Shown here one piece after another: positions 1-64,000 of a stretch of 64,000 nucleotides of DNA. How positions within the stretch are numbered: position 1 is the stretch's first letter; each line of letters opens with the position of its first letter. The stretch lies in the IMG/VR virus record IMGVR_UViG_3300038393_002515; one strand, 5' to 3'. Below the pieces are notes generated by a model. That model worked only from the letters and a program-made list of their open reading frames with translations, was not told the DNA's origin and made no database searches. The stretch comes from a virus. A program made the translations under genes and the position numbers.

Positions 1-1
1 G

Positions 2-1021
2 CTGGCCGGTGCGTCCTCCGGTGAGACGTACGCGGCCGACGCCCTCAACCGCGACCTGGTCACGCAGATGCTGACCAGTTACCAGAACCTGATCTCCTCC
101 CACTACCGCCAGCGCGCCCTCGTCGTTGCCGAGGCCCAGGAGCACTTCGACTACGAAGAGCGCAACGGCAAGCGGTACGTGAAGATGGAGGAGATCTACG
201 AGGTCGACGAGGAGACCGGCGAGGGCCGGATCGTCGAGCAGCCCAAGCTCCTCATCCCCGACCTGCAGTTCAAGACGATGAGCCTCCAGGACGAGGCCGC
301 GCAGAACGAGTTCTTCGAGGCCCTGCGCGAGGCCGGTGTCCCGATCTCGGTCAAGACCCGCCTGCACAACGTCAACATCGACTTCGACGAGGAGATCGAG
401 AAGTCGCGCGACGAGGCCGTCGAGATGGCGGTCGCCGAACAGGAGACCCGCAAGGCCATCTACATCGCGCTCAAGGACAAGGGCCTGCCGATCCCGCAGG
501 ACCTGCGCTCTGACTTCGAGCCGCGCGCCCTGCCCGAGGATCAGGACCCGAACCAGATGCCGACGGCTCCGTCGCGCATCCCGATCCTCGGCATGGACCC
601 GGTCACCTCGCAGCCCACGCTCGCGCCGACCATGCAGGACCTGACCTCGATCCCGCCGGACGGCGGCGTGGCCATGCCTGGCGGCGTGCCGGAGCCGGTC
701 GACGCCGACCAGGGCGAGGGCGAGCAGCGGCCGGACGAGTCCGACGAGGCGCGAGGCGACATGCCCAAGGAGTCCTCGCTGATCCCGTACCCCCGGCCGC
801 GCCTGGACGACGCCACAGGCCTGTTCCAGAACCACGAGCGGATGAAGGCGCTGGCCGACGAGCACCGGCCCAAGGTCCTGGTGCCCGTCGCCCAGGAGGG
901 CGCGGAAAAGCCCGAGGCGATCCAGCGCAAGCAGGCCGTCGGCCTCTACCAGGGCCCGCGCCACCTCGGCATGCGCCGCCACATCCAGGAGGACGAGATC
1001 AACAAGGAGTTGCAGGCATGA
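2..1021 (+). CDS. Virion-module protein, 5'-partial (possibly the portal C-terminal part)
   Basis: The frame is open from the window edge (LAGASSGETYAADALNRDLVTQM...), so the listed ATG at 68 is internal. Acidic, disordered C-terminus. Stop overlaps the next start (ATGA at 1018-1021). The portal assignment rests on position only. Confidence 0.55.
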   Translation: MAGASSGETYAADALNRDLVTQMLTSYQNLISSHYRQRALVVAEAQEHFDYEERNGKRYVKMEEIYEVDEETGEGRIVEQPKLLIPDLQFKTMSLQDEAAQNEFFEALREAGVPISVKTRLHNVNIDFDEEIEKSRDEAVEMAVAEQETRKAIYIALKDKGLPIPQDLRSDFEPRALPEDQDPNQMPTAPSRIPILGMDPVTSQPTLAPTMQDLTSIPPDGGVAMPGGVPEPVDADQGEGEQRPDESDEARGDMPKESSLIPYPRPRLDDATGLFQNHERMKALADEHRPKVLVPVAQEGAEKPEAIQRKQAVGLYQGPRHLGMRRHIQEDEINKELQA

Positions 1022-3918
1022 CGTTCACCCTGGTCCCGATCACGCGGACCTACCTCGACGGCTCGGGGAACCCGCGTACCGGAACGGTTCGGCTGCAACT
1101 CGTCGGCGTGCTCACCAACAACGGGGAGATCGCCGACCGGCGGCCGTACAGCGCCACGCTGGACGCGCAGGGGAAGATATCCCTGAGCGTCCCGGCCACC
1201 AACGACCCGGACACGCTCCCGGTTGGGGGCGGCACCTACGAGGTGACCGAGACCCTGTCCGGGCTGGCCACGGCCACATACTTCATCGCCGTGCCGTACG
1301 ACGGAGGCCCGATCGACCTGGCGACGGCGCCCCGGCTCGCGCAGGCCCTCGCGCCGGGCATCTTCTTCCAGCCCATCAACCAGCGCGGTCTGCCCAACGG
1401 GTACGCGATCCTGGACGGCTCCGGCCGCGTCCCCTACAGCCAGCTGCCCACCGACATCGGCTCCGGCGGCGGGGGCGGCGGGGGCGCCACCCCGATCAGC
1501 GGCGACGACACCGACATCCAGTCCCTGGGCGTGCGGGCCGCTGGAGCCAGCGGCAAGGCCGCCGACGCCCGGCACGTCCACCAGATGCCGCTCCTGCACC
1601 AGGTGGGCAAGCCGACCTCGGACGTCGATCTGAACGGCAGGCGGATCACGAACGCCGCCGACGGCATCAACCCGCAGGACTACGCCACCGTAGCCCAGCT
1701 CGGCCAGTCTGTCCTCGGCTGGTTCAACGTCAAGGACAAGCAGTACGGCGCCAAGGGCGACGGCACCACGGACGACACGGCGGCCATCCAGGCCGCGATC
1801 GACGCGTGCCCGGCCGGTGGCGTCGTCTACCTGCCGCAGGGCATCTACCGCACCTCCTCGACGCTGTACCCGAAGCCGGGCATCGTCATCCAGGGAGCGC
1901 ACGCGTCCCTGATGTCCGGGGTCAACCTCACCGACCCGCCCTGCTACATCCAGCCGCTGACCTCGTTCACCGGCAACGCGCTGATCACCTTCAAGGACCA
2001 GGCCTCCGGGGGCTACGCGAACCTGCCCGCCGAGCACCGGCTGAACGACATCATGCTCGACGGCTCGACACTGGACGGCACCAAGCCGGTCGACGGCATC
2101 TACGCGGCCGGGAACATCCAGAACGTCGTCATGCGCAACGTGACGATCCGGAAGATGTCGAACAACGGCATCGTCACCGCCGGGATCGACAACGTCTTCC
2201 CCTACAGCTGGCGCCTGCACTCGGTGATGATCGACAACTGCCGTGGCAACGGCATGCTCATCACCCGCATGACCGACCTCACCATGATCGACTGTCAGGC
2301 GATCGGCTGCTGGGCCACCGGCTTCAAGTTCACGAACATCGCCAACTCCACCCTGTCGGTCTGCCGGGCCGAGTGGAACGGCAACCACGGCTTCTGGCTC
2401 ACCGGCTCCTGGGGTAACGCCGCCGGATCCGGCGGCGCCATCCTGTCCGCCTGCAGCACCGACCGCAACGGCTGGGACGGCGTACACGTGGACGCCACCG
2501 GCAACGGCCCGCTCACCATCAGCGCGCTCACCACGCGGCGCGACGGACGCAACGGCGGCTCCGGCGGCGGCGGGTATGCGGGCCTGGCCATCAAGAACGC
2601 CACGCTGCCCGTCGTCGTCGATGGCGTCACCTGCTACACCAGCACCGACGACGACGGTACCGGCGCCCCCTCCCCCGACTACGGCGCCAGCATCACCGGC
2701 AACACCAGCGTGCAGCTGTCCGTCGGCTACCTGCACGGCTTTCTCGGCGGTCTGCACGACGACAACACCAATGCCAGCCTCGTCCTCACCCCGGGCGTCA
2801 CCCTGGTCAGCGGCCCGACCACCAACCCGGCGCGTACGGTGAAGCCCTCACCGACGGACTGGATCAACGCCAAAGACCCCAAGTACGGCGCCAGGGGCGA
2901 CGGCGTCACCGACGACACGGCCGCGCTGCAGGCCGCAGTAAGCGCCGCCGCCGCCCTGAAGACCACCCTCTACATACCCAACGGCACCTACATCGTGTCC
3001 ACGCCCGTCGTCCTCCCGGCCGGAGAGGGCTACTCCATCGTCGGCTCCGGCTGGGGCACGTCCCTGAAGCTGAAGGCAGCCTCCAACTGCTTCATCCTAA
3101 AGATGACCGGCGCCGACACCCGGGTCACCATCCGCGACCTGACCCTCGACGGCAACTGCCTGGAGCAGGGCGCCACCGGCACCTCCGGCGGCATCGACGG
3201 CTCCGGCGCCGTCGCCTGCCGCATCGACAACGTGCACTTCACCGCCTGCCGCGACGACGGGCTCTACCTCGCCGGACAGACGGGCGGAGCGTTCGGGCAC
3301 AACAACCGCATCATCGGCTGCTTGTTCGACCAGTCCATGACGTCGACCGGCCCCGGCCGGGGCATCCAGATGAACAGCAACGACGAGAACCAGATCATCG
3401 GCTGTGACTTCGAGTTCCTCGGCGGCTCCGGCGGCACGGGTGCCGATACCGCCGTGTGCATCCTCGACAAGGCGGGCACGCAGTTCATCTCCGACTGCAA
3501 TTTCGTCGGCGGAGCCACGAACAACACCAAGGGCGTCCGCCTGCAGGACTGCAGCGCAACCAAGATCGAGGGATGCAACTTCGACGGCACCGCCGGTGAC
3601 TCGATCTTCGTCGCCGCCACCGGCAACGTCATCGTCGGCAACACCATCTTCAGCCCCGGCGAAGTCGGCACCCTCAGCGGCCAGGTCTCCGGCATCCACC
3701 TGGAATACGCCACCAAGAACAACCTGATCAGCGCCAACTCCATCGCCTCCTCGCCCACCAACGGCAAGACCCGCAGCCTCATCCGCGAGGAAGCAACAGG
3801 CAGCGCCGGACCCAACCTCATCACCAACAACGTCCTGATCACCAAGGGGACGCTCGCGGTGGCGGCCACCGAGTTCGCGGGCGCCGGATCCATCACGACC
3901 CCCAACCTCGGCGTCTGA
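1018..3918 (+). CDS. Tailspike/depolymerase-like protein with two tandem pectate-lyase-type beta-helix domains
   Basis: Two copies of the beta-helix N-cap signature (YGAKGDGTTDDTAAIQAAIDAC, YGARGDGVTDDTAALQAAV), each followed by Gly/Asn/Thr-rich repeats. Translationally coupled to the upstream ORF. Confidence 0.8.
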   Translation: MTFTLVPITRTYLDGSGNPRTGTVRLQLVGVLTNNGEIADRRPYSATLDAQGKISLSVPATNDPDTLPVGGGTYEVTETLSGLATATYFIAVPYDGGPIDLATAPRLAQALAPGIFFQPINQRGLPNGYAILDGSGRVPYSQLPTDIGSGGGGGGGATPISGDDTDIQSLGVRAAGASGKAADARHVHQMPLLHQVGKPTSDVDLNGRRITNAADGINPQDYATVAQLGQSVLGWFNVKDKQYGAKGDGTTDDTAAIQAAIDACPAGGVVYLPQGIYRTSSTLYPKPGIVIQGAHASLMSGVNLTDPPCYIQPLTSFTGNALITFKDQASGGYANLPAEHRLNDIMLDGSTLDGTKPVDGIYAAGNIQNVVMRNVTIRKMSNNGIVTAGIDNVFPYSWRLHSVMIDNCRGNGMLITRMTDLTMIDCQAIGCWATGFKFTNIANSTLSVCRAEWNGNHGFWLTGSWGNAAGSGGAILSACSTDRNGWDGVHVDATGNGPLTISALTTRRDGRNGGSGGGGYAGLAIKNATLPVVVDGVTCYTSTDDDGTGAPSPDYGASITGNTSVQLSVGYLHGFLGGLHDDNTNASLVLTPGVTLVSGPTTNPARTVKPSPTDWINAKDPKYGARGDGVTDDTAALQAAVSAAAALKTTLYIPNGTYIVSTPVVLPAGEGYSIVGSGWGTSLKLKAASNCFILKMTGADTRVTIRDLTLDGNCLEQGATGTSGGIDGSGAVACRIDNVHFTACRDDGLYLAGQTGGAFGHNNRIIGCLFDQSMTSTGPGRGIQMNSNDENQIIGCDFEFLGGSGGTGADTAVCILDKAGTQFISDCNFVGGATNNTKGVRLQDCSATKIEGCNFDGTAGDSIFVAATGNVIVGNTIFSPGEVGTLSGQVSGIHLEYATKNNLISANSIASSPTNGKTRSLIREEATGSAGPNLITNNVLITKGTLAVAATEFAGAGSITTPNLGV

Positions 3919-3920
3919 CT

Positions 3921-3956
3921 GCTGTCCCGGCCCGGCGGCTCCTCCCCAAGGGGTGA
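3921..3956 (+). promoter_or_regulatory. Bipartite late-gene element copy 1 (GCTGTC-N23-GGGGTGA)
   Basis: GCTGTC 3921-3926 and GGGGTGA 3950-3956. CCTCCC 3941-3946 can pair with the SD GGGAGG 3976-3981. Endolysin ATG is at 3989. Confidence 0.6.
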
Positions 3957-3988
3957 GATCTCACACCACCCCTTCGGGAGGGCACCCC

Positions 3989-4858
3989 ATGACCACGACC
4001 CCCGACTGGCGCCGCCTGGTCGACCACGTCCAGTCCATACCCGAGAAGATCTACGAGACCTGGAACAGCCGCGACGGCTGGGACAACCACACCATCTTCG
4101 GCAAGGAGTACGGCTGGGACGGTGTGGCCTGGTGCTGCATCTTCGACTGGGACATGTACCACGACTGCGGCCTCGACGCGATCGTCCCCAAGACCGCGTC
4201 CGTCGCGGGCATGACCGCCTGGGCCAAGCAGAAGGGCCAGTGGAGCGAGTACCCGAGCATCGGCGCCTGGGTCAACTTCTCCAACGGCGGCCACACCGAG
4301 ATCGTCGTCGGCTTCGACGAGACGTGGGTGTACACCAAGGGCGGCAACAGCATCCAGACCGGGTCCGAGGACAACGGCCAGGGCAACGGCGTCTGGTCCC
4401 ACACCACCGCCCGCCGCGCCACCAAGGTCGTCGGCTACTTCGCCCCGCACTTCCCCGACGGCGTCTGCCCTCCCACCGCCGACCCCAACGACCCGCGCGG
4501 CGGCAAGGCGGTCGCCTCCTGGCGCTGGTCGCCGCAGGTCACCCCCGCGCCGACCAAGCCGACCCCGTCCACCCCGGCGCCGACCAAGCCGAAGTGCCCG
4601 GCCTTCCCCGGCCGCCAGTACTTCAAGCTCGGCGCGAAGAACAAGTACGCCAAGCAGCTGCAGACCTGGCTCGACAAGGGCAACTGGGGCCCCAAGTACG
4701 TCATCGGCCCGTCCGACACCATGACCCAGAAGGACCTCGACAAGGTCAAGGCGCTGCAGGCGCACTACCTCTCCGCGCTCGGCCCGGCCGACGGCCTGTG
4801 CGGCCCGAAGACCTGGCAGTACGCCTTCGAGGTCGCCAACGGTCTGCGCAAGAAGTAG
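3989..4858 (+). CDS. Endolysin: N-terminal CHAP-type amidase/peptidase plus C-terminal peptidoglycan-binding domain
   Basis: Cys (GVAWCCIFDW) and His (GGHTEIVVGFDE) spacing typical of CHAP. Pro/Thr linker with a repeated APTKP. C-terminal LQ..L...GP.DG.CGPKT motif as in PG_binding_1. SD GGGAGGG lies 7 nt before ATG 3989; the listed GTG 3953 sits inside the repeat element. Confidence 0.85.
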   Translation: MTTTPDWRRLVDHVQSIPEKIYETWNSRDGWDNHTIFGKEYGWDGVAWCCIFDWDMYHDCGLDAIVPKTASVAGMTAWAKQKGQWSEYPSIGAWVNFSNGGHTEIVVGFDETWVYTKGGNSIQTGSEDNGQGNGVWSHTTARRATKVVGYFAPHFPDGVCPPTADPNDPRGGKAVASWRWSPQVTPAPTKPTPSTPAPTKPKCPAFPGRQYFKLGAKNKYAKQLQTWLDKGNWGPKYVIGPSDTMTQKDLDKVKALQAHYLSALGPADGLCGPKTWQYAFEVANGLRKK

Positions 4859-4868
4859 CACGCACGGT

Positions 4869-4906
4869 GAAGGCCCGGATTGTGATCATCCGCAATCCGG
4901 GCCTTC
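4869..4906 (+). terminator. Hairpin, intrinsic-terminator-like, after the endolysin gene
   Basis: GAAGGCCCGGATTG (4869-4882) / CAATCCGGGCCTTC (4893-4906): 14-bp perfect stem, 10-nt loop. Confidence 0.6.
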
Positions 4907-4909
4907 GCC

Positions 4910-4945
4910 CTGTCTGGCATGCACGCGGCTGCCGCCAAGGGGTGA
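4910..4945 (+). promoter_or_regulatory. Bipartite late-gene element copy 2 (CTGTC-N24-GGGGTGA)
   Basis: Starts 4 nt after hairpin 4869-4906. GGGGTGA 4939-4945. Next start is ATG 4987. Confidence 0.6.
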
Positions 4946-4986
4946 AGACGCCCCCACACCACCACCCTGAAGCAGGAGTTGCGCCC

Positions 4987-5337
4987 ATGGCCCAGCAGAC
5001 CGACCCCACCACCCTGGGGGACCTGTGGCGGATGATCGAGCGTGACTCGAACCTCACCCGCGAACAGGTCAGGCGTGAGATCGACGACGTCAAGGGTCGT
5101 CTGCAGAGCTTCGTGACACGCGACCACTTCGAGGCCGAGAAGCGGCTGCTGGAGGCCCGCATCGACCACCTGGAGCAGGTCGTCGAGCGCTGGGAGCAAG
5201 AGGCCGAGGAGCAGGCCAGGTCGACCGCCGCCCAGGCCGACTCCCGCAGGCAGAGCCGCCGCGAGTTCGTCTACAAGGGGATCATCCCGGTCCTCGCCCT
5301 CGTTATCGCGGTCGTCTCCATCGTCGCCTCCCGCTGA
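4987..5337 (+). CDS. Tail-anchored membrane protein with coiled-coil (candidate lysis accessory / holin-like)
   Basis: MAQQTDPTT... with a charged heptad-like middle part and one C-terminal hydrophobic helix (GIIPVLALVIAVVSIVA). Sits directly after the endolysin. Function inferred from position only. Confidence 0.6.
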   Translation: MAQQTDPTTLGDLWRMIERDSNLTREQVRREIDDVKGRLQSFVTRDHFEAEKRLLEARIDHLEQVVERWEQEAEEQARSTAAQADSRRQSRREFVYKGIIPVLALVIAVVSIVASR

Positions 5338-5343
5338 GCCCTT

Positions 5344-5379
5344 GCTGTCGCTCCACCGGCGGCAGACCCCAAGGGCTGA
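5344..5379 (+). promoter_or_regulatory. Bipartite late-gene element copy 3 (GCTGTC-N23-GGGCTGA)
   Basis: One mismatch in the 3' box. CCACCGGC 5353-5360 pairs with GCCGGTGG 5404-5411, enclosing the SD GAGGGAGG and the start GTG 5408. Confidence 0.55.
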
Positions 5380-5407
5380 AGGAAACAGGCCGTTGAGGGA
5401 GGCGCCG

Positions 5408-8236
5408 GTGGGCGGCAAGTTCGAGCGCGGCGAGCGCCTGGAGCACCAGACGCTGGGCGTGCAGCGGCTCGCGGTGCGCTCCGAGGACTACTGGGAGTAC
5501 AAGCCCGAGCAGCGCGTCCGGACGATCGACGGCGTCACCGGCGTTGTCAAGCACGTCGAGGACGGACCCTTCCCCGGTGCTGAGGAGTATCACGTCGTCC
5601 TGGACCGGGGCATGGGTGGCGGCCAGTACACCGCCTCGCAGCTCAGCCCGGCCCCCATCACCACCGAGGCCATGGAGCAGACGGCGGCCGCCGACTACCC
5701 CGAGCTCTCCCAGATCCTCGTCGAGCGCCCGGACCCGGCCCGCCAGTTCGTCACGGCGGGCAAGAACCCCTTCGCCGATGACGACAACGACGATGACTCC
5801 TCTGACGAGGGCGACGACTCTCATGACGACTCGCAAGACGACCCACATGACGAGGACGACGACTCCGACGAGGACGACTCGGACGACGACTCCGACGACA
5901 AGGACGCTGACGGCGACGACGCGCCTCCGTGGGCCAAGAAGGCGTCCTCCCTCTTCTCCGACCTGGTTGTGACGGCTGCCACCGATGTCGACTTCCGCTT
6001 CCACATCACGGCCGCCTGGCGCGACGTGGTGGCCAAGGCCAAGCGGATCCGTTCCGAGGGCCGCCTGCGCGTCACTCTCGCCTCCGACGGCTACGTGTTC
6101 GGCGAGGTCAAGGGTGACCACCACGTGTACGAGACCGGCCTGCAGCGCCTGCCTGGCCGGGTGGCCGCGCACTCCTGGTCCTGCGGCTGCAAGTGGGGCG
6201 CCTACCACTGGGGCGCCGACGACGACTTCTCCCGGTTCGCCGGGCGCATGTGCTCCCACGCCCTGGCCCTGCAGTACGAGGCCCAGTCGAGGGGGATGTT
6301 CGGCCGCGACATTCACGTGGACGAGCACAAGCCCACCTGGGTGCCCCGCAAGGTCGTCGTCCGCTACGACATCGACGCCGACACCAACCGGCTCGCGCCG
6401 TCGACCGCCCGCAAGCTCGCCTCGTGGGACGCCCCTGAACCCTCCATGTGGGACATGCATTACGGCGACGACCACGACCACGAAGCCGAGCGCCAGGCCA
6501 AGTCGGACGAGTGGGACAGCATTCACGAGGGACTGGGGGACATCCATCGAGGCGTGAACGTCCACCTGCGCCCCGAGGATCACGCGATCGTCCACGACGA
6601 GTCCCGGCCGCTACACGAGCGCGCCCAGCACCTGCTCAAGTCGCTCCCGCACAGCGACCTGGGCCGTGGCCGCGAGGGCCTGGGACGACACTGGACCGAC
6701 AACGAGGGCGTGGCTGAGTCCTTCGGTGACATGGACGACCGCCCGAACCGGCACGGCACGCACCCGACCTCGGTCATCTTCCACGCCGAGAAGCCCGACC
6801 GGCACGCGATCGACGAGGACCCGGACCAGTCGGACGGGATGATCTACGGCTACCACGACCACGGCGAGAGCGAGATCCCGCTCCACCCTGGGGCCGGGGT
6901 GAACCTCAAGGGCATCTCCTGGAAGAACATGGACACGCCCGACGAGGACTTTCGGACCTTCAAGGGCGACGGCCTCTTCGATCACTACTGGGAGCACCAG
7001 CGTCACGACTTCCCGGGCGGCCAGCACGCCTACGCGTCGCTGAGCAAGGCCCCGTTGTCCACCGTCGCGCGCGCTGCCGTGGCGGCCGGTGAGGACAGTG
7101 CCGAGGTCGAGTTGGCCATGCGCACGGTGGGTATTCGACGGACGGCCAGCAGCTGGGACGAGTACCACGAGGACGAAAACGGCCGCCGGTACACCCTCGA
7201 CGAGGACGGCGAGCCGAACTACACCTGCCACAACAAGTACTGCGACGAGGGCGGCGAGCACGGCGGCGACGGCGAGACCGCACAGCGGCACGACGACGTC
7301 TACACCGACTGGGACACCGTTCACCCGCACCTCGGTCCGCACCTCCACCGGGGCATGGCCGTCAGCCTGCCGGACGACGTGCACGGCGTCGTCCATGACG
7401 ACGGCAGGCCGGTAGAAGAGCGCGCGAGCGCGCTGGCCGACCACCTTCGCGAAGAGGGGCTCGGTACGCACTGGACCCCGAACCACGACCAGGCCAGGCA
7501 CTACTCGGGCATCACCGACGGCCGGGACCGCGACACACACGTCATCCTGCACGCCCACACCCCGGCCAAGGAGCACATCGAGACCGACCCCGACGAGCTG
7601 GCCCGCCAGGACGTCATCGCCATGGGCGACCACGACGACGCCGAGGTGCCTCTGCAGTCCGGCGCCCCGGTGAAACTGAAGGGCATTTCCTGGAGGCACC
7701 GTACCGACAAAAAGTGGACCCGGCACGACTTCCCTGGCGGCCTGCAGCACGAGGCCAACGCCAACGCGCCGTTCGGAGAGCCGTCGGGGACGTCGTACGT
7801 GCTGCCCAAGGCGCCGGGTGCGACGGCGCCGAAGAAGCCGTGGGAGAACCCGGCCTCCGCCGGGCCGCTGGCGGGCGCGGACCCGGCGGGCTGGAACCGG
7901 CAGCTGCCGCTGCAGTCGTACGCGGGCATGGACACCGCGCTGTTCGAGCCCGGCGGTACGGAGGCGACGCTGCACGACGAGCCGGAGGGGGCGCTGCCGT
8001 CCACGGACGGTGCGGTGCCGACGGACGAGGCGTCGGATCTGACGCCGTCGATGACGGCGGGTCTGAAGCGGCAGGCGCTGAAGGACTTCACCTTGGCTGA
8101 GCAGCAGGCGCTGATCAACGAGGGCGAGAACGTGCGGGCGGCGAACCTCGACCGCCTGGACATCAAGGGGACCCACTACGCCGACCTGGAGAGCGTCCTG
8201 GCGGCACAGGAGGAGGACACCACATGGCTGGCCTGA
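5408..8236 (+). CDS. Large SWIM zinc-finger protein with poly-Asp tract and two tandem ~120-aa repeats (polyvalent/ejected-protein-like)
   Basis: SWIM signature SCGCKWGAYHW...RMCSHALAL (nt 6182-6259). Asp-rich run nt 5777-5920. Internal repeat HRG..V.L..D.H..VHD..RP..ERA...GLG.HWT...LKGISW at nt 6545-6928 and 7346-7699. Start taken as GTG 5408 after SD GAGGGAGG. Confidence 0.75.
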   Translation: MGGKFERGERLEHQTLGVQRLAVRSEDYWEYKPEQRVRTIDGVTGVVKHVEDGPFPGAEEYHVVLDRGMGGGQYTASQLSPAPITTEAMEQTAAADYPELSQILVERPDPARQFVTAGKNPFADDDNDDDSSDEGDDSHDDSQDDPHDEDDDSDEDDSDDDSDDKDADGDDAPPWAKKASSLFSDLVVTAATDVDFRFHITAAWRDVVAKAKRIRSEGRLRVTLASDGYVFGEVKGDHHVYETGLQRLPGRVAAHSWSCGCKWGAYHWGADDDFSRFAGRMCSHALALQYEAQSRGMFGRDIHVDEHKPTWVPRKVVVRYDIDADTNRLAPSTARKLASWDAPEPSMWDMHYGDDHDHEAERQAKSDEWDSIHEGLGDIHRGVNVHLRPEDHAIVHDESRPLHERAQHLLKSLPHSDLGRGREGLGRHWTDNEGVAESFGDMDDRPNRHGTHPTSVIFHAEKPDRHAIDEDPDQSDGMIYGYHDHGESEIPLHPGAGVNLKGISWKNMDTPDEDFRTFKGDGLFDHYWEHQRHDFPGGQHAYASLSKAPLSTVARAAVAAGEDSAEVELAMRTVGIRRTASSWDEYHEDENGRRYTLDEDGEPNYTCHNKYCDEGGEHGGDGETAQRHDDVYTDWDTVHPHLGPHLHRGMAVSLPDDVHGVVHDDGRPVEERASALADHLREEGLGTHWTPNHDQARHYSGITDGRDRDTHVILHAHTPAKEHIETDPDELARQDVIAMGDHDDAEVPLQSGAPVKLKGISWRHRTDKKWTRHDFPGGLQHEANANAPFGEPSGTSYVLPKAPGATAPKKPWENPASAGPLAGADPAGWNRQLPLQSYAGMDTALFEPGGTEATLHDEPEGALPSTDGAVPTDEASDLTPSMTAGLKRQALKDFTLAEQQALINEGENVRAANLDRLDIKGTHYADLESVLAAQEEDTTWLA
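5777..5920 (+). repeat. GAC/GAT-rich low-complexity tract encoding ~48 mostly Asp/Ser/Glu residues
   Basis: DDDNDDDSSDEGDDSHDDSQDDPHDEDDDSDEDDSDDDSDDKDADGDD, read directly from the frame of the 5408-8236 CDS. Confidence 0.9.
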
Positions 8237-8658
8237 CGACCGACGACACCGAGTCGATGCCCGCCGAGGCGGCGGTCGACGGTACCGATCCGAAGTGCCC
8301 GTTCCTGGGTGACAGTCAGCGCTTCACCTGGTCCCGTGAGCTGGAGATGGGCCAGCTGCAGGACGAGGTCACCGAGGCCATGGGCTCGGCCGTCCGGCTG
8401 GCGGCGTTCTTCCCGCTCGATGACGAGGGGAACCGGCTCGGGGTGGACGCGCAAAATCCGGTCACCGTGTACGTCACGCCGTCCTCGGCGGACCTGGCGG
8501 CGGTGAAGCAGGTGCTGGCCGCGCACAGGCCGGATCCGTACTACGGCATGACGGACGAGGAGAAGGCGCAGGTGCAGCTGCGGGAGAAGATAGCGGCGGG
8601 CCAGGCGCTGTCTCCGGAGGAGATGACGCTGGCCCTGCAGATGCTGATCTCCGGCTGA
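8224..8658 (+). CDS. Hypothetical protein
   Basis: 144-aa ORF with G/C-rich third positions. Its ATG overlaps the end of the upstream CDS. Followed by a strong hairpin. Confidence 0.7.
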   Translation: MAGLTTDDTESMPAEAAVDGTDPKCPFLGDSQRFTWSRELEMGQLQDEVTEAMGSAVRLAAFFPLDDEGNRLGVDAQNPVTVYVTPSSADLAAVKQVLAAHRPDPYYGMTDEEKAQVQLREKIAAGQALSPEEMTLALQMLISG

Positions 8659-8670
8659 AAAACCGCATTT

Positions 8671-8708
8671 CCGTCGAGCCGCCTTTCCGTTGAAGGGCGG
8701 CTCGACGG
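8671..8708. terminator. Bidirectional terminator-like hairpin between convergent genes
   Basis: CCGTCGAGCCGCC (8671-8683) / GGCGGCTCGACGG (8696-8708): 13-bp perfect stem. Lies between the + gene ending at 8658 and the - gene ending at 8711. Confidence 0.65.
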
Positions 8709-8710
8709 CG

Positions 8711-9283
8711 TTACAGGCCCAGCATGAAAACGGGTCCGGCAACGACGGCGCCGAGGATGGCACCGGCGATCGTCTGGGGGACGGTGTGGTCCTTGAGGTG
8801 CTGCCGAGACCAGGCCACGAGCGGGATGAGCGCGGCGGAGAGAATCCACCAGGGGCCGTAGAGCAGGCCGAGCATGGCGAGTGCGCCCGACAGGACGGAC
8901 GTGTGGAAGCTGATCTTGGTGTACTTCGTGATGGGCCACAGAAGGGCGACGGTGGCCAGCATGGCGCCGACCATGGACAGGACCGGCTTCGGGGCCCCGC
9001 CGACGACCATGAGCGTCAGGCAGGTCAGGACGGACAGGACGATGACCGGGATGACGACCATCCGGCGGGACCGCTCGGGGACGTGCCGGTCGGCGAAGGT
9101 CTTCTTCTCGCCGGTGAGGACGATGAACATGATCGGTATGACGGCGCAGAAGACTATGGCCACCGCACCCCAGCCGAGGCCGGACCAGCCGTAGTTCACG
9201 CCGACGAGCATGCACAGGACGAAGATGACGTTCTTGGGGTCGACGAAGTCGGTCAGGGCTCGTGCGGCCTGGGTGCGGGTCAC
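8711..9283 (-). CDS. Integral membrane protein, PAP2-phosphatase-like
   Basis: About 6 hydrophobic helices. C-terminal half carries SFHTSV ... SRQHLKDH, resembling PAP2 motifs C2 (PSGH) and C3 (SRxxxxxHxxxD). GTGA overlap with the upstream gene. Confidence 0.6.
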   Translation of the reverse strand: MTRTQAARALTDFVDPKNVIFVLCMLVGVNYGWSGLGWGAVAIVFCAVIPIMFIVLTGEKKTFADRHVPERSRRMVVIPVIVLSVLTCLTLMVVGGAPKPVLSMVGAMLATVALLWPITKYTKISFHTSVLSGALAMLGLLYGPWWILSAALIPLVAWSRQHLKDHTVPQTIAGAILGAVVAGPVFMLGL

Positions 9284-10548
9284 GCGTGCACTCCGGTGGA
9301 AAGTCTGCGGTACATGAGCCCCAGCTGAGTCGTGTCGCGGATGGACCGGCCGACGGGGAGGAGCGTGTTCGTGGCGATGAAGGGGTCGGTGGTGCCGGTG
9401 AGAGTCGCCAGCGGCTGGATGGCCACCGGTTCGCCGTCGAACGGCTTCTCTCCGTTCCGCTTAAGCCGCATCGCTTCGCGGAGCAGGTAGGCGGCCACCG
9501 CGTGCTCCGGGAGCTTCAGCGCCCGGCCCGCAGCCCCGGCGCGGCTGTGGAGGTCCGGCGGCACGTAGTAGGCGAGGTTGAGGGCGGCATCGAGAATCTC
9601 GTTGACCCTCCTGCGAAGCCGGGTGTCCAGGTCTCGCCAGTCCCAGTACTCGCGCAGGTGGCTGGTCCGCTTGGGCCGCCGGTGTGCCGGGCAGTCGTAG
9701 ATGGCGGTGGGTACCGCGTCGGTGAGGACGGCCCACAGCGGGCGCAGGTCGTTGATGGCTCCGTGGGCCTTCACTATCTCGTTCAGACGCTCCCACTTCG
9801 GGGCCGCGCCTCCGACGACGACGAGGAGGATGCAGGTGACGAGGCAGAAGTTCGAGGTGAAGTCGACGAAGTGGTCGCCGCCGAGGAACGGTTTGTCGCA
9901 CAGGCGGGTGATCAGGTACCCGGAGCGGAGGATCCCGTACGCCGAGCCGATCGAGCAGCCGAGGGCGACGACCTGCATGCCGTACTTGAAGGGGCCCGGG
10001 GCGGCGGCGCGGGCGGCGTCGAGGCACATCAGGGTCGCGCAGATCAGGCCGAAGACGAGGTAGGCGTAGAAGAGCAGGAGGTGGAGGCTGCCCCAGAGGT
10101 GGCCTGCCTGGACGAAGATGAAGTCGGCGTCGTCCTGGTTTCCCGTCCGTCGCTGGGCGAGGGGGAAGATGGCGGTGATGACGGCGATGGCGGCCCAGGT
10201 GATGATGCGTCGGGGGTTGCTGCTGATGAGCTGCCGGTAGGTGGGCTCCCGGCGGCCGTCCAACCGGCCGGGGACGACATCGGTCACCCAGTGCAGAAGG
10301 AGGGCAACGGCGGCGATCCCCGTGAGGTGCTTGGCGAGGGTGGCGATGTCGTCCACGCCGGTGAGGTGGTAGAGGAAGTCCCCGACCGCCTGGATCTTGG
10401 TGACCATCGAGATGTCGAGGGCCAGGAAGACCATAAAGAGGGTCCGGGAGCGGGGGTTGCGGTAGGCGGCGGGTCCCCTGCGGATGACTTCCTCAGTGAG
10501 GAGGACGACGACGATCCAGGCGGGAAGATCGGAAGGTGTGGCGGGCAC
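9280..10548 (-). CDS. Multi-pass membrane protein with a soluble C-terminal domain (MAB_1171c-like putative transporter architecture)
   Basis: 422 aa. The N-terminal ~250 aa has about 7-8 hydrophobic helices and the C-terminal part is soluble. Lies directly downstream of an XRE + HExxH-protease pair, as known for that actinobacterial family. Family assignment is from memory, not a search. Confidence 0.6.
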   Translation of the reverse strand: MPATPSDLPAWIVVVLLTEEVIRRGPAAYRNPRSRTLFMVFLALDISMVTKIQAVGDFLYHLTGVDDIATLAKHLTGIAAVALLLHWVTDVVPGRLDGRREPTYRQLISSNPRRIITWAAIAVITAIFPLAQRRTGNQDDADFIFVQAGHLWGSLHLLLFYAYLVFGLICATLMCLDAARAAAPGPFKYGMQVVALGCSIGSAYGILRSGYLITRLCDKPFLGGDHFVDFTSNFCLVTCILLVVVGGAAPKWERLNEIVKAHGAINDLRPLWAVLTDAVPTAIYDCPAHRRPKRTSHLREYWDWRDLDTRLRRRVNEILDAALNLAYYVPPDLHSRAGAAGRALKLPEHAVAAYLLREAMRLKRNGEKPFDGEPVAIQPLATLTGTTDPFIATNTLLPVGRSIRDTTQLGLMYRRLSTGVHA

Positions 10549-10561
10549 CGGTTCTCATCTC

Positions 10562-11173
10562 TCAGGTGTCGAGACTTGCTCTCATGTTGTTTTCGAGGAG
10601 GGTTGCCCCACGGGGGGCGTGCTTGGCCATCCAGGTCTCGGCGTAGTACCCGAAGTCCTCGGCTTTGCGTTCGCGGTCCTCGTTGCTGGTGCCGTCGGCG
10701 CGGCACTGGACGCCAGCGGCCGCGAGGGAGTCTGACAGGAGGGCCGCCGATCCGCTGCACACCCCCCTCAGGAGGCGGAGGACGGCGGCGAGGTCGAGCC
10801 GGTTGGGCTCGTCTCCGTTGACCATGTGACCAAGCTCGTGACCGAGGACGTGGTGGTACTGCACAGGCGGGATCGTGGGGTGGGCCCACACCAGGTCGGC
10901 GTCCGGGGTGGGGTACCACATGCCGCTCGGCCCGTTCGGTGAGGTCATCCGGGAGTCGCGGCTCAGGATGAGCTTGCGGCCGCGTACCTGCTCTACATAA
11001 GCGCGCAGCAGGTCCTCAACGGTCCAGGGAGACGTGGGAAGCGCCAGTCCCGTCAGCGCCTGCCCCCAGGTCCCCTTCAGGCCGCTCCGGTTCCGCATCA
11101 GTCCCATCCAAGCCCCCAGTTGATCACTAAGGCCGCCATTTACGCCACTCAGCGTAAGGCAAGGGGCTGACAA
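10562..11173 (-). CDS. ImmA/IrrE-like zinc metalloprotease (HExxH)
   Basis: HHVLGHELGHMVNGDE motif. Sits 5 nt downstream of the XRE gene. Start is uncertain: TTG 11173 or the internal ATG at 11107. Confidence 0.7.
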   Translation of the reverse strand: MSAPCLTLSGVNGGLSDQLGAWMGLMRNRSGLKGTWGQALTGLALPTSPWTVEDLLRAYVEQVRGRKLILSRDSRMTSPNGPSGMWYPTPDADLVWAHPTIPPVQYHHVLGHELGHMVNGDEPNRLDLAAVLRLLRGVCSGSAALLSDSLAAAGVQCRADGTSNEDRERKAEDFGYYAETWMAKHAPRGATLLENNMRASLDT

Positions 11174-11178
11174 TGGCC

Positions 11179-11754
11179 CTACCCGGTCTGGTCCTCCTGG
11201 GCCCCCTGTAGGCCGAGCAGCGCGAGACGCAGGATGGCTCTTGCCTGCCCGGAGTCCGCCCCGTCGAGCCCTCGGAAGAGGGCGCCCATCAACGCCGTGC
11301 CCTGGGTACTCTCATCGCTACCCTCCGTAGTGCTGTCGAGCTTCTGGATGGCCTTGGCCGCTTGCACGCCGAGCTCGATGAGTTCCACTTCGCGCTCGAT
11401 CTGTCTGGTTCTCTCCGTGGCGTCGGTGCCGACGCGCCAGTAGTCCGTCTCGACCCCGAAGAACAGACTGAGCGCCTCGATGATGCTGAACGGCGGGTTC
11501 GTCCGCTTGCCGTCCTTCAGGTCGCTCAGGTACTGGCGGTTGACGGCGTCGGACTCTGCTCGAATCATCTCGCACGCCTGTGCGATTTCCTCCATACTGG
11601 CACCGGCGTCCTGGAGCTCCTGGGTCACCCGCGAAATCTTCTTGTCGCGGTACAACCCTGAGGCCCTCGCGGCGATCTCACTCAACGGGTACGTCTGCCC
11701 GTCCGGTCCGCGCTTGAGGTCACGCAACTTGCGGAACTTCTCACCGAGCGGCAT
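11179..11754 (-). CDS. XRE-family helix-turn-helix regulator (candidate prophage repressor, ImmR-like)
   Basis: N-terminal HTH (KFRKLRDLK...YPLSEIAARASG...ISRVTQ) and a second HTH-like segment (NRQYLSDLKDGKRTNPPFSIIEALSLFFGV). Strong SD GGAGGGGGGAGG before ATG 11754. Divergent from the + strand genes. Confidence 0.75.
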   Translation of the reverse strand: MPLGEKFRKLRDLKRGPDGQTYPLSEIAARASGLYRDKKISRVTQELQDAGASMEEIAQACEMIRAESDAVNRQYLSDLKDGKRTNPPFSIIEALSLFFGVETDYWRVGTDATERTRQIEREVELIELGVQAAKAIQKLDSTTEGSDESTQGTALMGALFRGLDGADSGQARAILRLALLGLQGAQEDQTG

Positions 11755-11870
11755 GGCCTCCCCCCTCCGTGTGTCTAGTTGAAAAAAGTCGGCCCATGGA
11801 GGCGATCCTAGCGCCGCCGTAAGGATTCATGACACCGGGAACCCGGAAACGAGCTGAAGCGTCAGAAAAG

Positions 11871-11901
11871 TTGACACCAGCACCACTTGGCGTCATACGA
11901 T
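11871..11901 (+). promoter_or_regulatory. Possible sigma70(HrdB)-type promoter in the divergent control region
   Basis: TTGACA 11871-11876, then a 19-nt spacer, then TACGAT 11896-11901. The spacer is longer than optimal, so this is tentative. Confidence 0.25.
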
Positions 11902-11992
11902 CAGCTCAACAAACTGACAGACCGCGAACTGACGGGGGTGACGGGGCATGGGCGCAGCGCCGACAACCGCACCGATCCCCTTCTCGTGGATC

Positions 11993-12027
11993 CTGTCCGG
12001 GCGCACCTGTACGTCGGCAAGGGGCGA
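11993..12027 (+). promoter_or_regulatory. Bipartite late-gene element copy 4 (CTGTC-N23-GGGGCGA)
   Basis: CTGTC 11993-11997 and GGGGCGA 12021-12027. Next start is GTG 12053, after SD GAGGAG. Confidence 0.55.
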
Positions 12028-12052
12028 AGAGTCCCCGGCCCGAGGAGACAAG

Positions 12053-12358
12053 GTGCTCACGCCCCCAGCCATCATCCGGACGATCGTCCCCTCGATCGTC
12101 GGCTTCATCCTGGCGTTCCTCGCCTCGCACAACATCCATGTCAGTGCCGAGGTCGAGACGTACCTGACCGGCCTGCTGACCGTGGGTCTCGGCGGCGTCT
12201 ACTACGTCGTCGCCTCTGCTCTGCAGTCGCGCTGGCCGCTCGCGGGCCTGCTCCTCGGCTCCACCGCTCGGCCGACCTACACGGGACGGCACCGCCTGAC
12301 CAGCGCCACCGATCCGACGACCGCCACGTCGGATCCCACTCCGGAAGACCGGCCGTAG
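12053..12358 (+). CDS. Small two-helix membrane protein (holin-like topology)
   Basis: VLTPPAIIRTIVPSIVGFILAFLAS ... LTGLLTVGLGGVYYVVASAL: two hydrophobic helices and a polar tail. SD GAGGAG lies 5 nt before GTG 12053; the listed ATG 11948 extension looks non-coding. Confidence 0.6.
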   Translation: MLTPPAIIRTIVPSIVGFILAFLASHNIHVSAEVETYLTGLLTVGLGGVYYVVASALQSRWPLAGLLLGSTARPTYTGRHRLTSATDPTTATSDPTPEDRP

Positions 12359-12390
12359 ACCGCCATCTACCGCTGACGAAGACCGGAGCC

Positions 12391-12437
12391 GAGCCCCGGC
12401 CGACCCACTTCCTCGCCAGGAAGGTCGGCCGGGGCTC
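12391..12437 (+). terminator. Strong terminator-like hairpin
   Basis: GAGCCCCGGCCGACC (12391-12405) / GGTCGGCCGGGGCTC (12423-12437): 15-bp perfect stem, followed by TCTCTGTATTG. Confidence 0.7.
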
Positions 12438-12494
12438 TCTGTATTGCCGGTCTGCGGGCGTCACGTTCTTCAACGACGCTTCGGGTGAACGGTA

Positions 12495-12525
12495 GCGACA
12501 AACTCTTAATAAGTCTATTTGTCGC
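12495..12525. repeat. AT-rich inverted repeat in a 400-bp non-coding gap
   Basis: GCGACAAA (12495-12502) / TTTGTCGC (12518-12525) around the loop CTCTTAATAAGTCTA. This is one of the most A+T-rich spots I noticed in the window. Confidence 0.8.
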
Positions 12526-12686
12526 CAAAGCGAGGTTCACGCCTCCGCTTCGGCAACAAACCGGTCGCCCAACCTGAATTGTGCCTCAACCCTTGGCCAC
12601 AGGTTCCCCCTTCACGAGGCCTATACAACTCCGTATCGAACCCGTTGCCGCCAACGCCCTCCTGCCCGCCCAGCGCACGAGACCTC

Positions 12687-12721
12687 CTGTTCGTCACACC
12701 CCCTCCGCCCCCAAGGAGCGA
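12687..12721 (+). promoter_or_regulatory. Bipartite late-gene element copy 5 (CTGTT-N23-GGAGCGA, degenerate)
   Basis: CCCTCCGC 12701-12708 can pair with GCGAGGG 12718-12724 (one bulge). Next start is GTG 12762. Confidence 0.45.
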
Positions 12722-12761
12722 GGGCGCACCATGCGCCGCCGCCCGCACAGGAGGACCCGGT

Positions 12762-15700
12762 GTGCTGAAGTTCGCCACGGCCCAGATCATCGCCGCGTCG
12801 CTCGGCGACCAACAGCGCATCACCAGGGCGGCCCACCGCGCGGTCTTCCAGTACGAAGCGCGCCCCGGCTTCTTGTACGTACGCAGCAGGGCCATCAGTT
12901 CACGCTGCAACGACAACTTCGACGAGTTCCCCGCCGAAGAGATCGAAAAGTCGTACAAGACCTTCGTCGGCAAGCCGGTCTTCGTGAACCACGTCAACGA
13001 CAACCACCGGCGCGCCCGGGGCGTCATCATCGACGCCGCCCTCCACCGAGACCGCAACCCCGACGGCACGCCGGACACATGGGCCGAAGTCCTCATGGAA
13101 ATCGACGCCGTCCGGTTCCCGAAGCTGGCCAAGGCGATCCTCGCCGGACACATCGACCGGACCTCCATGGGCTGCGACGTCGAGCGCTCCGTGTGCTCCG
13201 CCTGCGGCAACGAGGCCCGCACGCCCACCGAGTACTGCTCCCACATCCCGCACCTGAAGGGCAAGCGCATCTTCCGCGCCACCGCCAGCGGGAAGAAGGT
13301 CGGCGAGCTCGTCCGCGAGACCTGCTTCGGCCTCCGGTTCTTCGAGAACAGCGTGCTCGTCGAGCCCCCGGCGGACCCGACTGCTCATTTCCTCGGCGTG
13401 GACTCTTCCGGCCTCGGCAAGGCCGCCTCGAAGAGCGCCGCGATCGACTACTCCGCCTTCGAGGACAACGACGACCTGGAGGCGGACGACGACGGCGAGG
13501 ACACCGCGCCTCAGCCGAAGCCCGCCTACCCGGCCTCGCACGCCAAGTCGCCGGTGCCGCATGTCCCGTTCGAGGGCACCACGCACGACCACCAGCGCCG
13601 CCAGGACGCGGTGCAGCACGCCCGGCCCTTCACGCCGCTCAAGCCGAGCCTCAACGGCCTGCAGGCGACGGCGGCCGCGAAGAAGCCCGCGCCCAAGGCG
13701 GCCGAGCCCGAGGTGGACGAGTACGGCACCCCGAAGCCGAAGCGAGGCCAGCCGTACGAGCCTGCGGGAGACCACCCCTGGTACAAGCAGGTCCCGCTGC
13801 ACCACTCCAACATCGTCGACCACTGGGACAAGGCCACCGACGAGGAGAAGGACTCGGGCATGCGCTGGTACAGCGACGCCCACCACGTCGCCAAGGCCAT
13901 CGCCCGCCTCGACCCGCGCATCAAGACCGACGAGGAGGCCGCCCACAAGGGCGCCGGTGTCCTGTCGGCCTACAGCCCGCGCACCAACTGGCCGCAGAAC
14001 ATGTTCAACGCGGCCCACTCCTTCCACCGCCAGGCCGCCGTCCGCCCTCTCAAGGACGACCCGGACAAGCCCGCCCACGTCACCACCATGGGTATGCACG
14101 CCGACAAGGCGCAGCGCATCATGGACGGCGAGCACCACCAGCCGGTCCTGAACTCGCCCAAGACGCAGGACTTCGCCCACCTCATCGAGCACGGCGGCTA
14201 CGAGCCGCAGACCGAGGAGGAGAAGAAGTCCGGTGCCGAACGGCGGCACAGCGGCCGCGTGGTCATCGACCGCCACGCGCTGTCCGTGGCGGCCGGGCGC
14301 CGGATCACCGACGTCGAGAACGACGCCCACCAGGGCTTCCCCGGCGCCTCCAGCGGCAAGCACGCACGGCACTACTACGAGCACGCCGCCAACACCTACC
14401 GCAACGCGGCCGCCGCCATCTCCGAGAAGGAGGGCAAGCCGGTCGCCGCGCACCAGGTGCAGGCGGTGACCTGGCTGGTGCGCCAACGGCTCAACACCGC
14501 CGAGGACCAGGCCAACGCGAACGCCAGCGCGAAGAACCTGGGCGCGGGCCGCAACAAGGCCGAGGAGAACATCAAGGGCCACTGGAAGGACTTCGCGGGC
14601 GAGCACACGCCGGAGCTGAAGGAAAAGGGCAACTCCCACGTGGCCAGGCTCATTGACGCCACGTACATCAACGACGACGGCACGATCCGCGCCATCGCGT
14701 ACGGGGAGATCAAGGCACCGGCCGACGTCGACACGCTCCGCGAGGAGAACTGCCCGGTCTGCGGCGACAAGGACACCTTCGACGGTATCCAGTGCCAGAT
14801 CTGCGGGTTCATCAACCCGCCCGAGCAGTTCCGTGACCCCGACCTCGACAAGGCCAAGACCCTCGACCTGCGCAAGCAGATCGTCGACCCCAGCCTCGTC
14901 GACGACAACGGCGAGCTGCAGCGTGTCAACGACGACGGCACCGGCATGCCGCAGGAAGACGGCATGCCTGGCGACGAGGAACAGCAGCTGGGCCCCGACG
15001 GTCAGCCGCTCGACGAGGACGGCCCGCAGATGGTCGACCCCGAGCAGCTCGACGAGAACGGCCTGCCGCCCTCCCCGTGGGGCGACCAGACCCTCGACGG
15101 CACGATGCAGGGTGCCCCGACCTTCTCCGACCGCAACGGCGACGGCATGATCCAGCCGGACGAGATCGACCCCGACGGCAACGTCAACGTCCAGCAGAAC
15201 ATGATGGTCGACCCCGAGCAGGGCGGCCAGGCAGGCCCGCGCGAGCTGCCCGGCCGCGCCAGGGACCGCACGGGCGACCCGTTCACCCCCGGCCCCGACA
15301 TGCCCCGCCTCCAGGGCCCCGAAGGACCGGAAGACGGACTGGACGACGAAGACACCTTCCAGGCCGGTCCCGGCATGGGAGCTCCGCAGGAGCCGATCCT
15401 GGCGCACCCCGGCGACTACACCGGCGACGAGAGCGAGACGCCGCACTGGTCCTGGAACAGGGACGTGGACGAGGAACCCCAGGCGCCCAACGAGGACGAG
15501 GACCCGCAAGACCCGCGTCGCCGACGCCTTGGGATGTCGGCGGCCCCGCGCACCCCGAAGGACGGACAGCCGAACGACGGCGCGCCCGACCTGAGCTGCC
15601 CCCACTGCGGATTCGGAGCGGACGCCACCGCCCCGCAGACCCAGGACATGGGCAACCCGCAAGGCGCGACCGACGGCATCGTCGCCGGAGACGTCTGCCC

Positions 15701-15794
15701 GAACTGCCGCAAGGCCCAGCTGCTCACCCCCGCCGAGCTGCAGGGCGAGTCTTCCGTCCCTCCGCCTGCTGTCCCGCAGCTGTCCCGGAGCTGA
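12762..15794 (+). CDS. Giant head-module fusion protein: N-terminal prohead-protease-like domain, central helical domain, Asp/Glu/Pro/Gly-rich tract, two zinc ribbons
   Basis: Start at GTG 12762, 7 nt after AGGAGG; the upstream part of the listed ORF is low-complexity and non-coding-like. N-terminal region FVGKPVFVNHVNDNHRRARGVIIDA...TSMGCDVERSVCSACG. CxxC pairs at nt 14751-14804 and 15598-15707. Sits directly upstream of the scaffold-like and capsid genes. The protease call is positional and motif-level only. Confidence 0.7.
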   Translation: MLKFATAQIIAASLGDQQRITRAAHRAVFQYEARPGFLYVRSRAISSRCNDNFDEFPAEEIEKSYKTFVGKPVFVNHVNDNHRRARGVIIDAALHRDRNPDGTPDTWAEVLMEIDAVRFPKLAKAILAGHIDRTSMGCDVERSVCSACGNEARTPTEYCSHIPHLKGKRIFRATASGKKVGELVRETCFGLRFFENSVLVEPPADPTAHFLGVDSSGLGKAASKSAAIDYSAFEDNDDLEADDDGEDTAPQPKPAYPASHAKSPVPHVPFEGTTHDHQRRQDAVQHARPFTPLKPSLNGLQATAAAKKPAPKAAEPEVDEYGTPKPKRGQPYEPAGDHPWYKQVPLHHSNIVDHWDKATDEEKDSGMRWYSDAHHVAKAIARLDPRIKTDEEAAHKGAGVLSAYSPRTNWPQNMFNAAHSFHRQAAVRPLKDDPDKPAHVTTMGMHADKAQRIMDGEHHQPVLNSPKTQDFAHLIEHGGYEPQTEEEKKSGAERRHSGRVVIDRHALSVAAGRRITDVENDAHQGFPGASSGKHARHYYEHAANTYRNAAAAISEKEGKPVAAHQVQAVTWLVRQRLNTAEDQANANASAKNLGAGRNKAEENIKGHWKDFAGEHTPELKEKGNSHVARLIDATYINDDGTIRAIAYGEIKAPADVDTLREENCPVCGDKDTFDGIQCQICGFINPPEQFRDPDLDKAKTLDLRKQIVDPSLVDDNGELQRVNDDGTGMPQEDGMPGDEEQQLGPDGQPLDEDGPQMVDPEQLDENGLPPSPWGDQTLDGTMQGAPTFSDRNGDGMIQPDEIDPDGNVNVQQNMMVDPEQGGQAGPRELPGRARDRTGDPFTPGPDMPRLQGPEGPEDGLDDEDTFQAGPGMGAPQEPILAHPGDYTGDESETPHWSWNRDVDEEPQAPNEDEDPQDPRRRRLGMSAAPRTPKDGQPNDGAPDLSCPHCGFGADATAPQTQDMGNPQGATDGIVAGDVCPNCRKAQLLTPAELQGESSVPPPAVPQLSRS

Positions 15795-15859
15795 AGCGGT
15801 GAAAACCCGCCCACGGCAAGTCGTCGTGAGCTGAAACAGGCTTTGAAGGAGTAACCAGT

Positions 15860-16729
15860 ATGAGCCGACCGCTCATGACCGCCGTGGCCGCCCAGCAGGC
15901 CGTCATCGACGAGCAGCGCCAGCAGCTGGCCGCCGCCCACCGGCGACTGGCCGTCCAGGGGCAGCAGATCGCGCTGATCGCCCGGCTGGCCGGTGTCACC
16001 GACGAGGTCGAAGCCCTCGCCAAGACCGCCGACATCGCCAACCCCGCCCAGCCCATCCCGGACGGACCGGAGCAGGCGCCCTCGGAGACCACCGAGCAGG
16101 CCGCCACCCCCGAGACCAACGACGACGTCCGCTCCCCGGGCCAGACCGGCAACTCCACCCAGGGCGTCCCGGCCGCCGCGACCGACACCGCCCTCACCCC
16201 CGGCGGCACCATCCCGGCCGAGCCCTACGGCAACCTGCAGGACGTCACCTCCCCGGTCTCCGGCGTCAACACCGGCGAGATCCCGCTGGACGAAACCCGC
16301 ATCGAATCCGACGTCCGCGTCGGCAACCCGGCCAACTGGGACGTCGCCTTCCCCTGGACCATGGGCGACAACAAGTCCAACAGCAACCCGGTGACCACCG
16401 GCGAGATGGCCGGGGCATCGCCGTCGCGTACCCACGCCTGCCTCCGCCTGGCACGCCTGCAGATCCAGGCCGGACTCACCCCCGGCGCCGACGACCTGCA
16501 GCTGGCCGCGAGCCTGGAAGCCGACACCAACCGCACCGACACGATGATCAACCACGAGATCGGCGTCCTCACCGGAGTCGTCAAGGCCGCGACCGCCCGG
16601 ACCGCGCCGTCGGGCGCCCGCGTCGCAACCCGCAGCGCGGAGCGCGTCGCCCCCTCCCTGGCGTCCCAGGCGACCGCCTCGGCGGCCCCGCTCGCGGGCG
16701 ACGACGGACTCTCCGACCTGTTCGAGTGA
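15860..16729 (+). CDS. Scaffolding-like protein
   Basis: SD GAAGGAG before ATG 15860. N-terminal coiled-coil (QQAVIDEQRQQLAAAHRRLAVQGQQIALI) followed by a long Pro/Thr/Gly-rich region. Lies between the protease-like and capsid genes. Confidence 0.6.
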   Translation: MSRPLMTAVAAQQAVIDEQRQQLAAAHRRLAVQGQQIALIARLAGVTDEVEALAKTADIANPAQPIPDGPEQAPSETTEQAATPETNDDVRSPGQTGNSTQGVPAAATDTALTPGGTIPAEPYGNLQDVTSPVSGVNTGEIPLDETRIESDVRVGNPANWDVAFPWTMGDNKSNSNPVTTGEMAGASPSRTHACLRLARLQIQAGLTPGADDLQLAASLEADTNRTDTMINHEIGVLTGVVKAATARTAPSGARVATRSAERVAPSLASQATASAAPLAGDDGLSDLFE

Positions 16730-16741
16730 GCCACTGAGCGC

Positions 16742-16771
16742 AGAGGGCCTGGCACTTACGCCAGGCCCTCT
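16742..16771 (+). terminator. Terminator-like hairpin
   Basis: AGAGGGCCTGGC (16742-16753) / GCCAGGCCCTCT (16760-16771): 12-bp perfect stem, 6-nt loop. Confidence 0.65.
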
Positions 16772-16804
16772 CGCATGTCCCCAGAAATTCCTTGCGGTTC
16801 GGCA

Positions 16805-16840
16805 CTGTCTCCCACCCCATTGCCAGCGCCTAGGGGGTGA
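16805..16840 (+). promoter_or_regulatory. Bipartite late-gene element copy 6 (CTGTC-N24-GGGGTGA)
   Basis: Follows hairpin 16742-16771. GGGGTGA 16834-16840. Next start is ATG 16896. Confidence 0.6.
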
Positions 16841-16895
16841 AGACGGCCTGCCGGTCCCTCGGCGGCCAGCCGAGACCCACTGGAGGGCGGAACAC

Positions 16896-17408
16896 ATGAT
16901 CCGCGTGCGGGCAAACCTGGCCCACATCAAGCGCACCCTGCGCCCGCTGTACGCCTGGACCCAGGCAACTCCCGCGTCCGTGTTCCTTGACCCGGCGTGG
17001 GACCGCAGCATCCCGATCTACCCCGGCATGGTCCTGGCCCAGACCGCAGGCGAGACGGTCAGCCTCATCGGCGCCTCCGGCGTCCCCTACGGCCTCGCCG
17101 GTGACTACGTCGGCGGCGACGGCTTCGACCCGCTGCTCGACGTCGGCGTCAACGCCACCTCCGTGTGGATGCTCGGCTCGGACGCTCAGTTCGAGGTCCT
17201 CTCGCCCGCGTTCGACGACACCCAGACCTGGACCGAGCCGACCGGCACCACCGAGAAGCTCGTCTACGCGATCACCGCCGGTACCGGCCGAGGCAAGCTC
17301 GCGCTCGCCACCAACGGCGCCGTCGCCACCGCGATCTCCACGCTGCCGGTCGCCCGACTGGTCCGGGTCAACTCCCCGTCCAAGATCACCATCGGCGGCC
17401 TGCGCTGA
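16896..17408 (+). CDS. Head-associated protein (possible decoration/auxiliary capsid protein)
   Basis: 170-aa ORF immediately upstream of the major capsid gene. No recognisable enzymatic motif; the call is positional. Confidence 0.6.
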   Translation: MIRVRANLAHIKRTLRPLYAWTQATPASVFLDPAWDRSIPIYPGMVLAQTAGETVSLIGASGVPYGLAGDYVGGDGFDPLLDVGVNATSVWMLGSDAQFEVLSPAFDDTQTWTEPTGTTEKLVYAITAGTGRGKLALATNGAVATAISTLPVARLVRVNSPSKITIGGLR

Positions 17409-17442
17409 CGCGCCTGAGCCGAGCGAGAGGACTCAACTCACC

Positions 17443-18429
17443 ATGACCGCAGCGCCCGCCGCCACCGGCCACGTCCGCACCGCCAGGAAGTCGGACGACT
17501 ACGTCGCCGAGATCCTCGCCCGACGCGAGCAGCGCGGCAACCAGCCGCTCTCCTTCGAGGCCAAGCGCCAGCGCCTCCAGGCCGTCGCCAGCGACTCCGT
17601 CAACGGCATCAAGCGCCTCGGCGTCGGCATGATCGGCCCCATCCAGCTCAAGCTCCGCTACCAGGGCATCACCCGAAACGTCCTGGTCGAGGACCCCTGC
17701 ACCCCCGGCACCCCGGTCGAGTACGACGTCTGGGATGACCTCGGACAGGCCTACATCATGTCCGGCACGGACGGCGAAGTCCGCATCACGCCGTTCGAAG
17801 GCAAGCGCATCCAGGTGCGGTTCTTCCGCATCGCCAGCCGCCCGGCCATCCGCAAGGAAGACCTGCTCTACCTGCGCATCAACGCCGTCGAGCAGGCCCA
17901 GGACGAGACCAAGCAGGCCATCCTCAAGCAGGAAGACTCGCGCCTCGTTACCATCCTGCAGGCCGCGATCTCCGACTACGCGACCCGCTCCGACCACACG
18001 GTCACCCCGAACCACACGATCACCGAAGCGTCGGGCTACCTGACCCCGGGCTCGCTGTACTCGGCCGTCTCCATGACGGACATGCACGAGCTGCAGTCCA
18101 GCCGGATCCTCATCAACCCGATGGACTACCGGGACATGTACCGGTGGGACATCAACCAGACCGGCTGGGCGTTCAAGGACCGAGTCGTCGCAGGTGAGAC
18201 CATCACCAGCTTCGGCGAGTTCCAGATCCAGCGCTCCATCGTCATCCCGCAGAACAAGATCTTCCTGACGCCGGACCCGCAGTTCCTGGGCGTCTTCCCG
18301 GTCCTGTACTCGCTGGACGTCGAGGAAAACCACCGTGTCGAGTCCTTCTGGAAGGGCTGGGTGTTCGACGAGATGGTGAGCATGCTGATCCTCAATCCGC
18401 GCGGTTTGGCGGTCATTCAGAAGAGTTGA
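17443..18429 (+). CDS. Major capsid protein (HK97-fold type)
   Basis: 328 aa starting at ATG 17443. Position after the scaffold/decoration genes, typical length, and a C-terminal pattern (...FLGVFPVLYSLDVEENHRVESFWKGWVFDEMV...) resembling HK97-like/encapsulin-like shell proteins. Followed by strong hairpins. Confidence 0.8.
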   Translation: MTAAPAATGHVRTARKSDDYVAEILARREQRGNQPLSFEAKRQRLQAVASDSVNGIKRLGVGMIGPIQLKLRYQGITRNVLVEDPCTPGTPVEYDVWDDLGQAYIMSGTDGEVRITPFEGKRIQVRFFRIASRPAIRKEDLLYLRINAVEQAQDETKQAILKQEDSRLVTILQAAISDYATRSDHTVTPNHTITEASGYLTPGSLYSAVSMTDMHELQSSRILINPMDYRDMYRWDINQTGWAFKDRVVAGETITSFGEFQIQRSIVIPQNKIFLTPDPQFLGVFPVLYSLDVEENHRVESFWKGWVFDEMVSMLILNPRGLAVIQKS

Positions 18430-18476
18430 TCATGAACCCCTAACGGGGGATCGACTCCTGGATCTGGCATGATCAA

Positions 18477-18511
18477 CGAAGGCCCCCTCGGTCGCTGCGA
18501 GGGGGCCTTCG
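18477..18511 (+). terminator. Strong terminator-like hairpin after the capsid gene
   Basis: CGAAGGCCCCCTCG (18477-18490) / CGAGGGGGCCTTCG (18498-18511): 14-bp perfect stem, 7-nt loop. Confidence 0.7.
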
Positions 18512-18744
18512 TCATGCCCACTGGCTTCGGGGGCGCCGCCATAGGCTCTGGCCTTCCAGCTCGTGGGCGGTGGCTGGTGGCCATCGTGAGCCCTGGCCCC
18601 CGAAGGGGGACCAGGGTCACCGCCGGGCGTTGCGCTCGGTGTGTCGTCTGGCGGGTGACATATTCTCACCTTGGCACAGTCGGGGCGTAGTTGGAACCCC
18701 ACCTTCAGTAATTCTGGCCGCTGGAGAGAATTTTGGCCATGGTC

Positions 18745-18780
18745 GCTGTCTCCTGGCCCGCTGAGATCCTTAGGGGGTGA
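18745..18780 (+). promoter_or_regulatory. Bipartite late-gene element copy 7 (GCTGTC-N23-GGGGTGA), orphan copy inside the non-coding spacer
   Basis: GGGGTGA 18774-18780 followed by GGAGGG, but no convincing ORF. The next feature is hairpin 18832-18866. Confidence 0.55.
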
Positions 18781-18831
18781 GGAGGGTTTGTGGTGGGCCC
18801 TCTGTGCGGCTCCGTTCTCCGGCCGCTGGGC

Positions 18832-18866
18832 CTCGACCCCCGGGTTCCCCCTTCCCGGGGGTCGAG
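18832..18866 (+). terminator. Terminator-like hairpin
   Basis: CTCGACCCCCGG (18832-18843) / CCGGGGGTCGAG (18855-18866): 12-bp perfect stem. Confidence 0.6.
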
Positions 18867-18867
18867 T

Positions 18868-18903
18868 GCTGTCTGGGGTGGGGTTGGGCTGCTCAAGGGG
18901 TGA
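18868..18903 (+). promoter_or_regulatory. Bipartite late-gene element copy 8 (GCTGTC-N23-GGGGTGA)
   Basis: Begins 2 nt after hairpin 18832-18866. Next start is ATG 18937, after SD AGGAGG. Confidence 0.6.
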
Positions 18904-18936
18904 CGGAGGATCCGTCCCTTTGATCTAGGAGGCGTC

Positions 18937-19320
18937 ATGCCTGTCCAGCAGCTCCAGGTGTCCAACCCGTCGGATGGTGTCACGGTCGTGACTCCAGACC
19001 CTGACAAGCCGAAGTCGTACCTGCGTTTCGAGGGCAAGGGCGATGAAGCGGGTGGCGATGTCCTGTTCGTGTCCCGTGACACGGCGCTGCTGGCGCCTTT
19101 CGTGCGTGCGGTGCGCAACGGGACGCTGGTCATCGACGACGACATCTCGGCCGACCCGGAGCTGCTGCGTGTCCTCGGCACGGTCAAGGAGCGTCAGCCG
19201 GAGGCTCAGGCGCCGTTGACCGCGATCCGTGTGGTCAGCGAGTGGGACGAGGCTGACGAGTCTTACAAGTCTGTCGACAAGCCCCTCCGTGTCGTCATCG
19301 AACCCCTCTTCAAGGCGTGA
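18937..19320 (+). CDS. Hypothetical virion-module protein
   Basis: 127-aa ORF with SD TAGGAGG 6 nt upstream and G/C-rich third positions. Confidence 0.7.
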   Translation: MPVQQLQVSNPSDGVTVVTPDPDKPKSYLRFEGKGDEAGGDVLFVSRDTALLAPFVRAVRNGTLVIDDDISADPELLRVLGTVKERQPEAQAPLTAIRVVSEWDEADESYKSVDKPLRVVIEPLFKA

Positions 19321-19325
19321 GTCAC

Positions 19326-19610
19326 ATGAGCATGAGCGATCACGAGCGGGCGTTGCTGGTCACCGGCACGCTCGACACTTCCGGCGTCGGCGGCAGCCCG
19401 TACGCGCGCCTCGACATGGTCGCCGTGGCGTTCGGCGCCGAGACGGCCGAGGCTTCGGTGGCCGAGGAGGTCGCGGAGCCGGAGGAGAAGGCGGCCGAAA
19501 ACAGCCCCTCGGTGCCGGAGCCCAAGGTCGAGGAAAGGGCTCAGGCGCGTACCACGACCAAGCGTTCCCCGGCGAAGAAGGCGCAGGCGTCCGCGCCTGC
19601 TGAGAAGTAA
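19326..19610 (+). CDS. Hypothetical acidic/Ala-rich protein
   Basis: ORF in the gap between flanking genes. ATG 19326 is preferred over the listed GTG 19317, which overlaps the upstream stop. Confidence 0.55.
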   Translation: MSMSDHERALLVTGTLDTSGVGGSPYARLDMVAVAFGAETAEASVAEEVAEPEEKAAENSPSVPEPKVEERAQARTTTKRSPAKKAQASAPAEK

Positions 19611-19622
19611 AGGAGTGGGCTG

Positions 19623-20630
19623 ATGGCCGCATCTGACCAGACAGGCACCTACCAGACCGACGGGTCGATCGGCACCAAGGGTCTGCCGGGTGCGGCCCCC
19701 AGCCCGGTCACGGCGCCCGACACCAGTGGCGTGGCCCTTGGTACCTCCGCAGGCTGGGCGCCGACGTCGACCAATCTGTCGGGTACCAAGGACACGCTGT
19801 ACGGGCCGGTGGTCGACAAGTACCCGGCGCCGCATGCGCAGCCGGTGCCTTCGGCGGCGTCGAACGCGGACACCACGAAGACGGACTCGCCCGTGGGTAA
19901 CGGCATCACTCAGCCGATCAACCCGATCGTCTGGATGTCCGGTACGACGGACACTGCAGCGTTCGGCGCTGTTCCGGCGGGCACCACGACCGTACCGGCC
20001 GCACCCGCCGCGCCCACGGCTGTCGCTGGGGACCGCTACATTCAGGTGTCCTGGACGCCGGTTTCCAACCCGGGCGCGGACGCCAAGGTCACCCAGTACG
20101 TCATCGAGTCGGACACCGGCGGCCACGTCTTCGCGGCCGCCAATGCGACCTCTGTCCGGTTCGACAACGTCAAGGGCGGCCAGGCGTACAAGTTCCGTGT
20201 CTGCGCGGTCAACAAGAACGGCGACGGCCCGTTCAGCCCGTTCTCGGCGGCCGCCGTCGCGCCTGGCAACGAGGACGAGGTCCGTCCCGTGTCGCTGGCT
20301 GCCGACAACGCCGTGAACCCGATCTACAACCAGGACGGCTCGATCAAGCCGGGTTCGTACGGGGCACCGACCGCGCCCGGCAAGCCGACCGTGGCGGCCG
20401 GTGCAACGACCACCGCCAACGTCACTTGGACGGCGCCGTCCACTGGTCAGCCGTCTGGCGGCTACGACGTGAAGGCCTCCTCGGGCCAGACCGTCCACGT
20501 CGGTCCGGCCGTCCTGACGGTCAACGTGCCCGGTCTGACGGTGTCGCAGGTGATCACGTTCACCGTCACCGCGATCGGCCAGCTGCAGAACGCCACGTCG
20601 ACTCCGTCGAACAACTACACCGTGGTCTGA
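19623..20630 (+). CDS. Protein with two fibronectin type III-like domains (virion surface/decoration candidate)
   Basis: Two segments with the FN3 pattern (...IQVSWTPVSNPGADAKVTQYVIE...YKFRVCAVNKNGDGPFS and ...ANVTWTAPSTGQPSGGYDVKA...ITFTVTAIGQL). SD AAGGAG before the ATG. Confidence 0.75.
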   Translation: MAASDQTGTYQTDGSIGTKGLPGAAPSPVTAPDTSGVALGTSAGWAPTSTNLSGTKDTLYGPVVDKYPAPHAQPVPSAASNADTTKTDSPVGNGITQPINPIVWMSGTTDTAAFGAVPAGTTTVPAAPAAPTAVAGDRYIQVSWTPVSNPGADAKVTQYVIESDTGGHVFAAANATSVRFDNVKGGQAYKFRVCAVNKNGDGPFSPFSAAAVAPGNEDEVRPVSLAADNAVNPIYNQDGSIKPGSYGAPTAPGKPTVAAGATTTANVTWTAPSTGQPSGGYDVKASSGQTVHVGPAVLTVNVPGLTVSQVITFTVTAIGQLQNATSTPSNNYTVV

Positions 20631-20648
20631 GTTCAGCTGGTCTGGCGG

Positions 20649-20674
20649 CCCCGTCCCACGACTCCGGGACGGGG
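20649..20674 (+). terminator. Terminator-like hairpin
   Basis: CCCCGTCCC (20649-20657) / GGGACGGGG (20666-20674), followed by CTGCTTGCTGTT. Confidence 0.6.
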
Positions 20675-20680
20675 CTGCTT

Positions 20681-20716
20681 GCTGTTCGTGGCCCTCTCGC
20701 GGCCGCCAAGGGGCGA
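20681..20716 (+). promoter_or_regulatory. Bipartite late-gene element copy 9 (GCTGTT-N23-GGGGCGA)
   Basis: GCCCTCTC 20691-20698 pairs perfectly with GAGAGGGC 20729-20736, which is the SD of ATG 20741. Confidence 0.55.
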
Positions 20717-20740
20717 AGGCGACATGAGGAGAGGGCGGCG

Positions 20741-21400
20741 ATGTCCGGTACGACACCACGGCTGGGGCTGAAGACGTGGGATCAGTCCGATCCCTTCCTC
20801 CGCCAGGACTTCAACGACAACAACGGGCGCCTGGACGCCTATCCCGGTACCTACATCTGCACGTCTGGTTCCCGGCCCGCCTGGGGTGGCGCGCAGTCGG
20901 GCATGCGTATCTTCGAGACGGACACGCGGCGTGAGCTGATGTGGAACGGCACGGCGTGGCGGGAGCCTTTGGTCACGCCGCCGGTGTGGACGGGGTATAT
21001 CCAGCCCCAGGCCACGATGGGCAAGGACACGCACGTCTACTACAAGCTGGCGACGTTTCAGGTCAACCGGCCGGGTGCGCTTCTGGTGCACCTGGAGGTC
21101 GAGGTCACGGTCCAGTCTCTGTATACGGCGAACATGTCGGCGCGGCCGCAGGTGGATGGTGGTGACTGTCAGATCGGCAGTACGGCGTCGTACATGCGGG
21201 TGGCGCAGACGAACACTTCTGGCAGTGGTTGGCAGAGGCACTGGATGATGGGTGCGGTCGGCCTGCGTTCGGTTGGTGTGGGCTCGCACAACTTCGGTCT
21301 CCACTTCTACACGACGCCGACGTCGACCACGTCTTCGGTGTCGGTGATGCTGTCGTCGGTGCGTGGCTACGCAATGCTCGTCAACTCGCAGGACACCTGA
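20741..21400 (+). CDS. Minor tail/fibre-like protein
   Basis: N-terminus MSGTTPRLGLKTWDQSDPFLRQDFNDNNGRLD resembles the conserved N-terminal motif of actinophage minor tail proteins (from memory). Internal start in the listed ORF was chosen from the SD and repeat-element position. Confidence 0.6.
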   Translation: MSGTTPRLGLKTWDQSDPFLRQDFNDNNGRLDAYPGTYICTSGSRPAWGGAQSGMRIFETDTRRELMWNGTAWREPLVTPPVWTGYIQPQATMGKDTHVYYKLATFQVNRPGALLVHLEVEVTVQSLYTANMSARPQVDGGDCQIGSTASYMRVAQTNTSGSGWQRHWMMGAVGLRSVGVGSHNFGLHFYTTPTSTTSSVSVMLSSVRGYAMLVNSQDT

Positions 21401-22275
21401 TGGCGATCGACGAGTACACGGACCGGGCCTACGTCTCTCGTTATGCGGCGGCGGACTTCGGGCTGCAGGTCATGCGGGATGGCGTGCCGGGCGAGGCTGA
21501 CGGTGACGTCACGGTGGCGCTGCTGCACGACACCGATGCGCAGACGCAGGTGTTCTCCCGGGCGGCCGACCATCCTGGTGTCGGTCAGTACACGGTGCGC
21601 TTGTCGTCGAAGGAGACGGCTGCTCCGGGTCCGTACGTGCTGGTGTGGACGTACGCCGTGGCCGGGTCCGCCGAGGAGTGGCGGTACTGGCTGGAGGTCG
21701 GCAAGGCGGCTCCGGAGTACGACCGGCTGGCCGACTCGATGAAGGCGGTGATCGAGACCACGTGGAACCGGTTCAGCGACCTGTTCGACTACGCCACCGA
21801 AGGCCCGCACCTGCAGTCGTACGTCCAGTCGAACTTCGGCCGGAACCGTCTCGCTCAGCTGCTCAGGATCGCCGTCGGCCGCCTGAACACGGTGGCGCAG
21901 CCGTACCAGACGTACACCCTCGACGGTGACGGCGGCGCAACGTTCCCGGTGCAGCAGTGGGGCTCTCTGCTGGAGTCCGCGCTGTATGTGGAGTGTCTGA
22001 AGCACTTGATGCGCTCCTACGTCGAGCAGCCTGAGGTGCAGTCCGGTTCGGGGGTCTCGCGGCTGGACCGGCGGGACTACATGGATCGTTGGGGCACCGT
22101 GCTGCAGGGCGAGGACCAGGTCCTGAAGTCCCAGCTGGACACCTTCAAGATCGCCCACATGGGGCTCGGTACCGCCCGGGTCCTGGTCTCCGGCGGTGCC
22201 TATGGCAGGTGGGGTCCGACCCGGCTGCCGCTGTCTGAGGCCGCACGGCCTCGTTGGCTCACTCGGTTCTACTGA
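21400..22275 (+). CDS. Hypothetical virion protein (head-tail connector region)
   Basis: 291 aa. TGATG overlap with the upstream gene. No enzymatic motif. Confidence 0.65.
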   Translation: MAIDEYTDRAYVSRYAAADFGLQVMRDGVPGEADGDVTVALLHDTDAQTQVFSRAADHPGVGQYTVRLSSKETAAPGPYVLVWTYAVAGSAEEWRYWLEVGKAAPEYDRLADSMKAVIETTWNRFSDLFDYATEGPHLQSYVQSNFGRNRLAQLLRIAVGRLNTVAQPYQTYTLDGDGGATFPVQQWGSLLESALYVECLKHLMRSYVEQPEVQSGSGVSRLDRRDYMDRWGTVLQGEDQVLKSQLDTFKIAHMGLGTARVLVSGGAYGRWGPTRLPLSEAARPRWLTRFY

Positions 22276-22294
22276 TCGGTAACAAGGAGGGGCC

Positions 22295-22471
22295 ATGTCC
22301 GGTGGCGCCCAAGAAGGTCCTGCACCGTCCGTCGAATTCGACCTGGGTGTTCTCGCCCCGGGCCAGGTGGTGGTCTCGCACCGCACCTGCACCTACGGCG
22401 AGATCGTCGAGTCCCTCTACGACGCCGAGAAGTTCCGCATCCTGCACATCTGCCCCGGCCCGCAAGCCTGA
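22295..22471 (+). CDS. Small hypothetical protein (58 aa, not in the supplied ORF track)
   Basis: AAGGAGG lies 5 nt before ATG 22295. Reads MSGGAQEGPAPSVEFDLGVLAPGQVVVSHRTCTYGEIVESLYDAEKFRILHICPGPQA, with G/C-rich third positions. Fills an otherwise empty gap. Confidence 0.5.
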   Translation: MSGGAQEGPAPSVEFDLGVLAPGQVVVSHRTCTYGEIVESLYDAEKFRILHICPGPQA

Positions 22472-22482
22472 CGGGAGAACCC

Positions 22483-23040
22483 ATGTACAGCGTCACCCTC
22501 AAGGCCGGTCTGGTCGACGTCGTCCTGCCCAACGGCAACCGCTACCAGGGCGGCGACACCGTCGCCCTGTCCGACACGCACTACGGCCAGATGTCGGCGG
22601 CCACACGTGCGGCCGTATTCGCCACCGCGCCTTCGCCCGCCTCCTCGGCCACGCAGGAGCTGTTCCGGGCAACCGGGCTGACCCTGAACGCCAGTTCAGA
22701 CATCGTGACAGCGAATACCGTCAACCAGGCCACGGGCAAGACCGGCGTGATCGATGTGTCGGCCGTCCAGAACGGCCTCCTCGTCGTCAGCGTGGCCTCC
22801 GTATCCGGCACCACCCCTGGTCTGGCAGTCTTCTTCGACTGCCAGGACGCCGCCGGGAACTGGGTGCAGACCTCCGCGCCAACGTCGATCGGCGGAGTCG
22901 TCCTGAACGCCTCCGGCTACACCTACGGCGTCATCAACAACGGCTACCGCCTCACGCACAAGGGCCGTATCCGCTGGACCGTCACCGGCACCGGCAGCCC
23001 CACGTTCAACGGCGTCACCTTCAGCCTGTTCGGCAGCTGA
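22483..23040 (+). CDS. Hypothetical virion protein
   Basis: 185-aa ORF, SD GGGAGA, tightly packed with its neighbours. Confidence 0.65.
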   Translation: MYSVTLKAGLVDVVLPNGNRYQGGDTVALSDTHYGQMSAATRAAVFATAPSPASSATQELFRATGLTLNASSDIVTANTVNQATGKTGVIDVSAVQNGLLVVSVASVSGTTPGLAVFFDCQDAAGNWVQTSAPTSIGGVVLNASGYTYGVINNGYRLTHKGRIRWTVTGTGSPTFNGVTFSLFGS

Positions 23041-23042
23041 CG

Positions 23043-23708
23043 ATGAGAACGACCCGAGGCACGTACGTACGGGCCCAGCAGAACTGGGCCGTCGACCAGG
23101 AACGCCAGCGGCACGATCAAGCCCTGTGGGCTCTTGGAGAGAGCACTCTGTTCTGCCTGCTCTGGACGGCCCGGGACTACGACAACGGGCTCGTCGGCCT
23201 GTGCACGGTGTGCGCGTCCGACCGCATCTCCAAGGCGTACGGGCAGCCGACCCGGAACAAGTGCCCGAACTGCTTCGGCACCCGCTTCGAGGGTGGCTAC
23301 CGGGCGCTCATCGTCCGCCCGGCCATCTTCACGGACGCCGACGACGGCCAGTCCTTCACCGCCCGGGGTGTCGTCTCGCCGCAGGAGGTCCATCTGGAGA
23401 CCACCAGCGACTTCCGCGTCCACGGCGGCGACTACGCTATGCGCGCCACCGGTGAGCGCCTGCAGCTGCGCACCCCGCAGCGCACCACGCTGCGCACCGG
23501 CTTCGGGACCCCGCACCAGCGCGACGTCGGCACGGCGTACAACCTGACCCGGGCGGCCGTCGAGGACGAGGACTCCGTGGCCTACACGATCCCGCCGAAC
23601 ACCACCGACCTCATCACCATCCTGTCCCGTTCTGGGTCAACTCCTCCCAGTTGGTCCGACGTGGAAGTAATTCGGGCTCCGCTGATTCCGCTGTACGAGC
23701 GAGACTGA
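23043..23708 (+). CDS. Hypothetical virion protein with a CxxC...CxxC zinc-ribbon
   Basis: LCTVCASDRISKAYGQPTRNKCPNCFG. Internal ATG 23043 is 2 nt after the upstream stop. Confidence 0.65.
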   Translation: MRTTRGTYVRAQQNWAVDQERQRHDQALWALGESTLFCLLWTARDYDNGLVGLCTVCASDRISKAYGQPTRNKCPNCFGTRFEGGYRALIVRPAIFTDADDGQSFTARGVVSPQEVHLETTSDFRVHGGDYAMRATGERLQLRTPQRTTLRTGFGTPHQRDVGTAYNLTRAAVEDEDSVAYTIPPNTTDLITILSRSGSTPPSWSDVEVIRAPLIPLYERD

Positions 23709-23741
23709 GCCCGCCACACCACCACACCAAGGGGTACCGCC

Positions 23742-24461
23742 ATGCCCGAGCCCACCTTCCGCGACGACGTCACCGTCGAGCTGGTCAAGCACACCGCGTC
23801 CGACGCCGATGTTCTCTTCGCCGCCCGGGTATCCACCGGTACACCCACTGCTCTCGAAGAGATCGGCGCTCTCACAGACCGCGACACCGGCCTCATCAAC
23901 TACCTGATGAGAGACCGTCATGGCAGCCCCTTCGAGCACAACTCGATGACGTTCTTCGTCAGCGCGCCGATCTTCGTGTTCCGCGAGTTCATGCGCCACA
24001 GGGTCGGGTTCTCCTACAACGAGGAGAGCGGGAGGTACCGCGAACTGCAGCCGGTCTTCTACGTGCCCGGGGAGGACCGCAAGCTCGTTCAGACCGGCAA
24101 GCCGGGTGCGTACACCTTCCTCCCCGGCCCGAAGAGCCTGCACGAGCAGGTGTACCGCGAGATGGCCGAGGCCTACGACCGGTCGTACGCGCACTACGTG
24201 AGCCTGCTGGGCAAGGGCGTCGCCCGCGAGGTCGCCCGCGCCGTCCTGCCGGTGGGTCTGTTCTCGTCGATGTACGTCACCTGCAACGCGCGCTCGCTGA
24301 TGCACTTCCTCGGCCTGCGCACGACCCACCCGGACGCCAAGGTGCCCTCGTTCCCGCAGCGTGAGATCGAGATGGTGGCCGAGCAGATGGAGGCCGCCTG
24401 GGCCGAGCTGATGCCGGTCACCTACGCCGCCTTCAACGCCAACGGCCGCGTCGCACCGTAG
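23742..24461 (+). CDS. thyX: FAD-dependent thymidylate synthase ThyX
   Basis: ThyX signature RHRVGFSYNEESGRYRE (RHRxxSxNExSxRY) plus the second conserved Arg-rich C-terminal block (ARSLMHFLGLRT). SD AAGGGG 7 nt before the ATG. Confidence 0.9.
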   Translation: MPEPTFRDDVTVELVKHTASDADVLFAARVSTGTPTALEEIGALTDRDTGLINYLMRDRHGSPFEHNSMTFFVSAPIFVFREFMRHRVGFSYNEESGRYRELQPVFYVPGEDRKLVQTGKPGAYTFLPGPKSLHEQVYREMAEAYDRSYAHYVSLLGKGVAREVARAVLPVGLFSSMYVTCNARSLMHFLGLRTTHPDAKVPSFPQREIEMVAEQMEAAWAELMPVTYAAFNANGRVAP

Positions 24462-24495
24462 CGCTCTGGATAAAAATTGGGTACGATCTGGATTC

Positions 24496-24828
24496 ATGAC
24501 GGATATCAAGCGTGTTCGTACGTCCAGTGGGGATGTAGTCGACGTCAAGGAACGCATCCGCGAGGGCGTGCCTGAAGGCGATGTTGGTGACGCGGTGGCC
24601 GAGGTGGCCGAGCTGCGTGGCAGGAGTGGCGACGTACAGCTGCACACCAAGCTCGTCCCGGATGCCAACCAGGCCCTCGTCGAGGCGATCGTCCGAAGCG
24701 GTCTCGGCAAGTCGGAAGCGGTCAACCGACTCATCATGATCGGTGGCTTCTTCGACAAGATGAAGAGGCAGGGCTACGACCTGCTGCTCAGCAAGGACGG
24801 CGCGACCGAGAAGGTCCACATCGTCTGA
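24496..24828 (+). CDS. Ribbon-helix-helix-like small protein
   Basis: Segment VQLHTKLVPDANQALVEAIVRSGLGKSEAVNRLIMIG fits the strand-helix-helix pattern of CopG/Arc-type proteins. Preceded by an AT-rich patch and has no repeat element. Confidence 0.55.
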   Translation: MTDIKRVRTSSGDVVDVKERIREGVPEGDVGDAVAEVAELRGRSGDVQLHTKLVPDANQALVEAIVRSGLGKSEAVNRLIMIGGFFDKMKRQGYDLLLSKDGATEKVHIV

Positions 24829-24844
24829 TCATCTGAGCCCTGCA

Positions 24845-24879
24845 CTGTCCGCGCCTCCTCCGCCGCCCTCAAGGGGTGA
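24845..24879 (+). promoter_or_regulatory. Bipartite late-gene element copy 10 (CTGTC-N23-GGGGTGA)
   Basis: GCGCCTCCTC 24851-24860 pairs perfectly with GAGGAGGCGC 24883-24892 (SD). Start GTG 24894 follows directly. Confidence 0.65.
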
Positions 24880-24893
24880 GCAGAGGAGGCGCC

Positions 24894-25565
24894 GTGCTTG
24901 TTTCGTTGGCCGCGTGGTGGACGACAGATCCCGATGAGTACCGCGAGTACGAGAACATGCACGACCCGGACTACCGGCTGCGCGACCCCAAGGAGACGCC
25001 GGTAGCCCGGCGCAACCGGTTCATCAAGCACGTCTCCGACGCCCATGGCGTGGATGAGAAGGCGGCCACCAACGCCCTCAAGCACGTCGTCACGCGCGGC
25101 CTCGGCGGCTTCGACGACCCGGAGAGCTACGGCTTCGCCAGCTCGGCGAACCAGATGACGCACTACTCCCACAGCACTCGCCAGAAGCTGATGGACCCGA
25201 AGACCTGGGCGGGCAAGAAGGAGGAGAGCATCCCCCTTCACCAGGAGATTCACGCCAGCCAGAACTTCATCCGGCCGGACTCCGTGGCGCACAACCTCTT
25301 CCACCCTGGCAAGCGCCAGGCATATGACCACGAGGCCGTTGGCGACCCGGACTACGACCCGAGCTGGGACGAGGACTCACACCGCGAAGAGGACGAAGGG
25401 TCGGAGTCCACGCCCGAGGAGCGCGCTCTGCATGGCACCGCGCGGTTCATGCGGCGCAACAGCGGTCGCCTGGAGGTCGTGGACGGGCATCACCGGGTCG
25501 CTGCCGACATGCTGCTCGGCAAGCCCCACACCAAGGGTGTGATCATCCACGAGCGGGACCTGTAA
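24894..25565 (+). CDS. ParB/sulfiredoxin-like nuclease-domain protein
   Basis: C-terminal LEVVDGHHRVAADMLLG (the DGxHR core of the ParB/Srx fold), preceded by IPLHQEIHASQNFIRPDSV. Start chosen at GTG 24894 after SD GAGGAGG. Confidence 0.65.
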   Translation: MLVSLAAWWTTDPDEYREYENMHDPDYRLRDPKETPVARRNRFIKHVSDAHGVDEKAATNALKHVVTRGLGGFDDPESYGFASSANQMTHYSHSTRQKLMDPKTWAGKKEESIPLHQEIHASQNFIRPDSVAHNLFHPGKRQAYDHEAVGDPDYDPSWDEDSHREEDEGSESTPEERALHGTARFMRRNSGRLEVVDGHHRVAADMLLGKPHTKGVIIHERDL

Positions 25566-26290
25566 TGCTGGTCGAGGTCCCGGAGGTCCACCTGGTCACC
25601 CATCCCGACCGCATGATCATGGTCGAGAAGGGGCTGTCGCCGAAGCGCGCCCGTGCCGCCGCGCTGGAGGCCGTACGACAGGCCCGGCGCCGGATGCCGA
25701 AGCTCACCGGCGCCGCCGCGCGCGGGCTGCAGCCGCTGTACGGCAAGGGGTACTTCGGGCTCTCCTGGGCCACCGAGGTCGTCTGGTACCAGGACCACGG
25801 CACCAAGCCGTTCACCATGCGCTCGCTGGCCGGGCGGGTCATCCCGATGTGGATCGACGACCCGACCGGCCAGGAGCGGCGCGACAACCCCAAGGCCAAG
25901 ACGCGCACCACGGAGTCCGGGAAGGTGCAGGTGCTGATCTTCCGGCGCGCGGCCCGCATCGGGGAGCGGAAGAAGGTCTACCGCAAGGACCCGAAGACGG
26001 GTCTGAAGGTGCTGGTCTCCGACACCCCGGCCCACTACCCGGGCGCGCCGGGCCGCATCGGCTGGCGTGAGGCCAAGCAGCCCTGGACCAGGCCGGGAAA
26101 GCGGCCGGGCGCCATCCACCCGGGCAACATCGGCGTCTGGTGGCGCCACCCGGGCCTGAAGCCCCGGAGTTTTTTGAACACGTCCATGACCCTCGCGGCG
26201 CAGAAGAACGGCCTGGTGGCCGAGCGGGTCTACGTCGCCGACCGGTCCTGGAGAAACAGCGTCCGCCTGCACGGCGAGGAGTTCCGGTAG
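25565..26290 (+). CDS. HK97 gp10-like head-tail/tail-completion protein with a basic insertion
   Basis: RRMPKLTGAAARGLQPLYGKGYFGLSWATEVVWYQDHGTKPF resembles the gp10-family core (aP..TG.L..S...yGT). TAATG overlap with the upstream gene. Confidence 0.5.
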   Translation: MLVEVPEVHLVTHPDRMIMVEKGLSPKRARAAALEAVRQARRRMPKLTGAAARGLQPLYGKGYFGLSWATEVVWYQDHGTKPFTMRSLAGRVIPMWIDDPTGQERRDNPKAKTRTTESGKVQVLIFRRAARIGERKKVYRKDPKTGLKVLVSDTPAHYPGAPGRIGWREAKQPWTRPGKRPGAIHPGNIGVWWRHPGLKPRSFLNTSMTLAAQKNGLVAERVYVADRSWRNSVRLHGEEFR

Positions 26291-26293
26291 GGA

Positions 26294-26328
26294 GCTGTCC
26301 GGCCCGCCTCTCGCACCCCAAGGGGTGA
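26294..26328 (+). promoter_or_regulatory. Bipartite late-gene element copy 11 (GCTGTC-N22-GGGGTGA)
   Basis: GCCCGCCTC 26302-26310 / GAGGAGGGC 26331-26339 (one mismatch) sequesters the SD of ATG 26344. Confidence 0.6.
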
Positions 26329-26343
26329 CGGAGGAGGGCTGCC

Positions 26344-27099
26344 ATGACCTTGGTGTGGTCGCAGATCATTCGGCTGAGCCAGTGGGGCGACGACTGGGCG
26401 CCGAAGGACAGCGACGAGGACGTCCACCCGGGCGAGATCGAGAGTCACCGGGGCAGCTGGGAGCTGAACCAGCATCATGTCAACCGGCTGGCCGACTCCA
26501 TCCGGCAGCACGGCTACAGCCCGGAGCGGCACGGCGTGCTGGGGTGGAACTTCCACCAGGGCGGCGAGAACGTCTACAACCACGCCTCGGGCACCGAGAC
26601 CGACCCCAACGACCACCTGCACCACGAGCATCTGCTGCAGGCGCTCAAGGACGTCGGGCACGGCCCGGTACGGGTGCACATCCACGATCAAGACTCGGAC
26701 GAGCGCGGCAACTCGCCTCGGTACTACCACGGCACCACGGTCGAGGATCTCAAAGAGGTCAAGCCCAACCACAGCACGCGGGGCTCCTTCGGGAACAACG
26801 GAGCGATCCACGAGCCGGGCTACGCCTACGCCACCAGCCGCGAGAACGCTGAGAGCTACGCCGAGAGCAAGGCCGAAATCCATGGCGGTCGCCCTCTCGT
26901 CTACCGCGTCTCGCCGCTGGGTCCGGTCGAGAAGGACCCTTCGCACGACGCGCAGGGGCGCAGCAGGGCTAACTACGAATCGGACGTCCGGTCCAAGCAC
27001 GGCTTCCAGGTCCTGGACCACGTCTGGTCCGGCGAGCACCCGGACGGCGACGAGGCATGGCACGACGATGAGGATGATTACGACGGCGGGTGGCACTGA
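26344..27099 (+). CDS. Fusion protein: N-terminal ParB-like segment plus C-terminal Arr-type (rifampin-ADP-ribosyltransferase-like) domain
   Basis: The C-terminal half YYHGTTVEDL...GYAYATSRENAESYAE...GRPLVYRVSPLGPVEKDPSH aligns by eye with the Arr core (FYHGT...YFSA...A.WGAE...IYIVEPTGPFEDDPN). The N-terminal NQHHVNRLADSIRQHGYSPE is ParB-N-like. Confidence 0.65.
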   Translation: MTLVWSQIIRLSQWGDDWAPKDSDEDVHPGEIESHRGSWELNQHHVNRLADSIRQHGYSPERHGVLGWNFHQGGENVYNHASGTETDPNDHLHHEHLLQALKDVGHGPVRVHIHDQDSDERGNSPRYYHGTTVEDLKEVKPNHSTRGSFGNNGAIHEPGYAYATSRENAESYAESKAEIHGGRPLVYRVSPLGPVEKDPSHDAQGRSRANYESDVRSKHGFQVLDHVWSGEHPDGDEAWHDDEDDYDGGWH

Positions 27100-27734
27100 T
27101 GTACATCACCCGGGTCAAGGCCCTCGCCATCGAGGCGCTGCAGGCGGTCTTCGACAGCCAGTATCCCGTGACGGAGTTCCGGGGTCTGCACTGCTCGCTG
27201 GAGTACCCGGTCGAGAAGTCGTCGTTCCCCGAGGTCTGGGTGCGCTACAACGACACCGGCCCGCTGCGGCGGGCGGGCGTCTCACACGTCGAGGACACCG
27301 ATCCGGGTGACGGTGGCCGGGTGCCGCCGTACACGCGTTTCCGGTTCGAGGGCTCCTGGGAGTTCGTTGTCGTCGCGCTGTCGAGCGTGGAGCGGGACCG
27401 GGTCTACGACGAGCTGGTCGCGACGATCGCCTTCTCCGGCTTCGATCCGTTGCGCAGCCGGTTCCGGTCGTACCTGGAGAACAACGACCTGATCGACCTG
27501 ACAATCCGGACGGACGAGATCGAGTCGACCGGCGAGTCGGCTGAGCCGGGCACGCCGTGGGGGACGGACGAGGTCGTCTACGAGCGGACGTTGGCCATCG
27601 ACCTGATCGGGGACTTCACGCCGGACCCGATGCAGGCCGGAGTGATCGTGCCTCTGTCGAAGATCGTGGTCACGCCGACCGCCGACCCCACCCTCGACGA
27701 CCTCAGCGACAGCGGCTTCGACTCCTGGCACTGA
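27099..27734 (+). CDS. Tail-completion/terminator-type protein (positional)
   Basis: 211 aa. TGATG overlap with the upstream gene. Last + strand gene before the sheath gene. Confidence 0.55.
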   Translation: MYITRVKALAIEALQAVFDSQYPVTEFRGLHCSLEYPVEKSSFPEVWVRYNDTGPLRRAGVSHVEDTDPGDGGRVPPYTRFRFEGSWEFVVVALSSVERDRVYDELVATIAFSGFDPLRSRFRSYLENNDLIDLTIRTDEIESTGESAEPGTPWGTDEVVYERTLAIDLIGDFTPDPMQAGVIVPLSKIVVTPTADPTLDDLSDSGFDSWH

Positions 27735-27736
27735 GA

Positions 27737-27982
27737 TCAGGACCCTAGCGATCCGCCTTCGTTCTCCCAGACCTCCACCATCGTCCTCCAGGAGGCTTCC
27801 TTGCGCCTTCGCTTCGAGCGGTTCAGAGTGTGCCACCAGCCACATACGCACTGGTAGGGCTTGTGGACGTCGCCGTCCCTCTCGTGTAGCTCCTGGCACT
27901 TCAGGAGAGCCAAGTCCTTGCTGAACTTCCGCTTCTTCGTCGGGCATGGAACGTACCGCCTGCGCCCACCTCTCCTCGCCAT
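27737..27982 (-). CDS. Small basic Cys/His-containing protein on the opposite strand
   Basis: 81 aa, Arg/Lys-rich, with C..(x)..C..H and YQCVCGWWH motifs (possible zinc-binding nucleic-acid binder). It is the only reverse-strand ORF wedged between the tail-completion and sheath genes. Third-position G/C is moderately high. Confidence 0.45.
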   Translation of the reverse strand: MARRGGRRRYVPCPTKKRKFSKDLALLKCQELHERDGDVHKPYQCVCGWWHTLNRSKRRRKEASWRTMVEVWENEGGSLGS

Positions 27983-28005
27983 GCCAGGACTCTAGCGATC
28001 CGCTC

Positions 28006-28039
28006 CTGTCCACCGCCGCCCCGTCAGCCCAAGGGGTGA
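28006..28039 (+). promoter_or_regulatory. Bipartite late-gene element copy 12 (CTGTC-N22-GGGGTGA)
   Basis: GTCAGC 28023-28028 / GCTGAC 28042-28047 places CCAAGGGGTGACA in a loop. Sheath ATG is at 28068. Confidence 0.6.
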
Positions 28040-28067
28040 CAGCTGACCGACGCGACTGGTGGGTGGC

Positions 28068-29594
28068 ATGCCCGACATCTCTTCTGCGACGTACACGCCG
28101 CCCGGCGTGTACGTCAGCGACGAATCGACTCCCACGGTCACCCCGCGCGGTGTGTCGACCACGACCGTCACGGTGATCGGCCCGGCCCTGGGCTACCAGA
28201 CGACCAGCGAGGTCGTCACCGTCAACTCCGCCTCGGCGACCGCGCTGTCGCAGCGCGGCGTGTACACCACGGCCGTCGTGGGCCCGCCTGCCATCGCGGC
28301 GCCCGTGGTCACGACCCTGTCGGGCACGGCCATGGTCTACAACACCGACTACACCTTCGTGGTGACCGCCGGTTCCGGCGGTGCGGCGACGGCGGTCACC
28401 TCGATCAAGCGGCTGTCGGCCAGCCAGAGTGACCTGACCCAGCCGTCGCCGAACGGTCTGAAGGACGGCGACCAGGTCCGGGTGACGTACGCGTTCACCA
28501 ACGCGACGTACTACGAGCCGACCGAGTTCGAGGACTACGACCAGATCGTGGCCACGTACGGGCAGGCGATGGTGACGACCGCGCCGACGAGCCCGACCGC
28601 GTCGCAGGTCGCCTCGGCGCTGACGCTGGCGGCGAAGATCGCCCTGGAGAACGGCGCGGCCAGCGTCCTGTGCGTCGCCACCAACCCGTCGGCCGGGGAC
28701 TACAGGGCGCAGCTGCAGGCGGCGTACAGCAAGCTGGAGGCGGACTACCGGGCGCAGATCCTGGTGCCGCTGTTCGTGGACGGTGCGTACAACGCGCACA
28801 CGCCGACGAACGTGGCGAACCTGCTGGCCGACGTCAAGAATCACTGCGAGACGGCGGCGGCCGACGGCTACGGGCGCCTGGCGTTCACCGGCCTGGCCAC
28901 GAACTACGACAACACGGTCGGTCACGACCAGCTGGCGCTGGCGCAGGCCAGCAAGCGGCTGGTGCTGTGTTACCCGAACCGGCTGTTGGCCTTCAACTCG
29001 GCTGTGAACGCCTCTACGGAGGTCGACGGCTTCTACCTGGCCGCCGCGATGGCCGGGCGTCTGGCGCGGAACGCGGTCGCGCGTGGGCTGACGAACCAGT
29101 CGCTGACGTCGTTCACCGGTCTGCCCGCGACGATCGCGCAGGCCATGACCCGGACCTTCCGTAACAACCTGTCGAAGTCCGGTGTGAACGTCGCGGAGAT
29201 CAACCAGAACGGCCAGCTGGTCGCCCGGCACGGCGTCTCGACGAACATGTCGTCGATCCTGACGCAGGAGATCTCGCTGACCCGGATCGGCGACGTCCTG
29301 CTGCAGATGATCCAGGTCGGCATGTCCAACGCCGGGCTGATCGGTGAGCCGATCACGGCCGAGACAACGATCAACGTGAAGTCGGCGCTGATCGGCCTGC
29401 TGGAGCAGGCGGTCTCCGACTCGATCATCGTCTCCTACGCGAACGCGCAGGTGCGGCAGCAGTCGGCGGACCCCTCGGTGATCGAGGGGACCTTCAGCTA
29501 CAAGCCCCCGATCCCGATGAACTACGTCGTCGTGAAGTTCGCCGTCGACCTGACAACCGGCGACACGACCACGGAGACGGACCAGAACGCCTGA
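28068..29594 (+). CDS. Tail sheath protein
   Basis: N-terminus MPDISSATYTPPGVYVSDE carries the PGVYV motif typical of contractile-tail sheath proteins. 508 aa, followed by the tube and chaperone genes. Confidence 0.85.
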   Translation: MPDISSATYTPPGVYVSDESTPTVTPRGVSTTTVTVIGPALGYQTTSEVVTVNSASATALSQRGVYTTAVVGPPAIAAPVVTTLSGTAMVYNTDYTFVVTAGSGGAATAVTSIKRLSASQSDLTQPSPNGLKDGDQVRVTYAFTNATYYEPTEFEDYDQIVATYGQAMVTTAPTSPTASQVASALTLAAKIALENGAASVLCVATNPSAGDYRAQLQAAYSKLEADYRAQILVPLFVDGAYNAHTPTNVANLLADVKNHCETAAADGYGRLAFTGLATNYDNTVGHDQLALAQASKRLVLCYPNRLLAFNSAVNASTEVDGFYLAAAMAGRLARNAVARGLTNQSLTSFTGLPATIAQAMTRTFRNNLSKSGVNVAEINQNGQLVARHGVSTNMSSILTQEISLTRIGDVLLQMIQVGMSNAGLIGEPITAETTINVKSALIGLLEQAVSDSIIVSYANAQVRQQSADPSVIEGTFSYKPPIPMNYVVVKFAVDLTTGDTTTETDQNA

Positions 29595-29640
29595 GCCCGC
29601 GCGACAGGCGCTGTGACGGGCCGCCTGCCGCGCTCTTGGA

Positions 29641-29670
29641 GGACCCCCGGTGTGAGGGCGCCGGGGGTCC
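29641..29670 (+). terminator. Terminator-like hairpin after the sheath gene
   Basis: GGACCCCCGG (29641-29650) / CCGGGGGTCC (29661-29670): 10-bp perfect stem, followed by TCTGCTGT. Confidence 0.65.
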
Positions 29671-29673
29671 TCT

Positions 29674-29709
29674 GCTGTCCGTGGTCGCCCTCCCCGCCGT
29701 AGGGGGTGA
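29674..29709 (+). promoter_or_regulatory. Bipartite late-gene element copy 13 (GCTGTC-N23-GGGGTGA)
   Basis: Begins 4 nt after hairpin 29641-29670. CCGTAGG 29697-29703 / CCTACGG 29712-29718. Tube ATG is at 29734. Confidence 0.6.
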
Positions 29710-29733
29710 GACCTACGGATGGGGTGGTGAGCA

Positions 29734-30237
29734 ATGCCTGCAGGCAAGGTCCGCGTCACCGGCTCCGGCTACAGCACGTTCGTGTACGCCGGTAAGCCGA
29801 TCGCGTTCCTCAACTCGGTGGAGGACTCCGGCCAGCGGGCGTGGAGCGACAAGGGGCAGGCGTACAGCTTCATCCAGCCCCTCGGCTCGCGCACGCCGGT
29901 GGAGATCGCGACCTCCCGCGTTCTGGGCGGCGGCACGCTGCAGCTGACGATCCAGGAGCTGTGGAACCAGGCGATCTGGGAGCAGCTGGCCGGTCTGGCC
30001 GGAACGAACAACATCGTCGAGATCTTCGACCGCCTGGCGCGGACGCCGAACTACGTCACCGCGCAGACGATCATCAAGCCGCCGGGCACCGAGGCAACCC
30101 CCTCGAAGTGGCGCGGCAAGATCTATCACAACGTCACCGTGGTCGACATCGCCGACGGCGACACCTTGACGGTCGGCGGCCTGGACGTCGCCAAGCCCGT
30201 GGTCTGCGCCTACACCCACACATCCCGACTGCGCTGA
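29734..30237 (+). CDS. Tail tube protein
   Basis: 167-aa ORF directly after the sheath gene and before the frameshifted chaperone pair. Confidence 0.7.
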   Translation: MPAGKVRVTGSGYSTFVYAGKPIAFLNSVEDSGQRAWSDKGQAYSFIQPLGSRTPVEIATSRVLGGGTLQLTIQELWNQAIWEQLAGLAGTNNIVEIFDRLARTPNYVTAQTIIKPPGTEATPSKWRGKIYHNVTVVDIADGDTLTVGGLDVAKPVVCAYTHTSRLR

Positions 30238-30251
30238 CCAGGAGCGACGCG

Positions 30252-30767
30252 ATGACGGACACCTACGGCACCTTCGACCCCGCCGACCGGCCGGGCCGTA
30301 AGGCCGCCATGCCGGAGGCCAAGCCGAGCCTGAAGGCCGAGGACGGCACGGAGCTGCCCGGCTTCGACCCGCGCTACACCGAGGCGTTCGAGGGGCTCGC
30401 TTTCCTGGGCTCGCTGACCGAGAGCTTCTCCTGGCTCGGGCACGAGTTCGTGATCCGCACCCTCGGCGTGGACGAGCAGCTCGCCGTCGCCCAGGTCACC
30501 GCCCGGTACAAAGACGGCGGCGAGCAACTCGCCTACGTCGCGGCCGTGGTGGCCATGTCGATCGTGACGGTCGACGGCGAGGAGCTGCCTACGCCGATCG
30601 GTGAGGACCAGCAGCTGGCGGAATGGGCGCACCGGCGGTTCGCCTACGTCAAGGCCAACTGGTTCCAGCCGACGATCAACGAGGTGTTCCAGCGCTACCT
30701 GAAGCTGGAGGACACGGTCGCCCAGGTCGTCGAGGCCATGGGAAAAGCGTTCGCCCCGGCCGCATAG
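30252..30767 (+). CDS. Tail assembly chaperone (G-like, zero-frame product)
   Basis: 171 aa, located between the tube and tape-measure genes. Has a slippery heptamer 21 nt before its stop. Confidence 0.8.
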   Translation: MTDTYGTFDPADRPGRKAAMPEAKPSLKAEDGTELPGFDPRYTEAFEGLAFLGSLTESFSWLGHEFVIRTLGVDEQLAVAQVTARYKDGGEQLAYVAAVVAMSIVTVDGEELPTPIGEDQQLAEWAHRRFAYVKANWFQPTINEVFQRYLKLEDTVAQVVEAMGKAFAPAA

Positions 30768-31180
30768 ATCCGTGGCTGGAGCGCCGTCTGCGGATCGCTG
30801 AGCGGCGGGGGCTGCTGTCGGGGCGGCACCTGTCTCGGGTGCAGGAGTTCGGCCTGGAGCTGCTCATCCTCGCCGACGGCTGGAAGGCGGCCGAGCAGGA
30901 CGAGAAGGCGTTCGAGGACCAGCTGAAGTTCGCCCTGGTGGCTGCGGGCGTGGACGCGCCCGATCTGTGGCCGAGGGACGCCGCCGACGTCCCGGACGAC
31001 GAGGACGTCGACTACGACTACTCCGCCGTCGACTGGCAGCAGGGGTCGACGGACGACTGGGAGCGCATGCAGCAGGCTCTCTCGGCCTCGCGGGTGCAGG
31101 TGTCCGGGGACCGGCAGGAGCCGGAGGACGAGCCGCCGGTGCCGGACATGGACGACGGATTCGATCGGGAGTGGCAGTAG
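30252..31180 (+). CDS. Tail assembly chaperone, -1 frameshift fusion product (G-T-like)
   Basis: After G_GGA_AAA (30740-30746) the -1 frame reads GKSVRPGRIDPWLERRL... and stays open to 31180, ending 1 nt before the tape-measure ATG. Confidence 0.7.
30740..30746 (+). other. -1 programmed ribosomal frameshift slippery site G_GGA_AAA
   Basis: Fits the X_XXY_YYZ pattern in the zero frame (atG GGA AAA Gcg). The canonical position is conserved in tailed phages between the tube and tape-measure genes. Confidence 0.7.
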
Positions 31181-33313
31181 ATGGCGACCCCTCCGCCGCC
31201 CCCTCCGGGTGGCAGCACTCCGCCGGGCGGCCTGACGGGCGCCCTGCAGTCGTTGGCCATGCAGCTGCAGGCGCTGCTGCACCAGAACCAGACGTTGCAG
31301 AACCTGCCGTCCAGCACGGCCAACGCGCTGCGACAGGCGCGACAGAACATCCTGAACCCGCAGGCGCTGATGGGCGGCCAGGTGCCTGCTCCCGTCGCGC
31401 CGAACGCGCAGTGGCTGCAGCAGACGGCCGCGCAGTTCCTGAGCCAGGTGGTGCTCAACCAGCCTCAGCGTTCGACGGGATCGGGGCCGACGCCGCCTGG
31501 GCCGACGCCTCCGACCACACCGCCTCCGCCCGCGCCCTTGGGTATGCCGTACCCGTACCCCTTCCCGTACGTGAGCCCGTATGGGCACCCGCACATGCCG
31601 TACACCGGCCCCATGCCGGGCTACGGCGGCCCTCTCGTTGCGCCGTCGCACCCGGGCAGCAGCGGCGGCCACTCCTCGGGCATCGGCTCGTGGACGAAGT
31701 CGATGCTGCCCCGTGTCGGCGCGGCCATCGGCGGCCCCTGGGGCGCCGTCGCGGGTGCCGCTGTCGCTGCGGCCACGGACATCCCGGCAGAGATCCGCAG
31801 CCAGCGCGACAAGAACGCCTACTACCAGTCGATCGAGGGCGGCTCGAACTTCGACGGCTTCGGCGAGCGCCTCCACGAGGAGGCGTACCGGTGGACGACG
31901 TTCGGTGTGCTCTCCTCCGACGAGGCCCGCCAGGCATTCAAGGGCGTCACGAAGTTGGGCTACAACTCCAAGGTGGAGGGCGGCATCGGCCGCCAGGACG
32001 CGCTGAACTTCATCTATCACGGCAAGACCCGGCGCGGTGAGACCGTCGGCGAGTCCCTGCAGCAGCTGCAGGTGAACTCGAAGAACGCCCTGGGGTCGCT
32101 CAACGATCTCAACGATGCCCTGAACGCGGTCTCCGACAGCGCGGGCAAGGCCGGGGTCAACGCGCAGCAGGCGCGCGCCGAGTTCACCCAGCTGATGGAC
32201 CAGGCGATCAAGAGCGGCTACGGCTCGTCATCGACGGACGTGGCACGCCAGGAACAGGACCTGAAGAACAGCTACGGCCGGTCGTTCCAGGACATCGACG
32301 CCTCGGGCCGTCTGTCGCAGTCGCACGCCTACATGGCGGCTTCCCTCAGCGGGATCTCCGTCTCTCAGTACCTCACTGGAGGGGTGGAGACGAAGGCGCA
32401 CGCCGATCAGGTCCTGGACCGGGCCACGGTGAAGGCCGCACTGAAGCCGGGCGTCGAGGACTGGATCAAGGCGCACGTCAAGGCTGCCGGAGGGAAGCTC
32501 GACGAGCAGGCGGCGACCCAGCTCGGCCAGGAGATGCTCCAGCAGTTCTACCCCAACGACCCTTACGCTCTCTCGGCTGTCGTGGCGTCGCTGTCCGGGT
32601 ACTCGAACCTGGGAAGCGACCCGGTCAAGGCCGCTACGTGGCTCGTTCAGCAGTACAACGGCAAGGGTGCGCTGGCCACGGCCAAGGCGGACGAGAAGAA
32701 GACCAGCAAGTCGAACGCGGTCAAGACCGGGCTGACCAGCATCAGCTACCCGGACCAGGAGAAGCACGGCGGCTTCCTGGGCTTCGGCGCCAGCAACTCC
32801 AAGGCGTGGGACGCCTACTCGAAGTGGGTGCACGAGAAGGGCCACGGCAAGCTGCAGGACGACCCTGTCATCGACAGCCTGCTCAACAAGATCAAGGGCG
32901 ACGACAAGACGAAGGTCGCCGTCACCACGAAGTCCGGCAAGCGGGTGGTGTCGCTGGCCGACGCGATCAAGAACCACCGCAACGAGCTGGCGTCCGGCAA
33001 GGCCGTCATCGTCGAGGGAGACCAGGCGGGCAAGTCCGTCGCCGACATCCTCGGCAAGGGCGGTGTCGACCCGCTGCGCGACTTCTCCAAGGAGGCCAAG
33101 GCCACCGACAAGTCCGGCGAGTCGTACGCCAAGTGGGAGCAGGGCAGCAACGCCAAGGAGAGGAAGGCGCGGCAGAACCTGCAGCTCACTCTGACGCCGG
33201 AGGCGCGGCGCCTGCTGACCGTCCTGGACTCCACCGGTGTGGCCGGGTCCTCCGCGACCGCCACGCCGCCGCTGAGCCCGTACGCCTCGAACCCCAGCTA
33301 CGGCGGGGAGTAG
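31181..33313 (+). CDS. Tape measure protein
   Basis: 710 aa directly after the G/G-T pair. Pro/Gly-rich N-terminus, then long helical Ala/Gln/Lys-rich segments. Confidence 0.8.
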   Translation: MATPPPPPPGGSTPPGGLTGALQSLAMQLQALLHQNQTLQNLPSSTANALRQARQNILNPQALMGGQVPAPVAPNAQWLQQTAAQFLSQVVLNQPQRSTGSGPTPPGPTPPTTPPPPAPLGMPYPYPFPYVSPYGHPHMPYTGPMPGYGGPLVAPSHPGSSGGHSSGIGSWTKSMLPRVGAAIGGPWGAVAGAAVAAATDIPAEIRSQRDKNAYYQSIEGGSNFDGFGERLHEEAYRWTTFGVLSSDEARQAFKGVTKLGYNSKVEGGIGRQDALNFIYHGKTRRGETVGESLQQLQVNSKNALGSLNDLNDALNAVSDSAGKAGVNAQQARAEFTQLMDQAIKSGYGSSSTDVARQEQDLKNSYGRSFQDIDASGRLSQSHAYMAASLSGISVSQYLTGGVETKAHADQVLDRATVKAALKPGVEDWIKAHVKAAGGKLDEQAATQLGQEMLQQFYPNDPYALSAVVASLSGYSNLGSDPVKAATWLVQQYNGKGALATAKADEKKTSKSNAVKTGLTSISYPDQEKHGGFLGFGASNSKAWDAYSKWVHEKGHGKLQDDPVIDSLLNKIKGDDKTKVAVTTKSGKRVVSLADAIKNHRNELASGKAVIVEGDQAGKSVADILGKGGVDPLRDFSKEAKATDKSGESYAKWEQGSNAKERKARQNLQLTLTPEARRLLTVLDSTGVAGSSATATPPLSPYASNPSYGGE

Positions 33314-33316
33314 GCC

Positions 33317-33976
33317 ATGGCTCTCGCGTCCCTGGGCTTCGCGGGCGGCCCGCAGATCACGTTCCGGATCAACCCCACGTCGATCGACTGGGGGTTCGAC
33401 ATCCACACCTCGGTCACCCCGACCGTAGGCGGCAGGGTCGTGCAGATCACCGGCGCGACCCTGCGGGACGTGACGGTCGTCGGCTACCTCGGCGAAAACC
33501 GGAAGGCAGGAGCGGCCCCACGCGGCCAGGACCACCACGGGGCCAGCTGGCGCCTGCACGAGGCCTTCATCGCCAAGTGCCGAGCCATCATGGAGCACCA
33601 GTCCCGGGACTCCCGTACGCCCGGCAAGATGCACGCCCCGGCGGTCTTCAACTACCCGCCGCACGGCTGGCGCTGGCAGGTCTACCTCACCGAGGTCTCC
33701 GACATCGACGGCCAGGCCTCGATCGAGCACCGCACCGGGAAGTACTCCCACGGCTACCAGCTGAGGCTGTTCATCGTGCAGGTCGGCTCCGACTCGCTGG
33801 TCAAGGCGGGCACCTCGAAGAACGCGGTCGACGCCGCCCAGGAGAAGGCCATCGCCTCCTACATCGCCCGCATCAGTGAGGGCATCGGCTGGCGCCAGAC
33901 CGAGTACAACGGCGGCCTCATCGACGACGGCCAGACCAGCAAGGAAAGCGACAAAGGCCAGAAGGAGGACAAGTAG
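33317..33976 (+). CDS. Baseplate/tail assembly protein
   Basis: 219-aa ORF between the tape-measure and hub genes. Positional call. Confidence 0.6.
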   Translation: MALASLGFAGGPQITFRINPTSIDWGFDIHTSVTPTVGGRVVQITGATLRDVTVVGYLGENRKAGAAPRGQDHHGASWRLHEAFIAKCRAIMEHQSRDSRTPGKMHAPAVFNYPPHGWRWQVYLTEVSDIDGQASIEHRTGKYSHGYQLRLFIVQVGSDSLVKAGTSKNAVDAAQEKAIASYIARISEGIGWRQTEYNGGLIDDGQTSKESDKGQKEDK

Positions 33977-34197
33977 TGGCCAACCAGTGGGGCGCCGACG
34001 TGCCCGTCTCCATGCCGCAGCCGCTGCGCGCCGACCAGAAGGCCATCGTGCCCATGGGCGGCTTCGTGATGACCCTCGACGGCCTCTTCCCGGACATGTC
34101 CGCCGCCGACCACGAGCGGCTCGCCACGCCCTCCTACGCCCCCTACAACCCGCACCGGCCGGTCCAGGAGACGATCCCCGACCCCGAGGAGGAGTGA
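33976..34197 (+). CDS. Small hypothetical tail-module protein
   Basis: 73 aa. GTG overlaps the upstream TAG. SD GAAGGAGG 7 nt upstream. Confidence 0.55.
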   Translation: MANQWGADVPVSMPQPLRADQKAIVPMGGFVMTLDGLFPDMSAADHERLATPSYAPYNPHRPVQETIPDPEEE

Positions 34198-34200
34198 GCC

Positions 34201-34854
34201 GTGGCCGACACCCGCAAGGGCCTGAACTGCACGCTCACCTACCCCAAGGACGGAACGAACCACACCTTCCGGGTGCGCGCCGACGTCCTCGGCCACGGCA
34301 TGACGATGGTCGCCGACTCCTCCAGCGCACGGAACGCGCGCGCGTACTACCCGCACCGGCCGACCCCGTCCCGCTTCTACCTGCGGGTGCTGCTCAAGGG
34401 GTACAGCGAACGGAAGGCGTTCGCCGACTGGATGCAGGGCTACGCGAACTTCGTCATGAACCCCGGCCTGCCCGCCGGAGACAAGTTCCCCGACATGCGA
34501 GTACTCCTCCCCGCCCGGGGCTTCGACCGGGAAGGTGTGCCGCTGTCGGGCTTCGAGTGGGGCAACACGGTGGGAGCCATGGTGTGGACGCCGGTCATCA
34601 CGTTCGAGTGCACCCGGGAGCCGCAGGACACCGAGTCCTGGGCGCCGAGCAAGTTCGTGGACGCCAAGGACCCGGACATGAAGTACTTCTGGCCCATGGG
34701 CACACAGCTCGGCGGCAACGCGGTCCCGTCCGGCAACTACCAGACCATCGACCCCAGCAGCGACGGCGGCTCCGACCCCGGCCAGACCGAGCCCAGCACC
34801 CCAATGCCCAACGAGGGCACCCCGCCGAACGAGCGGTACGACTACGGGAACTAG
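34201..34854 (+). CDS. Hypothetical tail-module protein
   Basis: 217 aa. GTG 34201 after SD GAGGAGGAG. Confidence 0.65.
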   Translation: MADTRKGLNCTLTYPKDGTNHTFRVRADVLGHGMTMVADSSSARNARAYYPHRPTPSRFYLRVLLKGYSERKAFADWMQGYANFVMNPGLPAGDKFPDMRVLLPARGFDREGVPLSGFEWGNTVGAMVWTPVITFECTREPQDTESWAPSKFVDAKDPDMKYFWPMGTQLGGNAVPSGNYQTIDPSSDGGSDPGQTEPSTPMPNEGTPPNERYDYGN

Positions 34855-34903
34855 GCCTTGACGGGAATAGGCCGACACACTGGTCATCCTTCCAGAAGCC
34901 TCA

Positions 34904-34938
34904 CTGTGAAGAGACCTCTTTCGCCCACCAAGGGGCGG
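34904..34938 (+). promoter_or_regulatory. Bipartite late-gene element copy 14 (CTGTG-N23-GGGGCGG)
   Basis: CCACC 34925-34929 / GGTGG 34940-34944, plus outer GAGA/TCTC pairing. Start is GTG 34949. Confidence 0.5.
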
Positions 34939-34948
34939 AGGTGGTCTC

Positions 34949-37432
34949 GTGCCGAATTTCGTCCTGGCCCCGGGCGTGAAGGCATACATCGCGACGGAGA
35001 AGCACGGAATCATCGACGTCTCGGACGACCTTGTCGAGGGCTCGATGACGCGCCGGTCGGACGGCGTCAGCTCATTCAATTTCAGCCTGCAGAACACCCG
35101 GCGGAAGTACGACGGCGTGCTCACCCCGAACGACCGCATCTCGGTGCAGATGAAGCGGCTGAAGTGGGTGCAGGTCTTCACCGGCTACCTGAACAAGGTG
35201 CCGCTCGTGACGGCCTGGCCGCGTGTCGTCCACCTGACCGCTTCGTGCTCGCTGAAGCGGCTGCAGTACTGGTACTGGGACTCCCACGCCGAGGCGTCGC
35301 AGGCCATGGTGCGCCAGGCCCTGGAGGACGCGGGGAAGGACACCGGTGTCTCCGACGGCGGCATGACGAATGTCGCGCTCACCGTGCTGAAGAAGGTCGT
35401 CGGCTGGCCCGAGTCGAAGGTCCACATCGCCCGTATCCCGGGCACCTGGTTCTCCGTCGTCGAGACCCTGGCCAAGCAGATCAACGCCCAGCTCGACGAC
35501 GCCGACGAGATCGCGCGTGCCCTGTTCGAGCAGCTTGGCACCGCGTCCGTCGGCGGTACGGGCGGTGCCGACGCCAGCTCGCTGAACGGCACCTACGGCG
35601 GGTTCAACAACCCGGACCAGAAGGCCAACGCCGCGATCATCTACAACGTCGGCAAGGAGAAGGGCGGCTCCGGCCGCGACTGCATCATCGCGATCATGGT
35701 GGCGATGCAGGAGTCAGGCCTGCGCAACCTCAAGGGGGGCGACCGGGACAGCGCAGGCCTGTTCCAGCAGCGGCCCTCACAGGGCTGGGGTACGTACGAG
35801 CAGGTGACGGACCCTCGGTACGCGTCGGGGAAGTTCTTCGACGCCCTCTTCGAGGTCAAGAACCGCAACAGCATGGAGCTGTGGCAGGCATGCCAGGCCG
35901 TGCAGCGCTCCGGGGTCCCGAGGGCGTACGCGAAGCGCGAGAAGCCTGCGACCGCCATGGTGCGCGACCTGGAAAAGGGCGGCGGGAAGTACGGGGACCT
36001 CAAGTCGAAGCCCCAGGGCACCATCTCCGGCGTCGACCTGGCCCAGCTCGCGGTGAACTTCTGCCAGAAGTACCCGAACATCCCGTACACCCAGAAGTAC
36101 GGCGGCACCCAGCTCGACGTACTCTCGCAGAACCCCCCGCCCGGCCTGGACTGCTCCAGCTTCGTGCAGGCCATGTACCTGCGCGCGTTGGGCTCGCTGT
36201 ACGGCCTGCCGCGCGTGGCGTCCGCGCAGTACGACGCCTGCAAGAAGGTGTCGGTGGAGAAGGCGCTGAAGACGCCCGGGGCGCTCGTCTTCAAGGGGTC
36301 CTCGCCGGACGGCATCTACCACGTCGAGATGAGCCTGGGTGACGGCAAGAGCACGATCGGCGCGCACCGCGCCGGGGCCAAGCCGCACGACGTCGGCATC
36401 AACCCGCCGTCGGCGCCGTCGTACTGGGACTACGGCGGCTTCCTGCCTCGCGTCGCGTACACCACCGGCGCGGGCACGGTCATCTTCGAGGGGTCGGACG
36501 GCACCAGCGGCGGCGTCAACGACATGAGCGGCGATCCCGGGGTCGAGCTGTCCACCGGCGCCGACGCGCCTGGGTACAACCCCAAGGACCCGTTCGACAA
36601 GATGTTCGGCGACAACGCCTGGGCGCCGATCTCGACGGCGGAGAACGACCCGAACTACTTCCTGGCCCAGGCTCTGGCCGGACCGCGTGCGCTGCTGAAC
36701 GACCAGCCGCTGCTGCCTTACCTGAAGAACCTGTTCAACTCGACGATGCGGAGCTTCTGCAGCGCACCGAATGGTGACCTGATCGCCTGGTACCCGGACT
36801 ACTACGGGATGTGGGGCACGGCCGCCAAGATGGTCATCCAGCCCATCGAGGTGCAGGACTTCGAGGTGTCCTGGTCGGACGACTACATGGTCACCCACCA
36901 GTTCGTCGTCACCTCGCCGCAGACGCGAAACCTCTTCGACCCGGCGACTGGAACCGTGCAGCAGTCCGTCGCTGACTCCGTCCTGGCGAACATGGCCGTC
37001 TTCACCACGGGCGTCGTCACCGTCGACTTCCCGGGCGTGTGGAAGGCCCTGTTCGGGATGGACATGACGGAGAAGCAGGCGAAGGCGTACGCGGACTCGA
37101 TCAAGCAGCGGTTCGGTGCCCGGCCGGACTACCAGCAGCTCCCTGGTCTCGTCGGCCCGAAGGCGCAGCTGTTCACTGCGATCTTCCTGTTCATGCGGCA
37201 GTTCGCCTTCCAGTACCAGGCGTCCATTCCGTTGACCTTCATGCCGGAGCTGTGGCCGGGCATGCTGCTGCAGTTCCCGGCCTTCAACTTCCAGGCGTAC
37301 GTCACGACGGTGACGCACAGCTTCAAGTTCGGCGAGGGCGGTTACTTCAACACCTCGGTCAGCATCGCGGCCCCGGCCCGTCTCACCGGTGACAAGAAGC
37401 TGCTCGGCCTGCCGATGGCGGGAGGCAACTGA
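34949..37432 (+). CDS. Baseplate hub (gpD/gp27-like N-terminus) carrying two cell-wall hydrolase domains including NlpC/P60
   Basis: N-terminus resembles late-control-D/hub proteins. Middle region has ...MVAMQESGLRNLKGGDRDSAGLFQQRPSQGWGT (muralytic-domain-like). NlpC/P60 signature GLDCSSFVQAMY...GIYHVEMSLGDGKSTIGAH. Confidence 0.8.
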   Translation: MPNFVLAPGVKAYIATEKHGIIDVSDDLVEGSMTRRSDGVSSFNFSLQNTRRKYDGVLTPNDRISVQMKRLKWVQVFTGYLNKVPLVTAWPRVVHLTASCSLKRLQYWYWDSHAEASQAMVRQALEDAGKDTGVSDGGMTNVALTVLKKVVGWPESKVHIARIPGTWFSVVETLAKQINAQLDDADEIARALFEQLGTASVGGTGGADASSLNGTYGGFNNPDQKANAAIIYNVGKEKGGSGRDCIIAIMVAMQESGLRNLKGGDRDSAGLFQQRPSQGWGTYEQVTDPRYASGKFFDALFEVKNRNSMELWQACQAVQRSGVPRAYAKREKPATAMVRDLEKGGGKYGDLKSKPQGTISGVDLAQLAVNFCQKYPNIPYTQKYGGTQLDVLSQNPPPGLDCSSFVQAMYLRALGSLYGLPRVASAQYDACKKVSVEKALKTPGALVFKGSSPDGIYHVEMSLGDGKSTIGAHRAGAKPHDVGINPPSAPSYWDYGGFLPRVAYTTGAGTVIFEGSDGTSGGVNDMSGDPGVELSTGADAPGYNPKDPFDKMFGDNAWAPISTAENDPNYFLAQALAGPRALLNDQPLLPYLKNLFNSTMRSFCSAPNGDLIAWYPDYYGMWGTAAKMVIQPIEVQDFEVSWSDDYMVTHQFVVTSPQTRNLFDPATGTVQQSVADSVLANMAVFTTGVVTVDFPGVWKALFGMDMTEKQAKAYADSIKQRFGARPDYQQLPGLVGPKAQLFTAIFLFMRQFAFQYQASIPLTFMPELWPGMLLQFPAFNFQAYVTTVTHSFKFGEGGYFNTSVSIAAPARLTGDKKLLGLPMAGGN

Positions 37433-37665
37433 TGATGGGTCCGGGGAACGCCGCTACGCACGGGATCGGCTGGACGGTCAAGCAGGTCCGGGTCCGCGAG
37501 CTGATAGCGGGCAAGAAGCTCGCTCTGTGCGTGGACACCGAGGGCACGCAGATCGAGGTCACCACGGCCATCCACCGCACCGGCATCACGCCGGTTGTCG
37601 GTCAGGACTGGCTGGTCGACCGCACATACGGGGTATGGAGCTTCGCCGCCTGGCTGGACGTGTAA
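37432..37665 (+). CDS. Small baseplate-associated protein (spike/OB-fold-like, positional)
   Basis: 77 aa. TGATG overlap with the hub gene. Confidence 0.55.
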   Translation: MMGPGNAATHGIGWTVKQVRVRELIAGKKLALCVDTEGTQIEVTTAIHRTGITPVVGQDWLVDRTYGVWSFAAWLDV

Positions 37666-37686
37666 AAAACTGACGGCCCGGAAACC

Positions 37687-37702
37687 GTGACATGCATGTC
37701 AC
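37687..37702. repeat. Palindrome copy 1: GTGACATGCATGTCAC (parS-like candidate)
   Basis: 16-bp perfect palindrome, 22 nt after the + gene stop (37665). Confidence 0.9.
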
Positions 37703-37720
37703 AGAATCCGAGCCGTCCAA

Positions 37721-37744
37721 ATCTGTGACATGCATGTCACAGAT
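37721..37744. repeat. Palindrome copy 2: ATCTGTGACATGCATGTCACAGAT (parS-like candidate)
   Basis: 24-bp perfect palindrome with the same 16-bp core, 7 nt beyond the parB-like stop (37751). Confidence 0.9.
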
Positions 37745-37750
37745 CCTGAG

Positions 37751-38635
37751 TCAGCCGGTGAGCAGGCCTTCGGCCTCGGCCACCCTCTTCTTCATGTCCT
37801 CGACGTACTCCTCGGCGGACTGCCGGTCGACCTTGACCAGCTCCTGGAGGAGCGCCAGGTCGATCTTCCCGGCGGCACGGGCCTCCTTCAGGCGGACGTC
37901 GACAGGACGCGGCTGGCGAGCGGTGATCTCCTTGGGCCCTTTGGCGGCCAGGGCGGTGGCCTCCATGAGGCGGCGGAGGTGCCTCACCGCCGAGATGGTC
38001 ACCGGGCCCTCCTTTGCCAGCTCGGTGTACTTGGCGCGGAGGAGGTCGTGGTCGTCCTTGCCAATGGTGTACAGCTCGTCCACGACGTTCTGGGCCAGCG
38101 GCTCGGTCAGCAGGCCATCGAGCGCGGTGTAGACGACGTGATGCTTGATCGCGCGGTAGTAGGTGTGCCGCTCGATGCCGATGGAGTGGGCGAACTTCTC
38201 GACGGACTTGTGGCCGCCCGCCTTGTAGCTGCCCTTGGCCTGGACCTCGGCGAGCCAGCGGCCGGTGAGGGTCCAGTAGTTCTTCTCGATCTCGGCGAAC
38301 CCGCTGCCAGCCGCCTCGCCGATCTTGCGGATCTGGCGTTCCGCGTGCGCGAGGTGCTGCAGGTCGCTGATGTCGTCCGGCGCGGGGACGTACTGGAAGG
38401 GGTCGGCGGGCTCCGGGGAGTGGACGATCCCTTCAAGAGGCGCCTGAGCGACCTGGTGGGGCACCTGCGGCTCATCGGCCGGTTCGCTCACAGCGGCGGC
38501 GGCAGCGGCTTCCAGCTCATCGTCCTCGCCTCGGCGGGCCTGAGAGCTGACGGCCTGAGCGGCGGCCAGCGCCGCTGCGGCCCGCTTCTGGGCGGCGGTC
38601 TGCTTCGGCTTCGGTGCGACAGTCACTCGGCCCAT
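37751..38635 (-). CDS. Partition-operon partner protein (ParB-analogue/centromere-binding candidate) with an HTH
   Basis: Translationally coupled to the ParA gene (TGATG at 38633-38637). Ala-rich acidic N-terminus and an HTH-like segment KSVEKFAHSIGIERHTYYRAIKH. No classical ParB GxxRxxA box seen. Confidence 0.6.
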   Translation of the reverse strand: MGRVTVAPKPKQTAAQKRAAAALAAAQAVSSQARRGEDDELEAAAAAAVSEPADEPQVPHQVAQAPLEGIVHSPEPADPFQYVPAPDDISDLQHLAHAERQIRKIGEAAGSGFAEIEKNYWTLTGRWLAEVQAKGSYKAGGHKSVEKFAHSIGIERHTYYRAIKHHVVYTALDGLLTEPLAQNVVDELYTIGKDDHDLLRAKYTELAKEGPVTISAVRHLRRLMEATALAAKGPKEITARQPRPVDVRLKEARAAGKIDLALLQELVKVDRQSAEEYVEDMKKRVAEAEGLLTG

Positions 38636-39432
38636 CAGGCGGCCAGTCCCTTCATGAGGTGGCGGAACAGCAGGCCGAACTCTTCGAGGTGGCCTCGCTT
38701 CGGGGTGGTCTCCCAGGCGCGCGGGTAGTCCGGGGAACCGCTGATCTGGAACTCCTTCGGCACGACGGCTGCCTTAACCCGGGAGGGGTCCTCGGCTTTG
38801 ACGATGGCCTCCAGGACGGGGCGCTGCTCGTCGGCGAGCGTGTTGTTGCCGGAGCACTTCACCAGGAAGACCGAGACGGCGAGATCCGGGTTGGCCTTGG
38901 TGCCCTTGGCTGCCTGGCGGATCGACGCCTTGATGCGGGAGATCTCGAAGCCGGACGGGGCGACGGGGAGGATCACCATGTTGGCGACCTTGCACATCTC
39001 CCAGTACGTCTCCTTGCCTGCGCCGCCGATGTCGACGATGACGACCTGGTAGGACTTCTTGAGTTCCTCGATCACGTCGTCGAGGTCCGGTCCGTCTTCG
39101 TCCTTGGGGTCGTAGTTGACGAGGTCGAAGGGGACGTGCTCGGGGGCGGGGTTCCCCTCGTCGTCGACTCGGTTCTCGCGGATCCGGTACCAGTTGTCGA
39201 CCGTCTGGGAGTTGTCGTCGGTGTCGACCACCGCAACCTTCAGGCCGAGGAGGATGGACAGGTACAGCGCCAGGAAGATCGCGCTGGTCGTCTTGCCGGT
39301 GCCTCCCTTGAGGACGCCGATCCCGATGACGAGGCAGCCGTTCTCGTCGAGCCACGCGAAGATCTCCTCGCGCGACGCGGCCTGTGCCATCACCTTCTTG
39401 TGCTGTTGTCTGGGGAGCGTAGAAGTCTTCAC
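38635..39432 (-). CDS. parA: ParA/Soj-family partition ATPase
   Basis: Deviant Walker A VLKGGTGKTTSAIFLA, then VVDTDDNSQ and VIVDIGGAG boxes. Start placed at GTG 39432 (SD AGGAAGG 6 nt upstream); ATG 39390 is an alternative. The listed start 39552 would overlap the divergent gene. Confidence 0.8.
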   Translation of the reverse strand: MKTSTLPRQQHKKVMAQAASREEIFAWLDENGCLVIGIGVLKGGTGKTTSAIFLALYLSILLGLKVAVVDTDDNSQTVDNWYRIRENRVDDEGNPAPEHVPFDLVNYDPKDEDGPDLDDVIEELKKSYQVVIVDIGGAGKETYWEMCKVANMVILPVAPSGFEISRIKASIRQAAKGTKANPDLAVSVFLVKCSGNNTLADEQRPVLEAIVKAEDPSRVKAAVVPKEFQISGSPDYPRAWETTPKRGHLEEFGLLFRHLMKGLAA

Positions 39433-39504
39433 TCCGGGTCCCTTCCTAGGCGGTTGTCGCCCCACATCTTGCCGCACCGGCGTTGCCCGGGTGCGCAGGA
39501 CCCC

Positions 39505-39539
39505 GTGTTTCACCCCCGATTTGAAGCGGAAGGGGGTGA
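39505..39539 (+). promoter_or_regulatory. Bipartite late-gene element copy 15 (GTGTT-N23-GGGGTGA, degenerate 5' box)
   Basis: TCACCCCC 39510-39517 pairs with GGGGGTGA 39532-39539. SD GGAGGTGG and ATG 39551 follow. Confidence 0.45.
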
Positions 39540-39550
39540 GGAGGTGGCTC

Positions 39551-39979
39551 ATGAAGACGCTGGCTCTCGTCGGCGGTGACCTGGCACTGGGGGATGGCGG
39601 CTACCGGACGCTCACCGGCGCGGCCCGCATCCGGCAGGACCTGGCGCTCGCGCTCGCCGAGCCGTACGGCCACGACACCTACCACCCGCAGTTCGGGTCG
39701 GTGCTGGCCGCGCACATCGGTGAGCCGCTGACGCCGGAATTGGAGCTGCTGGTCCGCGCGGAGGTCGTGCGGGTGGTCCAGCAGTACGTGGACGGCCAGC
39801 AGGCTCAGATCGCAGCCGACGCCCTGTCCGGTTCCCGGTCACGGTTCAGCTTCCAGGATGTGGTGCAGTCGGTGCAGTCCATCAGTACGGACATCCAGTA
39901 CGACACGATCAAGGTGACCATCGCGCTGAAGACGCAGTCCGGCGGTACGGTCCGAGTGCTGCGGACGGTGAGCACCTGA
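39551..39979 (+). CDS. Baseplate wedge protein, gp25/GPW-like
   Basis: 142 aa. MKTLALVGGDLALGDGGY...IRQDLALAL...G...P.FGS pattern typical of the GPW/gp25 family. Precedes the J-like gene. Confidence 0.7.
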   Translation: MKTLALVGGDLALGDGGYRTLTGAARIRQDLALALAEPYGHDTYHPQFGSVLAAHIGEPLTPELELLVRAEVVRVVQQYVDGQQAQIAADALSGSRSRFSFQDVVQSVQSISTDIQYDTIKVTIALKTQSGGTVRVLRTVST

Positions 39980-39981
39980 TT

Positions 39982-40001
39982 CTGTGACATGCATGTCACA
40001 G
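39982..40001. repeat. Palindrome copy 3: CTGTGACATGCATGTCACAG (parS-like candidate)
   Basis: 20-bp perfect palindrome identical to the core of copy 2, 3 nt after the gp25-like stop. Confidence 0.9.
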
Positions 40002-40135
40002 GTCCGCTGAATCGGTATGGTGGTGCGCCTCGGGCGACGCGCGTCCGATTCAGCAGAAGACCTCACCGCTCCGAACCGGGTGACGCCGGGGAGCACCGGG
40101 GTCGGCGCGGCCCCCAGTTCCAGCTGGAGGCAGAA

Positions 40136-40172
40136 GGCGGAGTCCACCCATAGGGACTCCGCCTTCATTTTT
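40136..40172 (+). terminator. Canonical rho-independent terminator
   Basis: GGCGGAGTCC (40136-40145) / GGACTCCGCC (40154-40163), followed by TTCATTTTT. Confidence 0.75.
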
Positions 40173-40208
40173 GCTGTGCGGTGCCTTCCTCTCGTCCTCA
40201 AGGGGTGA
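40173..40208 (+). promoter_or_regulatory. Bipartite late-gene element copy 16 (GCTGTG-N23-GGGGTGA)
   Basis: Abuts the terminator's T-tract. GCCTTCCTCTCGTC 40183-40196 pairs with GACGAGAAGGAGGGC 40207-40221 (one bulged A), burying the SD AAGGAGG. ATG is at 40227. Confidence 0.65.
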
Positions 40209-40226
40209 CGAGAAGGAGGGCGCCGC

Positions 40227-42077
40227 ATGGGTGTTTCCAGGGACGACATCGTCTCGCAGATGCGTGACGCGCTGCTGGTGTCCGACCCGGAGCTGGACAC
40301 GTCCATCGGCACCCCGGTGCGGAAGATCCTGGACGCGGTCGCAGCGTCGCTGGCCGACGCCTACGTCGAGAACCACCTGCTGTCGTACGCCTACGACATC
40401 GACAGCAAGACGGACGCCGACCTGGACTCCTTCTGCCAACTGTTCGGCATCGCGCGGATCGCGGCCCGGCGCTCGGTCGGCACGGTGACCTTCTCCCGGA
40501 CCGGCGACCTGACCCCGACCGTGTTCATCCCGGTCGGCACGGAGATCGCGTCCTCGTCGGACTCCTCGGTCGTGGTCACCACGGTGGTCGGCGGCACGCT
40601 CATGCCGGGCGCCTCGTCGGTCACGGTGCCAGTCCAGGCCGTGACGGCCGGTCCGGAGGGCAACCTGGGTGCGGGGATGGCCACCCAGATCACCTCCCCG
40701 ATCCAGGGCGTCAACACCGTCACGAACACGGCTGCCTTGACCGGTGGCCTGTCCCGGGAGACCGACTCGGAGCTGCGGACCCGCTGGAAGTCGACCGTGT
40801 TCCGGTCGCTTGCCGGTACGGAGCAGATGTACCGGGGCGTGGCCCTGGACGACACCGACTGCTACGCGGTGTCCGTCGTCGGCTCCTCCCGGACACGATC
40901 GGAGATCCTGCAGGTGCCCGCGACCGGCAACACGGTCTGCCAGATCACGGACGCCCGCTACATCTACTCCTCGCCGGTGCAGGTGACGAAGTCCGACGGC
41001 ACGCCGCTGATCAAGGACTACGACTACACGTGGATCCCGTCGAATCCGCCCGCCATCGCCGGACTGTCGGCGTCGTTCCCTGCGGCCGGTGAGCTGCTCA
41101 CGGTCGAGTACCAGTACCTGCCGGTAGTGAGCCGGAACGACCCGGCGAACAACATCACGAACCGGGTGGACATTTTCGTCGGCGGCACCCGGGCGCAGTC
41201 GGCCCAGACGTCGCTGGTGTTCAAGCAGACGAAGAGGTTCCAGACCGTCTCGACTGTGGACCTGTACACCGGGGCGTGGCTGCGGTCGGACCAGACACGG
41301 CCGGACGCGAACAACGTCTTCGTGCCGCTGCCGTTCGGGCCGATCGTGACCGTGCCGTCCACGATGTCGGTCGCGGGCACGACGTACGGTCTGGCTACGA
41401 CGGCACACCCGCTGGGTACGGTGGCCAACGGCGTGACGTACGCGTACACGGTTGTCCATGAGGACACGGTGGACGGCTGGACGCCGACCTCGCGCTTCGG
41501 CCTGGAGTGGCACCGCACCTACCTGCCCGCCGACAACTCGCCGGTCTCCGTCGGCGGTAACGGCGACTACACCTACAACGAGGTACCCGCCTCGGTGCAG
41601 GACGCGGTCAACCGGTGGCGGTTGACAGGGATCGACGCCCAGGTTCACCAGGCAAAACAGCGCTGGCTGCGGTTCGCGCTGGGCGTGATGTACACGGCGT
41701 CGTCGACTGGGTCGGTTGACTCGGTCCAGGACGCCATCCGGTCCGCCTTGAGTGACTACCTGAACCGGATGGACTTCAACTCCAACGTCCAGATCAGCGA
41801 CGTCCTCACAGTCATCCACCAGGTACCCGGCGTGGACAACTGCCGCCTGCTCAACGGCGCGGACGTGACCGGCTACACCTCGGCCAACCCGAACGCGTCG
41901 ATCGTGGGCGTCCAGCAGATCGCTCCGAACGCGGCTCCGAACTCCGCCGCGCTGTTCTCCCACGTCGACCCGGCAACCGGCCGGGCCAAGGACATCTACT
42001 TCCGCGACGACGAACTGCCCGTGCTCGGAGGCGTGGTCTTCAAGACCCTCGCCCGCAACTCCTTCGGGGTGCTGTGA
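40227..42077 (+). CDS. Baseplate J-like protein
   Basis: 616 aa. N-terminal third matches the Baseplate_J pattern (...GTPVRKILDAVA...DLDSFCQLFGIARI.A..SVGTVTF...VPVQAVTAGPEGN...ALTGG...ETDSELR.R). Confidence 0.8.
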   Translation: MGVSRDDIVSQMRDALLVSDPELDTSIGTPVRKILDAVAASLADAYVENHLLSYAYDIDSKTDADLDSFCQLFGIARIAARRSVGTVTFSRTGDLTPTVFIPVGTEIASSSDSSVVVTTVVGGTLMPGASSVTVPVQAVTAGPEGNLGAGMATQITSPIQGVNTVTNTAALTGGLSRETDSELRTRWKSTVFRSLAGTEQMYRGVALDDTDCYAVSVVGSSRTRSEILQVPATGNTVCQITDARYIYSSPVQVTKSDGTPLIKDYDYTWIPSNPPAIAGLSASFPAAGELLTVEYQYLPVVSRNDPANNITNRVDIFVGGTRAQSAQTSLVFKQTKRFQTVSTVDLYTGAWLRSDQTRPDANNVFVPLPFGPIVTVPSTMSVAGTTYGLATTAHPLGTVANGVTYAYTVVHEDTVDGWTPTSRFGLEWHRTYLPADNSPVSVGGNGDYTYNEVPASVQDAVNRWRLTGIDAQVHQAKQRWLRFALGVMYTASSTGSVDSVQDAIRSALSDYLNRMDFNSNVQISDVLTVIHQVPGVDNCRLLNGADVTGYTSANPNASIVGVQQIAPNAAPNSAALFSHVDPATGRAKDIYFRDDELPVLGGVVFKTLARNSFGVL

Positions 42078-43411
42078 TGGCAGACGACCAGCTCCACCAA
42101 GGCGACGGAACCTTCGGAACGGCCGTCATCTCCGGCGGCCTGATCCCGTTGCAGGCCGACGTCACCGTGCCGCAGTCCACCGCGCTGGCCAGCGGCACGG
42201 GCATGCTCGTGGCCGACACGGCCGTCGCCGAGCAGCTGCGGCACTTCCCCGAGGAGGTCTACGACCTCCGGCCCACCTCGCACCTGGTCCGTCTGATGCA
42301 GGCTCTCCTCGGGGACTCGGGCGTCGGCCAGCTCCGCAAGCGGCTGCTGGTGGCCCAGATGCAGAGCCTGTCCGCCTCCGGGGCAAGGTTTTTCGATCTC
42401 GACCGGTTCTACGGGGCGATCTTCAACGCCACCCGGAACGACGCCGAGGTCCTGCCGATCAACCCCATGGAGACGTCGGCCGCCACGGCCGCCGAGTGGG
42501 ACTCGATCGAGGCCGCCGATGCCTCCTTCCGGGACCGGATGACCGCGCTGGCCAAGGCAATTGCCATGGGCGGCACCGTGCCGGGCCTCAAGGCGGCCGC
42601 CGAGGCCATCACCGGCGTCGAGGCCGACGTCTACGAGTCCTGGGCCCTGATCGACGCCGCCGGAGACACCGACGAGACCGCACACACCTGGGAGTGGATG
42701 GAGGGCGGCACCTGGGGGGACTACGAGGGCGAGATCTGGGGTGCGCTGGAGGGCACACCGTTCTACGGCCGCTCCGGCTCCCTGACCCGCAGCGAGGTCC
42801 TGGTCCGGGTCAACCGCGACTACCCGACCACTCCGGAGGGCCGGGCGCAGCAGGCCAGCGACGAGTCGGCGCTGGTGCGCGTCCTTGAGCGGCTCAAGCC
42901 CGCTCACCTGCTTCTCACGGTGGACACGCAGGGCACCTCGGCCCTCGTGGCACGCGGAATCGCCGGTGTGCGCGCGGACAGCGAGAACTGGGAGATCGTC
43001 CCTCAGGTCACCCCGAGCCAGGTGCCGACCAGCACGAACCCCTACCCGCTGTCGGCGATCCAACAGCAGGACGGCGTGGACCCGAGTTCTCCCCGCGTGC
43101 TGCCGCGCCCGCCACTGACCGCCCGGCTCGGAGACCAGTGGTCCTACGGACAGCAGGTCCCCACCTGCCGCTCCTACGCAGTCGCCCCGGATGACACGGC
43201 CGACTTCACTACGCCCGGAACCGTCCCGGACGCCGACCTCGGCTCGATTGACCAGACGGTTGTCTGGCGCGACGGCACCTCGACCGTCTACCGGGCCTCG
43301 CTCGGCGCGCTCGACCCGCTGCTGAGCCATGCCGCCCGCGCCGGAGGCGACGGCGTGCTGATCGCCAATCCGTACTCCGGCGACCGGCGGACGGTCCTTA
43401 CCACTGACTGA
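42074..43411 (+). CDS. Baseplate protein (gpI-like position)
   Basis: 445 aa, overlapping the J-like stop (GTGATG). Start is GTG 42074 or ATG 42077. Confidence 0.65.
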   Translation: MMADDQLHQGDGTFGTAVISGGLIPLQADVTVPQSTALASGTGMLVADTAVAEQLRHFPEEVYDLRPTSHLVRLMQALLGDSGVGQLRKRLLVAQMQSLSASGARFFDLDRFYGAIFNATRNDAEVLPINPMETSAATAAEWDSIEAADASFRDRMTALAKAIAMGGTVPGLKAAAEAITGVEADVYESWALIDAAGDTDETAHTWEWMEGGTWGDYEGEIWGALEGTPFYGRSGSLTRSEVLVRVNRDYPTTPEGRAQQASDESALVRVLERLKPAHLLLTVDTQGTSALVARGIAGVRADSENWEIVPQVTPSQVPTSTNPYPLSAIQQQDGVDPSSPRVLPRPPLTARLGDQWSYGQQVPTCRSYAVAPDDTADFTTPGTVPDADLGSIDQTVVWRDGTSTVYRASLGALDPLLSHAARAGGDGVLIANPYSGDRRTVLTTD

Positions 43412-43423
43412 CAGACTGGCGCG

Positions 43424-43693
43424 GTGAAGAAGTTCAACGGCTCCGCTAAACAGCGGAGAAAGGCGAAGTCGCAGGTCTATCACCTTCAGGAGGGGCGCTG
43501 CGCCGAGTGTCGGCGCTCCCTTGTGATCGAGCAGATGCGAATCACGCGCATCGACAACAGCACGAAGTCGTGCGCACGGGCGAACCTGCGCGTGGTGTGC
43601 GAGCTGTGCCTGGAGTTCATCGACCGAGAGCGCCACGAAGCGGCGATGGCACGGCGTGCGGCACGTGAGCAGGAAGCCGTACCTCCCGCGTAG
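43424..43693 (+). CDS. Small HNH-like zinc-ribbon protein (catalytic His apparently missing)
   Basis: CAEC...NLRVVCELC spacing as in HNH ββα-Me fingers, but RITRID sits where H-x-x-H is expected. Visibly more A/T-ending codons than its neighbours. Weak SD. Confidence 0.45.
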   Translation: MKKFNGSAKQRRKAKSQVYHLQEGRCAECRRSLVIEQMRITRIDNSTKSCARANLRVVCELCLEFIDRERHEAAMARRAAREQEAVPPA

Positions 43694-43697
43694 GCCT

Positions 43698-43733
43698 GCT
43701 GTTCTTCAACCCTCCGGCGTCACCAAGGGGTGC
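43698..43733 (+). promoter_or_regulatory. Bipartite late-gene element copy 17 (GCTGTT-N23-GGGGTGC)
   Basis: CCCTCCGGCGTC 43710-43721 pairs perfectly (12 bp) with GACGCCGGAGGG 43739-43750, which contains the SD. The loop is ACCAAGGGGTGCAAGGA. ATG is at 43763. Confidence 0.65.
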
Positions 43734-43762
43734 AAGGAGACGCCGGAGGGAGCCACACCGAC

Positions 43763-46700
43763 ATGGCCGACCTGTACGCCAACTACGCCGCGCTGGCCGC
43801 CGCGCGGCAGATCGGTGTGGACTACCGGATCCTGGTCCGTACGCCTCCGGGCTCCCGGCTGGCGCACATCGCCATCCACGGTGGCGGCATCGAGCCGGGC
43901 ACCACGGAGGTCGCGGACTACCTGGCCGGGTCAGCCAGCCGGTTCTACTCCTTCGACGGCATGCTGACGTCGGGAAACAGCGACCTACACATCACCTCGA
44001 CGAACTTCGACGAGCCGCAGGCCCTGGACCTGGTCGCGGCCGCCGACTACGTCATCTCCTGGCACGGCGCGGCCGGGGCCGAGCCGATCACTTACGTCGG
44101 CGGCCTGGACACAGAGACGGCTGAGCGGATCAAGGAGGCTCTGGAGCAGGCAGGATTCACGGTGTCGCCTGCCAGCGAGGAGCTGAACGGCGGCGACCCG
44201 GCGAACATCTGCAACAAGGGCACCCGGCTCATGGGCGTGCAGATGGAGCTGTCGCTGGGCCTGCGGCAGTCCTTCTTCGAGGACTTCACCCGGCCCGGCC
44301 GGGACAGCGGCGCGCGCACCTCGGTCTTCTACGCCTACATGGTCGCGATCCAGACGGCACTCAACGGCCTGGACGTGCCGGGCAAGGCGATCGGGTCGGC
44401 GTGGAAGGGCCGGGTTGCCCAGCCCGTGACCGGCACCGGGTCGGCGTCCGGAGACTTCGGTATTCCGGCCCTGGCGCCGTTGACCGTGGACGGCATGCCG
44501 CTTGACTCGCTCAAGGACGCGTTGCGCCTGTCAACTCAGCGGCAGGCGTCGGGCAACATGGAGCGGTTCTGGTCAAGTGCCCCCCGCGACAACGGTGACC
44601 CGGTGCGGGAGGTGTTCGAGTTCTCGCTGGCCACGGCCCGGCCGGTCAACCGCGTCTCGTTCTCTCTCGCGCGGTTCCCGCAGCGGGCCTGGGTGCAGTA
44701 CCGCGACGCCGACGGGCTGTGGCGGCCGCTGCAGAACGCGCGCCTGGGCGGCCCGGTCCAGATCAGCATCCTGGACTCGGTCCCGGCGGTGATCCCGGCC
44801 GGTGTGGCCGACGACGTGAAGCTGCACCCGCAGCACTTCGGTGCCGGGCACTGGATGGCGCAGGAGGTCGACGTCCAGCCGGTCACGGCGAGCCGGTTCC
44901 GGATCGTCATGACCCGGCTGCCGTCGTCGGCGTACCCGCGCGGCTCGGACAACCAGCCGGTTGCCTACTCACTCGGGGTCAAGGACGCGCTGGTGTCCTA
45001 CCGCGCCTCCAGCTTGACCGACCTGCCGTGGCTGCCGCAGCAGGACGCCGAGCACACGGTGCCGATTGCCGGGTCAACCGACCTGCTCGGCTCCCAGGTT
45101 GACTACCTGCTCCGGCGCAACCGGGCGGACAACCTGGTACCACCCGCGAGCGGCGTGTGGCGTTGCGCACCGCAGCCGGTCCCGAACGCCGTGGTGAGCC
45201 TGTACCTGGACCTGCGGACCTCGGACGGCAGCGCTCAGGTCGTGGACCGGCTCTACGTTGACCCGGTCACGTCGGGTGTGTCGTGCAACCTGTACTACAC
45301 CGACGCCACGGTGGTGCCTGAGCGGTTCGAGCCGTCCGACGCGCCCTTGACCTTGCCTCTTGTCCGGGCAAGCACGGACACCCCGGTCGTTGACAGCGAG
45401 GGCGTGCTCTTTGACTCGGCCGACTCCTACCTCGACGTGGACAACAGGGCCTGCCAGTTCGACCCGGGCCAGCCGTTCCTGATGGGCATGGTGGTCTACC
45501 CCCAGTTCACCTCCGGCGACACCGGTCAATTCACCGTCCTGGACACCCCGGCCATGACCATCTGGTTCGAGGCCGGGTCGGTCAAGGTGCGCCTGGGTGA
45601 CCGCACAGTGGAGATGGACCCGGTCACGTTCGGAGTCAACGAGCGGATCCCGCTGGCGGTTGCCTACGACGGGTCGACGTTGACCGTGCGCACCCCGTGG
45701 TCAACCCGGATTCAGGAGGCAACTCACGTCGTTGCCCAGGCACCGCCGAACGTGATCCGGCTCGGCGGCCCGCTCTCGGGTCCGGGCGGCTCGATCCGGT
45801 TGCGCAACCTCTTCCTCGCGCTCGGGCGCGCCGCCGACGTCGACACCATCGAGGCCTACTGGGACGACCCGGCGGCCTACGCCCTCAGCCCCGGCTACGG
45901 GCAGGACGGGACCGCGCACACCAGCGCCAGCGCGATCTTGCGGATGGACCCCAGCCTGATCACGGCTGGGCAGGAGTCGGTGTGTCCGTGGGGGCTGATC
46001 GGTGGCCCGCCGGTCGCTCTGGACGACCTGGTGTGGACACCGGTCCCCGGGGACTTCACCCTGCGCAAGGGGCTGATGAAGTTCCGGCCGATCAAAGCCC
46101 GGCATCTGAAGATGGAGTTCACCAACCTCCAGCCGATGGTGCTGACGCCGTCGCAGGCCTCGCCGCTGGTGGAGACCAGGCTGTTCCCGGCCGACACCGG
46201 GCAGGGGTCCAGCATCGTCGCGTCCGGCGCGACCGTCTCCGGCGCGGCCCCGGCGGGCGCCCGGGTCGCCACCGAGCAGGGCGCGGTCTACCAGTACGTG
46301 GACGCCAACCGGATCGTGTCCTCCACGTCCAGCAGCGCCCCGTACCTGCCCACGGAGGCCCTGTACGCGCCGGATCCGCTCGCAGCGCAGCAGCTGCGCC
46401 GCTCGGGCCAGCGGTTCCCGTACATGCCGCTGCCGGGCACCAAGGCGCCGCGCTTCACCAGCACGGGAGTGCACCGCTACCACGTGGTCCAGCTGGCCAT
46501 GGACACCAAGGTCGGCTACACCGTCGCTCTGTCCCAGGTCCTGGCCTACCTGGCCGACCCGGTCGCGCAGCGCGACACCGAGCAGTACGTCGAGCTGTTC
46601 CACGACACGGCCTACCTGTCCGGCTACGACGCGTCCCAGCAGGGCGGATGGAAGCACACCGGCACTGCGATGGTCACCACCGATCAGCCGCCGTCCCAGG

Positions 46701-47944
46701 GTGCGCAGGCCGTCTCCAAGACGTTCGTCAGCAAGCGCCGTGTCCTGGCGGTGCAGTTCGCCGCGCAGACCTCCCAGCCCAAGCAGCTGGTCGCCGATCC
46801 GGACTTCGACGACCCGAGCCTGCACTTCTGGCGGCCGGTCGGTGACGCCACGGCGGAGTCCTCGACCCAGTACGCCTCCACGATCGGCCGCATGGCCAAG
46901 GTCACGCGTGGCCACGCGGCGTCCTCCTGGGGCTCCCTGGAGTCCCGCTTCCCCACCTGGGGGGACATCGAGGACTCCGACCCGCTGCCGAACCGGCCGC
47001 TGTGGTGGGAGATCGAGAACGCCACCAGCTCGGCCGACTTCGGCGGCATCGAGTCGCTGTGGCCGGTGAACCCGGCGCCGCGCGGCCGCCTGTACGCGGC
47101 GGCCCGGGTCTACACCGACGCCCCGCTGGCCGCCCCACTGCTGCTGCAGCTCGTCAACGGCGACGGCCGGATCATCGCCTCGACCGCGCGCAGCTTCGAC
47201 TCGGCGCAGGTCGGCGAGTGGTACGTCGGCGCCACCATCGACACCAGTCCGCCCAACCCGCTCACCTGGGACACCGTGTCGGCCCACGACACTCGCACGT
47301 GGTCGGACATGGAAGCCCTCGGCATGTGGGGTGACGTCGCCCAGGACTGGGACGTGGATGACGTCCACGATGTCCGCGTCCGCGTCATCCAGGAGGGCAG
47401 CGCGGGCACCGGCGTGTGGCACGTCGACAGCCTCGCCATCTTCAACGACCCGATCGTCTGGGAGATCTCCCGCGACGGCGGCGTGAACTGGTACGAGATG
47501 ATCGACATCAAGAACAACCCGCGCGGCGTGTTCCAGTTCCCGGATCTGCCCAACACCGACCGCTCCGGCGGCACTCAGCTGCGGTGGAGGGCCACCGGCT
47601 ACGCCCCGGGTCTCTCGCTGTCCTCGGTCGTCCTGCGGCCGTGGTACGCCACGCTGACCGGCGCGGTCCCGTACCAGGACACCCTGCAGGCGGCTGGGGC
47701 GGCGAGTTCGCTGGCCGACTACTACCCGCCGGTCGATTCCGATCCGCTGTTCCAGGGGTGGAAGAGCCCTATCCCCGAGGACTGGTGGCTGGCGTTCCGC
47801 CAGTGGATGCAGCAGAACGCCCCGAAGACCGACCCGCTGCCCGCGATCACTCTGCCCGAGGCGGTGGCCGAGGGCACCAACGAGGGCGCTCCGCCCGCGC
47901 TGGCTCGCCACGTCCTGTCCGACGCCTTCGTCCTCAACCGCTAA
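43763..47944 (+). CDS. Giant tail fibre/host-recognition protein with an N-terminal poly-gamma-glutamate-hydrolase-like (DUF867/PghP-type) domain
   Basis: N-terminal ~175 aa: IHGGGIEPGTTEVA...LHITSTNFDEP...ISWHG...VGGLD...LNGGDPANICN...GVQMELS..LRQSFF matches the PghP/UPF0714 signature blocks. The remaining ~1200 aa are beta-rich. Confidence 0.8.
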   Translation: MADLYANYAALAAARQIGVDYRILVRTPPGSRLAHIAIHGGGIEPGTTEVADYLAGSASRFYSFDGMLTSGNSDLHITSTNFDEPQALDLVAAADYVISWHGAAGAEPITYVGGLDTETAERIKEALEQAGFTVSPASEELNGGDPANICNKGTRLMGVQMELSLGLRQSFFEDFTRPGRDSGARTSVFYAYMVAIQTALNGLDVPGKAIGSAWKGRVAQPVTGTGSASGDFGIPALAPLTVDGMPLDSLKDALRLSTQRQASGNMERFWSSAPRDNGDPVREVFEFSLATARPVNRVSFSLARFPQRAWVQYRDADGLWRPLQNARLGGPVQISILDSVPAVIPAGVADDVKLHPQHFGAGHWMAQEVDVQPVTASRFRIVMTRLPSSAYPRGSDNQPVAYSLGVKDALVSYRASSLTDLPWLPQQDAEHTVPIAGSTDLLGSQVDYLLRRNRADNLVPPASGVWRCAPQPVPNAVVSLYLDLRTSDGSAQVVDRLYVDPVTSGVSCNLYYTDATVVPERFEPSDAPLTLPLVRASTDTPVVDSEGVLFDSADSYLDVDNRACQFDPGQPFLMGMVVYPQFTSGDTGQFTVLDTPAMTIWFEAGSVKVRLGDRTVEMDPVTFGVNERIPLAVAYDGSTLTVRTPWSTRIQEATHVVAQAPPNVIRLGGPLSGPGGSIRLRNLFLALGRAADVDTIEAYWDDPAAYALSPGYGQDGTAHTSASAILRMDPSLITAGQESVCPWGLIGGPPVALDDLVWTPVPGDFTLRKGLMKFRPIKARHLKMEFTNLQPMVLTPSQASPLVETRLFPADTGQGSSIVASGATVSGAAPAGARVATEQGAVYQYVDANRIVSSTSSSAPYLPTEALYAPDPLAAQQLRRSGQRFPYMPLPGTKAPRFTSTGVHRYHVVQLAMDTKVGYTVALSQVLAYLADPVAQRDTEQYVELFHDTAYLSGYDASQQGGWKHTGTAMVTTDQPPSQGAQAVSKTFVSKRRVLAVQFAAQTSQPKQLVADPDFDDPSLHFWRPVGDATAESSTQYASTIGRMAKVTRGHAASSWGSLESRFPTWGDIEDSDPLPNRPLWWEIENATSSADFGGIESLWPVNPAPRGRLYAAARVYTDAPLAAPLLLQLVNGDGRIIASTARSFDSAQVGEWYVGATIDTSPPNPLTWDTVSAHDTRTWSDMEALGMWGDVAQDWDVDDVHDVRVRVIQEGSAGTGVWHVDSLAIFNDPIVWEISRDGGVNWYEMIDIKNNPRGVFQFPDLPNTDRSGGTQLRWRATGYAPGLSLSSVVLRPWYATLTGAVPYQDTLQAAGAASSLADYYPPVDSDPLFQGWKSPIPEDWWLAFRQWMQQNAPKTDPLPAITLPEAVAEGTNEGAPPALARHVLSDAFVLNR

Positions 47945-47953
47945 GGAGCCTCT

Positions 47954-48775
47954 GTGCGCGCGCACTTCAACCGCGCCCTGCTCGACCTGCAGGGCAACCA
48001 GGTCCCCACCGCCACGGTGCGGCTCCTGGCCCCTGGCACCACCACGCCGTACGGCCAGACCATCTACGCCGACGCGACCAGCGGTACGACCCGCACCAAC
48101 CCGTGGACGACCACGACCGGCGAGGTGGACTTCTACCTCGACGCCCCGGACCGCGTACGGATCGGTGTCCAGGTCGGCACAGACCCGGAGGAGTTCTGGG
48201 ACAACGTCGATGTGACGGCCGTCGGTACCGACTCCACCCATCCCGGCTCGGGCAACCAATCCCTGCAGATCGGTGTCGGCGCGGCCGCCACCGGTGTGCA
48301 CTCCGCCGCGCTGGGGCAGGGCGCCCAGGCCACCGCTGACTCCACCGTGGCGGTGGGCGAGCAGGCGACGGCCTCCGGCGTCGGGGCTGTCGCCACAGGC
48401 TCCCAGGCGGACGCCACGGCGCCCGGCGCGGTTGCGCTCGGCCAGTCGGCGCTGGCGCAGGGCACCCAGGCCACGGCCATCGGCGATGCCGCGAAGTCGC
48501 AGTGGAACCATTCCACCGCCGTCGGCGCGGGCGCCCAGACCGACCGCCCCCACCAGGTCGTCATCGGCACGTCGGCCGAGACTGTCTTCTTGCCCGGCGG
48601 GATCGCGCTGCAGAGCCCCAACGGCAGCACCTTCATGGTCGGCGTCACGAACGACGGTCTGCTGTACACCCAGCAGCTGCCCACCTACGTGCCGCCGCCG
48701 GTACCGGACGAGGGCTCGGGCGAGAGCACGGGAGACGGCGGGGACACGCTCCCGGGCGACGTCAGCGGGGGCTGA
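47954..48775 (+). CDS. Tail fibre protein with Ala/Gly-rich YadA-head-like repeats
   Basis: SD AAGGAG before GTG 47954. Repeats of the form S.A.G..A.A....(S/T)VAVG. N-terminal domain is paralogous to those of the 48843 and 51790 products. Confidence 0.7.
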   Translation: MRAHFNRALLDLQGNQVPTATVRLLAPGTTTPYGQTIYADATSGTTRTNPWTTTTGEVDFYLDAPDRVRIGVQVGTDPEEFWDNVDVTAVGTDSTHPGSGNQSLQIGVGAAATGVHSAALGQGAQATADSTVAVGEQATASGVGAVATGSQADATAPGAVALGQSALAQGTQATAIGDAAKSQWNHSTAVGAGAQTDRPHQVVIGTSAETVFLPGGIALQSPNGSTFMVGVTNDGLLYTQQLPTYVPPPVPDEGSGESTGDGGDTLPGDVSGG

Positions 48776-48794
48776 CGCCGGTTATCTACTCCTT

Positions 48795-48829
48795 GCTGTG
48801 CCGCGCCTCCCTCGTGACTGAAGAGGTGA
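48795..48829 (+). promoter_or_regulatory. Bipartite late-gene element copy 18 (GCTGTG-N22-GAGGTGA)
   Basis: CCTCCCTCGT 48806-48815 pairs perfectly with ACGAGGGAGG 48829-48838 (SD). Start is GTG 48843. Confidence 0.55.
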
Positions 48830-48842
48830 CGAGGGAGGCGAA

Positions 48843-50456
48843 GTGGCGCGAGCACATGTGATGCGGCCGATCATCGGTGACACGGGCGACCTGTTGTACG
48901 GCGCGCAGGTCACCGTGCGCGAGGCCGGACAGTCGGTGAAGGTGGCTCAGCCGATGTATGCGGGGCCCACCGGTGAAGAGCAGCTGACGAACCCGTTCAT
49001 CACCGCCAACGGCGTGATCGACTTCTGGATGGACACCCCGCAGCGGGTGTCGGTCCTGGTCCAGAAGGACGGCTTCTCCGACATCCTGGTCTACCTCGAC
49101 GCCGCGCCGCCGCCGGAGGAGACCGCCCGGACCGACAGTCCGCTGCTGATCGTCGGCGACCAGGTACCGGGTAACGTGCTGCTCGCCGGTGACACTCCTG
49201 GGCAGGCCGTGTGGGGGCCGGTCCCGGCCAACTCCGGCGTCACCCCGAGGGTCACCGTCATCAACGAGGACTTCGACCTCGCCCGTGACCCGGCAGGCTG
49301 GACATTCACTCAGGCCGCGACCAGCACCCGCGACTACCCGGCCGAAGCACCCACCGACTGGGGCTACAGCCGGTCTCTGCACGGCAAGCACACCGGCAAC
49401 GCGGGCGACCTCGTCGTCGTCACGCCGGGCTTCACCCTCACCGAGGCAGGCTTCGTCTCCCTGTGGGTGCGGCCGACCCTGGCCACCGGAGAGAGCGTCA
49501 TCATCGCCGCCACCACCCAGGGCGGCACGAAGACCGTGCTGGAGACGCTCACGCAGACCCGGCCGTGGGGCTTCTACCGGTACCCGCTCGCCGCTGGCAC
49601 CTACCAGTCGGTCTCTGTCGAGTTCAAGGGCGCGGCCGCCTTCGTGGCGGGCTCCGGCCACGAGATGTGGACAACCGGCCTGCAGGTCCTGTACGGCGGC
49701 ACGGTTCCCACGCACACCCACTCCGGCTCCGGCACCGGCTCCGTCGCACTGGGCACTTCGGCCGCCGCCTCCGGTGTCGCCTCCGTCGCCATCGGCACCT
49801 CCGCTCAGGCCACTGCCAGCAACGCCACCGCGTTCGGAGCCCGCGCGCAGGCCACCGCCACCGATGCCGTTGCCGTCGGCCCGGACTCCAAGGCGCTGTC
49901 CCAGAACGGCGTCGCGGTCGGGGCACGGGCCAACGGTTCGCTGGCGGCCACCGGATGGACGGCTGTCGGCGCGGACGCCTACGTCGACTCCACCGACGGC
50001 ACCGCGATCGGCCGCCAGGCCAAGGTGTACGGGCAGTCCGGGGCCGCGATCGGTCCCACCGCGTATGTCGGCCCCAGCGCGACCGGCGCCGTCGCGCTGG
50101 GGCAGAACGCGCAGGCCCTGGCCAGTGGCGGCGTGGCGCTCGGGCCGAACTCCGTCGTGGGGTCCACCCACAGCAACGCCACGGCGATCGGCAGCAACGC
50201 CAAGACCAGCGCGGCCCTGCAGACGATGTTCGGCAACCCCAGCGTCACCAGCGGTGCCGTGATCTTCTGCGGCAAGCTCTACGCCCTCTCCGCCGTCAAC
50301 CTGGGCACCGACGCCAGCTCCAGGCTGGGCTTCTTCGGCGCGGAGGGCACCGTCAAGCCCACCGTGACCGGCTCGGACGGCAGCAACCTCGCGCTGCGCA
50401 ACCTCATCTCCGCGCTGGCCGGACTCGGCCTGCTGATCAACAACACCACGAGCTGA
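48843..50456 (+). CDS. Tail fibre protein (paralogue 2) with YadA-head-like repeats
   Basis: N-terminal domain similar to the 47954 and 51790 products. Long run of (A/S).A.G..A.A repeats. C-terminal FFGAEGTVKPTVTGSDGSNLALRNLISALAGLGLL motif. Confidence 0.7.
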   Translation: MARAHVMRPIIGDTGDLLYGAQVTVREAGQSVKVAQPMYAGPTGEEQLTNPFITANGVIDFWMDTPQRVSVLVQKDGFSDILVYLDAAPPPEETARTDSPLLIVGDQVPGNVLLAGDTPGQAVWGPVPANSGVTPRVTVINEDFDLARDPAGWTFTQAATSTRDYPAEAPTDWGYSRSLHGKHTGNAGDLVVVTPGFTLTEAGFVSLWVRPTLATGESVIIAATTQGGTKTVLETLTQTRPWGFYRYPLAAGTYQSVSVEFKGAAAFVAGSGHEMWTTGLQVLYGGTVPTHTHSGSGTGSVALGTSAAASGVASVAIGTSAQATASNATAFGARAQATATDAVAVGPDSKALSQNGVAVGARANGSLAATGWTAVGADAYVDSTDGTAIGRQAKVYGQSGAAIGPTAYVGPSATGAVALGQNAQALASGGVALGPNSVVGSTHSNATAIGSNAKTSAALQTMFGNPSVTSGAVIFCGKLYALSAVNLGTDASSRLGFFGAEGTVKPTVTGSDGSNLALRNLISALAGLGLLINNTTS

Positions 50457-50463
50457 GCGAGAC

Positions 50464-51780
50464 ATGGCCACGAACTCCGTACCTGGGCAGGTCGCCGCCG
50501 GACTCATCGACGGCTACCTCCGCGACGACGCAGACGACGGCACCCTCGGCCTGCCCGACTACTCCCCGGTCCCGTACACGTACTCCCAGATGCTCGGGGA
50601 CGTCAGCTCCAGCCCCCAGTGGTTCGTCACCCAGTACAAGTCCACGTCGTTCGCCGGGTTCAAGGGCAGCCCGGACGGCTACGGCGCGCTGCGGGACACC
50701 GGCGGGGTGCGGGGCGCGGCCAGCATCACCGTCGTTCCGCAGGCCACGGGCACCCTCACGTCCAGTCCGGACGGCAGCCGTGCACCGGACTACACCTGGG
50801 GGCCTCGCGACTTCGCCTTCGCCGTGAGACACCCGGGCACACTGTGGACGTCGGCCAGCGTGGCCCGTACCTACGTAGCTCTCACCCAGGGCACCAACAC
50901 CGTCGGTATCCGGCAGACCGTCCCCAGCTCCGCGCTGGGCCCGTGGGACGCAGAGAAGGCCGACTCGGCGGCCGTGGCCCTTCCCTCGGCGATCAACGTG
51001 TGGGACGGCAACCCGCACGTCTTCACCCTAGGGACCTTCGGCCAGAACGTCTTCTGCCTCGTGGACGGCGCCTTCTGCGTACCGTTCCGCTCGCCCAGGG
51101 CCTACAAGCGCAACGCCGACGGCTCGACGAACACCGGCGTGTTCTCGGACATGTCGTCGACCGGCAGCTTCGTCGGCGTCGACTGGCGAGGCTCGGACAC
51201 CAACCTCTACGAGTGGGTCGCGCACCAGCAGCCCAGCGGCGACTTCTTCCTGCACGACATGGGCCCGACCACGGTGCAGGCCGCCCCGAGCACGACCTAC
51301 ACGCCGACCACCACGGCGTCCGGCGAGACCTGGTCGCTGTCCGGCACCGTCACCGGCAGCAAGGACGGCATCCTGCTCGCCGCCAATGCCACGGCCTCGT
51401 TCAACGTGCCCTGGCCGTACGGCATCCTGTGCACCCGCTGGGGCACGGCCACGGCCGAGGGCGGCCTGGTCTTCCGCAAGCAAGATGCAAACAACTTCTA
51501 CCAAATCACCTCGACCGGCATCTACAGCTGCATCGGCGGCACGCTGACGAAGTTCTTCACCTTCACCACGGCGCTGACCTCCGGCTCCCACGTCGCCGCC
51601 AAGGTCAGCCCCACCAACCTCCGGGTGTTCAACAACGGCGTCCTGATCGCGAACGTCACCATCTCCAGCTTCCAGACGGCCACCGGAATCGGGTTCCGCA
51701 GCCCCTCCACCGGTACCTCGCAGTGGCGCTACATCACCTACCTGCCGCTGGTCTCCGACATCGTCCTGCCCACTTCCTGA
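50464..51780 (+). CDS. Tail fibre-associated / receptor-binding candidate
   Basis: 438-aa beta-rich ORF between two fibre paralogues. No enzymatic motif recognised. Confidence 0.6.
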   Translation: MATNSVPGQVAAGLIDGYLRDDADDGTLGLPDYSPVPYTYSQMLGDVSSSPQWFVTQYKSTSFAGFKGSPDGYGALRDTGGVRGAASITVVPQATGTLTSSPDGSRAPDYTWGPRDFAFAVRHPGTLWTSASVARTYVALTQGTNTVGIRQTVPSSALGPWDAEKADSAAVALPSAINVWDGNPHVFTLGTFGQNVFCLVDGAFCVPFRSPRAYKRNADGSTNTGVFSDMSSTGSFVGVDWRGSDTNLYEWVAHQQPSGDFFLHDMGPTTVQAAPSTTYTPTTTASGETWSLSGTVTGSKDGILLAANATASFNVPWPYGILCTRWGTATAEGGLVFRKQDANNFYQITSTGIYSCIGGTLTKFFTFTTALTSGSHVAAKVSPTNLRVFNNGVLIANVTISSFQTATGIGFRSPSTGTSQWRYITYLPLVSDIVLPTS

Positions 51781-51789
51781 GAGGCCATC

Positions 51790-53385
51790 GTGGACCGCTG
51801 CCACCTGTACCTGCCACTGGTCGACTCCTCCGGCGTCACCTATCCGTACGCGGAGGTGACACTGCTCGACCTGGAGACGGGGAACCCGATCGACGAGCCG
51901 GTCTATCTCGACCCGTACGGCGGCGCACCGCAGGGGTGGCCCATCCTGATCGACCCGGCCGTCATCAGCTTCTGGACGGACAACCCGCTGCGGGTGACCG
52001 TGCAGGCGCTGCTGCCCGGTGGCGTGACCTACACCCGGTCCGGCGTCGACATCGTCCCGGCTCCGGCCGCCAGTGTGCGCAGCAAGGACCCGGTGCACAT
52101 CGGGTCGGCCGACGGACTGTCCGGCGATGCCATGCTGGCCGTCTCCCCGGACGGCTCGGCCGTCTGGCAGGTGCTGGATGTTCTGCGCTTCCACGAGCAC
52201 GAGGGTGACGCCCCGGACTCCACGGTGCTGGGCAGCCCCGACCTCACCGACATCTACCCGGGTCAGACGTGGCTCGGCAGGACCCCCTCCGGCGCACAGG
52301 GCGAGGACACGGCGGTCCTCGGCGCCGACGCTCACCCTGGCGGAGACGACGCGGTCGCCCTCGGCCGGGCCACCGCCGGACCCAACGCGGTCGCCGCCGG
52401 TGCCACGGCCAACGCCACCGACTCCAGCGTCGCCCTCGGCGCAGCAACCAACACTGGCCAGCCCGAGCAGGTCGTCCTCGGCCGCGCCGCCACGGCGGCC
52501 GCAGCACCCGCCGGAGCCATGGTGATCGGCGCGGGCATCACCGCGCCCGCTGCCAACCTCGCCAACGTCGGCTCCGGCATCCAGATCACCGCCGACGGAA
52601 AGATCATCATCGGGCAGGGCACCCTGCCCGACCTGAGCTGGGCCACCTGGGCGGCCGCCGTCCTCGGCAGCGGCGTCATCCCCCGGTACTGCGGTGTCCG
52701 CGCGGACGCAGTCCTCGGCTCGACGACCGGCACTCTCGGCGCGTACGGCGCAGCCGGGACCGTCCAACCGCTGGTGGACAGCAGCGGCGTCACCACGTCC
52801 ACACCGGGCCGGGCCGCTCTGCTGTCCTTGCTGTCCGCCCTCGACCAGCTCGGGCTCGTCTACCTGACCGACGGCGCGGTCGACGACCAGCTCGCCGACT
52901 TCACGAAGTCGTTCGCCCACGACAGCAACCTGATCCTGGAGACCGGTGACGCCGACGGCTCGAAGGCGGGCGACCTGAACCGGGCCCGGCGCAACGCCGC
53001 CGGTACGGGCTCGGTCACCTACCAGCGCACCACCGGGCTCCGGGACTTCCGTGCCCGGATCTTCGCATTGCAGCCGAGCGGGCCGGACCTGGCCGCCCTC
53101 GCCAACGAGGTGGTCGCCGACGTCTCCCCGGACAACACGGTCTGGACTCGTATCCCGCTGGGCTTCCAGACGATGACGGCAACGACGAACTCCTGGTACC
53201 AGACCTGGGTGGCCAACGCGCGCCCGCTGCCGACCGGAATGAAGTACCTGCGCCTGACAGTCCAGGTGAACACCACCGTCTCCACCCCACAGATCGGCCG
53301 GGTCATCGTCCGCGCCGTCGATCCTGCCTCTCCCGCTGGCTTCGGTAACAGCGGCTTCGGCACCGGCCCCTTCGGAGGTAGCTAG
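51790..53385 (+). CDS. Tail fibre protein (paralogue 3)
   Basis: SD GAGAGG before GTG 51790. N-terminal anchor domain and Ala/Gly repeats as in the 47954 and 48843 products. Has a YGAAGTVQPLVDSSG...ALLSLLSALDQLGLV motif. Confidence 0.7.
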   Translation: MDRCHLYLPLVDSSGVTYPYAEVTLLDLETGNPIDEPVYLDPYGGAPQGWPILIDPAVISFWTDNPLRVTVQALLPGGVTYTRSGVDIVPAPAASVRSKDPVHIGSADGLSGDAMLAVSPDGSAVWQVLDVLRFHEHEGDAPDSTVLGSPDLTDIYPGQTWLGRTPSGAQGEDTAVLGADAHPGGDDAVALGRATAGPNAVAAGATANATDSSVALGAATNTGQPEQVVLGRAATAAAAPAGAMVIGAGITAPAANLANVGSGIQITADGKIIIGQGTLPDLSWATWAAAVLGSGVIPRYCGVRADAVLGSTTGTLGAYGAAGTVQPLVDSSGVTTSTPGRAALLSLLSALDQLGLVYLTDGAVDDQLADFTKSFAHDSNLILETGDADGSKAGDLNRARRNAAGTGSVTYQRTTGLRDFRARIFALQPSGPDLAALANEVVADVSPDNTVWTRIPLGFQTMTATTNSWYQTWVANARPLPTGMKYLRLTVQVNTTVSTPQIGRVIVRAVDPASPAGFGNSGFGTGPFGGS

Positions 53386-53387
53386 TC

Positions 53388-55028
53388 ATGTTCGTCAAGA
53401 TCCCCAGAGGCCAGACCCCATGGGACGACTCGGTCAACAACGCCTTCACGGATCTGCAGAGCCAGATCACGGCGCTGCAGACCAAGTCGGGCAACCTGCC
53501 CTTCATCTCCGTGCTGGACTACGGCGCCAAGGGCGACGGCACCACGGACGACATGGCCGCCATCCAGTCGGCGCTCGACGCGGTGTTCACGGCGGGCGGC
53601 GGCACGGTGTACTTCCCGCCCGGCCGCACCTACGCCCTCAGCGACTACCTGCACATCCTGACCGGCACCACCGTCATCGCCTACGGGGCAACGATCAAGG
53701 GGATAGCCAACCGGGGCCTGGTCAAGCTGTACAAGGACTCTGACACGACGTTCACCGGGTACACCGGGCACTCCCGGATCCGCGTGTTCGGCGGCGTCTG
53801 GGACGCCAACGCGGCGGACGCAGGCGTCGGCACGGTGACTGCGATCGTGGACGCCTTCCTGCTGTCCCACAACAACGACGTCGTGTTCGAGCACGTCACC
53901 TTCCGAAACGTCTCCAGTGGCCACGCCCTCGACATAGTCGGCTCGCAGAACGTGCGCATCCTGGACTGCCGGTTCGAGGGGTTCAAGGACAACACCTCTG
54001 ACCAGTCCAGCAGCTTCCGCGAGGCCATCCAGGTCGACTTCGCCATCTCCGGCTCGGGCAGCAACGGCGCCTTCGACAACACCCCCTGCAAGAACATCCG
54101 CGTCCAGGGCTGCTGGTTCGGCGCCTCCGTCCGGCTGGGCGGCTTCGGCCGGGCCGTCGGCTCCCACACCAGCGCCAACGCCACCACCTGGGCCGACGGC
54201 ATCCAGATCCTCGGCAACAGGATCGAGGCCACGCTGCAGGAGGGCATCCGAGCCTACGCCTGGCGCAACGCCACCATCGCCGACAACAACATCTCCGGCA
54301 CCGGCCTGTCCGGCATCATGGTCACCGGCCCGGACCCGGCCGTCGCCGGATACGCCATCGCCTGCCAGAACATCTCCGTCCACGACAACACGGTCGCCGC
54401 CCCGGCCTCCGCCTCCGCCAGCCCGATCCGCGTGATCGGCTTCGCCACCGCCCGGCCCACTGGCGTGACGATCACGAAGAACACGGTCTCCGGCTCGCTG
54501 TCGACCGGCATCTACGTCTCGCAGGCCGACACCCCCCAGATCTCCGTCAACCGGGTCCTGGCGTGCACGACGTCCAGCATCTACGCGATCACCTGCGTGT
54601 CCCCGGCCATCACCGGCAACCACGTCAACAGCGCGGGCGGGGCCAGCATCGGCGCCGACACCTGCACCGGAGGCCACGTCTCCGCCAACAACGTCGAGAA
54701 CGCAGGCGGCCACGGGATCCTCGTGACGGCCGGGTCGGACGTCATGGTCTCCGCCAACCGGGTCTACGCCGCGAACAACTCCGGCATCCGCGCAACCACC
54801 AGCACCGCGCGGGCCCGGATCATGGGCAACACGATCATCCGGGGTGGGACCACCGACATCGGCCTGGACGTCACGGCGTCCGCCACCGACTGCCTGATCG
54901 TGAACAACGACCTCACCGGCGGCGGCTGGACGGCTGCCGGAGCGCAGGCGTACAACCTGGTCGGCACCCGCCAGATCACCGACTTTGCCGGGGGCTCCGC
55001 CGTCCCGGGCCAGAACATCGCCAACTGA
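53388..55028 (+). CDS. Beta-helix tailspike/depolymerase (pectate-lyase superfamily)
   Basis: YGAKGDGTTDDMAAIQSALDAV...GGGTVYFPPG N-cap signature. Repeated N-I-x-I/V beta-helix rungs (NVRILDCRF, NIRVQGCWF, NISVHDN...). Confidence 0.8.
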   Translation: MFVKIPRGQTPWDDSVNNAFTDLQSQITALQTKSGNLPFISVLDYGAKGDGTTDDMAAIQSALDAVFTAGGGTVYFPPGRTYALSDYLHILTGTTVIAYGATIKGIANRGLVKLYKDSDTTFTGYTGHSRIRVFGGVWDANAADAGVGTVTAIVDAFLLSHNNDVVFEHVTFRNVSSGHALDIVGSQNVRILDCRFEGFKDNTSDQSSSFREAIQVDFAISGSGSNGAFDNTPCKNIRVQGCWFGASVRLGGFGRAVGSHTSANATTWADGIQILGNRIEATLQEGIRAYAWRNATIADNNISGTGLSGIMVTGPDPAVAGYAIACQNISVHDNTVAAPASASASPIRVIGFATARPTGVTITKNTVSGSLSTGIYVSQADTPQISVNRVLACTTSSIYAITCVSPAITGNHVNSAGGASIGADTCTGGHVSANNVENAGGHGILVTAGSDVMVSANRVYAANNSGIRATTSTARARIMGNTIIRGGTTDIGLDVTASATDCLIVNNDLTGGGWTAAGAQAYNLVGTRQITDFAGGSAVPGQNIAN

Positions 55029-55031
55029 GAA

Positions 55032-55057
55032 GCCGCATCAACGGAAATGCGGTTTTC
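55032..55057 (+). terminator. Rho-independent terminator at the end of the tail module
   Basis: GCCGCAT (55032-55038) / ATGCGGT (55047-55053, one G·U pair) followed by TTTTC. Confidence 0.6.
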
Positions 55058-55126
55058 TCGATGGATCGGCAGATGGATAAATCTCCTAATCCATCCCGGT
55101 CCGCCCTGGTGGCTACGGTGACCTGC

Positions 55127-56677
55127 ATGGATGCCCCGGTCTTCCACAGCCCGCACGGCCTCTTCCCGTGCCAGCAGGAAGGCACCGCGTTCGCCTACAT
55201 GCAGCGCTCCGGCCTGCTCGTGGCCGACACCGGCATCGGCAAGTCCGTCATCGCCATGGCGCTCGCCGCCCTGCTCTCCGAGGACGGCGCCGAGGACCTC
55301 GTGCTGCTCGTGTGCAAGCAGAACAAGATCGCCGAGTGGCACGAGGACTTCGGCTCCTTCACCACGCTGGCGGCCGCCGTCCACCACGGCCCCAGCCGGA
55401 TGAAGGCCCTGCAGCGCGGCCTGCCTCACGTCGTGATCAGCACCTACGAGACGCTCCGCGCCGACCTGGCCCGCTTCTCCATCCCACCGGGCAAGCGCAC
55501 CAAGGTCGCCACCCCCGGGCCGTTCCTGGAGGCCCTGCTGGCCGCCCAGGCCGACGGCCGCCGCGTCCTCGTGGTCTACGACGAGATGTCCGACAAGCTG
55601 CGCAACCGCTCCAGCCAGCTCTACAAGGCCCACGGCTTCGCCCTCGCCCAGCTGCGCCGACGCCAGAAGGACCTACGGGTCGTCGGCCTGACCGCCACCC
55701 CGATCAGCCGCTCTTACGAGGACGGCTTCAACCTGCTCCGGCTCGCGGTCCCGGCCGCCATGCCGACGGTGAAGGCGTTCGAGGACACGGTGATCAGGAG
55801 CCGGGACGACTACGGCCGCCCGCGCTACGACGACGCCGGGGTCGAGTGGTTCGTCTCTCTGGCCCAGCCGCACATCTGGCGCAAGCGCAAGACCGACCCG
55901 GACGTCCGCGACCTGTTCCCCCGCCGTATCGAGGAGTTCCGCACGCTGCAGATGGGCCGGGAGCAGGAGCGGTTCTACGCCGAAGTGGCGTCCCTCCAGG
56001 GCGGCTTCGAGGAGCCCGTTCCCGGCCTGCACGCGGCCCTGAGGCAGATCGCCGCCCACCCGATGGCCCTGGCCCACTCGGCGGCCGCAGGGACCTCCCG
56101 GCTGGCCATGGAGCTCGTCGAGGCGTACGGCGTGGACCACCTGCGGTCGCTGCCCTCGCGGAAGACCGAAGAGCTTGTCGAGTACCTGTCATCCATCGTG
56201 CACGGGCAAGGCGACAAGGCCGTGGTCTTCTCCCAGTTCGGGCCATCCGTCCTGCCACTGCTGGAGGAGGCCCTGCGCAAGGAGGGCATCCGCTCCTACC
56301 TCTACACCGGCGCCCTCGACGGCGCCGACCGCGAGCGCGCCCGCACCGGCTTCCGCGCCGACCCCGACCCCTGCGTGTTCCTGACCTCGGACGCGGGCAA
56401 GGACGGCATCAACCTGCCCGAGGCAACCTACCTGGTCGAGTACGAGTCGGCCCTGACCTACGAAACCCGCACCCAGCGCCTCGGCCGGATCGACCGCATC
56501 ACCTCACAGGCCGCCTCCATCACCTGCACCACGTTCGTCCTGCAGGACACCGTGGAGGAGGGCATCGTCGAGTCCATGCTGGCTCGGAACGAGATGGCCG
56601 ATCGGTTCCTCGGTGACACCGGCGCGGACGGTCACGTGGGGGCCCTGCAACGGCGTCGAAGCTACCTGGTGGCGTAA
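55127..56677 (+). CDS. SNF2/Rad54-family helicase
   Basis: Motif I LVADTGIGKSV, motif II VVYDEMSDKL, motif III GLTATPISRS, C-terminal helicase motifs FLTSDAGKDGINLP and RTQRLGRIDRITSQ. Start ATG 55127 chosen; the in-frame ATG 55061 and GTGs at 55109/55118 are possible alternatives. Confidence 0.8.
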   Translation: MDAPVFHSPHGLFPCQQEGTAFAYMQRSGLLVADTGIGKSVIAMALAALLSEDGAEDLVLLVCKQNKIAEWHEDFGSFTTLAAAVHHGPSRMKALQRGLPHVVISTYETLRADLARFSIPPGKRTKVATPGPFLEALLAAQADGRRVLVVYDEMSDKLRNRSSQLYKAHGFALAQLRRRQKDLRVVGLTATPISRSYEDGFNLLRLAVPAAMPTVKAFEDTVIRSRDDYGRPRYDDAGVEWFVSLAQPHIWRKRKTDPDVRDLFPRRIEEFRTLQMGREQERFYAEVASLQGGFEEPVPGLHAALRQIAAHPMALAHSAAAGTSRLAMELVEAYGVDHLRSLPSRKTEELVEYLSSIVHGQGDKAVVFSQFGPSVLPLLEEALRKEGIRSYLYTGALDGADRERARTGFRADPDPCVFLTSDAGKDGINLPEATYLVEYESALTYETRTQRLGRIDRITSQAASITCTTFVLQDTVEEGIVESMLARNEMADRFLGDTGADGHVGALQRRRSYLVA

Positions 56678-56695
56678 GAGCTACTTTCTCAGCAA

Positions 56696-56743
56696 CGACA
56701 CACCCCCAGGGGGCGCAGCCTGGGGGGTCACATTGAATGTGTC
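56696..56743. repeat. Inverted-repeat element copy A (~48 nt, internally self-complementary)
   Basis: CGACACACCCCCAGGGGGCGCAGCCTGGGGGGTCACATTGAATGTGTC. Inner hairpin is CCCCCAGG 56703-56710 / CCTGGGGG 56719-56726; outer pairing is GACACA/TGTGTC. Sits between convergent genes. Confidence 0.85.
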
Positions 56744-57006
56744 AGAGCTGAGAATCCCCAGTTCAGAGGGTTGTTGCTGGGCTTCTTGGCGGCTATCTCC
56801 AGCGCGGCGAGGGCCCTGGGGAGGTCGGCATCGGGCTGGAACCCGACGTATACCGCGAAGCCTTGGCCGTAGGAGTCGATCTTGGCGCACATTTCGTAGG
56901 GCTTCCTGAAAAACCCTTGGCGCTTCATGTCCTTGCGTATGCGTGTGAGGGCTGCCTTGGCTTCAGCGCGGGGCAGGCTCCGAGTGGCGGGGATCGGTCG
57001 CTGCAT
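56728..57006 (-). CDS. Hypothetical small protein, probably leaderless
   Basis: 92-aa ORF with no SD. A TTGTCA-N18-TAGTGT promoter-like pair ends 6 nt before the ATG. The 3' end runs into repeat copy A. Confidence 0.5.
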   Translation of the reverse strand: MQRPIPATRSLPRAEAKAALTRIRKDMKRQGFFRKPYEMCAKIDSYGQGFAVYVGFQPDADLPRALAALEIAAKKPSNNPLNWGFSALTHSM

Positions 57007-57012
57007 GTCGGC

Positions 57013-57042
57013 ACACTAAGCGCACCGAAAACAAGCTGACAA
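57013..57042 (-). promoter_or_regulatory. Sigma70(HrdB)-like promoter candidate giving a leaderless transcript
   Basis: On the minus strand: TTGTCA (57042-57037), 18-nt spacer, TAGTGT (57018-57013), then 6 nt to ATG 57006. Confidence 0.35.
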
Positions 57043-57088
57043 GACCACGTATCGGCTCTGACCAGCGGAAAGATCGCCACATGAGGGG

Positions 57089-58321
57089 TCAGGCTGCGCA
57101 GGCGAGGGCATTCCGACGAAGCAGCTCGTCGTAGTCCGGCTCGTCAACCACCAGCAGGAACCGGCCATCTGACGCCACGACCAGGTCCTCGATGATCTCG
57201 CCGGTGGCCGGATTGAACGCGCAGCCGTCGACCACCCAGCTCTCCTGAACCTCATCCCCCCGGATCGGCACCACGTCGGGCATCCGGCGCTCCCGCAGGC
57301 GGGGGACGACCATGCCGCGCCAGACCGCCCGCTGGTCCTTGTGGGCCTGCTGACGGCGCCAGGCGGTCCCGTACGTGCCGATCTCGGCCGCCACGGTGTC
57401 CCAGCCCTCCCAGGCCCCCGCGAGGGCCTCAGCGGCCGTCTCAGTGAGCGCCCACAGGCCGTCCTCACGAGCAACCAGGCCGTACTCGGCAAGGCGCTTG
57501 AGGTGCCGGTACGCGGTCGCCTGGCTGACCATGGCGGTCTCGGTCAGCTCTGCCACGGACTGGGGATCCCGCAGGTGAAGGGCGGCCAGCATCTTCAGGG
57601 AGGAGGCACCCAGGCCCCGGTGGGCGAAGGCGTCCAGGCTCATCAGACGCTCGATGACGGCACCGTCCAGTTCACCGTTTCTCACCGTCGACACATTCGA
57701 CTGTGCCCCCCCAGGCTGCGCCCCCCTGAGGGTGTGTCGCTCGTGAGAACCGTCTCGCAGGCACCAGGTGGAGCCCTTGTCGGCGGTGCCGACCTCAACG
57801 AGACGGAGCCAGGCCCAGGAGACCAGGCGCTTGGCGGCCAGGTAGGCCGTGCGGGCGGTGCACCCGGCGATCTCGGCCGCCTCACGGTGAGACAGGGTGT
57901 ACATCCGCCCACCGGCCTTCTTCGCGGCGTGCCAGTGAGCCATCAGCACACGCAGAGCGGTGGAACCAGCCAGGCCACGCCAGCAGTTGGCGGAGGCGAT
58001 CTTGTCGCGGAGGGCAACGAGATCGACAATCGCGTCCTGACGGGAGCCGATCGGGGTGCTGTAGCGAACGTGTCGGCGGGCGCGCTCCCAGATCTTGTCC
58101 AGGCGCCGGTGGGCCGAGGTCATGCTCATCCCGCGCACGAAGCTGCCGGGACGCGAGGGCCAGTCGATCATGGCCTCGATGAACTGCTTACGGGTCCAGC
58201 CGTAGCGGACGCATCCAGCGGCAGCGGCGGCCAGGACGGCGTGCTGGTGCTGGGCCTTGGTCCTCTTGCTGGACTTCGAGGTGGAGGAGCCGTAGCGCAG
58301 GCCGGTGTCGCCGTCGGTCAT
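57089..58321 (-). CDS. DNA-binding protein with two winged-helix (MarR/ArsR-like) modules; candidate replication initiator or regulator
   Basis: HTH segments LSHREAAEIAGCTARTAYLAAKRLVSWAWL and SVAELTETAMVSQATAYRHLKRLAEYGLV. Start set at ATG 58321 because codons upstream (to 58609) lose the G/C third-position bias. Repeat copy B lies in-frame in the linker. Confidence 0.6.
   Translation of the reverse strand: MTDGDTGLRYGSSTSKSSKRTKAQHQHAVLAAAAAGCVRYGWTRKQFIEAMIDWPSRPGSFVRGMSMTSAHRRLDKIWERARRHVRYSTPIGSRQDAIVDLVALRDKIASANCWRGLAGSTALRVLMAHWHAAKKAGGRMYTLSHREAAEIAGCTARTAYLAAKRLVSWAWLRLVEVGTADKGSTWCLRDGSHERHTLRGAQPGGAQSNVSTVRNGELDGAVIERLMSLDAFAHRGLGASSLKMLAALHLRDPQSVAELTETAMVSQATAYRHLKRLAEYGLVAREDGLWALTETAAEALAGAWEGWDTVAAEIGTYGTAWRRQQAHKDQRAVWRGMVVPRLRERRMPDVVPIRGDEVQESWVVDGCAFNPATGEIIEDLVVASDGRFLLVVDEPDYDELLRRNALACAA
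57689..57739. repeat. Inverted-repeat element copy B (reverse orientation, inside a CDS)
   Basis: The reverse complement CGACACACCCTCAGGGGGGCGCAGCCTGGGGGGGCACAGTCGAATGTGTCG is ~90% identical to copy A. Translated as ...HTLRGAQPGGAQSNVSTV... in the winged-helix protein. Confidence 0.85.
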
Positions 58322-59340
58322 CAGCGTCGTGATGTGCGCCGAGAGCGCAGGAAAGCGGCGGAGCCAGTGCTGCGGGTGAAGATTCGGTAGAGACGCGCAG
58401 GACAGCGGCGCGGTTGCCCCAACATTGGCGAGATTTTCGCCATGGGTGGCGTGCGGCACGGGCAGGTGGCCCGTAGACTGACGTGGCACGGCGGGGGTGC
58501 CCTTTCCTGGAGGTTGTGGGCCGAACCAACACCGTGCTGGCGGCGGTCTGGCCGAATAGGTCGCGTCGCCTGGCGGAAGAACTTGCACTGTTCTTCCCGG
58601 GAGGTCCACTCGTGGCGGAGAGAACCTCCCACGGCCCAGGCAGGGCCGTTATGCGGCGAGGGGCGTCGCGGAGATGGCGATCTCCGGGCGCCCCTCAAGC
58701 CTTTCTGCAGGAAGTTCGTAAGCCATCGTCAGCCCCCTTGGCGGGTTCGGGCACGCGTGTGCCCGGGGGTGGTTCGTGGTGGTGGTGCCAGGCTGGCGGG
58801 CCCGGTCTGGAAGACATTGAACATCATCGACGGCGGAAAAGGACAGCCGCGCTCCGAACGGGTTGCGGGCGCTGGCCTGCGGCGGCGTGTCGTCACCTCG
58901 GGTCGTGTACACCGAGGGCAGTTCTTGGGTAGGCTGGCCCATGCCAGCGACCTCCAGAGGCGTAGCTCGATCTGATGGGTATGAGGTTGTTGGCCCCACC
59001 GACAGATCGACCGGCCAAAGTTTCTCTGTCGGAAGGCCGCCAAGGGATCAAGATCCCGAGGGCGGCCGTGGTGTTTCTGGAGCCAGGTGAAGCGGACGCG
59101 ACCCTCGGTGGGCGGAACCGACGATGGTCGCGTGGGTCACCCTAGTACCTTCCGAGTGCTCGATGCACGGACCCCGCGCACGAAATCTGCGAGCGCGCCT
59201 CCACCTGACGGCCCGTCGCCCCCCGGCAAATCCGTCGGACGAAAAACGCGACTTCGCCCGGAGTGCTGTGTAGCGTCGCGAACGCCGCAAGGAACTTCCT
59301 GCTCACCGCCATGAGCATCACCACCCTCAAGGGGCCCATC

Positions 59341-61431
59341 ATGTCGTCCGCGACGTCTGCGACCTTTTTGTCCCTGCAAGAGCTGTTCGCGAAACACCTC
59401 CCGGGTTACCGCCGTCGCCCGCAGCAGGAACACCTGGCACAGGCCGTCGAGCTGACACTGACCCAGGACCTCACCGAGCACGACCCCATGCACCTGCTCG
59501 CCGAGGCGGGCACCGGGACCGGCAAGTCGTACGCCGCCCTCGTCGCCGCGATCCTCGCCAGCCGGGCCGGGGGAGAGGGCCGGAAGCGGTTCGTCGTCGC
59601 CACGGCCACGAACGCCCTGCTGACCCAGTACACGAAGAAGGACCTCCCGTGGCTGGAGGAGGTCCTGGCCGAGGTCGGCATCGACTTCACCTGGGCCCCG
59701 CTCAAGGGCGTCGCCAACTTCGTCTGTCTGGCCAAGATGCACGACCAGCCCAAGATCGAGAACGTCCTGGGCCTGATGAAGGAGATCAGCGTCGAGGGCC
59801 ACACCGGCGACCGCGACGACGTCACCACCCCGGTCGACCAGCGACGCGAGTGGCCCCTGGTCTCCTCCACCAGCGACGAGTGCCCCGGCCGGGGGAAGTG
59901 CTCCTTCGCCGACCAGTGCTTCGCCCTGAAGCACAAGGAGGCCGCCATGGGGGCCGACATCGTCGCGACCAATATGGCCGTCCTGCTCACCGACACCAAG
60001 ATCGCCCGGGAGACCGCCGGAGAGGACGGCGAGGGCCCCCGTCAGCACCTTCTCCTCGGAGACTACGACGGTCTCATCATCGACGAGGCCCACGAGCTGG
60101 AGGACCAGGCCACTAGCCACCTCGGCTTCGACATCAAGCAGGGCGGCCTGCTCAAGTGGGCCGACCAGGCCATGAGCTTCCTCGCCGTCCACGAGGGCGT
60201 GGACGAGCAGCGCGCAGGGAAGAGCTACGACGCCCACCAGGACGTCCTGAACGCCATCGACGCCCTCACCCAGCCGATCGCCGACCAGCTGGAGCACGAC
60301 CAGACCGGCGGCATCGACGCCGACTTCATCAGCACCCACGCCGACAAGTTCGTCGCGCTGTGGATGAACCTCGAAGTCCTGCGCCAGCGCGTCATCAAGC
60401 GGAAGATCGCCGACTCCTCCGACCAGGAGAAGGAGGAGGCCATCCGGAACCGGATCATCACCGTCGGCCGGAACTTCCTCGCCAACATCAAGGCCGTCCT
60501 CCTCGCCGACCCCAACGAGATGGTCCGCTGGGCCGAGATGTACGGCCACGAGCGCATGACCATCGGCAAGCGCTGGATGATCAAGACCGCGCCCATCAAC
60601 GTCGGCCCGTACCTGCGCGAGGAGCTCTGGAGCCGCTACCCGGCCGTCCTGATGTCCGCCACCCTCAGCGCGGGCACCGGCGAGCACCGCTTCGACTACA
60701 TCGCCGGACGCCTCGGCCTGAAGGACACCGCCGCCACCCTCGACGTCGGCAGCCCCTTCGACTACCGCCACCAGGCCCTCACCTTCCACCCCGACAAGTC
60801 CGTCCCCGCCCCGGCCGGACAGACCCGCAGCGAGTGGGAGAACTGGGTCACCGCCGCCACCCTCGAACTCGTCCGCGCCGCCGGAGGAGGAGCCCTCCTC
60901 CTCTACACCTCCCGCAAGGCCATGAACGAGGCCTACGACGTCATCGGCCGCCAGCTGCGCGCCGACGGCATCAACTCCTTCGTCCAGGGCGGCGACATGA
61001 GCGTCAAGGAGATGGCCGACCGCTTCCGAGCCGACAAGGACAGCGTCCTGTTCGGCCTGCGCTCCTTCATGACCGGCATGGACTTCCCCGGCAACACCTG
61101 CCGCCTGGTCGTCGTCGACAAGCTCCCCTTCGCCGTCCCCACCGACCCCATCCACAAGGCCCGCGCCGAGGCCATCGAGCGCCAGGGCGGCAACGCCTTC
61201 GCCGACCTGGTCGTGCCGTCCATGACCCTCACGCTCCTGCAGGCCTACGGCCGCCTCATCCGCAGCGTGGGTGACTCCGGCGTCGTCGCCCTCATGGACC
61301 CGCGCCTGGCCAGCAAGGGCTACGGCCGGGGCATCGTCAAGGCGCTCCCGCCCGCGCCTGTCACCACGGCACTGGCCGACGTCGTCGACTTCTACAAGGG
61401 GTTCCAGGTCGAGCTGACCGCCGCCGCTTGA
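59341..61431 (+). CDS. DinG/XPD(Rad3)-family Fe-S DNA helicase
   Basis: Walker A AEAGTGTGKSYA, DEAH box IIDEAHELED, Cys cluster (FVCLAKM...SDECPGRGKCSFADQCF), C-terminal helicase motifs (LLYTSRKAM..., FGLRSFMTGMDFPG, QAYGRLIRS). ATG 59341 follows AAGGGG by 6 nt; ATG 59311 is an alternative. Confidence 0.85.
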   Translation: MSSATSATFLSLQELFAKHLPGYRRRPQQEHLAQAVELTLTQDLTEHDPMHLLAEAGTGTGKSYAALVAAILASRAGGEGRKRFVVATATNALLTQYTKKDLPWLEEVLAEVGIDFTWAPLKGVANFVCLAKMHDQPKIENVLGLMKEISVEGHTGDRDDVTTPVDQRREWPLVSSTSDECPGRGKCSFADQCFALKHKEAAMGADIVATNMAVLLTDTKIARETAGEDGEGPRQHLLLGDYDGLIIDEAHELEDQATSHLGFDIKQGGLLKWADQAMSFLAVHEGVDEQRAGKSYDAHQDVLNAIDALTQPIADQLEHDQTGGIDADFISTHADKFVALWMNLEVLRQRVIKRKIADSSDQEKEEAIRNRIITVGRNFLANIKAVLLADPNEMVRWAEMYGHERMTIGKRWMIKTAPINVGPYLREELWSRYPAVLMSATLSAGTGEHRFDYIAGRLGLKDTAATLDVGSPFDYRHQALTFHPDKSVPAPAGQTRSEWENWVTAATLELVRAAGGGALLLYTSRKAMNEAYDVIGRQLRADGINSFVQGGDMSVKEMADRFRADKDSVLFGLRSFMTGMDFPGNTCRLVVVDKLPFAVPTDPIHKARAEAIERQGGNAFADLVVPSMTLTLLQAYGRLIRSVGDSGVVALMDPRLASKGYGRGIVKALPPAPVTTALADVVDFYKGFQVELTAAA

Positions 61432-61450
61432 GAATTCCGAATTTCTTGCG

Positions 61451-61472
61451 CTTACCCCATCAGTGGGGTAAG
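61451..61472 (+). terminator. Terminator-like hairpin after the helicase gene
   Basis: CTTACCCCA (61451-61459) / TGGGGTAAG (61464-61472), 4-nt loop. Confidence 0.55.
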
Positions 61473-61527
61473 TTGAGATCACGCTCTCCGCCAAGAGCGC
61501 ACAACCTCACACGCACAGGAGCATCAC

Positions 61528-62280
61528 GTGACTTCCGCCCCCGCTACGGAAACCACCAGCACCGAACTCGTCCCGACCTTCGACTTCAGCAAGGCCATCT
61601 CCGTCCTCGAAAAGGACGAGAGCGTCAACCTCTCCGACGTGCTGGCCCAGCTGGCCACCATCCCGGTCGTCGCACCCCCCGCCGTCAAGAAGAAGGTCGA
61701 CAAGGACGCCGTCGCCCGCAAGCTCGAAGAGGACCGTGCAGCCCTCACTGCCCTCCCGGACGCCTTCGGCGTCGTCGAAGAGCCCGCTTCCCGTCGCCTC
61801 CTCAGCAAAGCAGAACTGGCTCAGGCGATGAAGGAGAAGACCGCCCTCTCCGAGGCGAAGAAGGCCGTCACCGCGCGCGAGGCAAAGCTGAACGAGTGGC
61901 TCTCCACCCACTTCGACGTGTACGCCGAAAAGCTGAATCTGGTCGACCCGGAGAAGACGCCCAAGGACGCCAAGGGGCATTACCTGATCGGCGCCATGGG
62001 CAACCGGCTGGAGCAGGCCGTCGAGGGAGCGGACAAGATCTTCACCCGCGAGAAGGACGCGGACAAGGCTCCCATGAGCCACGAACTCCTGCTCGCCGCC
62101 TTCGAGGACGGGAAGATCACTCGCGCTGAGTACCTCGCGTTCACGACGACCGTTCGCGTCCTCGACGAGAAGAAGATCCGCACGGCGATGCTCTCGAAGG
62201 CCAGGCGCGAGCGGGCCCAGGAGATCATCGCGATGATCACTCAGGTCAAGCCGGGCAGGCTCAGCGTCCACGTGCGCTAG
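61528..62280 (+). CDS. Hypothetical coiled-coil protein (early/recombination module)
   Basis: 250 aa. GTG 61528 lies 7 nt after AGGAG. The central Lys/Glu/Ala-rich helix is followed by a globular C-terminus. Function not assigned. Confidence 0.65.
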   Translation: MTSAPATETTSTELVPTFDFSKAISVLEKDESVNLSDVLAQLATIPVVAPPAVKKKVDKDAVARKLEEDRAALTALPDAFGVVEEPASRRLLSKAELAQAMKEKTALSEAKKAVTAREAKLNEWLSTHFDVYAEKLNLVDPEKTPKDAKGHYLIGAMGNRLEQAVEGADKIFTREKDADKAPMSHELLLAAFEDGKITRAEYLAFTTTVRVLDEKKIRTAMLSKARRERAQEIIAMITQVKPGRLSVHVR

Positions 62281-62320
62281 GAATCACGCGATCTCTACGA
62301 CAACATTGCAACCCCGCCAC

Positions 62321-62341
62321 CTCCGCCCCGCCAGGGCGGAG
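62321..62341 (+). terminator. Terminator-like hairpin
   Basis: CTCCGCCC (62321-62328) / GGGCGGAG (62334-62341), extended by CCAC/GTGG with a 2-nt bulge. Confidence 0.5.
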
Positions 62342-62365
62342 GTAGTGGCATGTGGAAGGACGAAT

Positions 62366-62833
62366 ATGCCTCCCCTGACCATGGAGCCCATCATCGTCGA
62401 GCCCGAGCGCCAGCAAAGAGACCACCTGGCCAGCTGCCAGGCAGGACAATTCTCGCTGCACGACTACGACTTCCCCGTGGAGAAGGACCCGAGGTACAAG
62501 GTGCCATCGGGCATGCCACCACTGCGCCGTCCGCACTTCCAGCCGGGAGTGGTCGCCGAGGTGTTCTTCGGACGGACCCCGGAATGGATGAAGGAACGGC
62601 TCAAGGGACCGCCCTACCAGAAGACCCCCCTGATGGTGGACGACGAGACCCCGCTGGTGATCCGCATTGTCCCCCGGGGCAAGACCGGCGAACGCCGCTT
62701 CACCCTGGCAGACATCGAGCGACTCGCCTGGGCCCTCTACCAACGCGGCGACATCGACGGCCACACCCTCCAGGGCGCCTGCGAGATCCTGCACGCGGTC
62801 GCTGAACTGCACAAGCGGAAGCCGACGTCCTGA
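62366..62833 (+). CDS. Protein with a C-terminal MerR/excisionase-type HTH
   Basis: ATG 62366 after GGAAGGA. Segment RRFTLADIERLAWALYQRGDID resembles excisionase/MerR-family DNA-binding helices. Confidence 0.55.
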   Translation: MPPLTMEPIIVEPERQQRDHLASCQAGQFSLHDYDFPVEKDPRYKVPSGMPPLRRPHFQPGVVAEVFFGRTPEWMKERLKGPPYQKTPLMVDDETPLVIRIVPRGKTGERRFTLADIERLAWALYQRGDIDGHTLQGACEILHAVAELHKRKPTS

Positions 62834-63711
62834 TGCGACCCACCCTGCTCATCGACGGCAACAACATCCTGATACGCGCCGTCGAGGCCACACGCCGAAC
62901 CTCCATGCACAGCGACGACGGCACCGACACCAGCGGCCTCGTCGTCTTCATCAACACCATCTCCCGCTACATACGCGAGGTGAAGCCCTTCCGCGTCATG
63001 GTGCTCTGGGACAGCGGCCCGGACTGGCGCAAGCAGATCTACCCGGCCTACAAGGCCAACCGGCCCCAGGTCACCGACGAGTACCGCAGCGTCACGCGCC
63101 GACTCGTCCGCCAGTTCCTCTCCCTCGCCCGCGTCCCCTGGACCTACCTCCCCGGGTACGAAGCCGACGACCTCATCGCTGCCCACTGGCGCCACGCCTA
63201 CGCGCCGGTCGTCATCCTCTCCAGCGACAAGGACCTCCTGCAGCTCGTCGGCGAGACCCCAAACGGGTACGAGTGCACGCAGATCCGCGTCTCCAGCGCC
63301 AACACCCCCACCGACCGATGGGACGAGGCCAAGGTCATCGAGCACTACGGCTGCACGCCCGCCCAACGCCCCCTCGTGATGTCCCTGACCGGCGACGCCA
63401 CCGACGGCATCCCCGGCGTCAAGGGCATCGGCGACGTCTACGCCCTCAAGCACCTCACGGCCGCCGACTGGGACCTGGACTCCGTCGAGCACCAGGCCAT
63501 CGCCGAGGCCCGCGACAAGGGCGAGATCGCCGTCTACCGCCAGCTCGTCGACCTCCGCGACGCCCCCTACGAGATCATCCCCACCGGCCCCGGCCCGTTC
63601 ATGCCCGTCACCCCCGGCACGGACGCCGCCTGGCAGGCCCTGTGGAAGTTCCTGAACGAACTCCAGCTCCGCGACATCCAACGCCGTCTGATGGCCGGAG
63701 AACTCTGGTAG
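62833..63711 (+). CDS. 5'-3' exonuclease (FEN/Pol I N-terminal domain family)
   Basis: LLIDGNNILIRA, YKANR, GYEADDLIA, SSDKDLLQLV and TGDATDGIPGVKGIGDV motifs. TGATG overlap with the upstream gene. Confidence 0.9.
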   Translation: MRPTLLIDGNNILIRAVEATRRTSMHSDDGTDTSGLVVFINTISRYIREVKPFRVMVLWDSGPDWRKQIYPAYKANRPQVTDEYRSVTRRLVRQFLSLARVPWTYLPGYEADDLIAAHWRHAYAPVVILSSDKDLLQLVGETPNGYECTQIRVSSANTPTDRWDEAKVIEHYGCTPAQRPLVMSLTGDATDGIPGVKGIGDVYALKHLTAADWDLDSVEHQAIAEARDKGEIAVYRQLVDLRDAPYEIIPTGPGPFMPVTPGTDAAWQALWKFLNELQLRDIQRRLMAGELW

Positions 63712-63834
63712 GCCACTTTCTTGCTCTCGACCTGGACCGGCGGTTAGCGTCAAAACGCCTCACCGCCAAGAGGCCCTCTTCCACGGCAGACCGCCATCTT
63801 GCCGTGCCCAGCCACCGCCAGGTTGGAGACCCCT

Positions 63835-64000
63835 GTGCTCGACTTCTCTGCTGCTGCCTACGGCAAGGCCGCCATGGCGTCCGCGCCGCTGGCGACCATC
63901 CGTCCCGCCACTGCGCCCGGCCCCGTGTCCATGGCCGCCACCGACCTCCTCGACGCCCCCATGGACTGGTCCTGGGAGCAGCTGCGCGACTACGTCATGC
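63835..64000 (+). CDS. Hypothetical protein, 3'-partial
   Basis: GTG 63835 lies 5 nt after GGAGA. The frame stays open to the window end with strongly G/C-rich third positions (VLDFSAAAYGKAAMASAPLATIRP...). Confidence 0.45.
   Translation, partial: MLDFSAAAYGKAAMASAPLATIRPATAPGPVSMAATDLLDAPMDWSWEQLRDYVM

Follow-up and report, generated by a model that had tools for sequence, protein, structure and literature searches.

A two-box intergenic element as the probable, hitherto undescribed late promoter of a large Streptomyces-associated phage and its relatives

Introduction

Bipartite promoters that are read by phage-encoded or phage-appropriated sigma factors are known from SPO1 (gp28 and gp33/34) and from T4 (MotA/AsiA). 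The SPO1 promoter includes a purine box, AGGAGA, that resembles a Shine-Dalgarno (SD) sequence, and the MotA box lies at -30, adjoining a normal sigma70 -10 element. The phage-plasmid myovirus P1 has about ten late promoters with an extra conserved element that need the activator Lpa; they retain a sigma70 -10 hexamer together with a 9-bp inverted repeat at about -22. In Cluster K mycobacteriophages the start-associated sequence (SAS) is a single 13-bp block that contains the working ribosome-binding site (RBS) and keeps a constant distance of a few bases to the start codon. T4 late promoters, which gp55/gp33 and the sliding clamp recognise, consist of one AT-rich octamer of the -10 type (TATAAATA). 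At the T4 genes e, soc, 49 and I-TevI, the promoter also lies within the DNA for the apex or 5′ arm of a hairpin that pairs with the SD sequence, and the gene e message can be translated only when it was initiated at the late promoter (PMC3014915). Cluster A stoperators, finally, number between twenty and thirty-odd; they are asymmetric, lie in short intergenic gaps and all point the same way with respect to transcription (PMC3029335).

Here we analyze a two-box element, CTGTC followed by about 22 unconserved bases and AAGGGGTGA, in the window, a 64,000-nucleotide stretch of viral DNA. The element precedes nearly every virion or lysis gene block of this phage and its relatives and is most likely a late promoter that has not been described before. 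It resembles the T4 late promoters as a multi-copy, phage-specific sequence ahead of virion and lysis genes and in its coupling to SD-pairing hairpins, although this coupling occurs at few genes in T4 and at about half of the 19 sites here, and although the present element is known from its sequence, with its start placed by geometry. It also differs in having two boxes, G-rich and spaced as in sigma70 promoters, and a gp55-like protein was not found for this phage. With the SPO1 and MotA/AsiA promoters it shares a pair of short boxes, set a fixed distance apart, that depart from the host consensus and recur through one temporal gene class; its SD-like purine box has a counterpart in that of SPO1, and TGCT in box 1 resembles the MotA box (TGCTT). 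The SPO1 and MotA sequences are nevertheless unrelated to the present boxes, and the normal sigma70 -10 element beside the MotA box is absent. P1 is likewise a phage-plasmid myovirus with multiple late promoters, but neither its -10 hexamer nor its inverted repeat is found in the element. The SAS and ESAS of Cluster K, to which the original prediction had pointed, are also strand-specific actinophage repeats with an SD-like purine run upstream of start codons; however, the present element has a second box 22 nt upstream, and the comparison fails on the fixed position of the RBS, since the distance of box 2 to the start varies from 10 to 57 nt and a separate SD sequence follows. Stoperators are similarly asymmetric, one-orientation sites in short intergenic regions, whereas they are contiguous 13-bp repressor sites across a whole temperate phage genome and the present element has two parts, is restricted to late genes and is also carried by lytic Cluster C phages.

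Results

All 18 copies listed in the original prediction are present in the window, and a search for CTGT-N23-27-GGGGTGA returned the ten exact copies that had been claimed, all on the + strand, compared to 0.34 expected from dinucleotide shuffles (0 of 100 shuffles reached ten). A two-block matrix, trained on the window's 18 sites and used to scan both the window and the relatives, found 19 matches on the + strand and none on the - strand, where no match reached 10 bits. The assignment of every copy to one strand thus holds for 19 of 19, while the total of 18 missed a copy at 15768-15802. A 20th, also on the + strand, lies about 5.4 kb past the end of the window (L086:16530) on a contig that is identical to the window across their overlap. 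The pattern of box 1 is T-S-C-T-G-T-C-Y, box 2 has an invariant AA plus G, and the gap from TGT to AGGGGTGA is 22-24 nt, mostly 23, in the window copies.

According to GC-frame gene calls, 18 of the 19 copies are intergenic, as had been claimed for all. At 18 sites a start codon with an SD sequence ahead of it follows the end of box 2 by 10-57 nt, in agreement with the 10-60 nt given earlier. In the window the copies stand before virion and lysis genes only; the predicted absence from the replication genes (55-64 kb) and the reverse cassettes holds there, with SigA-like TTGCxC-N17-18-TAnnnT sites found at the replication genes instead, but it does not extend beyond the window, where the replication module contains at least one copy. 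Twice the + strand genes set in again behind a reverse cassette, where + strand transcription must restart; the copies at 11993 and 39505 stand at these two points. Furthermore, five copies begin 2-8 nt past very strong terminator-like hairpins, one of them with a T-tail, and this leaves no room for another promoter.

The first copy (3921-3956; GCTGTC-N-AAGGGGTGA, 30.8 bits) precedes the endolysin gene (3989-4858) and the second (4910-4945), whose box 1 adjoins a 19-bp hairpin at about 4866-4909 (z -8.2), precedes a 116-aa gene (4987-5337). Copy 3 (5344-5379; GGGCTGA) lies before a 947-aa gene (5393-8236), and its spacer pairs with the start region (z -4.0). Copy 4 (11993-12027; GGGGCGA) is found before 12053-12358, the first + strand gene after the reverse cassette at 8711-11754, and copy 5 (12687-12721; AGGAGCGA) before the gene for a 1010-aa protease-domain head protein (12762-15794). 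The additional copy 6 (15768-15802; GCTGTC-N-GAAGCGGTGA, 25.0 bits) overlaps the last codons and stop of that gene, precedes a gene at 15860/15875-16729 and has orthologous copies in relatives, as does copy 7 (16805-16840), in their case with scrambled spacers; copy 7 stands before a 170-aa gene (16896-17408) and the major capsid gene (17443-18429). Copies 9 (18868-18903) and 10 (20681-20716; GGGGCGA) precede genes 18937-20630 and a block including ThyX (20741-24828), respectively, and a 14-bp hairpin at about 20644-20679 (z -3.7) lies upstream of copy 10. At copy 11 (24845-24879) a 10-bp stem, GCGCCTCCTC/GAGGAGGCGC, flanks box 2 and covers the SD sequence of the gene behind it, 24894-25565 (z -4.3), while copy 12 (26294-26328; z -3.5) precedes genes 26344-27734 and copy 13 (28006-28039) the tail sheath gene (28068-29594). 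Copy 14 (29674-29709), with a 16-bp hairpin upstream at about 29638-29673 (z -5.3), heads the tube, chaperone and tape-measure block (29734-34854).

Copy 15 (34904-34938; CTGTG...GGGGCGG, 17.0 bits) precedes an 827-aa structural/lysin-domain gene (34949-37432), and copy 16 (39505-39539; GTGTT...GGGGGTGA, 18.9 bits) a baseplate gene (39551-39979), the first + strand gene after the reverse cassette at 37751-39393. An intrinsic terminator at 40133-40172 (13-bp stem plus ATTTTT; z -4.2) touches with its T-tail box 1 of copy 17 (40173-40208), which lies before the baseplate genes 40227-43411 and where a 22-pair hairpin joins the entire spacer to the SD region (z -6.2). A 12-bp stem (z -3.8) flanks box 2 of copy 18 (43698-43733; GGGGTGC), before a 1393-aa fibre gene (43763-47944), and copy 19 (48795-48829; z -6.4), with the Myrna-type box 2 GAAGAGGTGA, precedes the fibre/spike block at 48843-55028.

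Copy 8 (18745-18780) has no open reading frame behind it and adjoins a structured RNA of about 90 nt (18777-18868, + strand) with three hairpins, the last of them terminator-like; copy 9 begins 2 nt past this terminal hairpin. The RNA is conserved in 18 related loci (19 with the window), and 11 of its pairs carry compensatory changes, a number reached in 0 of 500 shuffles; no Rfam family matched it. At locus L019 the element, with a variant box 2, likewise has no reading frame behind it and abuts a structured RNA that finishes in a terminator hairpin. Copy 8 is thus a candidate to drive a conserved non-coding RNA, itself a candidate late small RNA.

The window is part of a myovirus or phage-plasmid of about 155 kb that has close relatives in Streptomyces assemblies, one of them deposited as a Streptomyces plasmid, and that is distantly related to Cluster C mycobacteriophages. 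Its lineage carries ParA-like and HTH/metalloprotease cassettes and looks temperate or plasmid-like. A WhiB-like 201-aa protein is encoded just outside the window. In 1.06 Mb of relatives, the window-trained matrix gave 224 matches on the late-gene strand and none on the other; the strict pattern gave about 135 on the + and 5 on the - strand over all loci. The boxes are conserved at orthologous positions, and the gap between them is 23 nt at 156 sites, 24 at 26 and 22 at 15, while the spacers are scrambled; the tolerance of ±1 is that which DNA-protein recognition predicts. The architecture CTGT-N22-AAnnnnT(G/A)(A/G) is also found in the Cluster C mycobacteriophages JayJay and Myrna, which share the host M. 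smegmatis mc2155, and in Rhodococcus phage E3. The second box is lineage-specific: it is AAGGGGTGA in the window, GAAGAGGTGA in Myrna and L028, GAAGAAGTGA in L070, GAAGGGGTAGG in L022, GAAAGGGTAGA in L045 (46% GC), GAATAGRTGA in JayJay (C1) and CAATAGG in E3.

The spacer, described earlier as unconserved, is indeed scrambled at orthologous sites but is not unconstrained, with a C content of 50% and complementarity to the leader and SD sequence that follow. Folding from TGT to +40 gave a mean z of -2.6, whereas random windows had -0.33 and other gene starts +0.21 (p about 1e-6), and duplexes of each spacer with its own leader (-23.4 kcal/mol) were stronger than cross pairs (-19.2 kcal/mol; 0 of 5000 permutations). 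The effect is smaller in the relatives (p about 2e-4), where base composition supplies most of the pairing energy. The average hairpin apex falls at the AA of box 2, and the arrangement recurs in JayJay, where a loop of 9-10 nt holds box 2 and the 3′ arm contains GGAGG. Hairpin strength is heterogeneous, and about half of the 19 sites do not sequester the SD sequence.

Discussion

These findings make it probable that the element is a late promoter read with a phage-dependent factor. Among the three roles first proposed, that of a promoter is the best supported because of the ±1 spacing of the boxes, the order of terminator and then motif, the copies at the restart points, the copy ahead of the non-coding RNA, and the restriction to late and lysis genes. 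From geometry, box 1 would occupy the -35 position and the invariant AA plus G of box 2 the -10 position, separated by a spacer fixed in length and not in sequence; GGGTGA would form a G-rich discriminator, and transcription would start at purines 1-3 nt past TGA. The specificity factor may be a sigma factor that has diverged, or a protein that appropriates or activates the host holoenzyme. A phage-dependent factor appears to be needed since the consensus lacks the actinobacterial TANNNT and since box 2 differs among lineages that share one host. The phage-modified polymerase or sigma factor of the original prediction did not emerge: neither the window nor the next 10 kb nor the JayJay annotation revealed a sigma factor, an RNA polymerase or an obvious activator. 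The only leads are JayJay gp219, which has a sub-threshold match to Sigma70_r4_2 but no homologue in the 84 kb covered here, and the WhiB-like protein encoded just outside the window.

The main rival explanation, which we regard as unlikely, is a bipartite RNA operator transcribed within the late mRNA, with a single-stranded CUGUC at the base of a hairpin whose apex shows AAGGGGUGA and whose 3′ arm buries the SD sequence, to be opened by a late translational activator of the phage, an Hfq-like protein or a 30S subunit standing by at the SD-like apex. The spacer-SD hairpins, which the original prediction had missed, lend this role new support: they are significant, have their apex at the conserved AA, and often begin right after box 1 and finish at the start codon. 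The loop and arm in JayJay, which encodes a Phage_Hfq family protein, and the pairing of box 2 of the window lineage with the 16S tail (-12.1 kcal/mol) point the same way. However, the linear spacing is strict at 22-24 nt though stem lengths and positions vary by site, and a folded RNA with variable stems would give no fixed geometry. Box 1 has no conserved downstream partner, the distance to the start codon is variable, about half of the sites leave the SD sequence free, copy 8 has no reading frame to regulate, and the five sites directly after terminator-like hairpins would be without a promoter. Anti-SD complementarity is also not kept across lineages of the same architecture, ranging from -12.6 to -3.2 kcal/mol, the latter in C1, which weakens the proposed standby role.

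An RNA processing or stability signal, in which RNase III or a phage endoribonuclease would divide a long late transcript into units by cutting at the hairpins, with the boxes as nuclease determinants, seems improbable. Long imperfect intergenic hairpins in a one-strand gene array do resemble the RNase III sites of T7, and the strong upstream hairpins could be 3′ stabilisers, but box 1 lies outside any conserved helix, the hairpins are weak or absent at many sites, and the copies at the strand-switch restarts, the fixed spacing and the changes of box 2 among host-sharing phages would go unexplained. Least probable of all is that an immunity repressor of a phage-plasmid silences the late genes through these sites, as stoperators do in Cluster A mycobacteriophages. 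Many oriented, asymmetric intergenic copies in a temperate- or plasmid-like lineage with a relative deposited as a plasmid would suit such sites; nonetheless, an unconserved 22-nt gap is foreign to the 13-bp stoperator, the early and replication genes in the window lack the element, and Cluster C phages, which have the same architecture, are described as non-temperate and as lacking functions for prophage maintenance (PMC3029335).

With the element as a late promoter, the C-rich spacer, which at about half of the sites pairs with the leader and SD sequence beyond box 2, may add a second layer of control, in which read-through RNA arriving from upstream would have its ribosome site occluded by the spacer-leader hairpin. 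The strongest hairpin (40173) counts against occlusion, since it follows a good terminator and read-through is least in need of occlusion there, and the hairpins may just as well indicate that the spacer belongs to the functional RNA, which would place the 5′ end upstream of box 2. As the late promoter, the element would recur at the start of every late transcription unit. If transcription does start at box 2, the RNA made from there, free of the 5′ arm, would be translatable, as at the T4 genes e, soc, 49 and I-TevI.

Results

Gene calls made from codon-position GC, with functions assigned by PHROG and Pfam scans, indicated that the window belongs to a myovirus. It begins within a portal gene that is cut by the window start, and continues with genes for a tail-spike-like protein (1018-3918), an endolysin (3989-4858), a protease-domain head protein (12762-15794), the major capsid protein (17443-18429), ThyX (23742-24461), the tail sheath (28068-29594), the tube, chaperone, tape-measure region and hub (29734-37432), the baseplate (39551-43411), and fibres and spikes (43763-55028), followed by helicases and an exonuclease at 55.1-63.7 kb. 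Two cassettes lie on the - strand, one with weak matches to a metalloprotease and to an HTH regulator (8711-11754) and one encoding a ParA-like ATPase plus partner (37751-39393). A megablast search found no cultured phage that is close at the DNA level; the capsid protein is ~59% identical to those of Cluster C mycobacteriophages, the Rhodococcus phages E3 and Finch, and Gordonia phage Skog. IMG/VR contains ~196 relatives of about 155 kb in genome size, and the relatives with 88-95% capsid identity (L092-L097) are contigs of 151-157 kb within Streptomyces isolate assemblies, so that the host is probably Streptomyces. One Streptomyces relative was deposited as a complete plasmid, 'plasmid pRLB1-9.1', and the virus may persist as a phage-plasmid.

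The original prediction had listed 18 + strand copies of a two-box element (box 1, CTGTC, and box 2, AA followed by a G-rich purine box), and we found a recognisable copy at every one of these positions. Ten of them had been described as exact; the pattern CTGT-N23-27-GGGGTGA indeed has ten matches in the window, all on the + strand, compared with a mean of 0.34 in dinucleotide-preserving shuffles, none of 100 of which reached ten. The distance between the boxes proved to be fixed as claimed, with 22-24 nt, mostly 23, from TGT to AGGGGTGA. A two-block weight matrix built from the 18 sites gave no match of at least 10 bits on the - strand of the window, in agreement with the proposed strand specificity, and revealed a 19th copy at 15768-15802, where the preceding gene uses the TGA of box 2 as its stop codon. 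Within the window only virion and lysis genes bear the motif, and the matrix scan supported the view that no copy precedes the replication genes there; beyond it, a 20th copy is located ~5.4 kb past the window end, ahead of 48-aa, 249-aa and SSB-like genes, on the 154,827-bp metagenome contig JGI 3300037466 Ga0395898_0000198, which is identical to the window across the shared part. The replication genes have SigA-like sites instead, TTGCGC-N17-TAAGTT at 61446-61474 (+) and TTGCTC-N18-TAGCGT at 63721-63750 (+), and these constitute a promoter class distinct from the late motif. The suggested likeness to the start-associated sequences of Cluster K phages did not hold: those are a single contiguous motif that contains the ribosome-binding site at a fixed short distance from the start codon, whereas here box 2 lies a variable 10-57 nt from the start codon, a separate Shine-Dalgarno (SD) sequence is present, and a second box is found 22 nt upstream.

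We then investigated the element in related loci. In 1.06 Mb of these loci the window-trained matrix detected 224 sites, all of them on the late-gene strand, while the strict pattern gave ~135 matches on the + strand and 5 on the - strand over all loci. The gap was 23, 24 or 22 in 156, 26 and 15 unique sites, respectively, and is therefore constant to +/-1 bp. A logo of the 197 distinct sites reads T-S-C-T-G-T-C-Y, 16 uninformative positions, C, four weak positions, and A-A-G-G-G-G-T-G-A-R-R-R, with 0.8-2.6 bits per position in the boxes and ~0 in the spacer. At orthologous positions, such as the site ~636 nt ahead of the capsid gene, the boxes and the gap are retained and the spacer is rewritten.

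Other lineages retain CTGT and the spacing, and the middle of box 2 is altered. Box 2 is AAGGGGTGA in the window lineage, GAAGAGGTGA in L028, L056 and the Cluster C mycobacteriophage Myrna, GAAGAAGTGA in L070, GAAGGGGTAGG in L022, GAAAGGGTAGA in L045, CTCGAATAGRTGAGG in the mycobacteriophage JayJay (C1) and CATCAATAGG in Rhodococcus phage E3. The TGT-to-AA distance, counted by hand, is again 22 nt in E3 and JayJay. L045 and L048, with only 46% GC and a capsid protein that is 82% identical, have the same two-box form, CCTGTC-N-GAAAGGGTAGA, indicating that the element persists even where base composition has changed greatly. In JayJay, copies are found ahead of large structural genes, a minor tail protein and lysin A. 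Upstream of the small non-structural genes of this phage another motif recurs, CATAsCGC...GTTATAGT with a CACACAC-rich leader behind it; this motif is SigA-like and probably represents a SigA-type early/middle promoter class. Since JayJay and Myrna share a host and differ in box 2, the specificity of box 2 appears to be set by a phage-encoded determinant rather than by a host sigma factor. No recognisable motif was found near the capsid gene in five capsid-related lineages (L040, L054, L060, L068 and L074; 78-80% identity), some of which have a gene for an HTH protein directly after the capsid gene instead.

The spacer had been described as unconserved, which is true of its sequence but not of its composition or pairing. 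C accounts for 50% of its bases and A for 8%, CCTCC-like runs are frequent, and the spacer pairs with its own leader. The region that starts directly behind TGT and extends 40 nt beyond box 2 folded with a mean z of -2.6, compared with -0.33 for random windows and +0.21 for the starts of motif-less genes (Mann-Whitney p ~1e-6). Stems that pair the spacer with the SD or start region were predicted at about half of the sites only (5344, 20681, 24845, 26294, 34904, 40173, 43698 and 48795), the stem at 40173 having 22 pairs and that at 43698 having 12 perfect pairs. In the window, spacers pair with their own leaders at -23.4 kcal/mol versus -19.2 kcal/mol with the leaders of other sites (0 of 5000 permutations), and real spacers bind their own leader better than reversed or shuffled spacers do; in the relatives the specific part of this duplex is small (-18.4 versus about -17.2 kcal/mol, p ~2e-4). 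When the pairing profiles are averaged, the AA of box 2 falls at the apex; at the JayJay sites box 2 occupies a loop of 9-10 nt, and GGAGG lies in the 3' arm (z -3.4 to -6.0). Folded alone, the segment from box 1 to 5 nt past box 2 gave a mean z of -0.59 and inconsistent structures, and only with the leader added does structure emerge. In the window lineage the two boxes, compared by hand, are not complementary to each other.

The copy at 18745 has no ORF downstream. It is followed by a structured RNA of ~90 nt at 18777-18868 (+), between two tandem copies of the element downstream of the capsid gene. The 87 nt after this copy are almost invariant in ten relatives, and the indels are not multiples of three, ruling out that this segment is coding. 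It folds into three hairpins, the last being a 13-bp terminator-like stem with a C-rich loop. Apart from the window, a covariance model recovered the RNA in 18 related loci, Streptomyces contigs among them; 11 pairs show compensatory changes, a number matched by none of 500 shuffles. The alignment behind this count had been fitted to the model, and one of its members is a reverse-strand match. The conservation begins at box 2, and in the related locus L019 box 1 and a variant box 2, AGTGGATGA, stand ahead of the RNA in an unchanged register. Rfam 15 gave no match at gathering score anywhere in the window and only chance-level matches near 18830 (E ~9), and a tRNA scan found nothing. We regard 18777-18868 as a candidate late phage small RNA.

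The positions of the copies relative to genes and terminators were also informative. All copies in the window and the related loci are on the gene strand, and those at 11993 and 39505 mark the exact points where + strand genes resume past the two reverse cassettes. Five copies start 2-8 nt past very strong terminator-like hairpins (z -3.3 to -8.2), and the T-tail of the hairpin at 40133-40166 touches box 1 of the next copy; if these five hairpins terminate transcription, the next promoter must be the motif. At 34904 and 39505, perfect SDs (GGAGGTGG) begin 1-2 nt past box 2 and the start codon follows 10-11 nt past box 2, so that a 5' end would be expected at or before the purines after TGA.

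Discussion

Taken together, these data make it fairly likely that the element is a late promoter. Transcription would start at the purine after the TGA of box 2, which would place CTGTCY at about -35; if CTGTCY corresponds to TTGACA and the AA to the fourth and fifth bases of the -10 hexamer, the spacer between box 1 and the hexamer nnnAAG would be 17 bp, and GGGTGA would form a G-rich discriminator. The actinobacterial -10 element is TANNNT, with an essential T and A, and since these are missing, host SigA alone is unlikely to use the motif sites. A spacing constant to +/-1 despite differing spacer sequence and predicted structure is as expected for a protein that reads two patches on duplex DNA.

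A serious alternative, although a rather improbable one, is that the element acts as RNA, either as an operator or as a standby hairpin. The hairpins might mean that the spacer is transcribed, as such a role would require. However, the linear spacing is strict although the stems vary, box 1 lacks a conserved partner, the copy at 18745 has no ORF, other copies abut terminators, and the start-codon distance of 10-57 nt fits poorly with an operator at the ribosome site. An anti-SD or standby function was further rejected because the energies of the duplex with the 16S tail are not conserved, the complementarity being lost in other lineages (-12.6 to -3.2 kcal/mol). A leaderless GTG start inside box 2 was discarded too, since the GTG is in frame at 2 sites only and is absent from the GTAG variants. 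That the boxes mark an RNA processing site is very unlikely, as this would leave both the spacing and the positions at which transcription restarts unexplained.

Among DNA-level readings, repressor sites resembling stoperators are very unlikely, because the element is common to lytic Cluster C phages (PMC3029335). The stoperators of Cluster A are contiguous asymmetric repressor sites in the early and late regions of temperate phages, whereas the element here is bipartite and late/lysis only. Two known promoter types were also considered and rejected. The -10 element of sigmaB/SigF-type promoters is GGGTAT, which the GGGTA in box 2 of L022 and L045 resembles, but for such a promoter box 1 is displaced upstream by ~8 nt, and RNA from the implied start would lack the SDs at 34904 and 39505. 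The start regions of T3 and SP6 promoters resemble AA-GGGG, but a T7-type single-subunit promoter is not consistent with the lack of conservation from -22 to -2.

The search for a cognate factor of the putative promoter was negative: neither the window nor the 10 kb beyond it encodes a recognisable sigma factor or RNA polymerase, and the JayJay annotation lists none. Two proteins are leads only. JayJay gp219 gave a sub-threshold Sigma70_r4_2 match (22.8 bits versus a cut-off of 25.7), the sole such match among 65 JayJay hypothetical proteins scanned, and no homologue was found in the 84 kb available for the window's genome; another JayJay hypothetical protein belongs to the Phage_Hfq family. 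The second lead is a 201-aa protein in which a WhiB-like domain at the N terminus is joined to an extension of ~85 aa, encoded between a DnaB-like helicase and a primase ~3.7-4.3 kb past the window end (L086:14554-15159, on the contig that overlaps the window). WhiB proteins bind sigma region 4, which makes this protein a possible player in late transcription. The late gene at 26344-27099 (+) encodes a product that resembles the Pfam family of rifampin ADP-ribosyltransferase weakly and below threshold (Arr-ms; 21.6 bits versus a cut-off of 25), and no PDB sequence match supports the assignment; if it is real, this product could modify RNA polymerase.

The hairpins suggest that a second layer of control may accompany the putative promoter. 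In T4 genes e, soc, 49 and I-TevI, the ribosome site is hidden in long early transcripts, and RNA from late promoters inside the structure is translated (PMC3014915, section 29). Here too, at about half of the sites, a predicted hairpin joins the SD or start codon to sequence ahead of the proposed late start site, and a similar logic of translational gating may operate: a hairpin around the promoter would make read-through RNA, which has not begun there, untranslatable.

Phage late promoters and T4-like gating are both of known kinds; the consensus and the candidate small RNA are new here, and the clade is wide. Few mycobacteriophage late promoters have been characterised, and they are considered worth study since they are very active (PMC9262239, a 2022 review). 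We found no description of the late promoter of Cluster C-type myoviruses in the openly searchable full-text literature. The consensus is common to the cultured M. smegmatis phages JayJay and Myrna, Rhodococcus phage E3 and the ~150-kb Streptomyces phage-plasmids, and its presence in the cultured phages makes the switching on of late genes testable in a tractable host. The lineage-specific variants of box 2 offer a handle for finding the cognate factor through co-variation, the element improves start-codon and operon calls across the clade, and it could serve in Streptomyces and Mycobacterium as a source of expression signals under tight phage control. Tentatively, we suggest that every late transcription unit of a clade comprising Cluster C mycobacteriophages, Rhodococcus E3-like phages and Streptomyces phage-plasmids might be gated twice, by a bipartite non-canonical promoter served by an unrecognised, fast-evolving phage factor and by a hairpin wrapped around that promoter, and that the same element might also drive a new late small RNA. 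If true, this double gating would represent the device of T4 gene e at a genome-wide scale.

Follow-up and report, generated by a model that had tools for sequence, protein, structure and literature searches.

Two-box elements before structural genes of a Streptomyces phage-plasmid: possible late promoters whose spacers may mask the RBS on read-through RNA

In phage T4, the genes e, soc, 49 and I-TevI carry a hairpin that hides the RBS only on read-through RNA, as shown experimentally, and further T4 precedents are I-TevII, I-TevIII, segB and mobE (PMC3014915, PMC2988022). Here we describe a two-box element that recurs in a 64,000-nucleotide stretch of viral DNA (IMG/VR record IMGVR_UViG_3300038393_002515; hereafter the window) from a Streptomyces phage-plasmid family. 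We see an even chance that these elements are late promoters in which the spacer serves as an anti-RBS, with the hairpin forming on read-through RNA only. The gating logic would be the same as for the T4 genes, but would operate here at many promoters, and is predicted from sequence.

The element has the consensus tGCTGTC-N19-21-CAAGGGGTGA, or tGCTGTC-N19-21-(C/T)A(A/G)GGGGTGA, and is present in the window as 18 copies and one degenerate copy, always on the plus strand. The 10-mer is matched 13 times against 3.85 expected and the two-box pattern 10 times against 0.81. The copies are located in intergenic gaps or overlap the ends of upstream genes, with structural genes downstream, and those at 11993 and 39504 directly precede the first plus-strand gene following each minus-strand block. 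Across 164 unique elements of the family, the spacer measures 20 nt in 75% and otherwise 19 or 21 nt, and this spacing is also kept in copies that have no hairpin. No conservation was found when it was sought upstream of the TG preceding the first box. In pRLB1-9.1, a complete relative and 154-kb Streptomyces phage-plasmid, 17 of 18 copies fall within the late module, which runs from 118.5 kb across the origin to 19.2 kb; the remaining copy lies at 39.5 kb and the rest of the ~95-kb early region has none.

In many copies the spacer pairs with the leader that follows the 10-mer. The copy at 24845-24896 (10-mer 24870-24879, GTG 24894; z -4.31) forms a perfect 10-bp stem, 24851-24860 / 24883-24892, extended by GC/GC and an inner CCCU/GGGG helix, and the copy at 43699-43765 before a poly-gamma-glutamate hydrolase tail protein gene (box CTGTT, 10-mer CAAGGGGTGC 43724-43733, ATG 43763; z -2.48) forms a perfect 12-bp stem, 43710-43721 / 43739-43750. 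Before the YadA-like fibre gene, the copy at 48796-48845 (box CTGTG, 19-nt spacer, 10-mer GAAGAGGTGA 48820-48829, GTG 48843; z -7.16) folds into the stem 48797-48815 / 48829-48850 with a perfect core, 48806-48815 / 48829-48838, and before the baseplate J gene, that at 40174-40229 (box CTGTG, 10-mer 40199-40208, ATG 40227; z -6.77) gives a near-continuous stem, 40174-40199 / 40203-40230, of -44.6 kcal/mol. Comparable stems are seen at 26295-26346 (19-nt spacer, 10-mer 26319-26328, ATG 26344; stem 26300-26313 / 26329-26341, z -3.18), at 29675-29736, where 29682-29703 / 29712-29733 covers the RBS (10-mer TAGGGGGTGA 29700-29709, ATG 29734; z -2.88), and at 34904-34951 before an NlpC/P60 tail protein gene (box CTGTG, 10-mer CAAGGGGCGG 34929-34938, GTG 34949; stem 34911-34926 / 34933-34948, z -3.72, rank 1). 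The SD of the copy at 20682-20743 (box CTGTT, 10-mer CAAGGGGCGA 20707-20716, ATG 20741; rank 1) is covered by the stem 20691-20698 / 20729-20736. At longer range, an extendable stem, 5353-5360 / 5404-5411, covers both SD and GTG of the copy at 5345-5410 (box 5345-5349, 10-mer CAAGGGCTGA 5370-5379, GTG 5408; z -5.60, rank 1 of 17), a moderate GCACCT.../AGGTGC stem covers the start at 11993-12055 (10-mer 12018-12027, GTG 12053; z -2.52), and the start region at 12687-12762 (box CTGTT, 10-mer CAAGGAGCGA 12712-12721, GTG 12760; z -2.95) pairs with the spacer. All seven pairs of arms listed by the sequence-only reading exist: five are perfect reverse complements, 40183-40196 / 40207-40221 contains the bulge described and 26302-26310 / 26331-26339 has one G.A mismatch.

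The remaining copies differ. At 3922-3991 (CTGTC 3922-3926, 20-nt spacer, 10-mer 3947-3956, ATG 3989; z -2.18) there is no spacer/RBS stem and the 10-mer AAGGGGTG pairs with the downstream CACCCCTT; at 16805-16898 (21-nt spacer, 10-mer TAGGGGGTGA 16831-16840, ATG 16896; z -1.65) the 10-mer itself pairs with CCACCCC in the spacer and leaves the RBS uncovered; and at the degenerate copy, 39504-39553 (CGTGT, 21 nt, AAGGGGGTGA 39530-39539, ATG 39551; z -1.27), the 10-mer pairs with TTCACCCCC. The proposed minority pairing of GGGGTG with CACCCC at these three sites is thus seen in the folds. The hairpin is not significant at 4910-4989 (box 4910-4914, 21-nt spacer, 10-mer 4936-4945, ATG 4987; z -1.31), weak at 28006-28070 before the tail sheath gene (10-mer 28030-28039, ATG 28068; z +0.33) and absent at 15769-15862, a copy that overlaps the preceding gene's stop codon (10-mer GAAGCGGTGA 15793-15802, ATG 15860; z -0.30). 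The copy at 18869-18939 has a G-rich spacer and no spacer/RBS stem (10-mer 18894-18903, ATG 18937; z -0.35), and the copy at 18746-18780 (10-mer TAGGGGGTGA 18771-18780) is followed by a short conserved segment and then a hairpin at 18829-18870. Overall, roughly half of the copies, and likewise of the ortholog groups, lack specific complementarity (in the window: 4910, 15769, 16805, 18869 and 28006), so that the hairpin does not hold up as a property of the element itself, as had been claimed.

Where present, the pairing is stronger than expected and specific to each copy. Folded leaders are more stable than dinucleotide shuffles, as had been anticipated, with z below -2 in 12 of 19 and a lowest value of -7.2. 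Own spacer/leader pairs average -16.95 kcal/mol compared with -13.5 for swapped pairs (p = 0.0006), and for pairing against the translation start region the comparison of own with swapped pairs gives 0 of 20000. A perfect stem of 8 bp or more is found in 4 of 18 copies, compared with 1.45% of random positions (P ~ 1e-4), and a Watson-Crick stem score of at least 7 is reached by 62 of the 164 family elements versus 12 with shuffled spacers. Folding and the own-versus-swapped comparison place a copy-specific, covarying structure over the SD or the start region of about nine to ten copies, in line with the earlier count of at least nine. In read-through RNA, the RBS is predicted to be unpaired with a probability of 0.00-0.10 at 24845, 26295, 29675, 34904, 40174 and 48796, whereas for the same six copies this probability is 0.28-0.61 in RNA starting at position 9 of the 10-mer; over 17 copies, the contrast between read-through and promoter-started RNA is significant (Wilcoxon p = 0.0005).

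The 10-mer is strongly SD-like, since GGGGUGA can pair with the anti-SD, a single G.U included. This hints at a role in RNA and counts against a purely promoter-based reading. A regulon-wide translational operator, with the hairpin in productive late mRNA and the SD inaccessible until freed by a phage factor or by the 30S subunit, would make use of this property: the 30S would dock on the 10-mer as a standby site, and CUGUC and the 10-mer would be RNA recognition elements. Such an operator accords with the covarying stems over SD and start, with conservation of the SD-like 10-mer over ten contiguous bases and with stems that, in hairpin copies, start right past CTGTC and close around the 10-mer. 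However, the 10-mer is not exposed in a loop as had been supposed. Unconstrained folding pairs its GGGG(U)G with a C-run, either the one at the spacer's 3' end or one further downstream (CACCCC), the hairpin apex is merely CAA or CAAG, and GGGGTG is mostly unpaired in just 9 of 164 elements, equal to shuffled flanks. Moreover, the partner of GGGG is not constant among copies (spacer C-run, upstream CCACCCC or downstream CACCCC), the element has no match in Rfam, and about half of the copies are stemless but still have both boxes 19-21 nt apart, a spacing that a flexible single strand would not enforce. Translational gating of late proteins, as first proposed, agrees with the stems over SD and start, but a hairpin within the working late mRNA fits the anatomy poorly, because of this fixed spacing in hairpin-less copies, the variable spacer between invariant boxes, the terminator-like hairpins that end at the first box at five sites, the placement before the first plus-strand gene past minus-strand blocks, and because -35 to -48 kcal/mol over the RBS of a major tail gene would be crippling. 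We consider an operator of this kind quite unlikely.

The terminator-like hairpins, all on the plus strand, abut the first box at 4910, 18869, 20682, 29675 and 40174. That at 4862-4913 has a 19-20 bp stem and ends at the box, and that at 18829-18870 (CTCGACCCCCGGG...CCCGGGGGTCGAG) directly adjoins it. The hairpin at 20644-20679 lies downstream of gene 19623-20630, the pRLB1-9.1 counterpart of which is annotated as a fibronectin type III domain protein, and 3 nt upstream of TTGCTGTT; that at 29639-29672, past the sheath gene, adjoins TGCTGTC. A T-run is present at one of the five, the canonical intrinsic terminator at 40133-40172, where a 13-bp stem (40133-40166) and ATTTTT lead straight into GCTGTG. 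A sixth hairpin, 16738-16774 (13-bp stem), lies ~30 nt upstream of the 16805 box. A strong upstream hairpin and a strong embedded one coincide at 20682, 29675 and 40174, which counts against the anti-RBS reading.

These arrangements bear on a reading in which a promoter is combined with a hairpin serving the upstream unit, whether by terminating transcription, causing a pause or protecting the 3' end as a stem-loop, and RBS coverage is a geometric by-product of ~60-nt intergenic gaps where promoter spacer and leader are the only free sequence. In this form, the element would resemble the PeSL cassettes of T4-like phages, which are composite promoter-terminators. Indeed, embedded hairpins match the separate terminator-like ones in stability (-35 to -48 versus -37 to -47 kcal/mol) and tend to occur where the latter are missing (7-8 of 11 sites without a separate hairpin versus 3 of 6 with one), although the trend is not significant. 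The 28006 orthologs in the relatives L086 and L031 have an 11-13 bp stem between the spacer and the 10-mer-proximal leader, centred on the 10-mer and not on the RBS, and in long-leader copies start-region pairing alone is not significant (p = 0.14). By contrast, embedded stems are not followed by a T-run, and mycobacterial RNA polymerase reportedly needs a U-tract at intrinsic terminators. In addition, the spacers at 5345, 11993 and 12687 pair specifically with the start-codon region 25-40 nt downstream rather than with adjacent sequence, and a canonical terminator already stands immediately before 40174. A hairpin for the upstream unit thus appears unlikely to us.

Compensatory variation, another part of the sequence-only reading, is borne out in a 14-sequence cassette family, where both sides changed in 6 of 19 pairs, 91.3% of cells are paired (85% when shuffled, 48-58% with partners slid) and the covariation score of 0.186 versus 0.112 was reached by 0 of 500 shuffles; within single orthologous sites, change is mostly one-sided and confined to the spacer. 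Orthologs keep both boxes invariant, and the spacer is their most variable part, down to about 45-70% identity, a divergence seen in stemless copies as well. Complementarity could be functionless if template-switch (quasi-palindrome) mutation and copying of cassettes between sites mimicked compensatory evolution. Cassettes do move or get copied: at the 43699 site relatives have no element or a different one, which in L018 and L059 closely copies that at 24845. Perfect pairing extends over 10-13 bp in several stems, as one-step copying of an arm would yield, the one-sided spacer drift points the same way, and the GC-rich window abounds in inverted repeats (106 pairs). Against this, the enrichment is specific to own spacer/leader pairs, and stems recur in the distant relatives L095 (ACGCCCTCCCAAC/GTTGGGAGGGCGT) and L096 (GCCTCTCCTT/AAGGAGAGGC) with unrelated sequences. 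The 20682 and 28006 orthologs retain spacer pairing in shifted registers, which argues for retention by selection. The copy at 26295 is told apart from its relatives by a G-C to C-G flip. We judge functionless complementarity to be very unlikely.

Within the stems, G.U pairs are no commoner than C.A mismatches, so that sequence does not decide between RNA and DNA. An inverted repeat centred on the conserved 10-mer might therefore extrude, as a cruciform or as a hairpin of one strand, and so present the promoter to polymerase, much as the phage N4 virion polymerase uses hairpin promoters or conjugative plasmids use single-strand promoters. Yet the stems contain bulges and mismatches, their centre is GC-rich, half of the copies lack the repeat, the folded form would leave neither box duplex, and no N4-like giant polymerase or other phage polymerase gene was recognised in pRLB1-9.1. 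We regard such a DNA structure as extremely improbable. That the RBS itself forms the 3' arm points to translation, and RNA and translation are the most natural level of action for the hairpin.

Returning to late promoters with an anti-RBS spacer, the anatomy suggests that the elements are promoters. Upstream terminators and the copies past minus-strand blocks require a promoter there, no other conserved motif is present, and a search of the late region for sigma-70-consensus promoters found none. The reader would probably be host RNA polymerase with a phage-specified factor, given the lack of a recognised phage polymerase gene and the small protein with a sigma-70 region 4 domain encoded by pRLB1-9.1. 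Transcription would start at, or just past, the end of the 10-mer, as suggested by the shortest distances from 10-mer to start codon (10-15 nt) and by the SD at 34904, which overlaps the last bases of the 10-mer. A start at about position 9 would place TGCTGT at -35 to -30 with canonical 17-bp geometry. Counting against a promoter, the boxes are, to our knowledge, unlike any nameable promoter consensus, ten contiguous conserved bases are long for a -10 region, and setting the 99%-conserved A as -11 gives an atypical 20-bp spacer.

The spacer, free to vary, would have been shaped in about half of the copies into an anti-RBS complementary to the following leader, SD or start codon. RNA crossing the promoter from upstream, whether it originates in the late unit before, in an embedded gene such as thyX or by leaky transcription during the plasmid-prophage state, would contain both arms and form a hairpin of -25 to -48 kcal/mol that buries the RBS; RNA begun at the promoter would lack the 5' arm and keep the RBS open. 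As successive late units each bear a hairpin, read-through from other late promoters would also be blocked, which makes a purely temporal rationale incomplete. If this reading is true, the elements impose translational gating, yet of read-through RNA, and because the 5' arm would be present on that RNA only, translation of the first gene in each unit would depend almost entirely on transcripts from that gene's own promoter.

The repeated element of the window comprises the box tGCTGTC, a spacer of 19–21 nt and the 10-mer (C/T)A(A/G)GGGGTGA, and both the 10-mer (13 matches observed, 3.85 expected) and the two-box pattern (10 observed, 0.81 expected) occur in excess. A looser scan yields 18 copies, named here by the start coordinate of the box, as well as the degenerate copy 39504, every one on the plus strand. 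The copies lie in gaps between genes or at gene ends, on the coding strand, with 10–57 nt (10–15 nt in the shortest cases) between the 10-mer and a start codon that has its own Shine-Dalgarno sequence (SD); at 34904, the SD overlaps the final bases of the 10-mer. An in-frame GTG is present within CAAGGGGTGA at three copies (3953, 24876 and 43730), so that mechanical ORF lists begin genes inside the 10-mer, and the SD-supported starts of these genes are located further downstream (3989, 24894 and 43763). Among 164 unique elements of the family, the distance from box to 10-mer is 20 nt in 123 (75%), 21 nt in 23 and 19 nt in 18, and a spacing of 19–21 nt is kept in all copies, hairpin-bearing or not. 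In orthologs retrieved via the downstream gene rather than via the motif, the boxes are ~1.0 identical and variation is greatest in the spacer (identity 0.45–0.9; about 45% at 28006); ungapped identity far 3' of the anchors was left out, as indels distorted the values. No conservation was seen among the family elements 5' of the TG preceding the box, and a literature search with the 10-mer returned unrelated primers only.

The window has a GC content of 66–70% (mean about 68%), carries nearly all of its genes on the plus strand and encodes a myovirus structural set, including the tail sheath (28068–29594), baseplate J (40227–42077), an NlpC/P60 tail protein, pectate-lyase-like and YadA-like fibres and a 1404-aa tail protein with a poly-gamma-glutamate hydrolase domain, with a helicase region at its right end. 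A near-identity search of the phage collection gave no match to the window, and a protein search against known phages found distant kin only, the sheath being ~29% identical to those of Myrna, Gordonia phages and Rhodococcus phage E3. Close relatives, with 73–91% nucleotide identity, are instead elements of ~150–157 kb in Streptomyces genome assemblies and many IMG/VR contigs. They include pRLB1-9.1 of Streptomyces sp. RLB1-9, a complete circular plasmid of 154,158 bp with parA, ParB-like and tyrosine recombinase genes, and we thus assign the window to a phage-plasmid family. The single complete record of the family, pRLB1-9.1, combines the myovirus structural module with DnaE and DnaB, and also carries an ATP-grasp RiPP pair (tgmA with an MvdC/D-like partner). 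No published description of this type of element was found. In the window, we also observe a perfect 19-nt repeat (37687–37705 and 37722–37740) on the palindrome GTGACATGCATGTCAC, with overlapping arms (region 37672–37740); it sits 5' of a region holding a minus-strand ParA-type gene and is a candidate operator or partition site.

In pRLB1-9.1, 17 of the 18 copies fall within the late module, which spans the origin and extends from 118.5 kb to 19.2 kb. As we read the gene table, a copy is present in most of the module's intergenic gaps that are 55 nt or longer. The remaining copy, at 39.5 kb (39518–39570 of the pRLB1-9.1 sequence L097), is located in the replication region, 5' of a 48-codon ORF and a J-domain protein gene, and has a spacer/RBS (ribosome-binding site) stem, CTCCCTG/CAGGGAG. 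In the window, strong terminator-like hairpins stop exactly at the box of 4910, 18869, 20682, 29675 and 40174, and a sixth lies ~30 nt 5' of 16805; in the hairpin preceding 40174, a canonical 13-bp stem runs into ATTTTT, directly before GCTGTG. At 3922, 5345, 24845, 26295 and the 43699 site, co-directional upstream genes stop 5–22 nt before the box, with no terminator, and copies 11993 and 39504 sit before the first plus-strand genes beyond the two minus-strand blocks. Three further gene-end hairpins (8671–8708, 12391–12437 and 18476–18512), with perfect or near-perfect stems of 15–17 bp and short loops, are not accompanied by the motif and are probably terminators or 3' stabilisers. The copy at 18746 (18746–18870) is followed by ~50–90 nt that are conserved in relatives (GGTTTGTGGTGGGCCCTC...GCGGCTCCGTTCTCCGGCCGC) and then by a strong hairpin (18829–18870) that abuts the next copy, leaving a short promoter-to-hairpin unit that could represent a small late RNA or an ORF of ~38 codons starting from GTG 18790.

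Judged from sequence, the fixed spacing, the invariant boxes around a variable spacer, the placement in the late module, the abutting hairpins, the copies beyond the minus-strand blocks and the lack of detectable housekeeping-type promoters all point to an element that is recognised as double-stranded DNA, namely a promoter. As in bipartite promoters, two boxes flank a spacer that is constrained in length (±1) but free in sequence, and the copies lie on the coding strand 5' of units, including sites beyond the supply of upstream transcripts. The element is not of the housekeeping type, since a scan for TTGACA-17-TATAAT found one site per 20 kb, as many as expected from shuffled sequence, and no site coincided with an element; the sigma-70 consensus scan gave nothing in the late or the early region, and no late/early contrast is drawn from it. 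The large unannotated proteins of pRLB1-9.1 were searched for a phage RNA polymerase and none was recognised; the matches were to GNAT, ART and 2'-5' ligase domains. A 130-aa protein encoded in the early or middle region of the plasmid (51744–52136; L098 1744–2136) matches Pfam Sigma70_r4_2 (E = 4.5e-6), and this sigma-70 region 4 protein is a candidate for reading the CTGTC box. The nearby replication region also encodes a WhiB-family protein and a LuxR-type HTH protein. Hairpin promoters of the N4 type have a short conserved stem of 5–7 bp and a 3-nt loop, and are read by a dedicated phage polymerase; this class was rejected, as the stems described below are 8–25 bp long, copy-specific and missing in half of the copies, and the large proteins of pRLB1-9.1 include no recognised polymerase. 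MerR-type long-spacer, sigma-54 and lambda Q/PR' promoters, MITEs and CRISPR-like repeats were likewise dropped, on the grounds of a hypervariable spacer with no operator, the lack of −24/−12 boxes, the excess of copies and the non-conserved arms.

The short minimum leader of 10–15 nt and the SD overlap at 34904 lead us to infer that the SD-bearing transcript must begin approximately at the end of the 10-mer. Were transcription to start at position 9 of the 10-mer, TGCTGT would occupy positions −35 to −30, which corresponds to the canonical 17-bp spacer. The spacer, which forms the 5' arm of the hairpins, would then be positioned upstream of the start and outside the mRNA, and since this arm lies between the boxes, any start 3' of the second box excludes it. 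The 3' arm, containing the SD and the start codon, would constitute the extreme 5' end of the promoter-derived mRNA, and hairpin formation would be restricted to RNA that enters from upstream and reads through the promoter. For 24845, 26295, 29675, 34904, 40174 and 48796, the RBS is predicted to be unpaired with a probability of 0.00–0.10 in the read-through RNA, compared with 0.28–0.61 in RNA starting at position 9 of the 10-mer, and the predicted gain in RBS accessibility in RNA starting at the 10-mer ranges from 3-fold to >100-fold over read-through. If the productive mRNAs of the baseplate, tube and fibre genes carried a stem of −35 to −48 kcal/mol over their RBS, the high expression of these genes would be hard to explain. 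Because successive late units each carry a stem, which would block read-through from the preceding late unit, its role looks to be the insulation of units more than a purely temporal control. Non-late read-through RNA could plausibly derive from thyX (FAD-dependent thymidylate synthase; 23742–24461), which is located within the structural module immediately 5' of 24845 and 26295, two units with strong predicted gating.

The sequence-only reading had proposed that the elements fold into covarying hairpins that bury the SD, and its arm coordinates are correct: five pairs are perfect reverse complements, 40183/40207 pairs with one bulge as described and 26302/26331 contains one mismatch. The comparison that it suggested is also positive, with 12 of the 19 leaders (CTGTC through start codon +12) reaching z < −2 against dinucleotide shuffles, the most extreme being 5345 (−5.6), 40174 (−6.8) and 48796 (−7.2). 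Since pyrimidine-rich spacers pair generically with purine-rich SDs, partners were swapped between copies. Spacers on average pair better with their own leader (−16.95 kcal/mol) than with swapped ones (−13.5 kcal/mol; p = 0.0006), as well as with their own translation start region from −18 to +6 (−21.4 versus −16.8; not equalled in 20000 permutations). In 4 of 18 copies, a perfect stem of 8 bp or more spans the 10-mer, compared with 1.45% of random positions (P about 1e-4), and a Watson-Crick stem score of at least 7 is reached by 62 of the 164 unique family elements compared with 12 with shuffled spacers. Against spacer shuffles, 19% of the 164 elements have z < −2, with significance limited to some ortholog groups.

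The stem signal is concentrated at 24845, 26295, 40174, 43699, 48796, 20682 and part of 28006. A stem covers the SD and/or the start codon at 5345, 20682, 24845, 26295, 29675, 34904, 40174, 43699 (SD partly) and 48796, with weaker stems at 11993 and 12687 and no stable stem over these sites in about eight other copies. The proposed covarying, SD-burying hairpin is confirmed for roughly nine to ten copies, and a specific stem is absent in about half (4910, 15769, 16805, 18869 and the window's 28006). At the gathering score, Rfam 15 gave no matches on either strand of the 64-kb window.

The display of the 10-mer in the loop, by comparison, was not borne out. Unconstrained folds pair GGGG(U)G with the terminal C-run of the spacer, where C makes up 54–68% in the three positions before the last spacer base, or with CACCCC located upstream or downstream, leaving only CAA or CAAG at the apex. 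GGGGTG is mostly unpaired in 9 of the 164 elements, equal to the shuffled-flank control, and exposure of the 10-mer is thus selected neither for nor against. These observations bear on the idea that the hairpins are part of genuine late mRNAs, in which CUGUC, a covarying stem and an SD-like GGGGUGA apex would together form a regulon-wide translational operator, opened by an RNA-binding factor encoded by the phage or by the 30S subunit. While the 10-mer is strikingly SD-like, the boxes keep their spacing where there is no hairpin, half of the copies are stemless and the 10-mer is exposed no more than in the control, rather than every functional copy presenting the motif unpaired at the apex of a stem; we consider such an operator improbable. 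If it existed, it would add a post-transcriptional layer to late control, in the form of a second switch that throws about ten structural genes simultaneously. In a variant, late mRNAs may begin at or just before the 10-mer, with the SD-like sequence serving as a 5' ribosome-docking or stabiliser element.

A further alternative is that the promoter is combined with a stem that acts on the upstream RNA, by terminating it or stabilising its 3' end, and that the cover of the RBS simply results from the short gap. Consistent with this, the stem is centred on the 10-mer in some 28006 orthologs, and for long-leader copies alone the distinction between RBS-centred and 10-mer-centred pairing is not significant (p = 0.14). 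However, the spacers of 5345, 11993 and 12687 pair at long range with the start codon, and the embedded stems are not followed by T-runs and went unreported by the terminator scan, which did report the separate hairpin at 40133–40166. Such tailless embedded hairpins may nevertheless be 3'-end stabilisers.

At any one orthologous site, the 3' arm in the leader is nearly invariant and change is mostly one-sided, in the spacer. Compensatory changes are nonetheless observed, such as CTCTGC/GCAGAG versus CTCCGT/ACGGAG between the related sequences L035 and L043, CGGCCC/GGGCTG in the window versus CGCCCC/GGGGCG in relatives at 26295, and TGCC/GGCA versus CGCC/GGCG at 48796, as well as GGTCC/GGACC versus GCGCC/GGCGC between the 24845 cassette and a paralogous copy at the 43699 site of the relatives L018 and L059. 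In a 14-sequence alignment of the 24845-cassette family, 91.3% of cells pair, compared with 85% when shuffled and 48–58% with slid partners, both sides have changed in 6 of 19 pairs, and the covariation score is 0.186 versus 0.112, with none of 500 shuffles reaching 0.186. More distant Streptomyces relatives have unrelated perfect stems at the equivalent sites (ACGCCCTCCCAAC/GTTGGGAGGGCGT and GCCTCTCCTT/AAGGAGAGGC). On enlarging the ortholog set, no relatives of the gene downstream of 26295 were found in viral contigs. The counts of G·U and C·A in the stems (7 and 14, respectively, with one site dominating) do not discriminate between RNA and DNA; a promoter in the form of a DNA cruciform is unlikely.

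Template-switch mutation together with cassette copying could also mimic compensation. The site 5' of the poly-gamma-glutamate hydrolase tail gene (43690–43765) is polymorphic among relatives, as seen on comparing L058, L066, L068, L069, L071, L073 and L075 with L009, L018/L059, L022/L067 and L002/L063. In some relatives, the element is absent and a gap of 10–20 nt contains the SD only; one version is common to the window and the relative L070, and four relatives carry a near copy of the 24845 cassette. From this polymorphism and these near copies, it appears that sites gain or lose promoter cassettes, or receive copies of them from other sites.

The class of mechanism is already known from phage T4, where the SD or start of the lysozyme gene e, soc, 49, the intron endonuclease genes I-TevI/II/III and segB, as well as of mobE in Aeh1, is buried in a stable stem on transcripts derived from upstream (PMC3014915, PMC2988022). 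There, the DNA for the 5' strand or apex of the stem contains a late promoter, whose own transcripts do not include this strand and are translated (PMC3014915, PMC2988022). The element described here is similar in that the 5' arm coincides with the spacer of the putative promoter and the RBS is predicted to open in RNA started at the 10-mer. It differs in host and lineage, occurring in a high-GC Streptomyces phage-plasmid, in having a bipartite putative promoter rather than TATAAATA, and in extent, since ~9–10 of about 19 putative late promoters would be involved, including those of successive units, whereas in T4 the arrangement is confined to a few late genes inside early units.

For a repeated and partly mobile cassette, the closest analogue are the PeSL cassettes of T4-like phages, in which an intergenic promoter and stem-loop are repeated at the borders of variable genes, with signs of copying and of presence/absence polymorphism (PMC2839356, PMC4122927). 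Similarly, hairpins abut five boxes here, and the 43699 site is polymorphic, with a 24845-type cassette recurring there in relatives. However, PeSLs contain early promoters of the sigma-70 type with a conserved stem-loop upstream, whereas the present promoters are late-type and have an additional, copy-specific stem enclosing the promoter. The SAS/ESAS repeats of Cluster K mycobacteriophages occur in one orientation 5' of gene starts and have an SD-like core, with an inverted repeat in about half (PMC3203893), and the present actinobacteriophage element resembles them in each of these respects. Yet SAS is a 13-bp sequence, GGGATAGGAGCCC, that takes the RBS position of genes in the non-structural genome half, 3–7 bp from their start, and the ESAS arms have a conserved consensus whose variation gives no support for RNA pairing (PMC3203893). 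Our element has another sequence, lies 10–57 nt from the start in the structural module and has copy-specific covarying arms, and identity with SAS/ESAS was rejected. The order of a linear box followed by a variable stem around a conserved apex also recalls lambda nut (boxA/boxB) and the coat-protein operators of RNA phages, but these have a hairpin in every copy and display the loop, whereas here half of the copies are stemless, the 10-mer is mostly paired and about 19 copies are present, one per late unit.

What would be novel, as inferred from sequence, are the late-promoter consensus, which is undescribed, the phage-plasmid family and the nesting of anti-RBS stems at about half of the promoters. 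If correct, covarying stems 5' of genes need not be part of the productive mRNA, and the cassettes would offer compact promoter/insulator parts for Streptomyces engineering. The arrangement of a promoter within an RBS-masking hairpin, as in T4, would have arisen independently in a high-GC actinophage, where it would be a general rule over many late units rather than an exception. Moreover, a late-promoter consensus, and hence the late regulon, would be defined for an uncharacterised family of ~155-kb Streptomyces phage-plasmids, in which the plasmid-prophage could silence its tail lysins and fibres despite read-through transcription and neighbouring late units could be insulated from one another.
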